Part shown: positions 1 to 64,000 of the stretch, in pieces
How the letters are laid out: the number at the start of each line of letters is the position of its first letter
Position numbering within the stretch: position 1 is the first letter of the stretch
Source of the DNA: Alphaproteobacteria bacterium
GTDB taxonomy: Bacteria > Pseudomonadota > Alphaproteobacteria > MPNO01 > UBA830
Direction: 5' to 3'
Assembly (NCBI GenBank): GCA_964291215.2
Contig: OZ219791.1
Span: 384,001 to 448,000 of the forward strand
DNA: 64,000 bases
The notes under the pieces: generated by a model
The model's input: the letters and a program-made list of their open reading frames with translations, nothing else
The model's database searches: none
Told to the model about the DNA's origin: nothing
Translations under genes and position numbers: made by a program

Positions 1-602
1 TCGCAGTGGCAGGGAAACGCAGTGTCGTCGAGCTGCAGATAGGTGCAGCCGGCTGCTTCCAATGCCGCGATCTCCTCGCGGTAGATGGCGGAGAGGTCCG
101 AAAAATAGTCCTCGATATCGGGATAGGCCAAGTCGTCGACCGCCCGCGGCCCGAGGAAATAATGCATCACCGGCGGCGAAGGCATCGTGACCTTGGGCAC
201 GGCGCCGGCCACGACATCGCGCAGGAAGACGAAATCGTCAGCGACGATGGGACGTGTGCGCTTCAGCTTTTCCTTCGCGTAAGGCGAGAGTTCGGCGCTG
301 CTGCGGCCACCCTCCGCGTCACGAAACCCGATCGTGCCCTCGCGCAGCCCGAACCCGTCTACCGCGTCGATAAAGCCCGCGGACCACCCGCGGCGGCGGA
401 ACTCTCCGTCGGTTGCCGCCCCGAGCCCGAGCGATTCCTGGAGCGCAACGATGTCACGGATCGCGGCATCCTGGGCCGCCCGCAGCTCCATCTCGCCGAT
501 CCCGCCGGCACGGTGGGCACGAACCGCCGTCATCAACCGCTCGGGGCGGAGAAAACTGCCGACATGGTCGGCGCGGAAGGGAGGGCTTGATCGTTCCGTC
601 AT
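1..602 (-). CDS. Cobalamin-independent methionine synthase II family protein (MetE C-terminal-domain type); runs off the window edge
   Basis: Manual translation of the minus strand from ATG at 602: MTERSSPPFRADHVGSFLRP...TDGEFRR...KVTMPSP...GCTYLQLDD, characteristic motifs of this family. Missing from the ORF track because there is no stop in the window. Confidence 0.85.
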   Translation of the reverse strand, partial: MTERSSPPFRADHVGSFLRPERLMTAVRAHRAGGIGEMELRAAQDAAIRDIVALQESLGLGAATDGEFRRRGWSAGFIDAVDGFGLREGTIGFRDAEGGRSSAELSPYAKEKLKRTRPIVADDFVFLRDVVAGAVPKVTMPSPPVMHYFLGPRAVDDLAYPDIEDYFSDLSAIYREEIAALEAAGCTYLQLDDTAFPCHC

Positions 603-823
603 TTCGCCGCGATCTCGATTCCCGTGGACGCTGCCGTGGCGCTCGCAAGGCCGGATTTTCGCCGATCGCACGGCGGAATGGAACGGCCGCACGCCCCTTC
701 CCGCGCCTGCCGCGGCGCGGCGGGGTTCACGACCCCGCCGCGACAAGGACCCCGGTTTTCGGTACAAACCAGCAGGCGGGCGTCCGCCCCCGGACCACGT
801 CTCCAACAGGTACGGAAGCTTCA

Positions 824-1933
824 ATGTTCGATTTCTTCTTTCCACGCGAGCCATTCGGATCGCAGACGCTCCGCCTCGTCGCCGAGGCCGGCGAGGGCGG
901 CGGAGACGTCTTCGAAATCGCCCGCGTCTGCCGCGACATCAAGGCTGGCGACAAGGACGGTTGGGAACAGGCCTGGATCGCCAAGGCGGCCGACACCCAG
1001 GACCGCGCAGAGGCCGCGCTTGCCGCCGCCAACCGGCGGACGGCGATGCGCTATTTCTTCGCTGCAAACCAGTACTGGCGCATGGCGGACATCTTTCTCA
1101 CCATCGAGCGCAATGACGACAAGGCCGCCTTCTTCGCCAGGTCCCAGGCATGCTTTCGCGAGGCCGCGAAGCTCCACGATCCGCCCATAGAAGTGATCAC
1201 GGTGACGTGCGGTGACGAGGAATATGACGGCTATTTCTGCCACCCGCGCAACCCGTCATCCGACCGGTGGCCAGCGATATTCTTCATCGGCGGGGCGGAT
1301 GCCTTTGCAGAAGAGATCTACTTCTCGGGCCGCGAACTCGTCGAACGCGGATACGCGCTGCTGCTGGTCGACACGCCGGGCCGCGGCTCGTCGATGTATC
1401 TCAAGAACATTCCGACGCGCGCCGACTACGAGGTTCCGGGCCGCGCCTGCTTCGACTGGCTGTTCGAGCGCCCCGAGATCGATCCCCAACGCGTCGGCCT
1501 CATGGGCATCTCGATGGGAGGTTACTACGCGCCGCGAGTCGCCGCCTTCGAGGACCGCATAAGAGCTCTGGTCTCATGGTGCGGCTGCTACTCGATGCTG
1601 GATGACCTGTACCTGTTCTACGAACATCTTCGGCCCACAGTCCAGCGGCTCCTCGGAGGCGTGTCGGACGGCGAGGCGCGCGAACGGCTCGCGGAATTCA
1701 CCATGAAGGGGCTGGCAGAGCGCATCACCATGCCGACCCTGATGACCCACGGCGCAGCCGACCGCCTCATGAATGTGGACGGCGCCCGGCGCCTGTTCGA
1801 CGAGATCGGAAGCGCGGACAAGGAACTCGTCATATTCGACGATGCCCGCACCGGCGGCGCAGTCCATTGCTCGCATGACTGCTGGGTGCATCACGGCCCG
1901 CTGATTTTCGACTGGATCGAGAAGCACGTCTGA
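824..1933 (+). CDS. Alpha/beta hydrolase (FrsA / 2,6-dihydropseudooxynicotine hydrolase-like)
   Basis: GISMGG nucleophile elbow, GGADAFAEE, DTPGRG, C-terminal HCSHD; ATG at 824 within ORF 413..1933. Confidence 0.85.
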   Translation: MFDFFFPREPFGSQTLRLVAEAGEGGGDVFEIARVCRDIKAGDKDGWEQAWIAKAADTQDRAEAALAAANRRTAMRYFFAANQYWRMADIFLTIERNDDKAAFFARSQACFREAAKLHDPPIEVITVTCGDEEYDGYFCHPRNPSSDRWPAIFFIGGADAFAEEIYFSGRELVERGYALLLVDTPGRGSSMYLKNIPTRADYEVPGRACFDWLFERPEIDPQRVGLMGISMGGYYAPRVAAFEDRIRALVSWCGCYSMLDDLYLFYEHLRPTVQRLLGGVSDGEARERLAEFTMKGLAERITMPTLMTHGAADRLMNVDGARRLFDEIGSADKELVIFDDARTGGAVHCSHDCWVHHGPLIFDWIEKHV

Positions 1934-2010
1934 CGCGCCGTCTTCGGCAGCGGACGCCGGGATTATGGAGTAAGATCGGGAGATCCCGACTACAGGGCGG
2001 ATCCAGAACC

Positions 2011-2997
2011 ATGATCGTGGATTTTCAGCATCATTTCACGCCGCTCGAGTTCTTCCCGGAAGGATTCGGGGGTGAATCGAAAACCTTCTTCGACGGCAAC
2101 GGCGTGCCATCCTACAGCTTCCATTCCCTCCTGTTCGATCTCGATGCCCATATCCACATGATGGACATTGCCGGGATCGACATCGCGATTCTGTCCTGTG
2201 CCGAAGGCATGTGCGCCGGACTCGAAAAGAGCCGCCTGATCAACGATCGCACGCACGAGGCGGAGAGGAACTACCCCGGCCGCTTCGCCGGCTTCGCCCA
2301 TGCGCACCCGCTCGGCGGCGCCGAGGCGTTTGCCGAGCTCGCCCGCTGCCGACACGAACTCGGCTTCCGCGGCGTGGTCATCACCACCGAGTTCGACGGC
2401 ATCACGCTCGACGATCCGGCGCTCGACCCCTTCTGGGCAGAATGCCAGAAGCTCGGCCTGTTCGTCTTCATCCATCCGGCCCTGCGCCTGACGTGGCCGC
2501 AGCAGTTCGATGCCTATGACCTGGCCCGTTCGGTTGGCCGCGAGTTCTCGCTGATTCAGGCCGTGATCCGGCTGATCAATGGCGGCGTCCTCGACCGCTT
2601 CCCCGGACTCGTGGTCCATGTGGCCCATCTCGGCGGCGGCATCGCATCCGTCCTCGGTCGCGTGAGAAGCTATCAGGACAAGGGTTTCTGGGGCACCGGC
2701 GAGAGCCCGCGCCACGGGCAGCTGCCGGAACACGATTTCGATCACTATGTCAGCCAACGACTGATATTCGATACGGCGGGCTTCTGCGGCGACATGCGTT
2801 CGATCAGGGCATCGACCGTGGAGCTGCCGACGGACCGCATCGTCTTTGCGACCGACTATCCGCAGGAGATTCGCGAGCCCGAAGCAGTCAAGGCGTTCGT
2901 TGACGGCATGCGCGAACTCGGCGCCGACGGCGCGAAGATCCTGTCGGACAATACCGGGCTGCTGATCCCGAACGGGCCGCCCGCCGCGCGGCGATAG
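2011..2997 (+). CDS. Amidohydrolase_2 family protein (ACMSD/LigW-like decarboxylase or hydratase)
   Basis: N-terminal DFQHH metal motif, FIHP, HLGGG, FATDYP. Confidence 0.85.
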   Translation: MIVDFQHHFTPLEFFPEGFGGESKTFFDGNGVPSYSFHSLLFDLDAHIHMMDIAGIDIAILSCAEGMCAGLEKSRLINDRTHEAERNYPGRFAGFAHAHPLGGAEAFAELARCRHELGFRGVVITTEFDGITLDDPALDPFWAECQKLGLFVFIHPALRLTWPQQFDAYDLARSVGREFSLIQAVIRLINGGVLDRFPGLVVHVAHLGGGIASVLGRVRSYQDKGFWGTGESPRHGQLPEHDFDHYVSQRLIFDTAGFCGDMRSIRASTVELPTDRIVFATDYPQEIREPEAVKAFVDGMRELGADGAKILSDNTGLLIPNGPPAARR

Positions 2998-3099
2998 GCC
3001 GGAGATCCCGGCCCGCACGGTCCGTGGTACGGGAAAACCCGCCGGTCCTCCGGCGCCCTGCGGTGGCCGGCACGAATAGCGGCCGGCCGGGCTGACCGG

Positions 3100-3744
3100 T
3101 CAAAACAGGACCAGCGCTCTGCCCGTGTTCATGACCCGGAACAGGTCGACCAGCTCCGCAACCGGAATCAGCAGCAGGAAGGCCGCGCAATCCCACAGGT
3201 TTCTCGCCACCGCCTGAATTTCGGTTCTCGAGCCCGCTGCCGGGCTGAAATGCCCGATCTTCGCGGGAATGAAACCGGAGGTCGTCATCCTGTATTGATC
3301 GTAGGCTTCCCCGAATTTCTCGGAAAGAAAAGCCTCTTCCTTTTTCATCATGTAGGAAAAGATGAGATAGACCGCCGAGGTCAGCACCACCGCGTACAGC
3401 AGGCTCTGAAGCATCAACCCGAAACCGAGCGCGGCCATCGTCGAGAACAGATAGAGCGGGTGACGGGACAACGAGTACGGACCGGTCCGAACAAGAACAC
3501 TGTTCTTGCGCGCGCCGATATGCAGGGTTGCCCAGGACCGTCCCAGCACGCAAGCAACGATCAGCGCAATTCCGATGCCATGGAGGACGCTGCCGAATGG
3601 CGTCCCGCCGTGATAGGGCGAAATGAACAGGGCTGCGGCCAGCAGACACAGACAGACGGCACGCAAGAGATGGATTCGTTTTCTCTGACCGACCGAGGAA
3701 CGATTCATGACCGATTGTCTCCGGGACACCGGCGGCCACGACAC
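3100..3744 (-). CDS. Isoprenylcysteine carboxylmethyltransferase (Ste14/PEMT) family membrane protein
   Basis: LVRTGPYSLSRHPLY motif, KEEAFLSEKFGEAY, several TM segments; start codon uncertain. Confidence 0.85.
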   Translation of the reverse strand: MSWPPVSRRQSVMNRSSVGQRKRIHLLRAVCLCLLAAALFISPYHGGTPFGSVLHGIGIALIVACVLGRSWATLHIGARKNSVLVRTGPYSLSRHPLYLFSTMAALGFGLMLQSLLYAVVLTSAVYLIFSYMMKKEEAFLSEKFGEAYDQYRMTTSGFIPAKIGHFSPAAGSRTEIQAVARNLWDCAAFLLLIPVAELVDLFRVMNTGRALVLF

Positions 3745-3806
3745 CGGCCAGCGCGGGGAAGCTAGTCGACAGCGCCGTTTTCTGTCAAGGAGCGCCGCTC
3801 CGGGGT

Positions 3807-3994
3807 CACGGTGATCCTAATTCGGAGACGCGAAATCCGGATGCGTTGGGGCTCGCGTCATCACAGATCGCCTCCTTGATCGCAATTTTCGTGCCGCCAA
3901 GGCTCAATCGAGCCTTGGCGGCACGATTGCAGCGCGACGCAAACTGTAAAAATCTCGCCAGTCGCCGCCGGATTAGCAGCGTGGGATCATCGTG
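3807..3994. mobile_element. MITE family A, copy 1 (188 bp)
   Basis: Termini CACGGTGATCC / GGATCATCGTG; 9-bp duplication CTCCGGGGT at 3798-3806 and 3995-4003; internal perfect hairpin GTGCCGCCAAGGCTC-aatc-GAGCCTTGGCGGCAC; diverged inverted copy at 62802-62992. Confidence 0.85.
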
Positions 3995-4302
3995 CTCCGG
4001 GGTGCCGGTGAATGAAGCGGCGAGACGGGCGTGAACATCAATCGGCGGCCGAACGTCTCCAACGGGCCAAGCCATGCATTCGCGTCGGAACGCACAGGCG
4101 GAAACCGGCGAACCGGGTGGCAGGAGTTTGGCCCGGCGGATAGCGGACAACCGCGACAGGATGCACGAGCCCGGCCGACAGGGCCAAAACGGATTTTATC
4201 ACGCTCAGACGCCCGCAAGTACCCCTTCGTGACGCCAAACCGGTTGGGATTCGCACCGCGCCGCTCTATAGTCCGGGCTCGTCACCGCAACGAGGCCGCA
4301 GC

Positions 4303-5766
4303 ATGGAAATCCGCGACGCCCTGACCTTCGATGACGTGCTTCTGGTCCCCGCCGCGTCCGAGACCCTTCCCGGTCAGGCCGATACGTCGACGCTGCTGAC
4401 GCCGGGCATCCGACTCGGCATACCGTTGATCTCGGCGGCAATGGATACGGTAACCGAATCGCAGATGGCGATCACCATGGCGCAGGCTGGCGGAATTGGC
4501 GTCATACACAAGAATCTCGACATCGCCGCCCAGGCTGACGAGGTTCGCGTGGTCAAGAAATTCGAGTCGGGAATGGTGATCAACCCGGTCACGATCGGCC
4601 CCGACGAAACGCTCGCACGCGCCCTCGAGCTGATGAAGGGCCACCAGATATCCGGAATCCCGGTGGTCGAGAGTAGATCCGGAAGGCTTGTCGGCATCCT
4701 GACCAATCGCGACGTCCGTTTTGCGGACAACCCCCGGCAATCGGTCAAGGAACTCATGACCCATGACGACCTGGTCACTGTCCAGGAAGGCGTGGACATG
4801 ACCGAAGCGCGGCGCCTGCTGCACAAGCACCGCATCGAGAAGCTCCTGGTTGTTGATGACGCCTATCGTTGCATCGGGCTGATCACGGTCAAGGATATCG
4901 AGAAGGCCGAAGGCCATCCCGACGCGACCAAGGACGAAAAGGGACGCCTGTGCGTCGCCGCGGCCACCGGTGCCGGAACCGACGGCCTGGAGCGCGTCGA
5001 AGCTCTTGTGGACGCCGAAGCCGACGCGGTGGTCGTCGACACCGCGCACGGCCACGCGCAAGGCGTTCTCGAGACCGTCGTGGGCATCAAGCGCCTTTCG
5101 AACAGCGTTCAGGTGATTGCCGGCAATGTCGCCACGCCGGAGGGCGCCAGGGCGCTCATCGATGCCGGCGCCGACAGCATCAAGATCGGAATCGGACCCG
5201 GGTCCATCTGCACGACGCGTGCGGTTACCGGCGTCGGCGTGCCGCAGTTTTCCGCGATCCTGGAGTGCGCTGACGTGTGCCGCAAGGAAGGCATTCCGTG
5301 CATCGCCGACGGCGGTGTGCGGCTCTCCGGAGACCTCGCGAAAGCGCTTGCCGCGGGCGCCGACAGCGCCATGATTGGCTCGATACTCGCCGGGACCGAT
5401 GAGAGTCCCGGCGATGTGTTCCTCTATCAGGGACGATCATACAAGACCTATCGCGGCATGGGCTCGCTCGGCGCCATGGCGCAGGGCTCGGCCGATCGCT
5501 ATTTCCAGCAGGAAGTGAGCGAAACCTTGAAACTTGTGCCCGAAGGAATCGAGGCGCGGGTCCCTTACAAGGGACCGGTGGAGGCGGTGATCCATCAACT
5601 CGTCGGAGGACTCAGGGCGGCCATGGGCTATACCGGAAACGCCTCCATCGCCGACATGCGGAGCAACTGCAGGTTCCGGAGAACAACTTCTGCCGGTTTT
5701 CGGGAAAGTCACGTGCACGACGTCTCGATCATGCGCGAAGCCCCCAACTACCGGCCACCGGAATGA
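4303..5766 (+). CDS. guaB: IMP dehydrogenase
   Basis: [14 protein letters not shown] pair, catalytic [16 protein letters not shown]. Confidence 0.98.
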
Positions 5767-5869
5767 CGACTGCGAATCCCGCCGGAGGCCGGCGGATAGA
5801 CCGGACAGGCGCGGCCGGACGGTTTCTTCGGCCTGTTTGTCCGTCGCAGTACGGCATGGACGGGCGGCC

Positions 5870-7420
5870 ATGACGGATCGCGTTCTGATCGTCGACTTTG
5901 GATCGCAGGTAACGCAGCTGATCGCCCGGCGGGTGCGCGAGAGCGGAGTTTACAGCGAGATACAGCCGTTCAACCGGGTCACCGCCAGCAGCATCGCCGC
6001 ATTTGCGCCGCGGGCGCTGATCCTCTCGGGCGGGCCGGCCTCGATTCTCGACGATAACTCTCCGCGCGTTCCGGGCGCCGTTTTCGAGGCCGGCATCCCC
6101 GTCCTCGGGATCTGCTACGGCCAGCAGGTGATGGTTTCCCAGCTCGGAGGCACCGTGGCCCGGTCCGACACCAGGGAGTTCGGCCGCGCCGCGCTCAGTA
6201 TCGTCGACGACTGCGCGCTGTTCGGAGGTGCCTGGACGGTCGGGGCCGAGGAACAGGTATGGATGAGCCACGGCGACCATGTCGAGCTACTGCCGCCGGG
6301 TTTCCGCGCGGTAGCCACGAGCGAGGGTGCGCCCTACGCCGCAATCGCCGACGACGAGCGGCACTTCTACGGCGTGCAGTTTCATCCCGAAGTCGTCCAC
6401 ACCCCGCGCGGCGCCGAGATTCTGCGCAATTTCACGCACCGTGCAGCCGGGTGCAGCGGCGACTGGACCATGGAGGCGTTCAGGGACCGGGCGATCGCGG
6501 ATATTCGCGCCAAGGTCGGCTCCGGCCGGGTGCTGTGCGGACTGTCCGGCGGTGTCGATTCCTCCGTTGTCGCAGCACTGCTGCACGAAGCCGTCCGCGA
6601 ACGCCTTGTGTGCGTCTTCATCGACACCGGCATGATGCGCGCGGGCGAGCCGGAAGAGGTGGCGGGCCTGTTCCGGGGTCACTACAACATTCCACTCGTT
6701 CACCGCGACGCCTCGGCTGTGTTCCTCGACAGGCTCGCCGGCGTGACCGATCCGGAAGACAAGCGGAAGATCATCGGCGAAACCTTCATCGACGTGTTCG
6801 AAACGGAGGCCCGGGCGGCGGGCGGGGCGGAATTCCTGGCCCAGGGCACGCTCTATCCCGACGTCATAGAATCGGTCTCGGCGCTCGGCGGACCCAGCGT
6901 CACGATCAAGTCGCATCACAATGTCGGGGGATTGCCCGAGCGCATGAACATGGCGCTGGTGGAACCGTTGCGCGAACTGTTCAAGGACGAGGTGCGGGAG
7001 CTCGGACGGGTGCTCGGCCTGTCCGAACGCCTTGTCGGCCGCCATCCGTTTCCGGGGCCCGGCCTAGCGATCCGCATCCCCGGGGAGATCACCGAGGCCA
7101 GGCTCGATGTCCTGCGCTGCGCCGACGCGATCTATCTCGAGGAGATCCGGAAGGCCGGCCTGTATGACGAGATCTGGCAGGCGTTTGCCGTGCTTTTGCC
7201 GGTTCGGACGGTCGGCGTCATGGGCGACGCCCGGAGCTACGAGGATGTGTGCGCGCTCCGCGCCGTGACCTCGACCGACGGGATGACGGCTGATTTCTTT
7301 CCCTACGACATGGCGTTCCTGGGACGGGTGGCGAACCGCATTGTCAACGAGGTGCGTGGCATCAATCGGGTCGTCTACGACGTGACCTCGAAACCTCCGG
7401 CAACGATCGAGTGGGAGTGA
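5870..7420 (+). CDS. guaA: GMP synthase (glutamine-hydrolysing)
   Basis: [30 protein letters not shown]-terminal KPPATIEWE. Confidence 0.98.
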
Positions 7421-7463
7421 TTCCACATCTGGCACTGGCAGGCACCGCCAAGCAAGCTTTTTC

Positions 7464-7906
7464 GTAACTGCCCAGCTCTGATTTCGGCGAGCGCTCACAG
7501 GCGGTGGATTGATGGTTCCGGTGTGGTGGCGTCGAGGAGGGATTTCACAAGCGCGGTTTCGGGATCAGCTAGATGGGGTCGGGGTGGGCCAGGGTTTCGA
7601 GGACATTCCGGTCCTGTTTTCGGGCGGTGGTGATGACGGATCGCAGGTTGGCGAAGCGCCTTGCATGGAGCGAAAGCCGCCCGAGATCTTCTGTCGCAAC
7701 TTGCCCATCCAGAGATCGCGCTCGGCCTCGTTGTCGGAGAACGGGGGTCGGTGAGGAAGCGCAGGCACCCGTCCTTGTGCTTGCCGAGCGGGAGCGCGAG
7801 GTTGTGACCGATGCGGCGTTTTTGTCGTCCGCGCCTTGCGGGCTGGAGCGGCGGCCTGTCTTCGTGGGAAGCGATGGCACGCTCGAGAATCCTGTCCCAA
7901 GCCCTG
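7464..7906 (-). mobile_element. IS66-family 3' remnant
   Basis: PFSDNEAERDL..KLRQKISGGFRS and TARKQ motifs; terminus GTAACTG at 7464. Confidence 0.8.
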
Positions 7907-10158
7907 CCCTGTAGTCACAAATCGTGCTGAACATGACATTCTGGATGGTGCATACTCTCCTGCATGGAAGCGCACATCCCGATCAAACGCGTCCTCGAGG
8001 ACCAGCTCGATCGCCTGCAGTCGATCGTGACCGAGAGCGGCGATGGTAGTCGCAACCGCCTGGCGCGGGAAGTATGCCGGCACTTCGGCCTACGGGACGC
8101 GCGGGGACGGGTATCCAGCTGTGTCGTGGCCCTGGAGCAGCTTGCATCGCAGGGCAGGATCGAGGGCTTGCCGGCGGCCTCCGTTCGGCGGCGCCGGGTA
8201 CCCGCCTCGCCGGCTCGGCGAGGCGGTGGAGAAGCCGCGTGATGTGCCGCCGACCGTGGCGGCGATCCGGGATTTGCCGGATCCTGCTGGTGCGCACGGA
8301 TTCCGAACGGGCGCGCTGGAACGAACTGATGGCGCGGGAGCACTTTCTCGGGCGCCCCCACCCTGATCAGCTGCGCTATCTGGTGGATTCCGCTCACGGC
8401 GGTTTCGGCTTCGCGGCGGCGGCGCTAAAGGTGGCGGATCGGAATGCCTGGATCGGATGCCGACCGGCGTCGTGCGAAACGGCACCGGGTGTTGTCGATG
8501 AGCCGGTTTCTGATCCGGGTGCCGGTTGCGAACCTTGCATCGAAGACGCTGTCTATGTGCCTGTCTCGCCTGCGCGCCGATGTTTCGCAGCGCTACGGGT
8601 TCCTGCCCTGGCTGGTCGAGACCTGTGTCGACCCGACGGTGCGAGTCTGCGGGCGGCAACTCGTGGGGTTCACTCGGGGCCGCGAGGACCGCGCACGCGA
8701 GATGGCCGAGAGCGTCAAGGTGGTGTACATGTACGTTCTGGACCGGAACTGGCGACGGAAGCTGGGGGTGGCGGAGCCGGCGCTGTCCCCGGGCGAGGGC
8801 CTGGACGCCTCGACATGGGCGCATCATGAATTCGGGGAAGCGGCGACCGGCGTCTGAGCGCGCGCTTGGTGGAGATTGCACGAAGACAGGGAGGAAGCCC
8901 GATGTCGTCCTGCAGCGGGCGCCCGGCCTGCCGGTGTCCGGGGCTATTATCGGTTCCTGGATCAACCGGAGACATCGGCGGTAACTCCGGCGAACATCAT
9001 GGCGCCGCATCGTCAGCCTACGGTGCAGCGGATGCGCCGGTGGCGTTGTGCCTTCAGGACGGGACGGACCTGAATTTCGCGACCCGTCTGCAACGGGCTC
9101 GGCATCATCGGCACGAACCAGACGACCGCGGAAACCCCGGGCCTTCACCTGCACGCCAGCTATGTCGTCAGCGGCGAAGGCCTGCCGCTGGCGCATCTCG
9201 CCTTCGACGCTCCTCCCCGCCCCCGGACGAAGACCGGGTCGTCCGAGGATGTCGAGAGGTCCCGGCGCATGTCGCAGCGCTGGCTCGACGACCTCGCGGC
9301 CCGGACGACCGGGGTGAAGATCGTGTGCGTGCGGGAAGCGGATTTCTTCGAACTGTTCGACCGGCAGCATCGCCGTCTGTCGATGCTGGTGCGGGCCCGA
9401 CACGACCGGGTCCTGAACCGCGGAGCCCCGGGGCTGTTTGCCCGGCTGCGCGCCTGCCGGGGCACCCTGCAGATCGACATTCCCCGCCTGACGTCCCGGC
9501 CGAAGTCCTCGGGGCGGAAGAAGCAGCCCGGCCGCACGCTGCGCCGGAACGCGGTACTCGAATTGCGCTGGTCACGCTGCCGGCGACTGCCAACTACCCC
9601 GATGCCGCGCCCGTGACCGCGCTGCATCTCCTCGAGACGGACCCGCCGACCGGGGAGTTCCCGGTGGAATGGTTCCTGCTGACCGACCTTCCGGTGGACC
9701 ACGCGGCGCGGGAGACCGTCGGCTGGTATGCGCTGCGCTGGCGGATGCTGGTTCCGGGTGCTGAAGTCCGGTTGCCGGGCGGAACACCTGGCGACGCGCA
9801 AGGCCTGCCGGCTGGAACGGCAGATCACGATCCACGCCGTGATCGCCTGGCGTCTTTTCGGGCGGGACGTTCCGACGATCGAGCCCGACTGCCTGTTCTC
9901 GGACTTGGAACTCCGCTTCCTCTCCGACTATGCCCGCCGATACCGGCTGGACCCACACTCGGGGCGGCGGTGACACTGGTGGCGATCCTCGGCGGATATC
10001 TGAACCGCAAGCATGATCCGCTACCGGGCGACCAGACGATGTGGCTATCCGCGACTGGCCACCGCCACGCTGGCCTATGAATGCCTGCTTGAGGCTCTCG
10101 GCCTGGATCCGACATCGGAAGGATACAATCAAGCTCTGCGCAATTTATGACCAAAGGG
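7907..10158 (+). mobile_element. Degenerate IS4-family (IS50-like) element with a DUF4338-like N-terminal region
   Basis: Imperfect TIRs CCCTGTAGTCACAAAT / AATTTATGACCAAAGGG; fragments WNELMAREHFLG, GYYRFLDQP, READFFELF, EWFLLT, WYALRW, LKSGC, LGGYLNRKHDPLPG spread across frames. Confidence 0.8.
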
Positions 10159-10234
10159 CGGGACTGGCCTGGCGTATGGATTTCAGACTGACTCCAAAAA
10201 GTGCTCCAGTTTTGGAAGAGGACATTCGAGAACA

Positions 10235-11011
10235 ATGAAAACAGACTTGATCGAAAGGTATGCGCCGATTCTCTGTGGGTCGACACCCCCAGTTGTGCGC
10301 GACCCGCAGCTACTGATGGATGCAAGCGGCGATGTGAAGATCTACTATGCACCTTTCGAGTACATCAATCCGAGTGCGCGAATCGTTCTGGTAGGAATCA
10401 CACCGGGCCCCACTCAGATGGTCAATGCAAATAACGAGGCACGGCGCATGCTTAATACTGGCAAGTCGAGTCTGGAAGCAATCCAGGCCGCTAAAAGTGT
10501 CGGAGCTTTTAGTGGTGAGCCGCTGCGTAGCAATCTGATCAATCAGCTGAACCATTGGGGGTTTCACAAGTGGCTCGACCTGAGCGATGCGGCCGATCTG
10601 TTCTCCACCTCGCGCCATTTGGTGCAGACCACATCCCTCCTGCGATATCCGGTGTTCGTCAAAGACAAGGATTATCGGGGCACCCCGGATATGACCAAGC
10701 ATCCATTGCTGAGAAAGTACCTGTTGGAGAACTTTGTGGCAGAGGTCGAGGAACTAACGGATGCCGTATTCGTTGGGCTAGGACCTCAGGTCCAGAAGAT
10801 ACTGGACCGTCTGATTCAGGAGCGGGTCCTGAAACATGACCGGGTGATTGGTGGACTGCTACATCCGTCTGGCAACTGCACTTTCCGGATCAACTACCTC
10901 ATAGGCGACAGAACTGCACCGGTTCCTCATGCCACTAATCCAGTTCCTTACGATCAGGGCCGACGTGAGTTTCAGGAACGATTCCTGAAAAGCCGATATG
11001 AAATTACATAG
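10235..11011 (+). CDS. Uracil-DNA-glycosylase-superfamily-like protein, function unknown
   Basis: APFEYINPSARIVLVGITPG (UDG motif A-like) and LHPSG (motif B-like); lower GC than the core genes. Confidence 0.65.
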   Translation: MKTDLIERYAPILCGSTPPVVRDPQLLMDASGDVKIYYAPFEYINPSARIVLVGITPGPTQMVNANNEARRMLNTGKSSLEAIQAAKSVGAFSGEPLRSNLINQLNHWGFHKWLDLSDAADLFSTSRHLVQTTSLLRYPVFVKDKDYRGTPDMTKHPLLRKYLLENFVAEVEELTDAVFVGLGPQVQKILDRLIQERVLKHDRVIGGLLHPSGNCTFRINYLIGDRTAPVPHATNPVPYDQGRREFQERFLKSRYEIT

Positions 11012-11021
11012 TTAGTGCCTA

Positions 11022-12268
11022 GTAGTCGACCGACATTGTATTGATGGTTTTCGGTGGGTAGTATTTCCGTGTCGGCGTTCGTTGGAATCCGGGCAGTGCC
11101 GATATCCACACGGGTAAGATGCCGAACAGGCAGGCAGCTGCAGCCCCATGCGCAAGTCTGGACAACGGGCATGCCCGCAGGTCTTCGGCGCAATGACAGG
11201 AGCGTGGCCAACTCTCAGGGCAGAAAGCTCTACCGGGTGACCCTTTCGGCACAGGAGCGCCGGGATCTGAAGGCGATCGGGCACCGGGGCCGCCTGGCGC
11301 CGGGCACCGGTCCTGATGCTGAGGGGCGCTTGTCGATGCCGACATTGCGCAAGGGCTGGGCATCGGCACGGCGACGGTCGAGCGTTTGCGCAAGCGCTGC
11401 GTCCTAGAGGGGCTGGACGCCGCCCTCAGCCGCAAGGAGCAGGTGAACCGTCGGCCAAAACGGCTCGACGGGGCGATGGAGGCGAAGCTGATCGCCCTGC
11501 TCGTCCCCGCCCGAGGGCTGTGGACGCTGAAGCTGCTTGCCGGCCGTCTGGTGGAGATCGTCGAGCGCATTTCGGAAGAGACGGTCAGGAAGACGCTAAA
11601 AAAAAGAGATCAAGCCGTGGCTGAAGCAGTACTGGTGCATTCCACCGCACCGGAGCGCACAGTTCGTAGCGGCGATGGAGGATGTGCTTGACACTTATCA
11701 GCGGGACTTTGCCAAGGACGAGGTGCTGGTGTGCATGGATGAGACCAGCCGGCAGCAGACGAAGGAAACCCGCATCCCCCGTCCTCCGGTCAGCCGGAGG
11801 TGGTCGACTATGAATATGAGCGCAACGGCACGGCCAACCTCTTCATGGCCTTTGCGCCCAACGAGAACTGGCGCACGGTGAAAGTCACCGACCGCCGCGG
11901 GACTGGGCGCACTTCATCCGGGAGCTTGCCGATGTTCATTTCCCCGACAGAAAGATCGTGCTGGACAATCTGAACACGCACAGTCGCTGTATGAAGCCTT
12001 CGAGCCCGAGGAGGCGGGTGCGAAAGCGGTTCGAGTTTCGCTATACGCCGAAGCACGGAAGCTGGCTCAACATGGCCGAGATCGGTGCGCTGTCGCGGCA
12101 ATGCCTTCGGCGACGCATTCCCGACCGCGACACCATGCTGCGGGAGACGGCGGCGTGGGTGGAACGGCGCAATGCGGCCGATGTCGCTGTCGACTGGCGT
12201 TTCACGACGAAGGATGCCCGGACGAAACTGAAGTCTCTATATCCATCAATGCAATAATGTCAGAATAC
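11022..12268 (+). mobile_element. Degenerate IS630-family element, copy 1
   Basis: WTLKLLA, ETVRKTLKK slippery A-run, VCMDE, LDNLNTH, YTPKHGSWLNMAE; CTAG at both ends. Confidence 0.9.
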
Positions 12269-12272
12269 TAGT

Positions 12273-12521
12273 TTACTCAAGCGGGCGGGCGGTGTAGTAG
12301 AACAGATTATTACCGTTCGTCCAAAAGATGCCGCCCTCTTCGGAAATTTCCAGCAGATTAGGGCGTTTTCCTGTCACAGAATCGATAATCTCGTGAGGCT
12401 CAAGCGTCCGGCAAAGAAGCATCTTTAGGAGCGCGATCATATCCTGAGGCGAGAGCCGGACTTCTTTGGTCCATTTGTCCTGATCTCTCTCCGAGCAAGT
12501 GACTTCCCAGATTTTTTCCAT
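12273..12521 (-). CDS. Hypothetical protein (82 aa)
   Basis: AT-rich ORF with GGAGAG RBS; no recognisable motif. Confidence 0.5.
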   Translation of the reverse strand: MEKIWEVTCSERDQDKWTKEVRLSPQDMIALLKMLLCRTLEPHEIIDSVTGKRPNLLEISEEGGIFWTNGNNLFYYTARPLE

Positions 12522-12561
12522 TCGTTCTCTCCGTTAGAGTAACAATTCCCAGAAATCCACG

Positions 12562-12792
12562 TTATTCCGTCAGGGCTGCGTCTAACATAGTCTTGGCAAG
12601 ATCGCCGAAATCAGCTCGGTCGATCCTAATCAACATGTATGCCGACCGTTCTCCATTTAAACACCACACTTTAATTTCAACATTGCCATCACGGTTCCCA
12701 ATGTAGACGTTCTGTCGTCCAAAATCTCGACTTAGATGTCCCGATGCGCCCGCTATCCGTACACCGTAAGAGTTAAGGAGCTTGTTTCGCAT
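12562..12792 (-). CDS. Hypothetical protein (76 aa)
   Basis: AT-rich ORF co-oriented with 12273..12521; plausible RBS. Confidence 0.45.
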   Translation of the reverse strand: MRNKLLNSYGVRIAGASGHLSRDFGRQNVYIGNRDGNVEIKVWCLNGERSAYMLIRIDRADFGDLAKTMLDAALTE

Positions 12793-12909
12793 GTGTCTGT
12801 CTTTCTCTGTCCGATATATGAAATCTGGAGGCTGGGACGCCCCGGCCTTCAGGAACAGATCGCGGGGACGGGCGCGGGCCTTCGCCTACCCAAGGCGCCC
12901 GTCCCCGCG

Positions 12910-12980
12910 GGTACTGTAACTTGATATCTGGAAATTTGTCTGAGGTTTGCGCTTTGAGGCGTTTCACTGGGGGGGGGGGG
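12910..12980. mobile_element. Isolated IS256-family terminus
   Basis: GGTACTGTAACTTGATATCTGGAAATTTGTCTGAGGTTTGCGCTTTGAGGCGTTTCACTGG matches the reverse complement of the IS256 end at about 24130-24190. Confidence 0.75.
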
Positions 12981-13358
12981 CGAGACCGGTAGGCATGGCG
13001 TGGCCCCTTTCCGGTTGGAGCCCGCTTGACCGTCACCGTGGCCGCACCAGGCTCAAGTTTACACACAAAGCTCTCGGAACGCACTCCCGGGAGCTTTGTC
13101 ATTCTACCAGACATTCGAGATTTTTTCGACTCACCGCTTGCAACGATGGCGGCGATTTGACTCGTGTGCGCCAGCAAGCAACCATACTCCCTGCAAACTG
13201 ACATGGACTCTCGGCATATGCCGGGGCGCCCGCTGAATAGAACAGCCCTAGACCCGGCGAGGGTAGCTCCCAAGCCCGGCGAATAAGCGGGACCTCATGG
13301 ATTCCCATGTCGGTTTGCCAGCCCGGCACCCGCCGGGCCGGCAAACGGGGAAAATTCC

Positions 13359-13967
13359 ATGAAACGACACACACTGACCGCCGCAATCGCGGCGGCACTC
13401 CTTGCTTTCGTAAATCCAGCATGGGCGGAATGCAGGTACAAGGGCAGCGATATCATGGGCGCAAGCTCGTGCTTCTCTCCTGAGGTGCGGGAGAAGCTGC
13501 GCAATGTGCCGTTCAACATCGTCGATCTGCCCAAGGCCGAAATCACCGGCGTCAAGAAGTCCCTGCGCAACAACGCGGTCGAACACTGGACGATCTCGTT
13601 GAGCGGCAAGGGCGGATGGGTAAGGGTGCAGGTTGCGCACATGGCATTCAGCATACGAACAACATCGCTCTTCTCGAACATCGAGACGCTGCGGGCGGCA
13701 ATCCGCCGGTCGAAGGGCACCACCGGCAACATGCGCAACGAGCGTATGATGAAGACCTACGATCATCGTGCGGGGATGGTCGAGTACGAGTTGAACGATG
13801 GACGGTGGTGCATCGCCGGAGGGGCGCTTTTCGATCCCTACGAGACGAGCCAGGACCACTTCAAGCAACTGTTGCGGTTCAAGGACTGCACCGGCAAGCG
13901 CTCCACCGGCGAGGTGTTCGGATGGCTGAAATCGCTCAAGGCGGTGTCTGCCGGTTACAACCGCTGA
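13359..13967 (+). CDS. Secreted hypothetical protein
   Basis: Sec signal peptide MKRHTLTAAIAAALLAFVNPAWA; four Cys in the mature part. Confidence 0.65.
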   Translation: MKRHTLTAAIAAALLAFVNPAWAECRYKGSDIMGASSCFSPEVREKLRNVPFNIVDLPKAEITGVKKSLRNNAVEHWTISLSGKGGWVRVQVAHMAFSIRTTSLFSNIETLRAAIRRSKGTTGNMRNERMMKTYDHRAGMVEYELNDGRWCIAGGALFDPYETSQDHFKQLLRFKDCTGKRSTGEVFGWLKSLKAVSAGYNR

Positions 13968-14013
13968 TCTCGGAAGGAGCACACGCGATGAACAAGCCAA
14001 CACCACACGTAAC

Positions 14014-16685
14014 TAGTGTCATGTAATTCGTTAAATGGTATCTACTCACCCCTAGTTGGGTTCTGATTGGTCGTGGTGCTCGTTGATGATGTCTGCGGCT
14101 TTTCCGTCGAGGGCGATCTGGGTGGCAACGTGATGATTGTAGCCGAGTGCGGCCATGGAGGTGAGGTAGCTTGAGCCCCGGCACCATGCTTTTGCGTGGA
14201 GCGGAAGCATCCGGACACCTTGAGCTTGACCTTTGCCATCCTGATTTTCTGTTCTCCGGCATTGTTGGTGAAGCTGACGTCGGGGTTGTCTATGAAGCGC
14301 AGGTTTTCGTGTTTCACGAGACGTTCGTGCAGGTTGTGCGCGTCGGACTTGCGTCCACGTTTTCCTTTCGGCGGGATGTCGGGCAGTTCCCTGGCGCCCT
14401 GATGGTGCGGTAGCGCTTGCGCACGGCCCGGCGTCGTTCAGGGTCTTGGATGCGCTCTTGTTGATCTTGTGGCAGACCTCGCGGAGCAGGCTCTTCATCA
14501 GTCGCGCCCAGCGGTAGCCTCGACGACAAAGGTCAGTTCGCGCAGCAGGTGGCTGCCGCACAGCTGGTGGCTACACTGGCCCATGTACGAGGCCCAGGAC
14601 GCCCTTGTAGCACGGGCCGATCTCTTGCCCGCGCTTGCGGTGCGGGAACTTGCACGTCAGGGTCCCACGACATGAAGCCACTTACTGTTGATCCGAAATC
14701 GTCGACATCGGGCGTTGCAGGAGGTGCGCCACGGCGGCCTCCTCCCATGACGCATCGTGAAAGCATAGCTGAGGCCTCGGAGAGCTTGATGCCGGAGATC
14801 GCCTGCACGAGCGCGACGGCGCAGGGACAGCATCTGGGCGACCAGCAGGTTGATAACGAGGGCCTGGATGCCGATGCCGTACTGCACGGAATGTTGTCGG
14901 GGAACCGGCCCTTGGTCCGGGCCTTGCACTTCGGGCATTCCTCGGCGCGGCGCTCGACGACCTCGAACACGATGTCGTGCGGCGCTCCCGATCGACGGGG
15001 CCGTCGATGTCAGCGCCGCAGGCGTCGCAGGCCGCGACCGTCTCCTCGACGATGATCTTGCGCAGGTTGTCGCCCATCTGCCGGTTCGGTTTCGGGCCCT
15101 TGCCGTTGCTCCCGGCACGCTCTCGTCCTTGTCCGTCTGTGACGGCGGCAGACCGGAGTTCCGGCTCGTGCGTGGTCTTCTCCAGAAGGACGACGATGAG
15201 GATGTCGAGCAGGATGACGAGGACGCGGATCACGGCCTCTTCCGCCACCTTGCCGGCCGCACGCAGCGCCGCGGTCTTGGCCGCTTCGAACTCCTCGCGC
15301 GCCGCCCGTCGCCATCACCCGGCCTTGCGCTTCATCAGCGCGCCGCTTCCGAGATGCGTTTCCACATACAGATCATGCGGGGGCTGGAGCCCCGGAAGCA
15401 GCTGGCACAGCCCGCTCGTCGCCTTCGATCCAAAGTAGCCCACTGGCGGTCCCCATCGTTCTCGATTACCACCACTAAGCGAATCGGCATGCAGTGTCAA
15501 ATCTCCACGAAAACCCGTTCGTTGCTCTACCCCGACATCAAGCCGGAACCAGGGGGTGAGCAGTTACCGTTAAATGTCGGATAAAGGCGTTTGAGTTTCA
15601 CGCGGGCATCGTCGGTGGTGAACTGCCAATCCACCTTGGCCTGAATGCGGTCGCCTGCCAGGCGGCGACTTCCCGGCGTAGCACCTCGGTCGATGCGGCG
15701 GTTCAGGCACTGGCGGATCATGACGTTGAGTTCCACCACGTTCAGCCAACTGCCGTGCTTGGGGATGTAGACGAACTCGAATCGGTCCCACAAGGCCTCG
15801 TCCGGCGGGTAGGCCTCATAGAAGGCACCGGGGAGTGTTGCGATTGTCCATCACCAAGGTGATGGTGGTGGCGTCCTGGTAGCGCCCGGCGATGTCGGCC
15901 AGGAACTGCGCCCAGTCGATCTTGCGCTCGATCACCTTGGTCATGCGCTTGCCGGCCAGGGGTTCCGTGGCCATGAAGACGTTGCAGGTGCCACAACATC
16001 GATACTCGTAGTCGTTACGCCCGTCCCGGCGCCATGGCGATCGGTTGCCGTGTCTCGCCGATCAGGGGGCGTTTCGTCCATGCAGACCACGGGAAAGGCG
16101 GCATCATAGGGGCGGCGATAGACATCGAGCACCTTCGCTGCGGCGAAGTTGGCGTTCCCTTGAGGAGGAATCACCCACCCGCCGCCATGGCTTGAGGCAG
16201 TTTTTTCAGAACACGCCGCACCGTCTCGTGTGACACGGCGTAATCAGGCTCGACAACGCGGTCGGCCAGCAGCCGCAACGACCATTGCGCGTAACCCTCG
16301 GGCGGTTCACCACAACTCAGGGCCACCAAGCGCGCCTCGAAGGTGCCGTCGGCTTTTCGCATGTAGGTAGGACGACGTCCTTGCCGGCCACCCAATGCCG
16401 CCTCCAACCCCTCGAAACGCTTTTTCACCCGGTCTACTTTGTGCATGCTGATGCGCAGAATCTCGGCAATGACCTTCCCGGTCATCTGGCATTCATTGAA
16501 CGCGCCCTCGTCGCAGTTAAGCAGGGCGTTGATTACCTTTTGCGACAGGTGCGAGCCCTTGATCTCCGAAAGTTCTGCCCGTTCGTCCAGGGTCACCACG
16601 TAGCGTTTCATACTCCGACCTCCATCCCGAATGGACGGACAGTCTAGCACCAAATGTACGACATATCATTGCTGACATAACACTA
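14014..16685 (-). mobile_element. Degenerate IS630-family element (second type), with an IS66 nested in its terminus
   Basis: TIRs TAGTGTCATGT / ACATAACACTA; MKRYVVTL, QWSLRLLADR, VCMDE, YIPKHGSWLNVVE; coding part at 15570-16612. Confidence 0.8.
14038..15567 (-). mobile_element. Degenerate IS66-family element (uninterrupted reference copy)
   Basis: Termini GTATCTACTCACCCC and GGGGTGAGCAGTTAC; duplication CGTTAAATG at 14029-14037 and 15568-15576; PDVSFTNNAGEQKIRMAKVK and HQLCGSHLLREL motifs. Confidence 0.9.
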
Positions 16686-16703
16686 TTTAAGGAAGATATT
16701 TTC

Positions 16704-17456
16704 ATGATCATAAATAATAATAATGCAGCTTGGTATATAGGATGGGATGTCGGTGGTTGGAACTGCTGCAAGAATAAGAAAATTCGCGATGCCATAGTTA
16801 TTCTCGACGCCAAACACAAGATCGTCGGTACTCCCTGGCGCGGCAACCTGCGCGAGTGCATAAACAGTTGTTCGACGAGCATCGAGTGGATCGCTGCTCT
16901 GTTCAAATTGTGTAGAAGCAGGGTATCTCCAGAATCCGGTCCAGTGACCCTCGTCATTGACACCCCTTTGGGTCTCTCCGAAGCCTTTATCCAGCTGATA
17001 ACCCAAAGTAAGGCGGCAGCCTCCATCGGGGCATCCAAGACCAATCCCTATCTGTTTCGCCGCACTGAGCGTTATCTACTTGAGCAAGGCCTCAGACCAC
17101 TTTCGGCCATTAAGGACATGATCGGTTCCCAGGCCACGAAGGGGATGCACATCCTTGCGCGTTTTTCGCTGAAGATAGTGGAGCGCGGCGTCTGGAGTGA
17201 TGGCAGGAATCTAACCGCCATAGAGGCCTATCCTTCGGCCTGCAAATGCTCAGAAACCATTCAGAAACGGCGCCAGCGCTACTCTGCGCTCAGTCATCAA
17301 GATTGCGAGGATTCTCTGACCTGTGCATTAATCGCCAGTCTATTTGCGGAAAAGCGGGGTGCTCTTATTCCGCCTGAGGCTGACGTTTCCCCCAGTGAGG
17401 GCTGGATATGGATACCTAGAGATGCTTTTATTCAAGATGCATTGCCCTCAAACTGA
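16704..17456 (+). CDS. DUF429-family predicted nuclease (RNase H-like fold)
   Basis: YIGWDVGGW, IDTPLG, IEAYPS, DSLTCALIA, EGWIWIP; AT-rich and intact. Confidence 0.75.
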   Translation: MIINNNNAAWYIGWDVGGWNCCKNKKIRDAIVILDAKHKIVGTPWRGNLRECINSCSTSIEWIAALFKLCRSRVSPESGPVTLVIDTPLGLSEAFIQLITQSKAAASIGASKTNPYLFRRTERYLLEQGLRPLSAIKDMIGSQATKGMHILARFSLKIVERGVWSDGRNLTAIEAYPSACKCSETIQKRRQRYSALSHQDCEDSLTCALIASLFAEKRGALIPPEADVSPSEGWIWIPRDAFIQDALPSN

Positions 17457-17461
17457 ACCTA

Positions 17462-18472
17462 GTAAGTTTACATTATTGCATTGATGGATATAGAGACTTC
17501 AGTTTCGTCCGGGCATCCTTCGTCGTGAAACGCCAGTCGACAGCGACATCGGCCGCATTGCGCCGTTCCACCCACGCCGCCGTCTCCCGCAGCATGGTGT
17601 CGCGGTCGGGAATGCGTCGCCGAAGGCATTGCCGCGACAGCGCACCGATCTCGGCCATGTTGAGCCAGCTTCCGTGCTTCGGCGTATAGCGAAACTCGAA
17701 CCGCTTTCGCACCCGCCTCCTCGGGCTCGAAGGCTTCATACAGCGACTGTGCGTGTTCAGATTGTCCAGCACGATCTTTCTGTCGGGGAAATGAACATCG
17801 GCAAGCTCCCGGATGAAGTGCGCCCAGTCCCGCGGCGGTCGGTGACTTTCACCGTGCGCCAGTTCTCGTTGGGCGCAAAGGCCATGAAGAGGTTGGCCGT
17901 GCCGTTGCGCTCATATTCATAGTCGACCACCTCCGGCTGACCGGAGGACGGGGGATGCGGGTTTCCTTCGTCTGCTGCCGGCTGGTCTCATCCATGCACA
18001 CCAGCACCTCGTCCTTGGCAAAGTCCCGCTGATAAGTGTCAAGCACATCCTCCATCGCCGCTACGAACTGTGCGCTCCGGTGCGGTGGAATGCACCAGTA
18101 CTGCTTCAGCCACGGCTTGATCTCTTTTTTTTAGCGTCTTCCTGACCGTCTCTTCCGAAATGCGCTCGACGATCTCCACCAGACGGCCGGCAAGCAGCTT
18201 CAGCGTCCACAGCCCTCGGGCGGGGACGAGCAGGGCGATCAGCTTCGCCTCCATCGCCCCGTCGAGCCGTTTTGGCCGACGGTTCACCTGCTCCTTGCGG
18301 CTGAGGGCGGCGTCCAGCCCCTCTAGAACGCAGCGCTTGCGCAAGCGTTCGACCGTCGCCGTGCCGATGCCCAGCCCTTGCGCAATGTCGGCATCGACAA
18401 GCGCCCCTCAGCATCAGGACCTGTGCCCGGCGCTAGGCAGCCCCGGTGCCCGATCGCCTTCAGATCTCGGCG
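17462..18472 (-). mobile_element. Degenerate IS630-family element, copy 2 (inverted near-identical duplicate of about 11255-12260)
   Basis: ORFs 17473..17772, 17849..18055 and 18039..18344 are identical in translation to 11958..12257, 11675..11881 and 11386..11691. Confidence 0.92.
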
Positions 18473-18474
18473 CC

Positions 18475-20383
18475 AACTCCGGTCTTCCGCCGTCGCAGAC
18501 GGACAAGGACGAGCGGCGCAAGGGCGCCAGCGGCAAGGGCCCGAAGCCGAACTTGCAGACGGGCGACAACTTCCGGAAGACCGTCGTCGAGGAAACGGTC
18601 GCCGTCGAGGTCTGTGACGCCTGCGGCGCCGACCTCGATGGTGTCGACCCCGTCGACCGGGGGCGTCGCACGACATCGTCTTCGAGGTCATCGAGCGTCG
18701 CGTCGACGCCGAGGTCAAGGAATGACCGGATTGCCGGACCGGGGGCGGTTTCCCGAGACCATGCTCGGGCCGCTGCAATACGGCGTCGGTCTGCAGGCCT
18801 TCGTCATCAGCCTGCTGGTCGCCCAAATGCTGTCCCTGCGCCGGGCCGTCGCGCTAGTGCAGGCGATCTCCGGGCTCAGGCTCTCTGAGGCCGCCTGCCT
18901 CGGCTACGTCAGGCGCCTGCATGACGCGCTGCACTCCAGGCCGCCATCGCCGAGCTGCTGGGAACGTCCGGCCCTGCCTGTCGACGAAACCGACTTCCGG
19001 GTCGACGGCAGGGCCCAATCGCTCCATTTCGTCACCGAGTTACGGTAGGAATGCGCATTACTGCGCACCCCCCGCACAGATTCGGACATGGACGTTAATC
19101 CATCCGCCCTCGGGTGCTTGACGGCAAACCGCTGGTCCGGCCATGGGTGGCGGATTGTTGCGCGCGGCCAAAGAATCTCGGTCATGCGCTCCAGTCGCTT
19201 CCAGTCGGACCTCTGCGGCTTTCCGTATCCGGTCCGCCGCCTGTGGCACCCGACACTGCGTTCGGCGCGTGCTTTGGTGTCCCGAATTCCCCTTGGTCGA
19301 GGCCCTTTCCTCCGCCAACTCCGCAGAAGCTCCCTTGTTCGCCGCCTTCACAGGGCCCCTTCTTCAAACCGTTCGTCACAGGCTTCGGCTTTCTCCTTCC
19401 CTGCACGGTCCCGACAGGCGGGACAGCTTGAAGATCTCCCAAGGTCCCGACAGAAGACGTACGGACGGGTTCTCTGACACCGCGGGGCGCGCCGGCATCT
19501 CACCAAATCGATGCCTGCGATGTTGCCTTCGGCCGATCCGAAAGCCTCGGCACCCCGAATCATCGTCTTTTCGGTGCTCATCAGCCCCGCTACCGACGCT
19601 TCGCCTGCCCCCTCACGGGAACCGACGCACGGCTCGCGGAGAAACGTGGTTTGGTTACTCCTTCGTTCCGGGGGACTTCCACCCCTGCCTTCTGCCAGTT
19701 CGCCTGGCACACCGGATCCCTGACGTGCAAGTTCCTGCATCGCAGGCGCGGCAGGCAGGCGATCGAGGAGATCGGCATCAGCTACACCGGCACGCTGGCC
19801 CACGACTGCCGGGCCGCATGGCTGGCCTGCGATCCATGCACCCGCCAGTTGTGCGGGTCCTGCCTGCTCAGGGAACTGACCTTCATCGTCAAGGCTACCG
19901 CCGGGCACGCGTGATGAAGAAACTGCTGCCTGCCACAGGGTTGACAAGAGCGCATCCAGGACCCTGAACGAGGCCGGGCGCAAGCGCTACCGGACCATCC
20001 TGACCCGGGGGGCGAAGGAACTGCCTGAAATCCCGCCCCGACAGAAAGGAAAACGCGGACCGATCGCGAACGCGCACAACCTCCAGGAGCGTCTCGCAAG
20101 GCATGAAGAGTCCGTCCTGCGCTTCATGAGCGACCCGGACGTCAGCTTCACCAACAACACCGGCGAGCAGAAAATCCGGATGGCAAAGGTCAGAGTGTCC
20201 GGATGCTTCCGAACCCGGCTCCACGTCGAGGCCTGGTGCCGAAGCTCAAGCTATCTCACCTCCATGGCTGCACTCGGCTACAGCCCGCTCGTCGCCATCC
20301 GGATCGCACTCGCCGGAAACGCCGCCGACATGATCAAAATGCACAACGCCAAACCCGCCTCTACGGAGGGGTTGAACAGATAC
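18475..20383 (+). mobile_element. Degenerate IS66-family element (5'-truncated) interrupted by a group II intron
   Basis: VDETDFRVDG, QLCGSCLLREL, SDPDVSFTNNTGEQKIRMAKV; right end GTTGAACAGATAC. Confidence 0.85.
19039..19712 (-). mobile_element. Group II intron with its RT ORF almost entirely deleted (674 nt)
   Basis: Minus-strand 5' end GTGTGCCAGGCG; DV/DVI-like 3' end GTCCGAATCTGTGCGGGGGGTGCGCAGTAATGCGCATTCCTACCGTAAC; removal restores the IS66 frame GTC ACC GAC GGA TCC CTG ACG (VTDGSLT); IEP tail IRHPWPDQRFAVKHPR remains. Confidence 0.85.
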
Positions 20384-20515
20384 GAATGGGGAATAGCTCC
20401 GACGGGCTTGCGGCACATGATCGATGGCGCGGCGTGGCCGGACCGGGCGGCTTCCGAGATTTCTTGTGCCGCAGTCAACGCCGCTCCGACAAGACCCCGG
20501 GGACCGCCACGGGGC

Positions 20516-21232
20516 TCACGGCTCCCTGCTGCCCCGGAAGCCCGTCGCAACGATATATGTCTCGGGGCTCTCGACGCGCGAAGCCTTCGGCTTCACAGTC
20601 CTGACCTTGCCGAACGCGCTGTTGATGGCCTGCATCAGTTCGCCGTGCGCGCCGCCGGCGAACGCCTTGAGAACGAGGCTGCCGCCCGGCGCCAGCACCT
20701 CCGACGCGAATGCCAGGGCCGCTTCGCCGAGCGCCATCGTTCGAAGATGATCGGTCCTCCGATGCCCGGTTAACGGAGCCGCCATGTCGCTCAGCACGAC
20801 ATAGGCGGAGCCGCCAAGCGCCGACCTCGTCATCTCCGCCACTCCGTCGTCCCGGATATCGGCCGCGAGTACCGTCGCTCCCGCAATCGGTTCGACCGGG
20901 TGAATGTCGACGGCCACCACGCGGCCCTTGCCGGCCGCCGTTTCGGCGCGGTCGACGGCTATCTGGGTCCAGCTTCCGGGTGCGGCACCGAGATCGACGA
21001 TCCTTGCGCCGCCATGGAGGAGACTGAAGCGTTCGTCGATTTCCATGAGCTTGAATGCCGCCCGCGATCTCAGCCCGAGACGCTTTGCCTCCTGGACGAA
21101 GGGGTCATTCAACTGCCGGCTCAGCCATCGCGTCGATGACGCCTTGCGGCCGCGGGCCGTCTTCACGCGGACACGGAGATTCCGCCCGCGCGGCTGAGCC
21201 GCGTTTCCGCCCGAACCGGATTTACGTGGCAC
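20516..21232 (-). CDS. rlmE: 23S rRNA Um2552 methyltransferase
   Basis: SSTRWLSRQLNDPFV, RSRAAFKL, DLGAAPGSW, VLSDMA, KPKASR..S.E.Y; GTG start with GGAGA RBS. Confidence 0.95.
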   Translation of the reverse strand: MPRKSGSGGNAAQPRGRNLRVRVKTARGRKASSTRWLSRQLNDPFVQEAKRLGLRSRAAFKLMEIDERFSLLHGGARIVDLGAAPGSWTQIAVDRAETAAGKGRVVAVDIHPVEPIAGATVLAADIRDDGVAEMTRSALGGSAYVVLSDMAAPLTGHRRTDHLRTMALGEAALAFASEVLAPGGSLVLKAFAGGAHGELMQAINSAFGKVRTVKPKASRVESPETYIVATGFRGSREP

Positions 21233-22321
21233 GGCCTGTTCTCCGATCCTGTTCCGAAATTCCGCCGCCATCGGCCGAAGGTGCATCCGTCGTCGAAGGG
21301 CTGGCGGACATTTCGTTGAGGATGCCGTCGTGAATCCCGCGATCCGAGACCTGCAGGCGGCCGGCCGGCCATGCGCGATCGATCGCCTCGAGAATCGCCA
21401 GGCCCGGCACCACGAGTTCAGCCCGATCGGGGCGGACGCATGGGTGCGCCGCATGCGCGGCGATGCTTTGGGGCACCATCTCCCGGCGCAGGCGTCGAAC
21501 CGTCGCAAAGTCGAGCCGGCTGCCATCGATCCGCGCACGATCGAAGCACTGAAGGCCCAAACCCACGGCAGCGACCGTGGTGACCGCGCCGCCTGTTCCT
21601 ATCATTCCGGCGGCACCCTTCTCGATTTTGCGGCGAACGCCGAATTCCCCCTCGAACGATTCCAACAGGGCGGCCACGGACCGGACGACGGCCCCGTATC
21701 GTTCCCGATCAAACCCCAGATCCCGAAAGCCGTCCCGCAGAAGGGCCACGCCGTACGGCAGCGATATCCAGCCGGCCAGTTCGGAGCCGTCGCCGGAACA
21801 CTGGCGCACCCAGGCCAGCTCTACGCTGCCGGCGCCGATGTCGAACACCAGCGCGTTCTTCCATGCAGGGTCCATATGCGGGGCGCAGGCCACCATCACG
21901 AGCCTGACCTCTTCGCGTGGATCGTCTCGAGCGCAATGCCGGCCTCGGCCCGCGCACGTTCGACGAACGCGTCGCGATTGCGAGCAACCCGGACCGCTTC
22001 GGTAGCGACACAACGCGCGTGAGCCACCCCTCGCGCGGCCAGCCGCGCCGCACAGGCGCCCAGCGCCTCGATCGCGCGCTCCATCGCGGCGGCCGCAAGA
22101 CAACCCGTCTCGCCGAGACCCTCGCCAAGACGGACGGTCCGGGAAAACCGCTCGACGACCCTGAATCCCCAGTCTTCGGTCACCGCGATCACGAGGTGAC
22201 AACTGTGGGTGCCAAGGTCGAGCACGGCGACCGGAACGCCGTCCCGGCCAGCCGGGCCGCAACCGGCGGCGACCTCCCCACCGGCCCCTTCGGAGGCATC
22301 GACAACTGGCGAGAGCGACAT
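21222..22321 (-). pseudogene. ppx: Ppx/GppA-family phosphatase, frameshifted near 21915 (possibly a sequencing error)
   Basis: DLGTHSC..RLGEGL..CVATEAVR in one frame; EEVRL, DIGAGSVEL, DRAELVVPG, DRGIHDGIL in another. Confidence 0.85.
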
Positions 22322-22656
22322 AACCTCTACACTGTTTCCAGCTCGGCCCCTGCCGGCAAACGCCGGCCACGTCATGCAGCAGGCGAGGCCCACGGCTTTC
22401 CACCGTGACAGCATGGCCGGATGCGCCGATGGTCGCGACAAGCTGGATCGGCTTCGCCACGGCCGGGAACGGTCGCCGGCAGGTTTCCAGCCCGATTCAT
22501 ACCACAAGCCCCTTCGACAGCCGAATTCGCAAGGAGAATCCGTGATCGTGGGCGTCCGCCGTGTCCGATTGTCCGGGCCTGCCTACAGCTCCGCGGGGTT
22601 TTGCGCCTCCCGTACGCGCGGCGATGCCCGGGCACAGGATGATCTTACGCTAAATT

Positions 22657-22950
22657 CAGACATCCTGACCTCGGCTTTGATTGCTTCGAATCAGGGTGAT
22701 GCTTCTGGGCCGAGTTTGCGTGCGTTGTCTGGCGGTTCATAGATCATGCAGAGGCCGGTTCCGGAGCTTCTTCACCACCCGCTGCACGGTCGCGCGGCTC
22801 ACGCCGCCTGCAGGTCTCTTTGAGGTTCCGATCTGGACGGCTTCAGGAGGGTGCATCGCGAGCGTGTTCATGGCCTGGGCCATCCAATTCTAGGCATCAT
22901 GGTATGATGAATCGTCGCGCGGCTATGTTGTAAAGCAAAAACCCGGAAAA
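22657..22950. mobile_element. IS/MITE family D end, copy 1
   Basis: Begins CAGACATCCTGACCTCGGC after AAATT; similar in inverted orientation to 48430-48710 and to the termini of 49514-50043. Confidence 0.7.
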
Positions 22951-24190
22951 GCGATTACGCAACCTGATGTCTGGAAATTGTCGAGAAGCTCTCAGTCATC
23001 GAGCTGTTCCCATTTTATGTATGCCTTGGTTTCGGTTTCCCATTTTTCGTCGATGAGGACCGCGGTTGAGAGGCGCTCCAACGAGGCGAGGTTCGGAAAG
23101 ACCCTGACTTTGGAGGTGCGCCGCTTGAGCTCTTGCTGGATCGGCCGCTCGATACCGTTCGAGGTTCGCATACGTTTGCGGTGAGCATCGGGCAAGGTGA
23201 AGACAGCGAGCCCCGCATTCTTTTCCAGCCAGGAAGCTTGGATGCTTGTCGCGATAGCTGGCCACGAGGGCGCCCAGTTCAGCCTCGGCGGCTTGGAGTG
23301 AGGAGGCGTGGCTCCGAGCTGTTTTCCAATACGTTTCCTGATGTCGTTGTTCGGTGCACGGCGTTTTGCGCCAGGTGGAACTGGCAGCGCTGCCACGTCG
23401 CCGCGCCCAGCACCGCGCGTCGTGCCGCTTTCAGCCCGGCATCCGAGACGATGAAGGTCGTACCATGCAGGGCTAGCAAGCTTTCCAGGAAGGCTCTCCA
23501 ATGGACCTCGGCCTCGGAGAGCGCCACAGAGAGCCCCAGAACGTGCCTGCAGCCCCTATTCCAATGGCCGAGAGTACTGCGACATCGCGCACAACGCCGT
23601 CATGGCGGGCTTTTTCGTAGCGCGCATCCAGGATCAGGTATTTCATCAGGGGCCGGTTGCGCGGCGAGTTCTTCGTCGAGCAACCTGGTGGCCCGGCTGA
23701 CCTGAGAAGAGGACAGGCTCCCGAACTCGCGCATTACATCCTGCCGTGTGGAAACACCCTTGATGTACATCTCGGCTACGGCGCGAGAAGATCGCTGTCC
23801 GCGTTCAAGCGACTGGGGGGTCGTCCCCGTGACCGTTTGGCACCTGAACGGTAACAGTGGGGGTGTCGATCCGCTTGTAGCCGTTGGCATAGCCCTGTCG
23901 CTCCGGCGTCCGGTGGCCCGCTTTCAAGTGCTGCTCGCGCTCGATTTGCATCGCAAGCTCGAAGAGCTGGCCAAAGACCCGCCCCAGATCCGTTGCTCCG
24001 TTTGCGATCAGATGTTCCAAAACGGCCTCAATCGTCGTAGTGTGTCGCAGGTCCATTCGCTTCCTCCATGAAGGTTTACAGCTCCATGGGATAGCACGAT
24101 GGCGCCGCGTTTCACTGGGGGGCTAGCCCCCAGTGAAACGCCTCAAAGCGCAAACCTCAGACAAATTTCCAGACATCAATTTACAGTACC
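22951..24190 (-). mobile_element. Degenerate IS256-family element
   Basis: AEMYIKGVSTR, SEAEVHWRAFL, WQRCQFHL, RMRTSNGIER, VRVFPN; TIRs contain TGATGTCTGGAAATT; CCGGAAAA repeated at 22943-22950 and 24189-24196. Confidence 0.88.
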
Positions 24191-24906
24191 GGAAAATCCG
24201 TTTATTGTATTTAAAAAACTTTATAAGTACGTATCAATTCAAATCAAGAGCTCAGGACATATGAAATTTTGTTTGATTTTTCAAAACAACGCTTGATTTT
24301 TTAAGGAAAACGGGTTGGTGCGGGAGATTTTTTTACAGTTTTCGCTGACTTTCCTGCACTGGAGTTGTCATGGTGCGGGGATGTCGGTTCACAAGCACAT
24401 TGCGTCCTGTCCGATTCACGTCGCAGCTCCGGAAGGGTCTGTCCGAGAATCCATGTTTCCTGGCAAGGTTTTTGCGGGTGTCTGCGGTGATGTTTTCTGT
24501 GGTTGTCCACAAGCGGTGTGGGGTTTGCTCTGCGAGCGAGGCGATATGAAGCTTGTGGTCCCGGCGGCGGGTTGCCGTCCATTGGTCACGTGAACGCGGC
24601 TACCTTGCCGTCCCCGGGCACGTGACCGTCCGGGTTCTAGGTGTCCCGTCCACAAGCCGCGCGGCGTCTCCTCGATGTCGGCCTCGACGATGATCTGCAG
24701 ATGTTCTTCCCAAGTCGTGTCGTAGAGGGAGGCTGTCGAGACAGTCCCGATAGTGCTCCTGCACCGCACCGAGCCACCGCATCGCACCAGCGTTGCGCAC
24801 GGGCACCAGCGTTGCGCACGGGAACGATGGGGCTTTCGGTGGTGGAGGTGGGGGCCTTGCGGCGCGCGGCGCTGCCTCTCGGCAGGGCCGTGTCTCCTTC
24901 GCTCAC

Positions 24907-25850
24907 TCACCGGTGCTTCAGGCAACGCTGCTGTCGCAGCAAGGTGTTCGCCAGAGCTTGCGCATCACGGCGACAATCGCGACTTTGTGGGCCTTGCCGG
25001 CAGTCTTGAGGCGCACCAGGTCCGCGTTGAAGCGTGCCGGTTGCGGCCAGGAGATCACGTGGCCTTCGGCGCCCGCCACGGATGTGCCGAGCACCGTGGT
25101 CGTTGGCGCCACCCAGATCAAGGCTGCCGACGCTGCCGAGTTCGGGCATCCAGAAGGGCCGCGGCGGTCACCGGATCGAGGTCAGGATGGCGTACCTCTG
25201 CTCGGGATCACCGCTTTGATCGCCGCACCGGCAATGCGGTCATCGAGATCGGCCGCTGAGGCCCTTGTGACGGTCTCGCCATCCTCCTCATCTGCCACGC
25301 GTCGACAAGCGCGGCACCAGGAGATCCTCCAGGCTCTTGAGGAAGGCGGAGCCACAGGCTCAAGATCGCCCAGCCGATCTTGGCGTCGACGCGGTTGGCC
25401 CATCGCCTCGGCGAAGCGCCCGCAACGGGTTGACGAGAATAACCTTGAAGCCCCGGTCATGAAGACACTGGTGAACCTTGCGGTGATAGCGGCCTGTCGC
25501 CCACCACCCGGCTCACCCCGAGGCCACGAAGCCACCTGCCCGTGGCGTCGTTCGCAAAACAATGCGCCAGATGTCCAGACTGGCTGACCCCTGCTACTAT
25601 CTTGACCATCGTCCCTTGCTCCTCGCCTTACGATGATACGGGTTCAAACCCAAGCATCCATGCGAGGGACGTCAAGGGAGGTTGGCCGACCACACTCGGA
25701 CACGGCCCTGTCAAGGTCGAAACGGCAACCTCCGCGGAGATCGTTTGACCCCCTGTGCGTGTTCGCTCAGGGGAGCGGAATCTCTCTGCAACCATAGCTC
25801 TCCCACAGATCCACATTTTCCCGCCCCCAACTGCTGTGGATGATTTCATC
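24907..25850 (-). mobile_element. Degenerate IS110-family element with a long 5' non-coding end
   Basis: RLKTAGKAHKVAIVAVMRKL C-terminal motif; ATG at 25609 (MVKIVAGV); about 240 nt of structured non-coding sequence upstream. Confidence 0.7.
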
Positions 25851-25858
25851 ATCAAGGG

Positions 25859-25955
25859 GTAACTGCTCACCCCCTGGTTCCGGCTTGATGTCGGGGTAGA
25901 GTAACGAACGGGTTTACGTGGAGATTTGACATTGCAGGCCGATTCGCTTCGGGTG
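25859..25955 (+). mobile_element. Left end of the IS66 copy split by the integrative element
   Basis: GTAACTGCTCACCCCCTGGTTCCGGCTTGATGTCGGGG... matches the reverse complement of about 15477-15567; homology resumes at 45531. Confidence 0.9.
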
Positions 25956-26728
25956 TGACGGTAAAACTCCGAACGGAGTCGAGATCGGGCGAGGTTGCCC
26001 TGCACACCACCATCGCCTGAAACGCCGGCGTCACAAGGGACGGGAGCCGTCGCGGCGATTGAGCGAGACGACCGGTCCGCGATCTTCGAGCGCGTTCCGC
26101 GTTGTCGTTCGGTCGCAGAGGTAACAGAACGCGGCGCGGCGTGCAAACGGCGGAGGGCAGTCTTCACACATGGCGCACCGGAGCCGGCGGCGTTACCTCG
26201 GCGACACGGGCGCCGCCGCACATGTTCCGCGGAGCCGAAGGACGCCGCGCACATGTTACCGCGATACAGGCGTGCTGGACGAAAGCGGGGCTGTTCAGGG
26301 TGATCGCGTGCTGCTCACACATTGCCGCAGACGCAGACGGGGATGGCGCACCCGTTACCGCGGCGTCAGCCGCGCGGGTGCGGTGACGGTTGCGATAGCC
26401 GTTGCGATCGGAGGCGCCGACGGCGGCGCCTGCACGACTGCGGGCATCGGTGCGAAGCACGGTGTGAAGCACGGTGTCGTGCCGGTCCGGCAGCAGCGCC
26501 GGCAGTGGGCGGGTCAGCGGTGCCGGCGGCCCTGCGCCGGGGTCGGCGCCGCAACGGCGAGCGGCGAGCGACAGCGAGACCCCGGACCGCAGTCCGGGGC
26601 AGGCTCCGCACGGGCGCGGCGCGAAGCGCGCGCGAGGTGTCGGCGGCGCAGCGCGACGGGTGTGCGCATACGGAGACGGACCGCGCCGCCGCCGGAGCGG
26701 AGACGACGCGGCCCGTGGGTGCTGCGTG

Positions 26729-27655
26729 TCAGGCGGGGCAGCGCATGACCGGGATGCCGAGGCTGCGGGCCTTGTCGACGAGGTTTTCGGTGATGCCGGA
26801 GCCGGGGAAGGCGATAACGCCCCTGGGCAGGAGGTTGAGCAGTTCGTCGTTGCGGCGGAACGGTGCGGCGCGACCGTGGCGGTCCCAGTCGGGCTTGCAG
26901 ACGACCTGGTGGACGCCGTTGCGCTCGGCCCAGCGCGCCGCGATCTTCTCGACGCCGGGGCCGCCGCCGTGGACGAGGACGAGGTCGGCATACTTGGCGC
27001 GGGCCTGGTCGAGCCTGGCGATCACCGCGGCCGGGTCGGCGACGTCCTTGCCGCCGGCGATGGCGACGAGGGTGCCCTGCGGCAGGTGCGCCATGGTCGC
27101 GCGGTCCTTTCGGGCACGGACGAAGTCGCGGGCGTCGATGGCGGCGCTGGTGAGCGTGCCGGTCTGGCTGGCGTGGCTGCCGTGCCGGGGCCGCCACATG
27201 TCGCCGGTCTCTTCGCGGTAGGCGTGCGCGGCGGTGTTGCGCATCTTCTCGAAGGCGTCGCGCCGGTCTCCGAGGTTCTGCGCGCGGTCGGTGACGAGCT
27301 CCAGGTCGCGGGACTTGATCTCGGTGCCGTCCTGCTCGCGCTGGAGGTCGCGCAGGTCCGGGCTGAGCCGGTCGACGCTGCGGTCGAGGCGGCGGCTCTG
27401 TGCGTGGAGCATGTTGACGAAGCCCCACAGCAGGCTCTCGCGTTCGTCGGCGAGCTGGGTGCCGTCGGGGCAGGCGCCTTCGGCGAGGATGCGGAAGGCC
27501 TCGCCGATTGCGGTCAGCGCATCGTCCTCGTCCCAGACCTCGCGGGGGTCGAGCTCGTCGCGCTCGGGGGTGGCGCCGTAGAGGGCGGCGTGTTCGCAGA
27601 CGGTTGCGGTTGCGGACTGTCCGGCGGTCTCGACGGTGTCGGTATCGAAGGTCAT
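26729..27655 (-). CDS. DUF2493 / SLOG (YspA-like) domain protein typical of alphaproteobacterial mobile elements
   Basis: LLWGFVNMLH, TGDMWRPRHGS, VLVHGGGPGVE, PDWDRHGRAAPFRRND, FPGSGITENL; AAGGAG RBS. Confidence 0.85.
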   Translation of the reverse strand: MTFDTDTVETAGQSATATVCEHAALYGATPERDELDPREVWDEDDALTAIGEAFRILAEGACPDGTQLADERESLLWGFVNMLHAQSRRLDRSVDRLSPDLRDLQREQDGTEIKSRDLELVTDRAQNLGDRRDAFEKMRNTAAHAYREETGDMWRPRHGSHASQTGTLTSAAIDARDFVRARKDRATMAHLPQGTLVAIAGGKDVADPAAVIARLDQARAKYADLVLVHGGGPGVEKIAARWAERNGVHQVVCKPDWDRHGRAAPFRRNDELLNLLPRGVIAFPGSGITENLVDKARSLGIPVMRCPA

Positions 27656-27740
27656 GACGATCTCCTTGCGATCGGGTTGCACGTTCGGGGCCGATCCCCG
27701 CTGTGATGTCCTGTTGGGTCACGCGCGCGCAACGGAAGCA

Positions 27741-27879
27741 CCTGGGCCTGGAAGCTCTTGGGGCGGAGTGGTGCGGAAGATCGCGTTCGCACCGCCGATG
27801 CCAGGCGTGCTCGGCCTCTGACACGCGATCTTCACGGTCGCCGGCTTTCACGGTCCGCCCCTAGAGCTTCTTGCCCAGG
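27741..27879. promoter_or_regulatory. Long imperfect hairpin upstream of DUF2493 (candidate ssDNA promoter / ssi-like element)
   Basis: GAAGCTCTTGGGGCGGA pairs with TCCGCCCCTAGAGCTTC; inner GAAGATCGCGT (27776-27786) pairs with ACGCGATCTTC (27823-27833). Function is inferred. Confidence 0.5.
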
Positions 27880-28050
27880 CCGCAGGGAGCGCAGCGACCG
27901 GAGGACCCCGAAGGGGTTGCTGGAGAGAGCACGTGTGGCACAATGGGACAGCACAGCGGGGTGGCGTATTTCTCTGGCCCTGCACGGACCCCATCGGCGG
28001 TTCGGCCCGGCACGGCGCCGGGAAGGATTTCCGGCCCTGCCGTTTTTGCG

Positions 28051-28278
28051 TCAGTTCCACAGGGGATGGGAGTCGACCCGCTGCCGGGCGGTCTCGCGGA
28101 TGCGGGCGCGGTCGTGGAGATAGACGGGGCCGCGCGGGTCTTCGTCGAGGTGTATGGCGAACACCCTGCGCCCCGGCCGGGTGCTGTCGTCGAAGGCGTG
28201 GACGTCTCCGACATGGTCGCCGTCCCGGTAGATGCGGGATTCGTCGGGGGCGATGCGGCGGAAGGAGATGGTGCTCAT
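28051..28278 (-). CDS. Hypothetical protein (75 aa)
   Basis: MSTISFRRIAPDESRIYRDGDHVGDV...HPLWN; GGAGAA RBS; host-like codon use. Confidence 0.6.
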   Translation of the reverse strand: MSTISFRRIAPDESRIYRDGDHVGDVHAFDDSTRPGRRVFAIHLDEDPRGPVYLHDRARIRETARQRVDSHPLWN

Positions 28279-28460
28279 CGGGTTCTCCGGGTAGCGTGAC
28301 GGGTGCGCGAGCGGACTCCCTCTCCTCCTCGCACGGTTCACCCGCTTTCCAGCCTCGCTCCCACTCCCGTATGCGCCGCGGCGAGACTCGAACCTGCCCG
28401 CATGAGAAAAGGGCCGACGCGCGAGGCGCCGGCCCTGTGGGGAGGGAAGAACGGGAAGCT

Positions 28461-28889
28461 CTAGAACGGGATCTGATCCTTATCCATCGGGTCGCCGCCG
28501 GCCGCGTCCGGGCCGGGCTGCGCGGCGTTGCCGTTCGCCTTGTCGAGGAACTGGACGCGCCCGCCGGGCACGAGCAGGATCTCGGTCGAGAAGCGGTCGC
28601 CGTCCTCGCCCGGCTTCGACCAGCGCCGGGTCTGGAGCTTGCCGTCGATGTAGACCAGCCGGCCCTTCGTGGCGTGCCTGGCGAGCATGTCGATCAGCCC
28701 GTCCTGGAAGGTCACGACCCGGTGCCACTCGGTCCTGTCGATCCGCTCGCCGCTGCCGTTCCGGTCGATGTAGCTCTCGTCGGTGGCAACGCTCAGATTG
28801 GCGACGCGGCCGCCGTTCTGCAGGTGGTTGATGGTGACGTCCGCGCCGAGGCGGCCGATGATCTGCACCTTGTTCAATCCGAAACTCAT
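28461..28889 (-). CDS. ssb: Single-stranded DNA-binding protein
   Basis: LNKVQIIGRLG, TEWHRVV, KGRLVYIDGKLQTRRW, acidic C-terminal DQIPF. Confidence 0.95.
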   Translation of the reverse strand: MSFGLNKVQIIGRLGADVTINHLQNGGRVANLSVATDESYIDRNGSGERIDRTEWHRVVTFQDGLIDMLARHATKGRLVYIDGKLQTRRWSKPGEDGDRFSTEILLVPGGRVQFLDKANGNAAQPGPDAAGGDPMDKDQIPF

Positions 28890-28981
28890 TGCGATACTCC
28901 TTCAGGTTCGCGTTGATGACGATGGGTTGCGAACAACCGGGGCCGGGGTCACTCCCCCGAACCCCCGACCGTTCAATCTCT

Positions 28982-29238
28982 TCAGGCCCTCCTCCACCTC
29001 CGGTTCGCCGGAGGGAGCGACGCCGCCGGGTTCCGGGGCTCCGCCGGGTCCTGGAGGGACATCCCGAACGCCGGTTCCGGGAAGAGGCTCGCGAAGCCGT
29101 GTTCCGGACAGGCCGCGCCCCGGTCGGGACAGCGGATGGCGCGCTCGTCCTCGGCGATCTCGCGGACGGTGCGACGCCGAGTTCGGCGAGCAGGTCGCAG
29201 CCAAGCGGAAGGTCGAGGGATGTATCGGGATGAAACAT
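28982..29238 (-). pseudogene. Small hypothetical ORF, apparently frameshifted
   Basis: MFHPDTSLDLPLGCDLLAELG after a GGAGGAG RBS continues in another frame as VREIAEDERAIRCPDRGAACPEHGFASLF. Confidence 0.35.
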
Positions 29239-29429
29239 GGGCGGGGTCTCCTCTGCCGTTGCCCTGCCCGGCGACCTGTGCCGGACATCGATCCGGCATC
29301 GGCGGGGAGTCCTCTCCTCCGCCCTGCCGGACACTCGCCCGGCAGGCGCTTTACTCCTCTCCACGACACAGGGACGGCGCGGCGGATCGCGGCCAGGCGA
29401 GCGCCGCCATCGCCGCCCGGGACAGCATG

Positions 29430-30449
29430 TCAGGTCCAGGCGGTGAAGGAGGCGGTGACGGGGGCGTCGGCGACGATCTCGACGCGGTTGCGGTCGAGCT
29501 TCCCGAAGGCGAGGCAGAGGGCGACATCGGCCGGATCGTCGAACGGACCGTGCTCGCGGCCGGTCTCCAGTTCGATCACGGTCCAGACCGGCTCGTGGAC
29601 CGGGATGCCCCTGAAATGCGCCGAGCCTTGATACGACCTCTCGGCACAGGGCGCACAGCGCGCCGCCCCCTGTGACGGCGCCCCGCAGGCCGTGCACAGG
29701 CCGGCGGCCCGACGCCGGGCGTACAACTGCCGCGAGCGCGCGTTCTTGCGCTCCGGGTTGTGGCTGGCTTCCTCGATGGCGGCGCAGGGGCCGCAGCGCG
29801 AGAGGCCGGCCGGCTGCCCGCAGCGTGTGCAACGGCCCGCGGCCCTGCGTTCGTCATATTGCCGCCGTTCCGCCGCCTGCCTCCTGTCCCGGCAGGGCTG
29901 GCAGGTGGTTCCGCCCTCGACGGGGGGACGCTTGCCGCAGCGGATGCAGAGGCCGGCCCCGGCCCTTGCCTTCTGGCGGCGCCTGCTCTTGAGGCGGGCG
30001 GCCTTGCGTTTCGCCTCCGCATTGGCGCCGCCATAGGGCAGCCCGGCGGCCTTGCCGGCGGCGTAGCGGGCGCGGTCGTCGGCGCGGCGTTTCTCCAGGC
30101 ACGGCTCGCACGACGCGCGGCCATCGGCGGCCGGCTGCTTGCCGCAGCGGGTGCAGAGGCCTTTGGCGGCCCTTTGTTCCCTCTTGCTGCGGGTGCGCTG
30201 GCGCTCGGACTGCCGGACGGTTTCGGGGTCCCTTCGCGGCATGCCCGCGGCGCGCGGGCGGGCATCGCGGGCGCGGCCGGCGCGGTTGCGCTTGGCGGCG
30301 CACCCGGCGCAGACGCTGCGCCCCGGCGCGGGCGGGACCTTGCCGCAGCGCGGACACAGGTCTTGGGCGATACGCGATGCGGTGCGCCGGGCGATACGCT
30401 CGCGGTCGCGGGCCTTGCGGACTTCCGGGTTGCGGCAAGCCATGGCCAT
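29430..30449 (-). CDS. Arg-rich protein with five tandem CxxC-x(8-11)-CxxC zinc-finger-like repeats (339 aa)
   Basis: LCPRCG..CAGC, LCTRCG..CEPC, LCIRCG..CQPC, RCTRCG..CGPC, LCTACG..CAPC, separated by basic helical linkers; GGGAGA RBS. Confidence 0.8.
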   Translation of the reverse strand: MAMACRNPEVRKARDRERIARRTASRIAQDLCPRCGKVPPAPGRSVCAGCAAKRNRAGRARDARPRAAGMPRRDPETVRQSERQRTRSKREQRAAKGLCTRCGKQPAADGRASCEPCLEKRRADDRARYAAGKAAGLPYGGANAEAKRKAARLKSRRRQKARAGAGLCIRCGKRPPVEGGTTCQPCRDRRQAAERRQYDERRAAGRCTRCGQPAGLSRCGPCAAIEEASHNPERKNARSRQLYARRRAAGLCTACGAPSQGAARCAPCAERSYQGSAHFRGIPVHEPVWTVIELETGREHGPFDDPADVALCLAFGKLDRNRVEIVADAPVTASFTAWT

Positions 30450-30529
30450 TCTCCCGGTGGATGATGCGGGGTCGGGCAGGAGACGCCCGGCCGGCGGCGG
30501 GCCGGCCGGACGTCCGGCGAGGCGGGCGG

Positions 30530-30859
30530 TCAGCCGCGCTGGCGGCGGTCGATGCCGAAGCCCATGGCGTGGACGCCCCAGTACTGCACCCCGCCGCGGG
30601 AGCGCAGGCCGGTACACACGATGATCTCGTTGCGCGCCGGGCGCATCTCCTTCACTGCCTTCAGCGTGGCGGTGGCCGGCTTCGCGCCGCGCCGGGCGCC
30701 CTTCGGGGCGGTGTCGTCATGGCAACGGCGAATGTCGCCGTCCACCATGGCGCGAAAGCGTTCGACGGCGTATCGTTCGCCGTCCTTCAGGCCGCCGTTG
30801 AAGAAGTGGATGAGGAAGGTTGTGTCGGTGTTGCCGGGCCTCGGGATTGCGGATGTCAT
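30530..30859 (-). CDS. Hypothetical protein (109 aa), first gene of the ZnF-ssb-DUF2493 run
   Basis: MTSAIPRPGNTDTTFLIHFFNGG...; GGAGG RBS. Confidence 0.55.
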   Translation of the reverse strand: MTSAIPRPGNTDTTFLIHFFNGGLKDGERYAVERFRAMVDGDIRRCHDDTAPKGARRGAKPATATLKAVKEMRPARNEIIVCTGLRSRGGVQYWGVHAMGFGIDRRQRG

Positions 30860-31243
30860 GGGGAGCGCCTCCGTCGTGTCGGGACTTCAGGACAGCGGCG
30901 GAGACCCTCTCCCGGACCCCCCGCCCGCCGCCCCGCTCACGGCCACACCCGACCTCCCGGCGGTGCGCCGCGTGCGGACGCCAGCGGCTTCAACCGCACC
31001 GCACAACCCGGCCACGCGCCGCCTCGGCGACCGGGCCCCCGCCTCCCCCAACCGCGCCGAATTCTGGAATCGGGTCGACGATGAATGCACCGCCGGAGCC
31101 TGCCGCCGCGCTCCGATCGACAGCGGTGCTTCCCGCGCCGTCGCACAGGATCGCGTATCGGCGGGTTGCAGGAACGGATATCGGACAGACTTGCTTGACG
31201 GCAAGAGGGTTCCGAAATGATCTCCTACCCCTTACCCGGCCAG

Positions 31244-33806
31244 CTAAATCCCTGGGATGTAACCGAACGCTGACTTAACTATTGAACTAAAAATGCCGAC
31301 GACAATCGCCGCGAGTGCAACACGGTGCCGTGTAGCGCGGTCTTTATTTTCCTCCAATATGTTTACCGGAAAAGCCCACTTCAAGTATCCAAATAACGCC
31401 CGATAAATCAGGAGAGATATTCCCATTCCGTATATATAAAAGGCCACACGGAAGGACGAGTGATCGCCATCATTTGGAAGAAAGTAGTCAGCGTACACAG
31501 TAACCCAATACAATGCATATGGTGGCGCAAGGAACCAAAGTCCTACAGGGTGCAAGTCCGGTATGGCTATCGTAACCGGTTGATATATTGAGATTTTGCC
31601 TTTGTTTCGGGTTCCCGATTACGGGGTTTGGTGACAATCGGTGGTTGGAGAGCCGGCTTTTGTCACGATCGCACGATGGCGGGGCCGTTGTGCGGGACCG
31701 CTCCGCCCCGCCAGAGGCAGGGTAGGATGCTGTTGCCACATCAACCTCGGGAGCGGTCCCATGCCAGTGTCGCAGCCTGCGCAGTCTTCGTCCATCGATC
31801 TGTCGGGCTTGCCGGCTCGGGTTCTGGAGGCGTTGACGGGATTGGCGACTGTGTGCCGCGCGCCGCTTCCTGCGGAGCCCTGCCCGGCGGCGTTCGAAGA
31901 GATGGAGCGGCGTGTGCAGGCGAAGGTGAACGCGCTGGGCTGCGAGGTTCTGGGGTCGTGGATCGAGCGCCTCGACGACGGGGCTGAGCGGGTCGAGCGG
32001 GCCGGGCAACGCCGGTTCCGTGTGGCGGCGACGCCGAAAACGATCATGAGCGCGCTCGGCCCGGTGACCTACAGGCGGGCGCGTTATCGCCACGGCGTGG
32101 GCGGCCCCTCGTTCGTGCCGGTGGACGAGAGCCTGGGGCTGGTGAACGACTGGCTGACGCGCCCGGCCGCGCGGCTCGGGCTGATGATGATGGGCCACGG
32201 CACGGCCAGGGAAGCGGAAGAGTTCTTCTCGGAGATGGGCGCCATGGTGCCGTCGGCGAGCAGCTTGCAGCGGCTCGCCCGGACCATGCATGAGCGCTGG
32301 GAGGGCCTGGGGCCGCAGGCGCTGGACAGTATCCGCAACACGGAAGACATCCCATCCGAGGCAGTCAGCGCCTCGGTCTCGCTCGACGGCGTCATGGTGG
32401 CGCTGCGTGCCGGCGAGGACGGGCGCGACGAGGCCTGCTGGCGCGAGGCCGCCTGCGGCACGGTCTCCTTCCATGATGGGGAAGGTGAACGGCTCAAGAC
32501 CCTCTACTTCGCCCGCATACCGGAGAGCGACAAGCCCACGCTGAAGGCGCAACTCGCAAGCGAGGTCGCGCATATCCGCCAGGCCCGGCCCGACATCGCC
32601 ATAGTCGCCGTCGCCGACGGCGCCCCCGACAACTGGACCTTCCTGGAGAGCCTCTCGCCCGAGGCCGAGGCCGTCGACTTCTGGCACGCCTGCGAGCATC
32701 TCCGCACAGCCTCCGACCATGCCGTCGATCCCCGCTGGTTCGAGACTTGCCGCCATACCCTGCGACACGACCCGCACGGCAGCGCCAAGGTGATCCGGGC
32801 GCTGCGCTACCTGCGCGACAAGGCAGGCAGCAACCGCACCGCGCGCACCGTCATCGAGCGCGAACTCGCCTTCTTCCGCAAGCACCGCAAGCGCATGCGA
32901 TACCGCAACCTCAGCGACCGCGGCATCACCATCGGCTCCGGCGTTGTCGAGGCCGCAAACAAAACCCTCGTCGCACAGAGGATGAAGCGCTCCGGCATGC
33001 GATGGCGCATCGCCGGCGCGCAGGCCGTCCTCACCGTACGCGCCCTCATCAAATCCGGGCGCTTCGACCGCGCATGGGCAGGCCTCATGAGCGATGCTGA
33101 TACCCCGGCCAACGACAACAACTGCCTTGGCTACGCCGCCAGGCGCGCCGCATGAGCCACATCAGCCGACCGGTCCCGGCATCGCCATGTCAGACTCACG
33201 CCCGTCCTACATCGTAGGCAAAACTCTCATGAATAAAGGAATAACACTTCTTTTTAGACTTGAATCTACTATTTACAATGTCCCTAATTGCGCGAAAGTA
33301 AGCAGTATCCTGTGCTTGAATTGACACGCTGCTGTCGTTGGGCGTTGGTTCAGACACCAATGGACTGGGATCAAAAAGCGGCGGTTTGTCGAATCGAAGC
33401 AAAACAGAGAAACGGTTCGGCGGGACATTTCCATTCGCGTGCCTTTTGTACGAATTCTCGTTCGTGAAATATACCGCTTTAATGGGGAACGGCAAATTCT
33501 GAGAATCGAAATCTGCTCTGTCTCCCCGTACTCAGTTTGGCCATCAAAACCAGCTACTGAAACTGTCAGTTGAAATGCATCATTCAACAGAAATTTTTTG
33601 CGTTCTACGAATTCATATTCGGTCTCGGAGTCGAACTTGGAAATGTTAGCAACAAGCTGCTCACTTTCCTTCCTCGTGAGAACGTTTAATTTACGATATG
33701 CGGCTTTGATTTGTGGCAAGGACAATTGGCATCCACGTATTGGTATATGGTCCTCCCACCACTGGATATCGTTTGTAGCCTTGCTGATTATCGAAGTACC
33801 GGACAT
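31244..33806 (-). pseudogene. Unknown membrane protein (soluble N-terminus plus about 3 C-terminal TM helices) split by ISKra4
   Basis: Removing the IS joins ...ESFAYDVG to LWFLAPPYALYW...; additional frameshift near 33510; AT-rich. Confidence 0.7.
31548..33203 (+). mobile_element. ISKra4-family element with an intact transposase (ATG about 31761 to 33155)
   Basis: SLDGVMV, VADGAPDNW, DFWHACEHL, IGSGVVEAANK, RMKRSGMRW; termini GGGTGCAAGTC / GACTCACGCCC; 8-bp TSD GTCCTACA (31540-31547, 33204-33211). Confidence 0.9.
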
Positions 33807-33849
33807 TGTACTCTGCCTCCCATACTGCCTTCAGTCACCTGGACGGCTT

Positions 33850-34290
33850 CTGTGATTCCCACGCGACGCAAGTGGTCCTTCAACATGGAGATTCGATAGG
33901 ACTGGAGTTTATCCGCGTGGTCAGCGGCGCACACGTCCCAATCAACGATGCGACCAAGCGAGAAGGCGCGGAATCGGCCTTTTCCTTCCTTGCCGTGCAG
34001 AATTCGTTTTCGTCCGTTCGAATGGAATCGCGATTGTTTCCACGATCCTCCCGGACGGGAGGACAACCCCTCGGCTTCGGCAAAGGGAATGCCATGTCCG
34101 TTGTCGGCGACTCTGATGGCCTTTTGAGCCCGTCGAGGTCATTTTCAACCAGCGTCACGTCGATATGCGTGGCATCCGCATCGACCGTGTTCCAGATCAG
34201 CTCGGCCAGGGCAAGGAGGGGTTTTCGGGTCTGCGCGATCCGCTCCAGATGGTCGTCCTGAACCTGTATCTCAAAAGTCCTGGCGGTCAT
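33850..34290 (-). pseudogene. GHKL (HATPase_c_3) ATPase N-terminal remnant
   Basis: [15 protein letters not shown], then [14 protein letters not shown] in another frame; ATG overlaps the hsdR stop. Confidence 0.7.
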
Positions 34291-36030
34291 GCTGCCCACT
34301 TCGCCGATAGCACTTCGGCCTGTTGCAGAACCGTCTGCACGGCGGCGTCCTGGAGGTCGGGCGGATACCCGTGCCTGCGCAGGATGCGCTTGACCAGAAC
34401 CCGCATCCGGGCGCGGGCCGGCCCGCGGTGCTGCCAGTCCACGGAGGCTTTGCTTTTCAGCCCGTTCAGCAATTCCCGGGCGATGACGCGAAGGTGATCG
34501 TTGCCCATCACCTCGACCGCGCTCTCGTTCTGGGCCAGAGCATCGTAGAAGGCGATTTCCTCGGGGCTGAGACCCTCCTCCTCGCCGCGCCGGTGTGCGG
34601 CGCGGATGTCCTTCGCAAGCCCGATCAGTTCCTGAAGGACCTCGGCCGTCGTGAGGGCGTTGCCGTGGTAGCGGGCGATCGCTTCCTCCAGCCTCCGGGA
34701 GAAGGCCCGGGTCTGCACGACGTTGACCCGGCTTCGCGAGCGAAGCTCCCCGTTGATGAGCTTGCGCAGCGCCTCCAATGCGAGGTTCTTCTTCTCCATC
34801 TCCCGTATCTCGGCCAGGAACTCGTCGGAAAGGATGGAAATGTCGGGCGTGTCCAGTCCGGCGGCTGCGAGAATGTCGACGATCTCGGTCGAAACGACCG
34901 CGCGGCTGACGATCTGCTGAACCGCCAGGTCCCGCTCCGCGGAGGACTTGCCGGCGCCGGGCGCGCTTTTGGCGAGCGCCGCACGGACGGTCTGGAAGAA
35001 GCCCACCTCGTCGCGGATTTCCCGGGCTTCGTCGCTGGCGGCCGCGAGCGCGAACGCCCTGGTGAGCGCCAGCACGGCGTCGTTGAAGCGGCGCCGGGCG
35101 TGCTTCTTGCCTTCCCCGGTCGATTCCCGGGCCGACTCGCGTTGCTGCATGTCGAGGACCCACTCGATGGCGCCGGCCAGCGCCGCGAGCCGCTCCTGCG
35201 GCGACCCGACAAGGCCGTTGCGGAAGTCGAAACCATGGAACATGGCGCTCACGATCTCGTATTTCTCCAGCATGACCGCGACGGCTTCGGCCTCGTCGAT
35301 GCCGGCGTGCCTTCGGTCGTCGCGCGAGTACTGGCCGAGGGCGGACTTCAGGTTCTGCGCGATGCCGATGTAGTCCACGATCAGACCGGCGGGCTTGTCG
35401 CGGAACACGCGGTTGACGCGGGCGATGGCCTGCATGAGCCCGTGCCCCCGCATGGGCTTGTCGATGTACATCGTGTGCAGGCGCGTCGAAGCCGGTCAGC
35501 CACATGTCCCGCACGATCACCAGCCTGAGCGGGTCGTCCGCGTCCTTGATCCGCTTGGCGAGCAGCTCCCGGCGGGCCTTGCCTCCGATGTGGCGTTGCC
35601 AATGCGTCGGGTCCGACGCCGCGCCGGTCATGACGATCTTGATGACGCCGCTTTCGTCGTCGTCGCTGTGCCAGTCCCGGCGCAGCCTGACGATCTCGCC
35701 GTAGAGCGCAACGCAGATGCGGCGGCTCATGCAGACGATCATGGCCTTGCCGTCCATGCCGGCAATACGACTCTCGAAATGGTCGACCAGATCCCGGGCA
35801 ACCAGGCGCAGGCGCTTCTCCGTCCCGACGACGGCCTCGACGTTCGCCAATCGTCTCTTGAGCCGTTCCTGCTCGCCTTCGGCCTCGTCCTCGATCAGTT
35901 CGGCGACCTCGTCGTCGAGCGCCGGCTTCTCGCCTTCGTCGAGTTCGATGCGGACGAGGCGGCTCTCGTAGTAGATCGGTACGGTCGCGCCGTCTTCGAC
36001 GCCGCGGTTGATGTCGTAGATGTCAATGTA
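34287..36030 (-). pseudogene. hsdR: Type I restriction subunit R, C-terminal half (5' part deleted at ISAzo13; frameshift near 35480)
   Basis: [72 protein letters not shown]. Confidence 0.9.
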
Positions 36031-37260
36031 AGGATTCTCGCCAAAATAGATTGTTTTTTGATGTGGATCTGCTATCTAATGTGTCATGGAAGCGATAGTC
36101 GATACGCTGCGATCCAAATTTGTGGTGTTGCGTCCGGTTCTGAACGAACGTGCGCGGCGCCTGTGGGCGGCGACGGAGGCCCGTGCCATCGGGCGCGGAG
36201 GCATTGCGCGAGTGGCTGAGGCGACGGGGATGTCGCGCAGCACCGTTCGCGCCGGGCTGAAGGAGCTTGATTCGGAATCTTCGAGTGAGATTCCTTCAGG
36301 ACGTTTGCGTCGCCCCGGCGGCGGGCGCAAGCGGGTGGCGGATGTGGATCCGGGTTTGGTGGCGGCGCTGGAGCGCGAGCTTGAACCGATGACGCGCGGC
36401 GATCCGGAGAGTCCGCTGCGGTGTCACAGTGCCGCACGGCTGGCGGACCGTCTTGCGGTCGAGGGCCACCGCGTCAGCGAGCGCACGGTGAACCGGCTGC
36501 TCCACGATCTGGGGTACAGCCTCCAGGCCAATCGCAAGACGCTGGAAGGCCGCCAGCCCGGGATGCGCAGTTCCGACGCGCCGGGTGCGCGCGTTCCAGA
36601 GGCTGGGCCAGCCTGTGGTGACACGAAGAAGAAGGAAATCCAGTACCGCAATGGCGGCCGGGCCCCAAGGGCGACCCTGAAGCCGTCAACGTGCATGACT
36701 TCCCCAATCCAGAGCTCGGCAAGGCGATCCCCTACGGGGTCTACGATCTCACCGCCAACGCCGGCTGGGTCAGCGTCGGACACGACACGGCGGCGTTCGC
36801 GGTTGAGACCCTGCGCCGCTGGTGGCGGCAGATGGGCCGGCTGCTCTATCCCGATGCCAAGCGCCTGCTGATCACCGCCGACGGCTCCAACAACAGCCGC
36901 AACCGGCTGTGGAAGCTGCAGCACCTCGCCGACGAACTCGGGTTGAAGGTGTCGGTGGCCCACTTCCCGCCCGGAACCAGCAAGTGGAACAAGATCGAGC
37001 ACCGGATGTTCTGCCATATCACCCAGAACTGGCGCGGCCGGCCCCTCGTCAGCTACCAGGTGATCGTCAAGCTGATCGCCGCGACCACCACCGGCCTCAC
37101 CATACGCTCGGACCTCGACGAGAACAGCTATCCGCTCGGGGTCAAGGTCAGCGACGATGAGATGGACGGCCTCGCCATCCGCAGAGACCCGTTCCACGGC
37201 GAGTGGAACTACACCCTCACGCCACGGACATAACGAATATATTATTTTGGCTAGAGTCCT
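36031..37260 (+). mobile_element. ISAzo13-family element, degenerate
   Basis: LNERARRLWAA, DTKKKE, HDFP..GKAIPYGVYD, PPGTSKWNKIEHR, FHGEWNY; TIRs AGGATTCTCGCCAAAATA / TATTTTGGCTAGAGTCCT. Confidence 0.9.
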
Positions 37261-37576
37261 TACCATTGTCTGCCAGCACCACATGGTCCCGCTCGATCTC
37301 CCGATGGAACTGCTCCGGCAGACGCGCCCAGTCCCGGGCCTCTACCAGGAAAGGAATGTACGATTCCCGCACCGCCTCCTCGAAGCCCGCCAACTTGTCG
37401 GCCGGGATCTCCCGCTGTCCCGGCCCGCGCAGCACCAGATCGAGATCACTGCCGTCATGGCTGCGCCCATTGACGCGGCTGCCATAGGCCCACACCTCTA
37501 CATCGGGCAAATGCTCCCGCAACAGTGCCTCCAGTGCCTCTCGATGCTTCGGATGGAGATGCATCCGGTCAGTCAT
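37261..37576 (-). pseudogene. Minimal nucleotidyltransferase (MNT) domain; reading frame still open where ISAzo13 cuts it
   Basis: VWAYGSRVNG...SDLDLV (GS-x-DxD motif). Confidence 0.8.
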
Positions 37577-37816
37577 CCGGCGCCGCCTCGATCATGTCCG
37601 CCAGCGCCCGGGCATCGGCGATAAAGTCGGGCAACAGCCTCAGCGTGGCTTCGGCGAAGCCTGCGCCGTAGTCGTGCGCGGTATCGTTATCGACAATCCC
37701 TCGCAGATCATGGCAGGGGCAAGGCTGTCGGGGAACAGCCTTCACCGGAAGGCGCCGCGCGCCTTGGTTTGCCGAAATGTTTCCCAACGCATGCAGAGGA
37801 TGGGAAGAGGCCATCG

Positions 37817-37820
<4 letters not shown>
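37569..37820 (-). pseudogene. HEPN / nucleotidyltransferase substrate-binding (HI0074-like) remnant
   Basis: C-terminal NDTAHDYGAGFAEATLRLLPDFI; the N-terminal part looks replaced or deleted, and the Arg of the R-x4-H motif is absent. Confidence 0.55.
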
Positions 37821-39355
<1,535 letters not shown>

Positions 39356-39506
39356 ATAGTCTGAATCCTTGGCCGCCAACGCGGATACAGTTTGCCGACT
39401 CGGCTCTACGAATACCACTGCATACTTGGCCGACACGGTTCGGGCGGGGAAGGATCCCGTGGATCGCGGTGCCACCATTCCAGCGTCGCCGACGCTGCCC
39501 AACAGA

Positions 39507-39640
39507 TCATAGGGTGAGGCCCTTCGCGCGGCTCTGGCCGTAGAAGCGCTTGAGCGCGGAGAAGGCGGCCTCGACCGGTGCCCGGTGCCGGTAGATCAGG
39601 CGGTTGCGGCGCTGCTGCCAATGAGGCAGCGCCGCCGTTG
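39507..39640 (-). mobile_element. IS5-family transposase fragment
   Basis: [31 protein letters not shown] (R-x-x-VE-x-F-x-K signature). Confidence 0.6.
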
Positions 39641-39720
39641 ACAATCGGCCGCAGACACGACTACCATCGATCCCGTTCCGATACCGAGCTAGCGTTTCGA
39701 GGGAAGGAGCCGGGACAGGG

Positions 39721-40803
39721 GTGATGAAGAGCGACCTGAGAGAACAGGTAATGGAGTGGCTGACCAGCGCCGACACGTGCTTCCTGCTTGGCGCGGGCTG
39801 TAGCGTTTGCGCCGACAAGCCGATGGTCGACACGCTTACGAAGAAGGTGCTGAATGATGCTGATCCAAAACTCAGAGAACAGTTCAAGGGTTTGAAGGCA
39901 GTTGGCGACCGCTCGACGACGGTAGAAGACCTCATCAGCTACCTGATTCGATACAAGGATATCCTCGACAAGATCACGAATGCGGACGGCCACGAAATCT
40001 CCATCGAGTCGATCGATTCGTGGCTCACCGAGATCAAGGGCAAGATTGTCGCTGCGGTCACCGATGACTGGATGCCGAGTGACTACCATAAACGGTTTCT
40101 GCGCCGCGTATCCGGACAAGCCCAGCGCAGGTCGAAGGACATATTCACCCTGAACTACGATACATTGCTGGAAGCGAGTCTCGACGAGTTACGCATTCCC
40201 TATGCGGACGGCTTCCGAGGTGGCCACCGAGCGTGGTTCGACCCCTCCACATTCGATGAAGAGAGGGATAGTACGTCATACCGGCTGTTCAAGCTTCATG
40301 GATCGATCAACTGGACGCGCGATGTCGCCGGACATGTCCGGCGCTGCCGCAATACCAACGAAGGTGCACTCGGTGAACGGATCATCGTCTATCCGTCCGA
40401 GCAAAAGTACCTACAAACCCAGTACGGTGTCTATGAAGAGCTGCTGAACCGGTTTCGTAATAGGCTTCGCGCTTCAGGCGCGAACAATTGTCTGGTTGTT
40501 CTCGGTTACAGCTTGAATGACGAGCATATAAACGAAGCGATCATTGACTCGGTGACATCGCGGGGCAGTAACCTCACGGTCATCGCCTTCGTCGGCCCGG
40601 AGGATAACCGCGAGCGCCAGAACGAACGCCTGAAAGCCTTCGGCGAGCGTTGCGATTCCCGGTTCAACGCGTTCATCGGCAGCGGTGCTGCCGGTCATTT
40701 TGTCGGTCATGCACTGGATGCCGATGCAGCCAAAGCGGTGCTGGAAGCCGACCTATGGAAGTTTGAAAAGCTAGTCGATTTCATTGCCAAGGAGGAATCA
40801 TGA
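39721..40803 (+). CDS. SIR2-family (SIR2_2) NADase effector
   Basis: FLLGAGCS, FTLNYDTLLE, LFKLHGSINW, VLGYSLNDEHIN. Confidence 0.92.
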   Translation: MMKSDLREQVMEWLTSADTCFLLGAGCSVCADKPMVDTLTKKVLNDADPKLREQFKGLKAVGDRSTTVEDLISYLIRYKDILDKITNADGHEISIESIDSWLTEIKGKIVAAVTDDWMPSDYHKRFLRRVSGQAQRRSKDIFTLNYDTLLEASLDELRIPYADGFRGGHRAWFDPSTFDEERDSTSYRLFKLHGSINWTRDVAGHVRRCRNTNEGALGERIIVYPSEQKYLQTQYGVYEELLNRFRNRLRASGANNCLVVLGYSLNDEHINEAIIDSVTSRGSNLTVIAFVGPEDNRERQNERLKAFGERCDSRFNAFIGSGAAGHFVGHALDADAAKAVLEADLWKFEKLVDFIAKEES

Positions 40804-42491
40804 CCGTTGCGATTCTGAAGATTGGCCGCGTAATCGAGGTCTCAGGATCGAAGGTCGTGGGTGCGCTTGCGGGCACGGTCGAAGATCTTTACCGAACATA
40901 CAAGAGCCGTCGTTACAGGGTTGGGCAGATCGGATCTATCGTAAAGATCGAGGCCGGCGACAAGCTAGTGTTTGGCGTGGTAACGGCCCTGCGCATGACT
41001 GAAACTCCCCTTGATGGCGGACCACCGGCAGATATTGTGGAGGCGTCACCAGACGCCAAATGGTTGGAAATCGAGCTGTTCGGCGAGGCGCTGCGCACCG
41101 GCCTCGGCGAAAGTGATTTCGAGTTTCAGCGCGGCGTGGTTACGTATCCGCTTCCGGGCCAAGGCATTTTTGTTGCCAGCGTCGCCGAGCTCGAACGCAT
41201 CTATCATAAGCCGGACAGGGCGGGCATCCATATCGGTACGCTCTCGCAGGCGTCCTCTCTGCCTGTGTACTTGCTTGCAGACGAGTTGCTCGGAAAGCAC
41301 TTTGCCATTCTTGGCACGACTGGATCGGGCAAGTCATGTTCGGTAACCGTACTGCTGCGTGCTATTCTTGAAGTCGCGCCAAAAGCCCACATGATTTTGC
41401 TTGATCCACACAACGAGTACCAACGAGCATTTCCCGAGTGCGCCGAAATCATTGATCCTACAACGCTCAACCTGCCGCACTGGCTCCTAAACTTCGAGGA
41501 GAGTGTAGAGCTGTTCATTGGCAAAACAGAGCATGTGGCGACGAGCCAAGCGAATATCCTGAAGGATGCCATCCTCGCCGCGCGGCGAGCATTCGAGCTT
41601 CCCGATATCGCTCGTGAACATATTACGGTGGATACGCCAATTCCTTACAAGTTGAGCGAGCTGATCGATAAGATCGATGCCAGCAAACCATCTCAGCCGT
41701 CAAAGCAAGACTCCTATCTCAAGATCAAGAGTAAGGTTGAAACGCTGCGGCAGGATAGTCGCTTTTCATTTCTGATTCGTCCTGACGAAGACGTAACCGA
41801 CGAGCTGGTACATATTGCCGGGCAGTATCTACGCATACCGGTATCTGGCAAACCGCTGTCGATCATTGATCTTTCGGGTATCCCCTCGGACGTTGTGGAT
41901 GTCGTCGTATCAGTATTGTGCCGTATGATTTTTGATTTCGCGGTCTGGAGCCAGCGTCCTGTTCAGGTGCCGATACTCTTGGTTTGCGAAGAGGCACATC
42001 GCTATGCCCCGCGTGGCAGTGATGCGGCCTTCCAGCCGACCAGACAAGCGCTCGCGCGCATTGCCAAGGAAGGCCGAAAATACGGAGTCGGTCTTGGGTT
42101 GATTTCACAACGCCCATCTGAACTGGCAGAATCAATTCTCTCGCAATGCAACACCCTTGTCGCATTGCGGATGAGCAACGAACAAGATCAGAATTTTGTG
42201 CAACGTGCGCTGCCCGACTCGGTTCGTAGCCTGGTCAATGTGCTATCGACGCTGCGGACGCAGGAAGCGCTGGTGGTCGGTGAAGGGTCGGTTGTGCCAG
42301 TTCGGCTGCGCTTCAAAGACCTTGCAAAGGAGCATCAGCCGCAAAGTGCCGATGTGCCCTTTGTCAGCAGTTGGTCGGAGGAAGAAGCAGATCTTGAATA
42401 TGTGAAGAGTGTGGTGCGACGTTGGCGTCTTCAGGAACGCCCACCGATTGCCGTGGCAAACGCAAACAGAGAGGCAGACGACCGAGCATAG
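40800..42491 (+). CDS. herA: HerA/FtsK-like ATPase (HAS barrel plus DUF87); partner in Sir2-HerA defence
   Basis: Walker A GTTGSGKS, DPHNEY, Walker B LLVCEEAH, IAKEGRKYG, SQRPSEL; ATGA overlap with sir2. Confidence 0.92.
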   Translation: MTVAILKIGRVIEVSGSKVVGALAGTVEDLYRTYKSRRYRVGQIGSIVKIEAGDKLVFGVVTALRMTETPLDGGPPADIVEASPDAKWLEIELFGEALRTGLGESDFEFQRGVVTYPLPGQGIFVASVAELERIYHKPDRAGIHIGTLSQASSLPVYLLADELLGKHFAILGTTGSGKSCSVTVLLRAILEVAPKAHMILLDPHNEYQRAFPECAEIIDPTTLNLPHWLLNFEESVELFIGKTEHVATSQANILKDAILAARRAFELPDIAREHITVDTPIPYKLSELIDKIDASKPSQPSKQDSYLKIKSKVETLRQDSRFSFLIRPDEDVTDELVHIAGQYLRIPVSGKPLSIIDLSGIPSDVVDVVVSVLCRMIFDFAVWSQRPVQVPILLVCEEAHRYAPRGSDAAFQPTRQALARIAKEGRKYGVGLGLISQRPSELAESILSQCNTLVALRMSNEQDQNFVQRALPDSVRSLVNVLSTLRTQEALVVGEGSVVPVRLRFKDLAKEHQPQSADVPFVSSWSEEEADLEYVKSVVRRWRLQERPPIAVANANREADDRA

Positions 42492-42553
42492 TGCGAGACT
42501 TTCATAGGCGAAGATTACTTGTGGGAATCCAGTGCGGCCTTGCTGGTTTGGAC

Positions 42554-42790
42554 CGTGCCTATCCGCTTGTTTCATACACCCACTAGATGTGGGGTAACGG
42601 GATGCTGCCAATTTCCGGAGTACCATCCGGCGAAAATCGGGCCTTCCGTCGTCGCTGCGATCCGAAACCCAGGCAGCGATTGGGGAAGCTCCAGGTTGGG
42701 ACGATCGAAAATGTCCATGAAGCACTGCCCTCCCGGCTCACCGGGAGCCTACTATATCTAGTGGGTGTATGAAACAAGCGGATAGGCACG
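42554..42790. mobile_element. MITE family C (237 bp), IS1595-like ends
   Basis: Perfect 35-bp TIR CGTGCCTATCCGCTTGTTTCATACACCCACTAGAT; 8-bp TSD GTTTGGAC (42546-42553, 42791-42798). Confidence 0.92.
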
Positions 42791-42911
42791 GTTTGGACAA
42801 TGCCTGCACGCTACCGAAGGCGGATATCAAGCAGCTAGAGAGGTTGCCGTCGATAATCACCAGAATCTGAACCGTGACAGCAGCCTTCTTATCCTCAACG
42901 CGGGGACAGGT

Positions 42912-44288
42912 CTACAACCAGTCCAGGGCCGGGCGTCGGGTCGACGCATTCGGGTCACCGTCCAACTCGATGCCATCCGTCCGCTCGGTCCCCTCGGGTC
43001 TCACGCAAAGGGGCGTTCGCTTCTCCTCAGGTTGGGGGGACGGCCCGCCGGCGAACGAGAATTCGGGCACCGCGCTCAATATGTCGCCGTGCTCCGCCTC
43101 GTCCGGCAGCGGAGGCGCCTCCGCCCTGTACCCCATTGCTCGCGCGATGACGGCGGCGGCCTGGGCGGCGGCGACCCGCAGCGCGCCATCGTCGAGATGG
43201 GCGTAGATCGCGGTGGTCTCCCGCTTGCGGTGTCCGAGCAGCCGTCCGACCGTGGTGAGCCCGACGCCGTTCATGACGCCCTAGGAGGCCCAGGTGTGGC
43301 GGCAGTCGTGGATGCGAAGGCCCGGAAGCCCCGCCTCGTCGCGGATACCGCACCAGAAGGTGTAGAGCCTTGCCGGTGTGAGGGTCTCGGGGAACACCCG
43401 CTCCCGGCCATCCGGTCGCGGCAGCGCCTCGACCAGCCTTGCCGCTTCGGGTCCGAGCCAGATGGTGCGCGGGCCGGTCTTGGAGTCTTCGATGCGCGCG
43501 CTCGCGCCGTCTCCGGTCAACTCTCCGATCTCGTCCCACCTGAGGTTGATGACTTCGGAGAGCCGCGCTCCGGTCAGGGTCAGCAGCCGGATGGCCGCCA
43601 CCGGCCAGGGGTGGTCCTCCCGGTGTCGATCCAGCACCGCGCCGAGACGCTCCAGCTCTTCGCGGCTGAGGTAACGCGCGACAGGCTTGCGGGGGTTCTT
43701 CACGATGTTGGCGCAGGCATCGGGGACATGCTCGCCGATGTCGCCCCACTGCCGGGCCGTCCCGAGCATGGCGCGGAGTATCTCGAAGGCGCGGTTGGCG
43801 GCGCCGGGCCTGTCCGCGCTGGCGGCGTCGAACCATGCCGAGACGCGGGCATGGTCGATGGCGTCGAGCCGGAGCCTGCCGAAATGCGGCATCAGGCGGT
43901 TCTTCATGTAGCTATCGAAGGTCTTGAGCGAGGACGGCTTCCAGCGGTGTTTCCGCCGCGAGCGGTAACGGGCGGCGAAGTCCCGGAACAGCGGCGCCTT
44001 CTCCTTGCGCGGCGGCGTCACGTCTTCGCCGCCCCACAGGCGGGCGAGCACGGCCGCGCCTTCCCGGCGGGCTGCGTCGAGAGGCAGTTCGGGGAAGCGC
44101 CCGAGGGTGATCTTGCGCATGCGTCCCCGGACGCGGGTCTGGACGATCCAGGACCTGACGCCGGAGGGCTGCACCCTGACCCCGAAATGCGCCAGCAGAT
44201 TGTCCCACAGGGTGTATTCCCGTTCCGCCGGCTTGGCGGCGGCGACGGCCTTCACGGTGAGCCGGACACGATGCCTGCGGCCGCTCAT
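42912..44288 (-). pseudogene. Tyrosine integrase 2 (arm-binding N-terminus), with an in-frame TAG at 43281-43283
   Basis: REYTLWD..FGVRVQPSG, LLTLTGARLSE, DSKTG, RIHDCRHTWAS*, LLGH..TTAIYAHL. Confidence 0.9.
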
Positions 44289-45329
44289 CGCCCATTCTCC
44301 TTCCCGGTCATGGCCTCGTGGACGATGCCGGAGATGCGCCCGGCCGCCTCGCGGACATGCTCGTCGGCGAGATGGGCGTAGCGTTCGGTGGAGGCGGTAT
44401 CGGCATGGCCGAGCAGGCGGCCGACGGTGTAGAGGTCGAGGCCGCTCATCACGGCATGGGAGGCGAAGGTATGCCGGCAGTCGTGGATGCGCACATCGTC
44501 CAGCCCGGCGAGACCGCGCAGCTTCTGCCAGCGCAGGCCGAGGTCGGTCATCGGGCCGTCGCCCTTCCCGTTCGGGAAGACGAAGCGTCCCTCGCGCGGC
44601 AGGCCATTCAGGACGGCCCGCGGGGGAAGCTGGAGCGCCCGGTCTTGGAGTCCGGCAACACCGCGCGGGTGTCCCGTATCCAGTCCCATTGCAGGCCGGC
44701 GATCTCGGACGACCGGGCGCCGGTGAACAGCAGCAGGCGGCCTGCCGGTCCTCCGCATGGTCGAGCACGAAGCCGAGGCGCTTCAACTCGTCCAGGGACA
44801 GGAACCGCTCGCGCGGCGCCGTCCTGTAGCGCCGCATGTTGCGGCAGGGGTTGGAGCCCTGCGGGCGAAGGTCCCACAGCTCCGCCTGCCGCATCATCAC
44901 CGAGAGCACCGGCAGGGTCCGGTTGGCGCTGCCGAGGGTTCCGCTGAGGGAATCGAACCAGCGCCGCACATCGGCGCGGTCGATCTTCGCGACGGGCATC
45001 GCGCCGAAGAAGGGCAGGAGGCGGCGCATGAAGTCGGCCGCGAAGTCGGCGAACAGCGGCCCGGTCTCGCGGTCGGCTTTGGCTTCGGCGATGGCGGCAA
45101 TGGCCTTCTCCCTCGCCTCGGCGGCGGTCATGTCGTCGGTCGTGCCGAGGATCGCCCTGGGCGCGCCGAACTGGCGTGAGGTCCGGACGAAGAAGGTCTT
45201 CGTCCCGTTCCCGGCGACGGTGAAGCCGAAGGCGGGCAGGTCCCTGACGGTCAGGCCGTATCGTCCGGGTTTCTTCTCCCTGAAGGTGCGGCGGACCGTC
45301 CGCTCGTTGACGGGGGCATGGATGCGCAT
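44285..45329 (-). pseudogene. Tyrosine integrase 1, frameshifted with short deletions
   Basis: FGFTVAGNGTKTFF, ANRTLPVLS, SNPC, RERFLS, LLFTGARSSE, DSKTG, RIHDCRHTFAS, LLGH..STERYAHL; its stop overlaps the integrase 2 ATG. Confidence 0.88.
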
Positions 45330-45556
45330 GGGCGTGTCTCCGTTGTCTGTTCCCTCGGGCGCCGTCCGTCCCGGGGGAACGGAACGGCGCTCCTGAACGG
45401 ACAACGCGACCCGCGCGCGGGACCGCGGTCAGAGGCCGGGCCAGGCCCAACCGTCTGTCACGCAACGGAAAACTGCCGACCGATGCAGGCCGGCCGGGCC
45501 TCGCTCCCTGCATCAAGGATGCGTCGGGTGGTCATCGAGAACGACGGGGACCGCCA

Positions 45557-45685
45557 GTGGGCTACTTTGGATCGAAGGCGACGAGCGGGCTGTGCCAGCT
45601 GCTTCCGGGGCTCCAGCCCCCGCATGATCTGTATGTGGAAACGCATCTCGGAGGCGGCGTGCTGATGAAGCGCAAGGCCGGGTGA
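45557..45685 (+). pseudogene. Dam-like (D12-class) adenine methyltransferase N-terminal fragment inside IS66 (second copy at about 15315-15443, minus strand)
   Basis: GYFGSKATSGLCQ...PPHDLYVETHLGGG.LMKRK resembles the Y-x-G-x-K and motif I region of D12-class methylases. Confidence 0.55.
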
Positions 45686-46663
45686 TGGCGACGGGCGGCG
45701 CGCGAGGAGTTCGAAGCGGCCAAGACCGCGGCGCTGCCGGCAAGGTGCCGGAAGAGGCCGTGATCCGCGTCTTCGTCATCCTCATCGTCGTCCTTCTGGA
45801 GAAGACCACGCACGAGCCGGAACTCCGGTCTGCCGCCGTCACAGACGGACAAGGACGAGAGTGTGCCGGGAGCAACGGCAAGGGCCCGAAGCCGAACCGG
45901 CAGATGGGCGACAACCTGCGCAAGATCATCGTCGAGGAAACGGTTGCGGCCTGCGACGCCTGCGGCGCCGACGGCCCCGTCGATCGGGAGCGCCGCACGA
46001 CATCGTGTTCGAGGTCGTCGAGCGCCGCGCCGAGATCAAGGAATGCCCGAAGTGCAAGGGCCGGTTCCCCGAAAACATCCCGTGCAGTACGGCATCCAGG
46101 CCCTCGTCATCAACCTGCTGGTCGCCCAGATGCTGTCCCTGCGCCGTGCTGTCGCGCTCGTGCAGGCGATCTCCGGCATCAAGCTCTCCGAGGCCTCAGC
46201 TATGCTTTCACGATGCGTCATGGGAGGAGGCTGCCGTGGCGCACCTCCTGCAACGCCCGATGTCGACGATTTCGGATCAACAGTAAGTGGCTTCATGTCG
46301 TGGGACCCTGACGTGCAAGTTCCCACACCGCAAGCGCGGGCAAGAGATCGGCCCGTGCTACAAGGGCGTCCTGGGCCTCGTACATGGGCCAGTGTAGCCA
46401 CCAGCTGTGCGGCAGCCACCTGCTGCGCGAACTGACCTTTGTCGTCGAGGCTACCGCGCGACTGATGAAGAGCCTGCTCCGCGAGGTCTGCCACAAGGTC
46501 AACAAGAGCGCATCCAGGACCCTGAACGAGGCCGGGCGCTACCGCACCATCAGGGCGCCAGGGAACTGCCCGACATCCCGCCGAAAGGAAAACGTGGACG
46601 CAAACGCGCACAACCTGCACGAACGTCTCGTGAAACACGAAAACCTGCGCTTCACAGGCGACC

Positions 46664-48193
46664 ATCGCGGTAGGGAACCGGGTTACCCCCCGCACAGAAC
46701 CGGACGTGCGCTGTTCGCTCCTCCCCTGACGACAAGGCGCTGGTTTGGCCACGGGCTCAGTGGGCAGCGGTGAGGGTGTCTATGTCCCCGGTGAAGTCCT
46801 TTTGGGAGCGTCGCCGAAGGGCACGCAGCTGTTTGCATTGGTGTATGAACTTCTGCAGGCTGCTTCCTGGAACGGCGTAGTAGCAGCCGTTGATAACTCA
46901 CCACTTGGCCGTTTCGTGCCGGTTATCGTGCCACCGCCTGCGCAAGGCCTCCTTGATCCGCCGCAGGGTGCCCGTTTGCGACCGACCCTGAACCTGCCTT
47001 TCCTCGTCTGTTCGCAGAAGTGCGTCATGCCGAGGAAGTCGAACGTCTTGCCCACGCTTCCGGCGGTTCGCTCTGGCAAACCGACCGAACTCGATGATTT
47101 TCCGGGTGCAGTTCAAGTGGGCCAGTCTCTCCCCAAGGTCCCAGCGCCGCCCAGATGCTGAAAGCCGCACACGAAGTCGTCCGCATAATGATCGTGTCGC
47201 CTCTAGCCATCCGCTTGCGCCAGTGGTTCTGGAACCAGTCGTACGTAGTGCAGGTTCGCAAGGCATGGCGCCGCCCCTTGCGGTGTTCCCTTGCCAGTCG
47301 GTCCCTTCCATGACGCCGGCGTCACTTGATGATCAGACCCCCCGATCCGTTTCCCGAGCATCGCGACCAGATGGTCGCGGTTGTCGAAGGGGCGTCAACG
47401 ATCCAGTTGACCTTCCGCCGTTCCACCGTGACGGCGCATGATGCGCCCCGGCCGGAAGCCGTAACTAAACCCGAGGAACTCCGTCTCGCGGCACCAGAAT
47501 CACACCGCCCGCTGATGAATCTTGTCCGAGGCAATGCCAAGCGGTCGTTGCCCTCCATCCTCCTTGGGTATGTAAACCCCGGAGGCGCCCGGTACGCACC
47601 CCTGTGCACACGGGCGTGCAGCAGTTCCACACCCTCCGCGTACGCTTGCCACACAACGCCCCGCCGCCGCGTCCTTCCTCAAGGAATGGAACGCATCGTG
47701 CAGAACGTCGACCGTCACGTGGTGGAGTAAAGACGCTCTTCCGGGTTCCTCTTCGCTACCTGCGTTCAGCCGCCTGTGACCCCCGCTTCTGCGCGCGGCG
47801 CGGGCCAACCGCATTGCCCTTCCCTCCAACAACTCCGCAGGCTCCGAAGAACCCTTGTTCGCCGCCTTCAGCGGTACTATGGCCGAATCTGACTTCTCGT
47901 TCATCATCGGTTTACGGAATTTCCTCTGCGGCCCCTCCACGACAGAGGGACAAGACCTCCCAGGTCCCTGCTTCGGCGCGTGCCCTGGTTCTCGGACCCC
48001 GCGGAGCCCCCCTCACCAACGCGGCTCGTTGCCTTCGGCCACGACCTCGGCACTCCGGTTTCAAAGCATCTCGTGGCTCAATAGCCTGGCCTGCCGCTCC
48101 CCAACGCTTCGCCTCACGACGCATGGTTCACGGAGAAATTAGCCTCTCTCGGGACTTGCACCCGGCCACATTCCACCAGTTTGCCTGGCGCAC
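46664..48193 (-). mobile_element. Group II intron with a degenerate RT/maturase ORF (1530 nt)
   Basis: 5' GTGCGCCAGGC; 3' CGCACGTCCGGTTCTGTGCG...CCCTACCGCGAT; IEP fragments YIPKEDG..RPLGI, TFDFLGMTHFC, PWPNQR; removal restores IS66 GGC GAC CCC GAC GTC (GDPDV). Confidence 0.9.
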
Positions 48194-48429
48194 CCGACGT
48201 CAGCTTCACCAACAATGCCGGAGAACAGAAGATCAGGATGGCAAAGGTCAAGGTGCCCGGATGCTTCCACTCCACGCAAAAGCATGGTGCCAAGCTACCT
48301 CACCTCCATGGCGGCACTCGGCTACAACCCACTCGTCGCCACCCAGATCGCCCTCGACGGAAAAGCCGCAGACATCATCAACGAGCACTATGAATCAGAA
48401 CCCAACAAGGGGTGAGTAGATACGTACAA

Positions 48430-48710
48430 TGAACGATTTGACCGGTTTTGTGCTTGACGACAGAGCCGCATCGTGGTCCAATATAATATGATGCATGTAA
48501 TGGGATGATCCCGACCCTGAACACGTTCGCAAGGTACCCGTCTGAAGCCCCGTCCCGATCGTAACCTCGTGCTTCTCCCTTGCCAACATCGACGTACCGA
48601 CCGTCTTGTTCTCGAACCTGAAACCCTTCGACTGCCAGACAACGCACGCAAACTCGGCCTAGAAGCATCACCCTGATTTGGAAACATCGAAGCCGAGGTC
48701 AGGATGTCTG
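48430..48710. mobile_element. IS/MITE family D end, copy 2 (inverted relative to 22657-22950)
   Basis: GCCAGACAACGCACGCAAACTCGGCCTAGAAGCATCACCCTGATT...GCCGAGGTCAGGATGTCTG is the near reverse complement of 22657-22735. Confidence 0.75.
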
Positions 48711-49345
48711 ATCCTCGACGGCATCGACCGGGAGACGGATGCCACCGGCCGCTTCAAGTAGGCAAGGCCCACGGACGCCTCGAGCAGCGCTCGATACGTG
48801 CCGCTCAAGGGCTCGATCAACTACCCCGGCAGATCGCCCGCATCAAGCGCTACCGCAAGCCGCCGGGAAAGAGCGCCAGCGGCGCAGCGAGCGGCAACGA
48901 CCACACCGGTACATCATCACCTCGCTCGATGCACAACACGCGTCGCCAGAGGAACTGCTGCGGCCGCGGGCACCGGGCTATGGAAAACATGAACCACCAC
49001 CAGAGAGACTGCGTCTTCGGCAAGGACGCCTGCCTGACCCGCCCCGCAAACCGCGCCAGCCTCGACAACATCGCGCTCGCGGTGATCTTCGCCAACCGAC
49101 GCGAGAGCCTCGCCGAAACACGGCGGCGGCTCGACCGCTGGGAAGCCGTCGCAACCCTGAGCGCCAATGGTGTTCGGCCGATTCCCGGACGCCGCCCACA
49201 ACCCGCCCGCATTCCGAAAACAACCCGCCCACGCGCCGGCGACGACCGCGGACGGCCCCGAAGCCGGAAAACCCGGCACGCTGTGAAACCTCCGGACAGC
49301 AGAAGACAGCAAAATTGAATGCAGCGTGGGAAACACCTGGCCCGG
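48711..49345 (+). mobile_element. ISAs1-family transposase 3' remnant
   Basis: KAHGRLEQR, YIITSL, ENMNHHQRDCVFGKDAC, NIALAVI. Confidence 0.7.
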
Positions 49346-49427
49346 GCAAGATTGCTGTTCACTTTGGGGAATAATTGTCCTATTGTCAGTTGCCTTGGAT
49401 CGGAGGTAAATGCTGCTGTCGGATCGC

Positions 49428-49501
49428 TGGGGAATAGTTTAACGGTAGAACGGGCGGCTCTGACCCGCTTGGTCCTGGTTCGAATCCAGGTTCCCCAGCC
49501 A
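49428..49501 (+). tRNA. tRNA-Gln (CUG)
   Basis: TGGGGAA...TTCCCCA acceptor stem, anticodon loop CTCTGAC, T-loop GGTTCGAATCC, encoded CCA. Confidence 0.95.
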
Positions 49502-49513
49502 TTTTCCCAAATT

Positions 49514-50043
49514 CAGACATCCTGACCTACCCTTCTGAGGAGGCCTATCGCACCGGTCAGGAAATCCCCTGTTTTCCTGTGTTTCCGGCTGCTTCAGCGC
49601 AGATTTCGCTTAACCTGTGGCGAACAAGCATGTCCAATATCGCATGTTACACTTTTGGTCTGAGATGACACCCTCCCTGCCACCCCAAGGGAGCCCATGC
49701 CACACCCATCGCAGCATCCTCCTCATGGGCCGTCATCGACAATCAGGCATGGTACTTCACCCACCTCGAGCCCTGCGACTGCCACGCTGCCCATGACACC
49801 CGTCGACAGGCCCTGCGCATCGCCCGGTTCTACACGGTCGCCGGCGTTGAGCTGTGCCGATCTGACCAGGCCTTCGATGTCTTGCACGAAGGCGTCTACC
49901 GTAAGACGAAGCTCCTGAAGGCCAGGGGCGAGACGGTCCTTGGTGCATCGCAGCGGCCACGCAGACGCGAGGGTGATCTCCTCGGCGATGGCGCAACACT
50001 CCAGAATCGTCTCACCTGACATTGGACGAGGTCAGGATGTCTG
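49514..50043. mobile_element. Family D non-autonomous element (530 bp) just downstream of tRNA-Gln
   Basis: TIR CAGACATCCTGACCT / AGGTCAGGATGTCTG, flanked by AAATT on both sides. Confidence 0.8.
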
Positions 50044-50276
50044 AAATTGCCGCAATTCGCTCCGGCTGGCTGCCGAACTGTCCGAACACGGGCCCGGTTC
50101 CGGTCGATCCGCTCCCGTCGGCTAATTGTTCTGGATGACAGGCGCCGAGCCTTTCCGCAAGCCCTCAGGCTCGCACATCATCGCGAATGCCCGCATCCTC
50201 GACGGGCCGCCGACAACCGCACCGCCGCCTGGCCCGCGAACTGCACAGGAACCGGATACCGCATGCGGACCCACAC

Positions 50277-51035
50277 ATGACGGAATTCCTCGGCGCTCCC
50301 GATATCGGGCTGTGGCAGGCTCTGGCTCTGTTTGCCGCAGCCATCGTGACGACATTCATCGGCACCGTGACCGGTACTGCCGGCGGCCTGCTGCTGCTCG
50401 CATTTATGACATTCTTTCTGCCGCTGGTGGTCCTGATTCCGGTTCACACCGTGGTGCAGCTCGGGGCAGGTACCGGCCGCACCTTCCTGATGTGGCGTTA
50501 TGTCAGGAAGGAACTGCTCGTTCCGTTTGCGATCGGAGCAGGCTTGGGCGCCCTTGTCGGCGCCAACGCATTCGTCTCGCTGACAGCGGGCACGCTTCAG
50601 GCTATTCTTGGGATATTCATTTTCGTGGTCATGTAGACACCGAGGATCACGCTCGGCGGACCGGAGCGAACCCGCTTCGCGCTTCTGGGCGCTGTCTCAA
50701 CCTTCCTGGGTGTTTTCGTCAGCGCGACCGGCTCGTTCCTGTCGCCCTTTGTCGCCCATGCCAGTCGCGACCGGCACGTTCATGTCGCGACCATTGCGAC
50801 ACTCATGGCGATTACCCACCTCGCCAAGCTGGCCGCTTTCGGCTTCGTCGGCGTTGCCCTCGGCGCCTATGTGCCGCTTATCGCCCTGATGATCTGCGGA
50901 ACCGTGCTCGGCAACTGGATCGGCAGGAACACGCTCCGGCGCGTGCCGGAACGCATGTTCCGGATCGTGTTTCAGGTTTTGCTTGCGCTGCTTGCGCTCC
51001 GACTCCTGGCCGGAGCGCTGCTCGACAGCGCCTAG
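50277..51035 (+). pseudogene. TauE/SafE sulfite-exporter family membrane protein with an internal TAG at 50634-50636
   Basis: GTAGGLLL, multiple TM helices; the frame continues after the stop to 51035. Confidence 0.8.
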
Positions 51036-51108
51036 CTCCAAGGCCTCACGACCGCAATCGGCATCTGACCGGAACGCACGGACGACGGAAGGTGGCGGAC
51101 TAGGCCGG

Positions 51109-51612
51109 CTATTTCCGCATGCCGGGGCGTTCGAAGTTCCGGTCGAGGTGCCCCTTGCCCTCAAGGTCGCCCTGTTCGAACAACCAGCTGTATCCGCCGG
51201 GTGGATTGGTCAGAATTTCCCAGCAATTGTCATCCATGTCCCAGAAGAAGAAGCTGTAGGTGCCGTGCTGCAGCTTCGGCTTGGAAATCTTGTGCAGCCC
51301 CCATTTCTCCGCCTGTTCGACAACCGTCTCGTAGGCCGCATCAACCTCCTCCTGGGTCTCGACATCGAACCCGTTGTGGTTGAGCAGCGGCATCTCGGAA
51401 GCCCGCTTGGGTTGTTCGACAACTGCAATCGTATTCGCGCCACCAAGGCGGATAAGCAGCGAAATTGGGCTGGTGCGGACAACCTCAAGCCCGAGGAACT
51501 CGGCATAGAAGTTGCGGGCCGTTTCGAGATCCCTGGACTCGAGCGTTCCGTGCGAAAGGAAATTCAACTTGAGGGCGGGCTCCGCCACCGTCTCAACTTG
51601 AGGCAAACTCAT
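51109..51612 (-). CDS. VOC/glyoxalase family protein
   Basis: LSHGTLE..DLE.ARNFY.EFLGLE, HNGFDV, FFFWDMDDNCWEI. Confidence 0.88.
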   Translation of the reverse strand: MSLPQVETVAEPALKLNFLSHGTLESRDLETARNFYAEFLGLEVVRTSPISLLIRLGGANTIAVVEQPKRASEMPLLNHNGFDVETQEEVDAAYETVVEQAEKWGLHKISKPKLQHGTYSFFFWDMDDNCWEILTNPPGGYSWLFEQGDLEGKGHLDRNFERPGMRK

Positions 51613-52094
51613 TTGATTTCTCCCGTTCGGTTGTCACCGGAACTCTGCTCCGAAGCGCAGTTTCACTCCCGGCCGGGCGAAATGGCACGAGCAGCCGTAC
51701 CGCAAGAGGCCGGAAATTTTAGCACACAAAAGCTGTATTTTGAAAGGCCCGTGATCGGAGTGCAACCGTTTGCGCGATTCGCACGCCGCTCGGAACCGAA
51801 ATCGTCGCCGTTCCAGAACCCAGAGCACCTGAGACAGTACCGCCGTCTCAATCTCCCGGTCGATAATCACTTGTGAGCGTCCGACAACACCGAATCGATA
51901 TCGAGTGAAGGACCGAGGATCGCGCCACCTCCAGAATAGGCGGGCCGTCCGGTATGCGTGTAGATCTGCCGGAGTGGTGTTGGCGATGCGCCGAGACGGG
52001 ACGCCTGACGGGTAGACCTGCATCCCTCGCTCGGAGAACTCTCTGCGCTTCGAGGGGCGCGATCTCCTCTGCGCCTTCGTCAATCTGGACACGG

Positions 52095-52226
52095 GCGCTG
52101 GAGGGCCTGCAGGAGGCGCTCCAGCAGAGAAAGGCGAGCCCCGCCGAGATCGCCCGGCATGCGGAGCGCGACGGCGGCACCACGGTTGTCCGCCCGTATC
52201 TCGAGTCGCTCACCGCCAACCCCTAG
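52095..52226 (+). pseudogene. AbiEi-like type IV antitoxin C-terminal fragment
   Basis: ALEGLQEALQQRKASPAEIARHA...VRPYLESL. Confidence 0.5.
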
Positions 52227-53372
52227 TAGTGCGGAATCATTGGATTGAAGGGTATGGTGACTTGAGTTTCACCCGGGCGTTTGCGGTGGTGAAGCGCCAA
52301 TCGACGGTACCGCCGGCTGCATTGCGGCGCTCGACCCACGCCACGGTCTCCCGCAGCATGGTGTCGCGGTCGGGAATGCGTCGTCGAAGGCACTGCCGCG
52401 ACAGCGCACCGATCTCGATTTCGGCCATGTTGAGCCAACTTCCGTGCTTTGGCGTATAGCGAAACTCGAACCGCACCCGCATCGCGATTACGCAACCTGA
52501 TGTCTGGAAATTGTCGTGAAGCTGATCGAGCTGTTCCCATTCCGGCCGGGTGAACATTTCCGAGCGCCCTGCGGAGGCAAAGGAACGGATCGGCGACTGG
52601 GAGCCATCATCGGCAAAACTCACAGTGGAGCTGTCGTGTCGCTCGTGCCACGAAATACACCTTGCCGGGTGGACAGAAAGATACGGTCGGTTCGGTCATG
52701 ATCCGCCTGCTCGGCTCTGGTGCGCTATTGGCCCACACAATCACAACGGCAAGGAGTTCGCAGACCACAGGCGTGTCGCACTTGACGCAGATTTCTTCTT
52801 CGCCTTTCCATTCTTGGGAGCGCGGCTTGAATGAGCACACCAACGGCCTGGTGCGGGAGTACTTCCCGAAGGGCACGGACTTTCGCGCGACATGCAACGA
52901 AGATGTTCAGAAGGTGCGGCTCAACACTCGGAAAGTCCTGGGATCGCCGACGGAGGTAATCTTGAAGTGAAACCGCCCTGACCATCTGCGTTCCAAAGCC
53001 GCAACGTGCAGCAGGGTCCATGCCGCGCGACGGCGGAATAGTGGCTTGAAGCCGACAAAGGCGTTGCATAAGCTCGATGTTGAAGGAACTGAAGCTGTTC
53101 CCAGGCGGAATCGAGAGGGGCAGAGGGGAAAAATTTGCGCGACATCCGGCCCTCATCTCCGTTCGGGCTACGCCCTCACTGCGATGAGGGCCGGATGTTG
53201 CACTTCAGACTGGAAGTGGGGCCTGATCCTCGATGCGCGCTATGAAAAAGCCCGCCATGACGGCGTTGTGTGCGATATCGCAGTGCTCTAGGCCATCGGA
53301 ATAGGGGCTGCAGGCACGTTCCGGGGCTCTCTGTGGCGCTCTCCGAGGCCGAGGTCCATTGGAGGACCTTCC
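52225..53372. mobile_element. Cluster of IS scraps: IS630 (52225-52485), IS256 end (52487-52515), IS30 (about 52520-53215), IS256 internal (53220-53372)
   Basis: YTPKHGSWLNMAE; GATTACGCAACCTGATGTCTGGAAATTGTC; IGDWE, NGKEFA, SWERGLNEHTNGLVREYFPKG; LDARYEK, SEAEVHWR. Confidence 0.8.
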
Positions 53373-53555
53373 CAGGGCTCTTCTTTTGTCCGGTTCCGTC
53401 CGACGAGGGGCGTTGTAGGCAGATCTGGAGGTCCATTCGGGAGCGGATTTCGTTGTCAATATGCCGGTTCCGACCTTGAGACGGTGCCACCAACTTCAAA
53501 AACGGCCACTCTGACACGGTTGTCCACCGCCGATCGCGACAACGGAATGGTCCTG
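53373..53555. mobile_element. MITE family B, copy 1 (183 bp)
   Basis: Direct repeat of 63003-63185; termini CAGGGCTCTTCTTTTGTC / GACAACGGAATGGTCCTG; no matching TSD at this copy. Confidence 0.85.
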
Positions 53556-53997
53556 TCGCATGAGATGAACAAATGGAACTGAGCCTGCAACTGTGCCATA
53601 CGAAACTCTCACCCGATGCGGCCTTACGGGAATGTCCTGGCCGGGCTTTACTCCGAGCAAGGGCCTCGATCGCCGGCCCATTGCATTCGATACGATAGAG
53701 CGCAGCACTGGCACTGCACCTCCGCGGTCGTGGCCCTGCAATTCAGGACTCGTACGCCGCTTGCCATCGACTCCGGGGGCATCGGCCCACGGATCGCACT
53801 GAACAGGCGGAACGTTATCAACTTCTGTCCGGCGACACGACCCTTCGGGCCGCCGGACGATATCCGGTGCTCATCCAACCGCTGACAATGCCGACGACCA
53901 CACCCTTCCCACACCTGATGTCGAGGGCGGGGTTCCTTGGCCAAGTCGCACGGCGGAAATCGACGATCCACCCAGCGGAACCCCGGAATCGAGCGCG

Positions 53998-55410
53998 TCA
54001 GACACTGTAATACATCGAGAATTCGACCGGATGTGGCGTATGCTCGAAACTGTAGATTTCTTCCCACTTGAGTTCGAGGAAGCCGTCGATCAGGTCGTCG
54101 GGGAAGACTTCGCCCTGGGTCAGGAACTCCCGATCCTCGTCGAGCGAGATCAACGCCTCGCGCAGACTGTGGCAGACCGTCGGTACGTCGCTCAGCTCCT
54201 CGGGCGGCAGGTCGTACAGGTTCTTGTCCATCGGGTCGCCCGGATGGATCCTGTTCTGGATGCCGTCGAGCCCCGCCATCAGCATGGCGGCGAACGCATA
54301 ATAGGGGTTGGCCGCCGGATCCGGGAAGCGCACTTCGACGCGCTTGCCCCGCGGACTGCTGGTGAACGGGATGCGGCAGGACGCTGAACGGTTGCGGGCC
54401 GAGTAGGCGAGCAGAACCGGGGCCTCGAAACCCGGGATCAACCGCTTGTAGCTGTTGGTCGTCGGATTGGTGAAGGCGTTGAGCGCCTTGGCGTGCTTGA
54501 TGATCCCGCCGATATAGAACAGCGCCGTCTCCGAGAGGTCGGCATAGCCCGAGCCGGCAAACAGCGGCTTGTCGTCCTTCCAGATCGACTGGTGGACATG
54601 CATGCCTGAGCCGTTGTCGGCGATGACCGGCTTGGGCATGAAGGTCGCCGTCTTGCCGTAGGAATGGGCGACATTGTGGACGCAGTACTTGTAGATCTGC
54701 AGCCAGTCAGCGGTCTGCAGAAGCCGCGAGGCCTCGATGCCGAGCTCGTTCTGGCTCGGCGCGACCTCGTGATGGTGCTTCTCGGTGAGGATGCCCATGT
54801 CCTGCATCACGCTCAGCATCTCGGCGCGCAGATCGCCCATGGAATCCACGGGCGGCACGGGAAAGTATCCGCCCTTGATTGCGGGCCGGTGCCCGGTGTT
54901 GCCGCCCTCGAGTTCCGAACCGGAATTGTACGGCCCCTCTTCCTCGTCGAGGGCGTAGAATGTCCGGTGCATGGAGACGTCGAACCGGACATCGTCGAAG
55001 ACGAAGAATTCGGGTTCGGGACCGAAGAGGGCGCTGTCGCCGATGCCGGTCTGAGCCAGATACGACTCGGCGCGCTTGGCAGTCGAACGCGGGTCGCGGC
55101 TGTAGGGCTGTCCCGTGCTCGGTTCGATCACGTCGCAGAACAGGATGAGCTGCTCTTGGGCGGAGAACGGATCAAGCACCGCGGTCGAGCAGTCCGGCAC
55201 CAGCGTCATGTCCGATTCGTTGATGACCTTCCAGCCGGCAATCGAGGAGCCGTCGAACATGACGCCGTCGAGCAGCATGTCCTCATCGACGGTCCGCGCC
55301 GCCTGCGCGGTGTGCTGCCATTTGCCGCGCGGGTCCGTGAACCGGAAATCCACGAACCGCACATTGTGTTCCTCGATCATTTTCAGAACATCGATTGCAT
55401 CGCCCGCCAT
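53998..55410 (-). CDS. glnA: Glutamine synthetase type I
   Basis: [35 protein letters not shown], adenylylation site NLYDLP. Confidence 0.98.
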
Positions 55411-55543
55411 GGGTGCGTTCCTTTCCTGTTTGAATAGTCTTGCGACCGGTTGACGCGACGACAATCGTGCGAACCCGCGCGTGCCGAGCCGCAGCAAGCT
55501 GTTGTAAATTCGGTTCCCGTTCTGTCGGAACGGGTCCGTGACG

Positions 55544-55888
<345 letters not shown>

Positions 55889-55941
55889 TCAGGCATCCCT
55901 ATTTTTGCTGGCAATCCTGATCGGCACCAGCCACTTTCGTC

Positions 55942-55957
55942 TGCAGGATATATGCCA
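55942..55957 (-). promoter_or_regulatory. Sigma54 -24/-12 promoter of glnB-glnA
   Basis: Minus strand TGGCATATATCCTGCA (GG-N10-GC), about 60 bp upstream of the glnB ATG. Confidence 0.8.
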
Positions 55958-56005
55958 GAAAGCCGCATGTGTGTAAAGGACGAAAGCCGCCGTCACGGCC
56001 GCCGC

Positions 56006-56065
56006 TGCCCCGTTTTCGTTCAGGTCGCCGCACAAATTTCGGGCATGTTGCCTGAATTCAGATCG
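56006..56065. promoter_or_regulatory. NtrC-type binding sites
   Basis: CGCAC-AAATTTC-GGGCA (56029-56045) and weaker TGCCC-N7-GTTCA (56006-56022), against the consensus TGCAC-N7-GTGCA. Confidence 0.65.
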
Positions 56066-56180
56066 CCCGCAGCGACGGTTGCGCAACGCGCCGAACCCTC
56101 CATCCGGTCCTGTCCGCATTCGCTCGGTGAATGCGGACAGGCGGCTCAATGCGAGATGCGTGCCGCCCCGAGCCGCCGGA

Positions 56181-56612
56181 TCACTCCGCAGGCGCGGTTC
56201 CGGGGGCGTTGCGTCCGAGGATGTATGCTTCGACGAAGTCGAGCTTTCCCTTGATCTCCGCCTGGCCGGTCTCAAGCGTCCGCAGCCGGTTGTCGATTCC
56301 GTCGATGCGTGCGCCGAGCGCGGCGGCGGTGTCGTCGATGCGTTTGACGAGCGCGGCGGCGGTGTCGTCGATACGCTTTCTGGTGTCGTCGATACGCTTG
56401 TTGGTATCGTCGATGCGTTTGACGAGCGCGGCGCCGGTGTCGTCGATACGCCTGTTGGTGTCGTCGATACGCTTGTTGGTGTCGTCGATGCGCTTGCCGA
56501 GCCGATCTTCGAGCCGCAGCATGCTGCGCCACATGAGACCGAGAACGGTCAGCAGGACGACCGGTGTCAGCCAAGGAGAAATCTGGGCGGCGAACTGCGG
56601 TGTCTGATCCAT
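56181..56612 (-). CDS. Membrane-anchored coiled-coil repeat protein (KRIDDT repeats)
   Basis: N-terminal hydrophobic helix, then 7- and 11-aa repeats encoded by 21- and 33-bp DNA units. Confidence 0.75.
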   Translation of the reverse strand: MDQTPQFAAQISPWLTPVVLLTVLGLMWRSMLRLEDRLGKRIDDTNKRIDDTNRRIDDTGAALVKRIDDTNKRIDDTRKRIDDTAAALVKRIDDTAAALGARIDGIDNRLRTLETGQAEIKGKLDFVEAYILGRNAPGTAPAE

Positions 56613-56897
56613 GCCGGCAATATGACACGGCGTGGCATCGAAAGCGAGAGCTTTTTCGGTCCGGCTGGCGTCAGCCAGTGTTACAGCCGCGCCCGCCGCA
56701 AACGGAAGCCCGCTACGTGCGGGCGATATCCCCGATTGGAGAGAGCATCGGCGGTTTGGTACTATCGGTCCTGGAATGCGGCCGTATATTGATCACGTGG
56801 TTGCCGCGAACCGACCCGATGTCGAGAGTTGCGCACGGCTGGCGGTACGTTCTACGATTCCGCAACCTCCGGCAGTTTGCGAGAGCCCCGGCAGACA

Positions 56898-57959
56898 ATG
56901 GCGAGAGACATAGTCGTAAAGGTTCTGGGCAGGATCTTGCCGCCGGATTTCCAGTTTCTGGATTTGCCGCGAAAACACCGAAACATCACCTTCGCCTTCG
57001 ATCGCGATTTACGGGACTATGACTGGCTGCTCGTCTATGATGATCTGCCGCGCACCGGAAATGAGCGACTTCCGATAAGCGAGGAACGACTCGGCTGCGC
57101 CCGTGAGCGAACGATCCTGCTGACATACGAACCCAGTTCGATAAAGTATTACGGAGCCGATTACGTGAATCAGTTCGGTACGGTGATGACCAGTCACGAC
57201 TCCATGTCATTGCAGCACCCCAATCGGATCGAGATGCCGCCCGTCGGGGTGTGGTTCTACGGAGACATGGGTCATGTGACGGCGCATCCGCAGCCGCCAC
57301 AAAAGGCGCGGGAGCTGTCGGTGTTCGCTTCGAGCAAACGCATGCGGCACAGCCTGCATGCCGTCCGGCACGGTTTTCTTGCCGCTCTCCAGCAGGAGTT
57401 CGAGGGAGAGATCGATGTCTACGGGCGCGATCATCGGTATGTCGAGCACAAGGCCGAGGCTCTCGACGGATACCGTTGTCATCTTGCCGTCGAAAACCAC
57501 ATCGCGCCGCACCACTGGACCGAGAAGCTTTCGGACTGTTTTCTCGGTTACTGTCTACCATTTTATGCGGGATGCCCGAATGCCGACGACTATTTCCCGG
57601 CCGAGAGCTTCATCAGGGTCGACATGCACGACAAGAGCGGCGCAGCCTCCATCATTCGCCGGGCGATCCGCGACCGCGAGTTCGAAAAGCGTCTCCCGGC
57701 CATCGTCGAAGCCCGCCGGCGCGTGATCGAGGAGTACAATCTCGGCAATTGCATCAGCAAATATGTTGCCGGGCATCACGAACACACGGCGTCAGCCGGA
57801 ATTGACGGGTCCGTCATCCTGAGCCGTTACAAACTGATGCGCCGCGACCTGCCCGCCTTTCTTCGCTATGCGGCCGGAAAGGTCAGGATGCGACGACGCT
57901 ACAGGAGGCATTGGCGGTCATACATTCGAAGAGACCGGACCGGGCATGCGGGCGACTGA
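56898..57959 (+). CDS. Glycosyltransferase family 10 (alpha-1,3/4-fucosyltransferase-like)
   Basis: K.EAL..Y..HLAVEN....HWTEKLSD.FLG..LPFYAG; adjacent to the GDP-fucose genes. Confidence 0.85.
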   Translation: MARDIVVKVLGRILPPDFQFLDLPRKHRNITFAFDRDLRDYDWLLVYDDLPRTGNERLPISEERLGCARERTILLTYEPSSIKYYGADYVNQFGTVMTSHDSMSLQHPNRIEMPPVGVWFYGDMGHVTAHPQPPQKARELSVFASSKRMRHSLHAVRHGFLAALQQEFEGEIDVYGRDHRYVEHKAEALDGYRCHLAVENHIAPHHWTEKLSDCFLGYCLPFYAGCPNADDYFPAESFIRVDMHDKSGAASIIRRAIRDREFEKRLPAIVEARRRVIEEYNLGNCISKYVAGHHEHTASAGIDGSVILSRYKLMRRDLPAFLRYAAGKVRMRRRYRRHWRSYIRRDRTGHAGD

Positions 57960-58207
57960 TCCGGCGCGCCTTTCGCGTTCGCTTGCGACCCTGGAGACGG
58001 ACGATAGCCCGGATCGCCGCAGATTCGCAGGGCGCCGGGCGCGCCCCCCCGGCTTGCGGCGACATTAGGTGACCTTTCCGGTCATGATCACCTTTGCATG
58101 TCGTCCGCGGGCGTGGCGACGCCATGCAGGCTCCGCGGCGGCGCGGCGTGGCCGGAAACGCGGCACGGGAAACGGCAGCGAACCCGGATTACCGGGAGGT
58201 ATTGGTC

Positions 58208-59662
58208 GTGGCGCATGATGCCGGGACGTTGCTGCCGGTCGTCCTGGCAGGCGGTTACGGAACCCGCCTGTGGCCGGCATCGCGCCGCCTGCGCCCCAAG
58301 CAGTTCCTGCCGATCGGCGGCCCCGAAAGCCTGCTGCAGCGGACGCTGGAACGGCTCGAGGTTCTCGAACATGCGATGCCGATGGTGGTTTGCGGCGAGG
58401 AGCACCGCTTTCTCGCCGCCGAGCAGCTTCGTGCAAGCGGGCTCGAAGATGCGCCGATCCTGCTCGAGCCGGAAGGACGCAACACCGCTGCCGCCGTCGC
58501 ATTCGCGGCCCTGCATGCCGTCGCCATCCTCGACGGCGACCCCCTGCTTCTCGTGCTGCCGTCCGATCATCTGCTGCCGGATCTCGAGGCGTTCCGCAAT
58601 GCCGTTGCAGCGGGCCGGCCCTTCGCTGAGAACGGGCGCCTCGTGACCTTCGGCGTCCGACCCGATCGGCCCGAGACCGGATACGGCTATATCGCCCGCG
58701 GAGACGAGCTCGGCGGCGGCGTCTGCGATGTCGCCCGCTTCGTCGAGAAACCCGACCGCGATACCGCCGAACGCTTCGTTCGAAGCGGAGATTTCTTCTG
58801 GAACAGCGGCATGTTCCTGTTCCGGGCGGCGGCCTGGCTCAGGGAACTCGAACGTCACGAACCCGCGGTTCTCGAGGCCTGCCGCGAAAGCCTGCCGCCC
58901 GGCGGCGCCGCGCCGGACCGGCTCCACCCGTTCGTCCGCCCCGACGCCGAAGCCTTCGCGAAAAGCCCGAAGATCTCGGTCGACAAGGCCGTGATGGAGC
59001 GGACGGCGAAGGCCGTGATGGTGCCGCTGGATGCGAGGTGGAGCGATATCGGATCGTGGTCGGCGCTCTGGGAAGCCGGCGAACGCGACCGGAACGGCAA
59101 CCTGCTGCGCGGCGAAGTGCTTGCCGAGGACGTGCGCAACTGCCTGATCGACAGCGGGAACGCCCTGGTGGGCTGCATCGGGCTTGACGACCTCGTGGTC
59201 GTGGTGACCCGCGATGCAGTCCTGGTGGCCGATCGGAACAGGACTCAGGACGTGCAGGGGCTTGTCGAGACGATCCGGGCGGAGGGGCGCCCGGAACACG
59301 CCGATCACCGGCAGGTCTTCCGGCCGTGGGGCTGGTTCGATATCGTCGACAGCGGCGACCGCTACCAGGTCAAGCGCATCGCCGTCAGGCCCGGCGCCAG
59401 GCTCTCGCTGCAGTATCATCGCCACCGGGCGGAGCACTGGGTCGTGGTCCGTGGCGCGGCCCATGTCAGGAACGACGGGCGGCACTATGTTGTGAGCGAG
59501 AACGAGTCCACCTTCATCCCCGCCGGCAGCGTTCACAGCCTCGAGAACCGGGACGAATCCTTGCTCGAACTCATCGAGATCCAGTCCGGCAGCTATCTTG
59601 GCGAGGACGACATCGTGCGTCTCAAGGACATGTACGGACGGGAGGAAGATCGTGACCTGTGA
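58208..59662 (+). CDS. manC: Mannose-1-phosphate guanylyltransferase / mannose-6-phosphate isomerase
   Basis: LAGGYGTRLWPASR..PKQF, EPEGRNTA, FVEKP, WSDIGSW, cupin LSLQYHRHRAEHWVVV. Confidence 0.95.
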   Translation: MAHDAGTLLPVVLAGGYGTRLWPASRRLRPKQFLPIGGPESLLQRTLERLEVLEHAMPMVVCGEEHRFLAAEQLRASGLEDAPILLEPEGRNTAAAVAFAALHAVAILDGDPLLLVLPSDHLLPDLEAFRNAVAAGRPFAENGRLVTFGVRPDRPETGYGYIARGDELGGGVCDVARFVEKPDRDTAERFVRSGDFFWNSGMFLFRAAAWLRELERHEPAVLEACRESLPPGGAAPDRLHPFVRPDAEAFAKSPKISVDKAVMERTAKAVMVPLDARWSDIGSWSALWEAGERDRNGNLLRGEVLAEDVRNCLIDSGNALVGCIGLDDLVVVVTRDAVLVADRNRTQDVQGLVETIRAEGRPEHADHRQVFRPWGWFDIVDSGDRYQVKRIAVRPGARLSLQYHRHRAEHWVVVRGAAHVRNDGRHYVVSENESTFIPAGSVHSLENRDESLLELIEIQSGSYLGEDDIVRLKDMYGREEDRDL

Positions 59663-60599
59663 TCTTGCGGGCAGGCGGGTCTGGATTGCCGGGCATGCCG
59701 GCATGGCCGGCTCGGCTCTGGTGCGGCGGCTCGGGCGCGAGGGCTGCATCATCCTGACGGCCGGCCGGCACGAACTCGATCTTGTCCGCCAGGAGGCCGT
59801 CGAACAATGGATGGAGGCCAGCCGGCCTGAGGTAATCGTCGTCGCCGCAGCCAAGGTCGGCGGCATCCATGCGAACAACAGCTATCCGGCGGATTTCCTC
59901 TACCGGAACCTCGTGATCGAATCCAACATCATCCATGCCGCCTGGCGCAGCGGAACGGAGAAGCTGCTGTTCCTCGGCTCAAGCTGCATCTATCCGCGCG
60001 ACGCGGCGCAGCCGGTCGCCGAGGACTCCCTGCTGACCGGCCCGCTGGAGCCGACGAACGAATGGTACGCGGTTGCCAAGATCGCCGGGGTCAAGCTCTG
60101 TCAGGCCTACCGGCGCCAGCATGGCTGCGATTTCATTGCCGCGATGCCGACCAACCTCTTCGGGCCCGGCGACAACTTCCACCCCGAGAACAGCCACGTG
60201 CCGGCCGCCCTCCTGGACCGCTTCCACCGGGCAAAGGCGGAGAACCGCGACACGGCCCCGGTGTGGGGATCGGGAAGGCCGCGCCGGGAATTCCTCCATG
60301 TCGACGACATGGCGGACGCCGGCGTGTTCCTGCTGAAGCACTATTCCGATGAAGCGGCTATCAACGTCGGGACCGGCCGGGACATCGCCATCGCCGAATT
60401 CGCGCAGCTGGTAGCGGATGTCGTCGGCTTCCGGGGACGCATCGTCTTCGATCCGTCCCGTCCCGACGGGGCGCCGCAGAAGCGCCTCGACACCCACCGT
60501 ATGCAGGCCCTCGGCTGGACTGCCGGTACCGATCTCAGGGACGGGCTCGAGGCGTATTATCGCTGGTACCTGGACAATCTGGAAAGCCTCCGGACATGA
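59652..60599 (+). CDS. fcl: GDP-L-fucose synthase
   Basis: [49 protein letters not shown]. Confidence 0.96.
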
Positions 60600-61669
60600 G
60601 CGGCAAGACGGCACTGATCACCGGAATCACCGGTCAGGACGGGGCCTACCTGGCCGAGTTCCTGCTTGCGAAGGGCTACCGCGTGCACGGCATCAAGCGC
60701 CGGTCGTCCTCGTTCAACACGGGACGCGTCGATCATCTCTATGTCGACCCGCATGAACGGGACACGGCATTCGAGATGCATTACGGGGACCTCACGGACG
60801 CGACCAACCTGATCCGCCTGGTCCAGGAAACGGAGCCCGACGAGATTTACAACCTGGCGGCGCAAAGCCATGTCCAGGTCAGCTTCGAGACGCCTGAATA
60901 CACCGCGAACGCTGATGCGCTGGGACCGCTGCGGTTGCTTGAGGCGATACGCATCCTTGGCCTCGAAAAGACAGCCCGCTTCTACCAGGCGTCAACGTCG
61001 GAGTTGTTCGGGGCGTCGGACGAGTTCCCGCAGCGCGAGACCACGCCGTTCCGTCCGCGGAGCCCTTACGGGGCGGCCAAGCTCTATGCCTACTGGATAA
61101 CGGTGAACTATCGCGAGGCCTACGGCATGCACGCGTCGAACGGCATCCTCTTCAACCATGAGAGTCCGGTTCGCGGCGAGACCTTCGTCACCCGCAAGAT
61201 CACGCGCGCCGTAGCCGCCATCGAGCACGGGCTTCAGGACTGTCTCTATCTCGGCAATCTTGACGCCGTCCGGGACTGGGGGCATGCGCGGGACTATGTC
61301 GAAGGCATGTGGCTCATGCTGCAGCAAGACAGGCCGGACGACTACGTCCTTGCCACCGGCGAGGCCCGCAGCGTACGCGAGTTCGTCGAACTGGCGTTCG
61401 CCGAAGTCGGCCGCAAGATCGTGTGGCGCGGCGAGGGGGCGGATGAGACCGGGGTTGATGCGGCATCGGGACAGGCGCTCGTCCGCATCGATCCGCGATA
61501 TTTCCGCCCCACAGAAGTCGACCGGCTGCTCGGTGATGCCTCCAAGGCGCGGCGTGTTTTCGGATGGCAGCACCGCACAGGGTTTGAGAAGCTGGTTCAG
61601 GAAATGGTGGGGGAAGACCTCAGGGCCGTTCTTGCATCGACCGCGATATCCGGACAATCAACAACGTAA
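60596..61669 (+). CDS. gmd: GDP-mannose 4,6-dehydratase
   Basis: [58 protein letters not shown]. Confidence 0.97.
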
Positions 61670-61681
61670 GGGATCGAAGCC

Positions 61682-62569
61682 ATGAAGATAGTCCTGCTCG
61701 GCACCGGAACGCCGGTCCCGTCCCTGAAGCGCGCGAGCTCGGGGTATCTCGTCGATCTCGGCGGCGAACGCCTGATGTTCGACATCGGGCCGGGCTCGTA
61801 TCACCGGATGATGGAGGCCGGATATCGCGCCATCGACATCGCCGGCCTCTTTCTCTCGCATCTGCATTACGATCACTGCTGCGATTACGGACGCCTGATC
61901 ATGACGCGCTGGGACCAAGGCGCCGGCACGATACCGGAACTGCAGGTATTCGGGCCCCGCCATGCGACACGCATGACGGAACTCCTGTTCGCGAACGATG
62001 GCGTGTTTGGGCCCGACATCGCGGCGCGCACCGGCCACGAGCCGAGCCTCCAGGTCTTCGAGGCACGCGGCGGCACGCGGCCGCGGACCGGGCCGTCGCC
62101 GTCGGTAACCGAAATCGAAAGCGGCTTTGCGGTCGAACGCGACGGCTGGACCTTGCGCGCGGTCGCCGTTCCACACGCGCAGCCACATCTCGACTGTTTC
62201 GGATTCCGCCTCGATACTCCGGCGGGCTCGTTCGCCTATTCGGGCGACGCCGGGCCGTCGAAACCGTTCACCCGCCTTATCGAAGGGTGCGATGTCCTTG
62301 TCCACATGACCTACCAGATTTCGGGCACTGCGCCCGGGCCGGAATGGACCAGGGGCGCCGCCGGTCACCGCGAGGTTGCCGAGACCGCCGCCGCGGCCGG
62401 CGTGGGCAAGCTCGTCGTTACCCATGTCTCGAGCCAGATGGACGCGCCGGGCATCCGTGAACGCCTGATCTCCGAAATGGCGGAGATCTTTGGCGGGCAC
62501 ATCATCTGGGGGGAGGACCTGATGACGATATCCGCCGGCGATCCGACCGTAGAAAGCCATGCGGGTTGA
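61682..62569 (+). CDS. MBL-fold metallohydrolase (RNase Z / arylsulfatase-like)
   Basis: LLGTGTP, SHLHYDH, YSGD, LVVTH. Confidence 0.85.
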   Translation: MKIVLLGTGTPVPSLKRASSGYLVDLGGERLMFDIGPGSYHRMMEAGYRAIDIAGLFLSHLHYDHCCDYGRLIMTRWDQGAGTIPELQVFGPRHATRMTELLFANDGVFGPDIAARTGHEPSLQVFEARGGTRPRTGPSPSVTEIESGFAVERDGWTLRAVAVPHAQPHLDCFGFRLDTPAGSFAYSGDAGPSKPFTRLIEGCDVLVHMTYQISGTAPGPEWTRGAAGHREVAETAAAAGVGKLVVTHVSSQMDAPGIRERLISEMAEIFGGHIIWGEDLMTISAGDPTVESHAG

Positions 62570-62666
62570 GCGCCGGCTCGGGCAGGACTCTTTCCCATGC
62601 TCTTATGAGCTCCACTCCTTGGCTGGTGTTTTGAATGACCGCTGAACAGGGCACGAACTTCCGCAT

Positions 62667-62728
62667 CCTGCCGGATTTTCTGGCTGCGGGGCCGTCTGCG
62701 GGTCGTCGCAGCCAGAAAACCCGGCAGG
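62667..62728. repeat. 22-bp-stem intergenic hairpin
   Basis: CCTGCCGGATTTTCTGGCTGCG / CGCAGCCAGAAAACCCGGCAGG, one mismatch. Confidence 0.7.
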
Positions 62729-62801
62729 GTTGGGCCTGTGCAACCTCCCTCCATCAGCAGTCGGCAAGATTGAACGCGTAGGAAAGGCCCGAGATGTCGT
62801 A

Positions 62802-62992
62802 CACGGCGATCCCACGCTGCTAATCCAGCGGCGACTGGCGAGATTTTTCGGTCTGCGTCGCGCTGCAATCGTGCCGCCAAGGCTCGATGAGACTTTCTCG
62901 GCACCAAAATTGCGATCAAGGGGCTATCTGTGATGACACGAGCCCCAACGCACTCGGATTTCGCGTCTCCAAATTCGCATCGGATCACCGTG
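62802..62992. mobile_element. MITE family A, copy 2 (inverted)
   Basis: Diverged reverse complement of 3807-3994; termini CACGGCGATCC / GGATCACCGTG. Confidence 0.85.
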
Positions 62993-63002
62993 CGGTCCAG
63001 GA

Positions 63003-63185
63003 CAGGGCTCTTCTTTTGTCATGTTTCGTCCGACGAGGGGCGTTGTAGGCAGATCTGGAGGTCCATTCGGGAGCGGATTTCGTTGTCGATATGCCGGTTC
63101 CGACTTTGAGACGGTGCCACTAACTTCAAGAACGGCCACTCTGACACGGTTGTCCGCCGCCGATCGCGACAACAGAATGGTCCTG
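63003..63185. mobile_element. MITE family B, copy 2 (ISAs1-like CAGG ends)
   Basis: 10-bp TSD CGGTCCAGGA at 62993-63002 and 63186-63195. Confidence 0.9.
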
Positions 63186-63275
63186 CGGTCCAGGACCGGT
63201 GCATGTATATCTCCGCCGTGACATGATATAGTTGCTACAACAACCATTTTCAGGACTCTCGAAGGGAGGAAACCG

Positions 63276-64000
63276 ATGAACCGCAGATATCTCGGAACGA
63301 CCCTGCTTGCGGCCAGCGTCGCGCTTGCCGTCATGCCTGCCGGAGCGCTGGCACAATGGCAACCGTCGGGCCCGATCAACCTGATGATCGCGTTCACCGC
63401 CGGCGGTGGCGCCGATACCCAAGCGCGCCTGATCGCCGCCGAACTCGAAAAGCGCAAGGGCTGGAAGATCGTGCCGCAGAACGTCACCGGCAAGGGCGGC
63501 GCGGTCATGGCCGCCAAGCTCATGTCACAACCCAATGACGGCCTTACCATCGGCATCGCCGTCACCGAGACCTTCGGCTACAACATACTGGCGGCGAAAA
63601 AGCGCCAGTTCTCGGAGAAAGACTTCACATACATCACCACGACGGCGGGCAGCCAGATGGGGCTGGTCGCGAAGGCTGATCGCGGCTGGAAGTCGATCCA
63701 TGACGCCGTTGCCGCGGCCAAGGGCGGCAAGACCCTCAGGCTCGGCGCCATGAGCGCCAAGCTCGCCGACATCGCCTACGCCATCGAACAGAAGATGGGC
63801 ATCAAGTTCAACGTCGTCATGCTCCGGGGCGGCCGTGCCGTGGTCAATGCGGTCACCGCTGGCGATGTCGATGTCGGCTGGGGCGCGGGCATCCAGAACA
63901 AGGCCGTCAAGGCTGGCGATCTGGTCAATCTCCTGTCTGGCGAAAAAACGCGCCTCATGCTCTCTCCGGACGTCCCGACACTCGGCGAACTCGGCGTCCC
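63276..64000 (+). CDS. Tripartite tricarboxylate transporter substrate-binding protein (TctC/Bug); runs off the window edge
   Basis: Manual translation: signal peptide, WQPSGPINLMIAFTAGGGADTQARL, NVTGKGG, PNDGLTIG, PDVPTLGELGV; GGAGG RBS. Confidence 0.85.
   Translation, partial: MNRRYLGTTLLAASVALAVMPAGALAQWQPSGPINLMIAFTAGGGADTQARLIAAELEKRKGWKIVPQNVTGKGGAVMAAKLMSQPNDGLTIGIAVTETFGYNILAAKKRQFSEKDFTYITTTAGSQMGLVAKADRGWKSIHDAVAAAKGGKTLRLGAMSAKLADIAYAIEQKMGIKFNVVMLRGGRAVVNAVTAGDVDVGWGAGIQNKAVKAGDLVNLLSGEKTRLMLSPDVPTLGELGV

Follow-up and report, generated by a model that had tools for sequence, protein, structure and literature searches.

A defence-carrying element with two tandem tyrosine integrases in a 64,000-nt stretch of an alphaproteobacterial genome (the window) raises the question of what such an integrase pair uses as its attachment site. 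The 19.6-kb element (25949..45530) splits a decayed IS66-family copy with TCGGGTG at both junctions (25949–25955 and 45524–45530), and a preliminary description proposed that the IS66 end is itself the attachment site. Alignment confirmed what it had said of the junctions: the left end of the insertion sequence (IS) matches the intact copy at 14038–15567 (95.7% over 92 nt), and the IS body resumes 19.6 kb away at 45527. Removing the interval in silico rebuilds a collinear IS, as that description stated, although the product is 1 nt shorter than the empty IS allele (a 7-nt core versus an 8-nt core) and IS positions 92–94 (AGT) are missing; the intact copy is unoccupied and reads TAGTGGTG at the insertion position. 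From sequence comparison we consider it probable that this 19.6-kb DNA is a copy of a multi-copy element whose 7–8-bp core lies inside a sequence resembling a MOB_F nick site, that its integrase pair inserts at the oriT of conjugative elements, and that the IS66 copy was a secondary target.

A unit with sharp ends recurs, consisting of a left end, a SLOG–SSB–CxxC module, variable defence cargo, two integrases and a right end (Table 1). The SLOG gene is the first of the conserved leading-region-like module and reads toward the left end, where a motif at 26044–26065 is common to all left-end types; Atlas also gave no family for the CxxC protein. The SIR2–HerA and type I restriction–modification genes, together with the short core, bear out the earlier description of a defence-carrying tandem-integrase element. 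PADLOC matched the SIR2–HerA pair with E values of 2e-52 and 4e-132, and in another search the pair fell below curated cut-offs. As had also been described, no relaxase, T4SS or capsid domain was found in the 127 ORFs scanned; HerA gave weak P-loop cross-matches to coupling-protein models in that scan. No RNA dataset containing the element was found among the public runs listed.

Table 1 Features of the 19.6-kb element and its flanks in the window
Feature	Position	Strand	Remarks
IS66-family left end, first 91 nt, decayed	25859..25949	+	Likely secondary target; from comparison with the intact copy
Left junction core TCGGGTG plus T	25949..25956	+	Donor-type; no empty IS allele reads so
Element left end	25957..26070	+	GGGCGAGG at 25987–25994, inverted partner of 45499–45506
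SLOG-family protein (YAcAr)	26729..27682	-	PF10686, E 2e-23
Small conserved ORF	28051..28290	-	No family match
Single-stranded DNA-binding protein	28461..28889	-	
CxxC-repeat protein, conserved	29430..30446	-	No family match
Small conserved ORF	30530..30859	-	No family match
Nested ISKra4-like insertion sequence	31548..33203	+	8-bp duplication GTCCTACA
Type I restriction subunit HsdR, C-terminal part	34287..36030	-	Broken
Nested ISAzo13-family insertion sequence	36031..37262	+	
Nucleotidyltransferase/HsdS-like fragment	37217..37576	-	
Type I methyltransferase HsdM	37817..39502	-	Open frame
SIR2–HerA anti-phage gene pair	39721..42491	+	Open frames (360 and 563 aa)
Integrase 2 (Int2), Arm-DNA-bind_3 tyrosine recombinase	42912..44288	-	In-frame TAG at 43281–43283
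Integrase 1 (Int1), same Arm-DNA-bind_3 domain type	44285..45329	-	Five deletions, frameshifted
Element right end	45499..45530	+	CCTCGCTC at 45499–45506; hairpin GCATC-AAG-GATGC 45510–45522; G; core TCGGGTG 45524–45530
IS66-family remainder	45527..48423	+	Another IS nested at about 46663–48193

The tandem integrases do lie at the right junction, but the earlier account of them as full-size has to be amended, with Int1 lacking 6, 60, 13, 7 and 6 nt relative to an intact copy in L031 and Int2 interrupted by the TAG codon. With both genes broken, the window copy has no means of producing integrases itself; an unbroken pair is present elsewhere in the genome, and naturally intact pairs include those of L031 and of G000 C1 at about 1973–1975.5 kb. 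Assembly error was considered as a source of the small deletions and set aside, as public contigs match some of the deleted forms. The Int1 stop codon overlaps the Int2 start (ATGA) with no gene between, and Int1 starts 195 nt from the core. In a quick tree, first and second integrases formed largely separate clades (4 changes versus 23 when shuffled), and their catalytic motifs are kept.

At its end the element has a 5-bp hairpin with covarying pairs and then GT-N4-TGT, in agreement with the published MOB_F nic sites of F, R100 and R388. The nic site of F reads GCAAAAACTTGTTTTTGCGTGGGGTGT/GGT and that of R100 ...TGCGTAGTGTGT (PMC3074121), and the R388 site reads GCGCACCGAAAGGTGCGTATTGTCT/ATA (PMC4814116); sites of the element family read, for example, GCACCATCGGTGCGTGGGGTGTGA. 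Comparison with Table 1 of PMC3074121 places the predicted nick between 25956 and 25957, with no hairpin before it at the left junction of the window copy, and the base after the right core is G and not the T found before the nick. In an alignment of 14 rows, three of them chosen by a hairpin scan, 70 of 70 cells were paired and three of the five pairs had two-sided changes, a score equalled in none of 500 shuffles; the covariation spans distant clades. The inverted repeat that a MOB_F oriT requires directly 5′ of the conserved nick sequence is present. The motif lies 100–200 nt upstream of 31 of 52 tandem integrase pairs, including pairs from cultured Sphingomonadales at about 40% protein identity, versus 2 of 48 downstream. 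Counting against an oriT, a strict scan left 21 of the 52 pairs without the motif, of which a looser look recovered only some, and the claim is therefore restricted to certain clades. Six integrase-free MOB_F plasmid regions gave 6 matches to a relaxed motif versus 2.3 in shuffles, with only 2 convincing and none in two of the regions, and a loose genome-wide scan was uninformative (122 matches versus 102–124 in shuffles).

Transfer genes accompany a number of these sites. The host genome encodes a full F-type tra set with TrwB and TrwC (C1 845–868 kb) and has 8 TrwC matches, with 21 in genome G041. A search of the host genome for VirB4 with PF03135 returned no match, and PF11843 gave none anywhere, even in controls; both were misleading, as other models found an F-type TraC and TrwC. 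A nic-like site without an adjoining integrase pair lies next to an RHH/NikA-like gene 17.0 and 12.5 kb on from the top two TrwC matches, respectively. Most element ends adjoin other ends of the family or origin halves on the RHH side, and at C1 421838–447824 and at least three G041 loci an element stands between an RHH half and a leading-region half. A Tritonibacter plasmid has, in order, mobF, a small gene, a conserved origin region ending at the site and the integrase pair, and a Phaeobacter plasmid has the same conserved origin region with the pair absent. A same-strand TrwC lies upstream within 35 kb of 7 of 29 array junctions, whose members are not independent, versus 2–4% at random; the other three layouts combined gave one such case. 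Two observations weigh against an oriT here: for 22 of the 29 array junctions no TrwC lies on the same strand within 35 kb, and in G041 C1 the tra/TrwC block is on the other side of the site.

The array junctions without TrwC would also fit a pair that inserts at any GCG-T-N4-TG look-alike, forms arrays because no site matches better than its own ends, and retains its likeness to nic as an ancestral relic with no preference for the origins of other elements. Low-specificity insertion of this kind has a parallel in the coupling sequences of Tn916, and it would accommodate both the cores, whose middle bases vary and whose length is 7 or 8 nt, and the non-array junctions in unrelated genes and repeats (16 in the host genome and 8 in other genomes). 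We regard it as unlikely given that sites with an RHH gene and TrwC exist with no integrase pair adjoining, that elements lie between RHH and leading-region halves, that the Tritonibacter pair abuts the site behind mobF, and that the hairpin covaries across such distant clades.

The position of the crossover bears on which enzyme made the junctions. In the two cases with known empty alleles (G001 and IS66), it lies at the 5′ edge of the 7-bp core, away from the nick, a position that favours the tyrosine integrase pair over a relaxase. The empty site for a 26-kb sister element in G001 is GCG TGGGATA GTCC; the right junction of this element keeps the target-type core TTGGATA, and its left junction reads TGGAGTG. 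Empty sites in G001 for C2 2222243 and C1 2546340 were not recovered, homology ending 124 and 27 nt short, the array at C1 41570 proved to be inside another IS, one that G001 lacks, and the Sphingorhabdus element yielded no empty allele. The donor-type cores at both window junctions count against a single round of integration, which predicts one target-type core, so repair or a second recombination is needed.

It is still less probable that a TrwC-like relaxase moves the nic-to-nic unit into nic-like chromosomal sites, with the integrases as passengers or acting elsewhere. The element boundary is a nic-like site, TrwC matches are present in the numbers given above, and the available text of PMC3264647 describes TrwC integrating transferred DNA into minimal and mismatched targets. 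Such a mechanism predicts target sequence up to the nick on the left and full donor sequence up to the nick on the right, whereas the left core of the window is donor-type, the T that precedes the nick is absent at its right end, and the right core of the sister element is target-type; in addition, at 31 loci the distance between the integrase pair and the site is about 200 nt. Array junctions look alike under relaxase and integrase models.

The proposal that a conserved position in the IS66 5′ end supplies many harmless landing sites is largely refuted and now very improbable. One IS copy is cleanly split, and another junction with this IS family, formed by a related left end, lies some 60 nt deeper inside it (C2 2510742), but only 1 of 206 host-genome copies spanning the site is occupied, leaving 205 empty, and the remaining ends of the family in this genome, 8 left and 6 integrase-side, lie outside this IS position, with 9 of the 16 non-array junctions in single-copy DNA. 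Among 34 integrase-side junctions in other genomes, 26 lie against related element ends and 8 against other DNA, with this IS adjoining none of them; homologues thus have their boundaries at unrelated sites, an outcome that the preliminary description had itself set against its proposal. The target allele also differs from the core, and the IS makes up 4.6% of the genome. The IS66 copy is instead likely a secondary hit carrying a look-alike of the real core.

An assembly chimera joining two repeats is similarly improbable: no contig among the public contigs listed bridges the left junction with 31 nt on each side, so that this junction rests on the one assembly, the split IS has no matching target duplication, and 26% of the genome lies within 17-mers of 5 or more copies, but the two junctions, at IS positions 91 and 95, agree exactly with the ends that independent copies give for the element, a coincidence not expected twice. 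Because the target duplications do not match (left flank ATCAAGGG, right flank GTACAATG), the halves of the split IS have probably recombined since the insertion. The public contigs listed (three contig sets from one study, perhaps of the source sample itself) contain the empty IS allele, as expected with many IS copies, and no circle joint.

In the favoured reading, insertion at a conjugative oriT, Int1 and Int2 would act together, each probably exchanging one strand, with a mismatched overlap tolerated. Excision would join the hairpin–nic half to the leading-region half, giving an oriT-like circle junction that a co-resident TrwC relaxase and F-type T4SS could mobilize, and an element without a relaxase would in this way hitch-hike on the transfer origins of conjugative elements. 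Insertion at an oriT would leave each end with a similar, rebuilt site, and the tandem arrays and mixed end combinations would follow from this. A fuller reading, possible but held only tentatively, is that this is a widespread family in which the att site is a transfer origin: the integrase heteropair would recombine at the MOB_F nick site, excision would assemble a working oriT from two halves, insertion would turn the oriT of a helper into a growing, shufflable defence array at the edge of the leading region, and a relaxase could release the units lying between two rebuilt nick sites, with no need for excision.

Judged by sequence and gene context, integration would be at the nick-site sequence of a conjugative oriT, and the element is best read as a candidate relaxase-less, oriT-targeting integrative element, with a precedent in IME_oriT of streptococci (PMC7563843, PMC5704250), which likewise has the conserved nick-site sequence in the oriT of conjugative elements as its integration site and with which it would share secondary chromosomal sites, cargo and the need for a helper T4SS. 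IME_oriT uses MOB_T origins in Firmicutes and has its own Rep_trans relaxase, one integrase and an excisionase, whereas the site here matches MOB_F and neighbours TrwC, and the element has no relaxase and two arm-domain integrases; the family adds a leading-region-like module, defence cargo and tandem arrays, and occurs in alphaproteobacterial, gammaproteobacterial, Bryobacterales and Binatia records. As in integrative and mobilizable elements generally, an integrase lies beside an end and an empty site can be recovered (G001). The MOB_F origins of TrwC–TraI systems (F, R100, R388) likewise have a hairpin immediately 5′ of GT-N4-T(G/C)T and the nick, with the RHH gene on the hairpin side and SSB-type genes on the other, but here the nic-like sequence, with its predicted nick, is also a recombination boundary.

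Strand-biased circularizing elements (SE), GInt and Tn554 (PMC10214605) similarly encode a pair of catalytic tyrosine recombinases in a single operon at one end and bring a short spacer from the donor into the newly formed junction. Movement of SE and GInt is by copy-out and leaves no empty donor site. SE, reported from Gammaproteobacteria alone, requires srap as well as a tfp gene between intA and intB; in contrast to SE and GInt, with their intA–tfp–intB order, Int1 and Int2 overlap directly, both have Arm-DNA-bind_3 domains, and their 7–8-bp core lies in a nic-like site. RIT elements have three simple recombinases with no arm domain, unlike the two arm-domain integrases here. The IntSXT subgroup (DUF4102 arm domain; PMC8138268) shares the N-terminal Arm-DNA-bind_3, SAM-like and catalytic domains, but uses a single integrase at a tRNA or gene end and not a stable first/second pair. 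The iOriT islands (bioRxiv 10.64898/2026.01.13.699239) are, in the available text, also integrative and relaxase-less, with a predicted oriT that hitches on co-resident conjugative elements, but most carry a single recombinase, and their sources are six nosocomial species; that text notes no coincidence of att and oriT. A MOB_F, two-integrase version of an oriT-targeting element was not found in print, and the earlier suggestion of an undescribed element is probably right.

For the movement of relaxase-less defence islands, the family suggests that the integrase target may be the relaxase nick site. Insertion at oriT would also account for tandem defence arrays beside leading regions and predicts a helper. 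Cultured carriers (Aurantiacibacter atlanticus, Sphingorhabdus, Tritonibacter, Novosphingobium plasmids), among them A. atlanticus s21-N3, Sphingorhabdus YGSMI21 and Tritonibacter scottomollicae, make this testable without the uncultured host, and a mismatch-tolerant two-integrase system with a very short target would be of mechanistic interest.

The IS copies examined in the host genome are full of small deletions, and none of the 4 copies with the longest ORFs, of 103, has an intact transposase frame. The IS was assigned to the IS66 family by its GTAA start and termini, TnpC homology and 8-bp target duplications, the last present in 98 of 147 paired copies (46 had none), and by tblastn to an IS66 transposase fragment (E 3e-23) with further Pfam/NCBIfam matches.

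The element is real. As the preliminary description had it, the element lies inside an IS66-family copy with TCGGGTG at both junctions, and sequence comparison confirmed that the IS left end (25859-25949) and the body, which resumes at 45527, align collinearly to the intact copy (14038-15567). Its removal restores this collinear order but not every base: the core is 7 nt at the element and 8 nt in the empty allele, so three IS bases are gone. The host is a decayed single-ORF IS66-family element making up 4.6% of the 6.15-Mb genome. The two halves of the split copy have no target duplication in common; a sister locus that shares the left flank (contig C2 of the same genome, 569545-568105) does have one, and duplications are also absent in 46 of 147 paired IS copies. 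A second copy of the 1.5 kb that adjoins the element on the left (24449-25949, IS left end included) lies at C2 569455-570946 (94.6%); the IS there is complete and unoccupied.

The earlier reading of IS66 as the attachment site is wrong, and we rejected this target. Among 243 matches to the IS 5' end in the genome, 205 span the site and all are empty, none having the element's core. The genome holds nine left and seven integrase-side family ends, and only those of the window element adjoin host IS. When related left-end types are included, 16 junctions border outside DNA: nine single-copy, three in other repeats, one in the family's own CxxC gene and three in host IS (the window element's two and one ~60 nt further into the IS); 11 further junctions join one family end to another. 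In other genomes (13 source loci come from one genome), 26 of 34 distinct integrase-side junctions lie next to a family-type left end and eight next to other DNA. Six of these eight flanks, the other two being too short to scan, gave an ABC transporter, EamA, a TPR protein, an endonuclease/phosphatase and two without a match, with no IS66 domain in any of the six.

The right (integrase-side) end reads GC(xx)C-N2-4-G(xx)GC, then GT-N4-TGT, and on sequence comparison matches the printed MOB_F nick sites of F (GCAAAAACTTGTTTTTGCGTGGGGTGT/GGT) and the R100 variant (PMC3074121) and of R388 (GCGCACCGAAAGGTGCGTATTGTCT/ATA; PMC4814116). Across 14 aligned sites, three being rows chosen by a hairpin scan, the hairpin is paired in 70/70 cells, with both-sided changes in three of five pairs. 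Of 52 tandem integrase pairs, 31 have the motif upstream, including some on cultured Sphingomonadales plasmids, compared with 7 on the other strand and 2/48 downstream. A strict scan did not find it at the other 21 loci; therefore, not all tandem-pair clades use it. No nic-like site lies upstream of three clusters of three tandem arm-domain integrases in the element's own genome.

The two integrases previously called full-size are both broken in the window, and a pair that is naturally intact (380 and 455 aa) occurs elsewhere in the genome. The reported lack of relaxase, T4SS and capsid domains held among 127 ORFs scanned, weak P-loop cross-hits of HerA aside. Sister units carry CBASS-like E1/E2/JAB-patatin, MmeI, GmrSD, SNF2/DUF499, MazG, AAA-subtilase and toxin-antitoxin pairs as defence cargo. 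The CxxC-repeat protein, conserved in nearly every left-end module, has no match in Pfam, NCBIfam or PADLOC and belongs to an unnamed Atlas cluster; it is a candidate anti-defence or DNA-binding gene.

Features of the element and of related loci (C1, C2: contigs of the element's own genome; G041: another genome; L: further loci)
Feature	Position	Place and state
SLOG protein, small ORF, SSB, CxxC-repeat protein, small ORF		left part, in this order, all read towards left end
CxxC-repeat protein	29430-30446	
Two nested ISs		right of left-end module
Type I RM locus		after nested ISs; broken
SIR2-HerA pair		after RM locus; open frames
37-bp inverted repeat	42552-42792	between HerA and integrase 2; perfect, around ~170 nt; single in genome
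Two Arm-DNA-bind_3 integrases		start 195 nt inside right end
Intact integrase pair	C1 ~1973-1975.5 kb	
26-kb sister element	C1 1414565-1388356	
F-type tra set	C1 845-868 kb	with TrwB and TrwC
Element between RHH half and another left-end half	C1 421838-447824; G041 C5 237799-259809, C5 388692-419504, C4 261500-237332	
Three-integrase clusters	C1 174696-178013, 887514-890800, 2080646-2085320	
Opposite-orientation nic-core sites	L053 2436 and 8675; L060/L062 8682 and 15623	left halves shared or swapped
A-type leading-region module	L119 3080-4375	
Sphingorhabdus plasmid unit	L173 13575-25443	NZ_CP022549.1; 11.9 kb

We consider it fairly probable that this family targets origins of transfer. The integrase pair likely excises the unit and inserts it at the core of a nic (relaxase nick) site. 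The circle junction would unite hairpin, nick and leading-region module in an oriT-like arrangement that co-resident TrwC and T4SS could mobilise. Insertion at the helper's oriT would remake similar sites at both ends, thereby allowing accretion and end-swapping, and look-alikes such as the IS66 site would be secondary targets. Because neither window junction forms a full hairpin-plus-nick, integrases in trans would have to excise the unit before it could transfer.

Eight TrwC matches occur in the element's own genome. Each of the two strongest is followed downstream by a nic-like site that lies beside an RHH or NikA-like gene and runs into a SLOG/SSB module; no integrase pair adjoins it, which is the apparent layout of an unoccupied oriT. 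The loci with an element between an RHH half and a left-end half would be the occupied state. Same-strand TrwC lies within 35 kb upstream at 7 of 29 array junctions, which are not independent, versus 2-4% at random, and at the other 22 there is none. On a Tritonibacter plasmid, mobF is followed by a small gene, then by a conserved region that ends at the site, and then by the integrase pair. A Phaeobacter plasmid has this region up to a few bases beyond the site but not the pair; in the Tritonibacter clade the integrases lie 3' of the site, opposite to the window arrangement. In a weak test, a relaxed motif gave 6 matches in six integrase-free MOB_F plasmid regions versus 2.3 shuffled.

TrwC can itself integrate DNA (PMC3264647). 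Joining by a relaxase would place the crossover at the nick. However, the window's left core is donor-type, differing from every empty IS allele, and at the right end the T that precedes the nick is missing. A relative (G001) has the empty site of the 26-kb sister element as GCG TGGGATA GTCC; the element's right junction keeps a target-type core, and its left junction has a different core. In both cases the sequences put a crossover at the core's 5' edge, the position that a tyrosine recombinase acting across a mismatched 7-8-bp overlap would give. Exchange across such overlaps is established for tyrosine recombinases, and Tn916 is a parallel for mismatched-overlap recombination. Donor-type cores at both window ends would need repair or a second exchange. 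In a quick tree of 34 pairs, first and second integrases fall mostly in separate clades (4 changes versus 23 shuffled), and both keep their catalytic motifs, consistent with a specialised pair; we infer that the two act together.

Streptococcal IME_oriT elements (PMC7563843, PMC5704250) insert at a MOB_T nick site and at secondary sites but have their own relaxase and one integrase, whereas our element has a MOB_F-like site, no relaxase and two integrases. Prevotella IMEs with two integrases are on record (PMC5704250), and SE, GInt and Tn554 share two recombinases with the element and differ in gene sets (PMC10214605). Related work includes PMC8138268, PMC4853378, PMC6362355 and the iOriT preprint. 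A search covering few subscription papers found no published MOB_F-nic-targeting or two-integrase oriT-targeting element.

Several smaller observations accompany these results. The Sphingorhabdus unit, a clean cultured example, has GCCGCGTTCGGTGTGC at both ends, an integrase pair and, as cargo, dcm/vsr restriction genes. On a Novosphingobium P6W plasmid (L179), traF-traH-traG is followed in turn by a nic-like site, an integrase pair and a DRT3 defence locus. The opposite-orientation site pairs suggest inversion between sites. Some G041 A-type leading-region modules, for example L119 3080-4375, hold a lone, more distant arm-domain integrase (30% identity). IS66 left ends stop at position 95, the element's right-junction point, at C2 972785 and at least seven other loci, followed by a common TGAACTT sequence and then an inverted related IS66 part. 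Genome-wide repeats, including window 43000-45300 and 14038-15567, have many deletions in common, mostly of 5-7 nt (569 of ~790 gaps when 39 IS copies were aligned to the longest one) and often at short microhomologies, and public contigs match some of the deleted forms.
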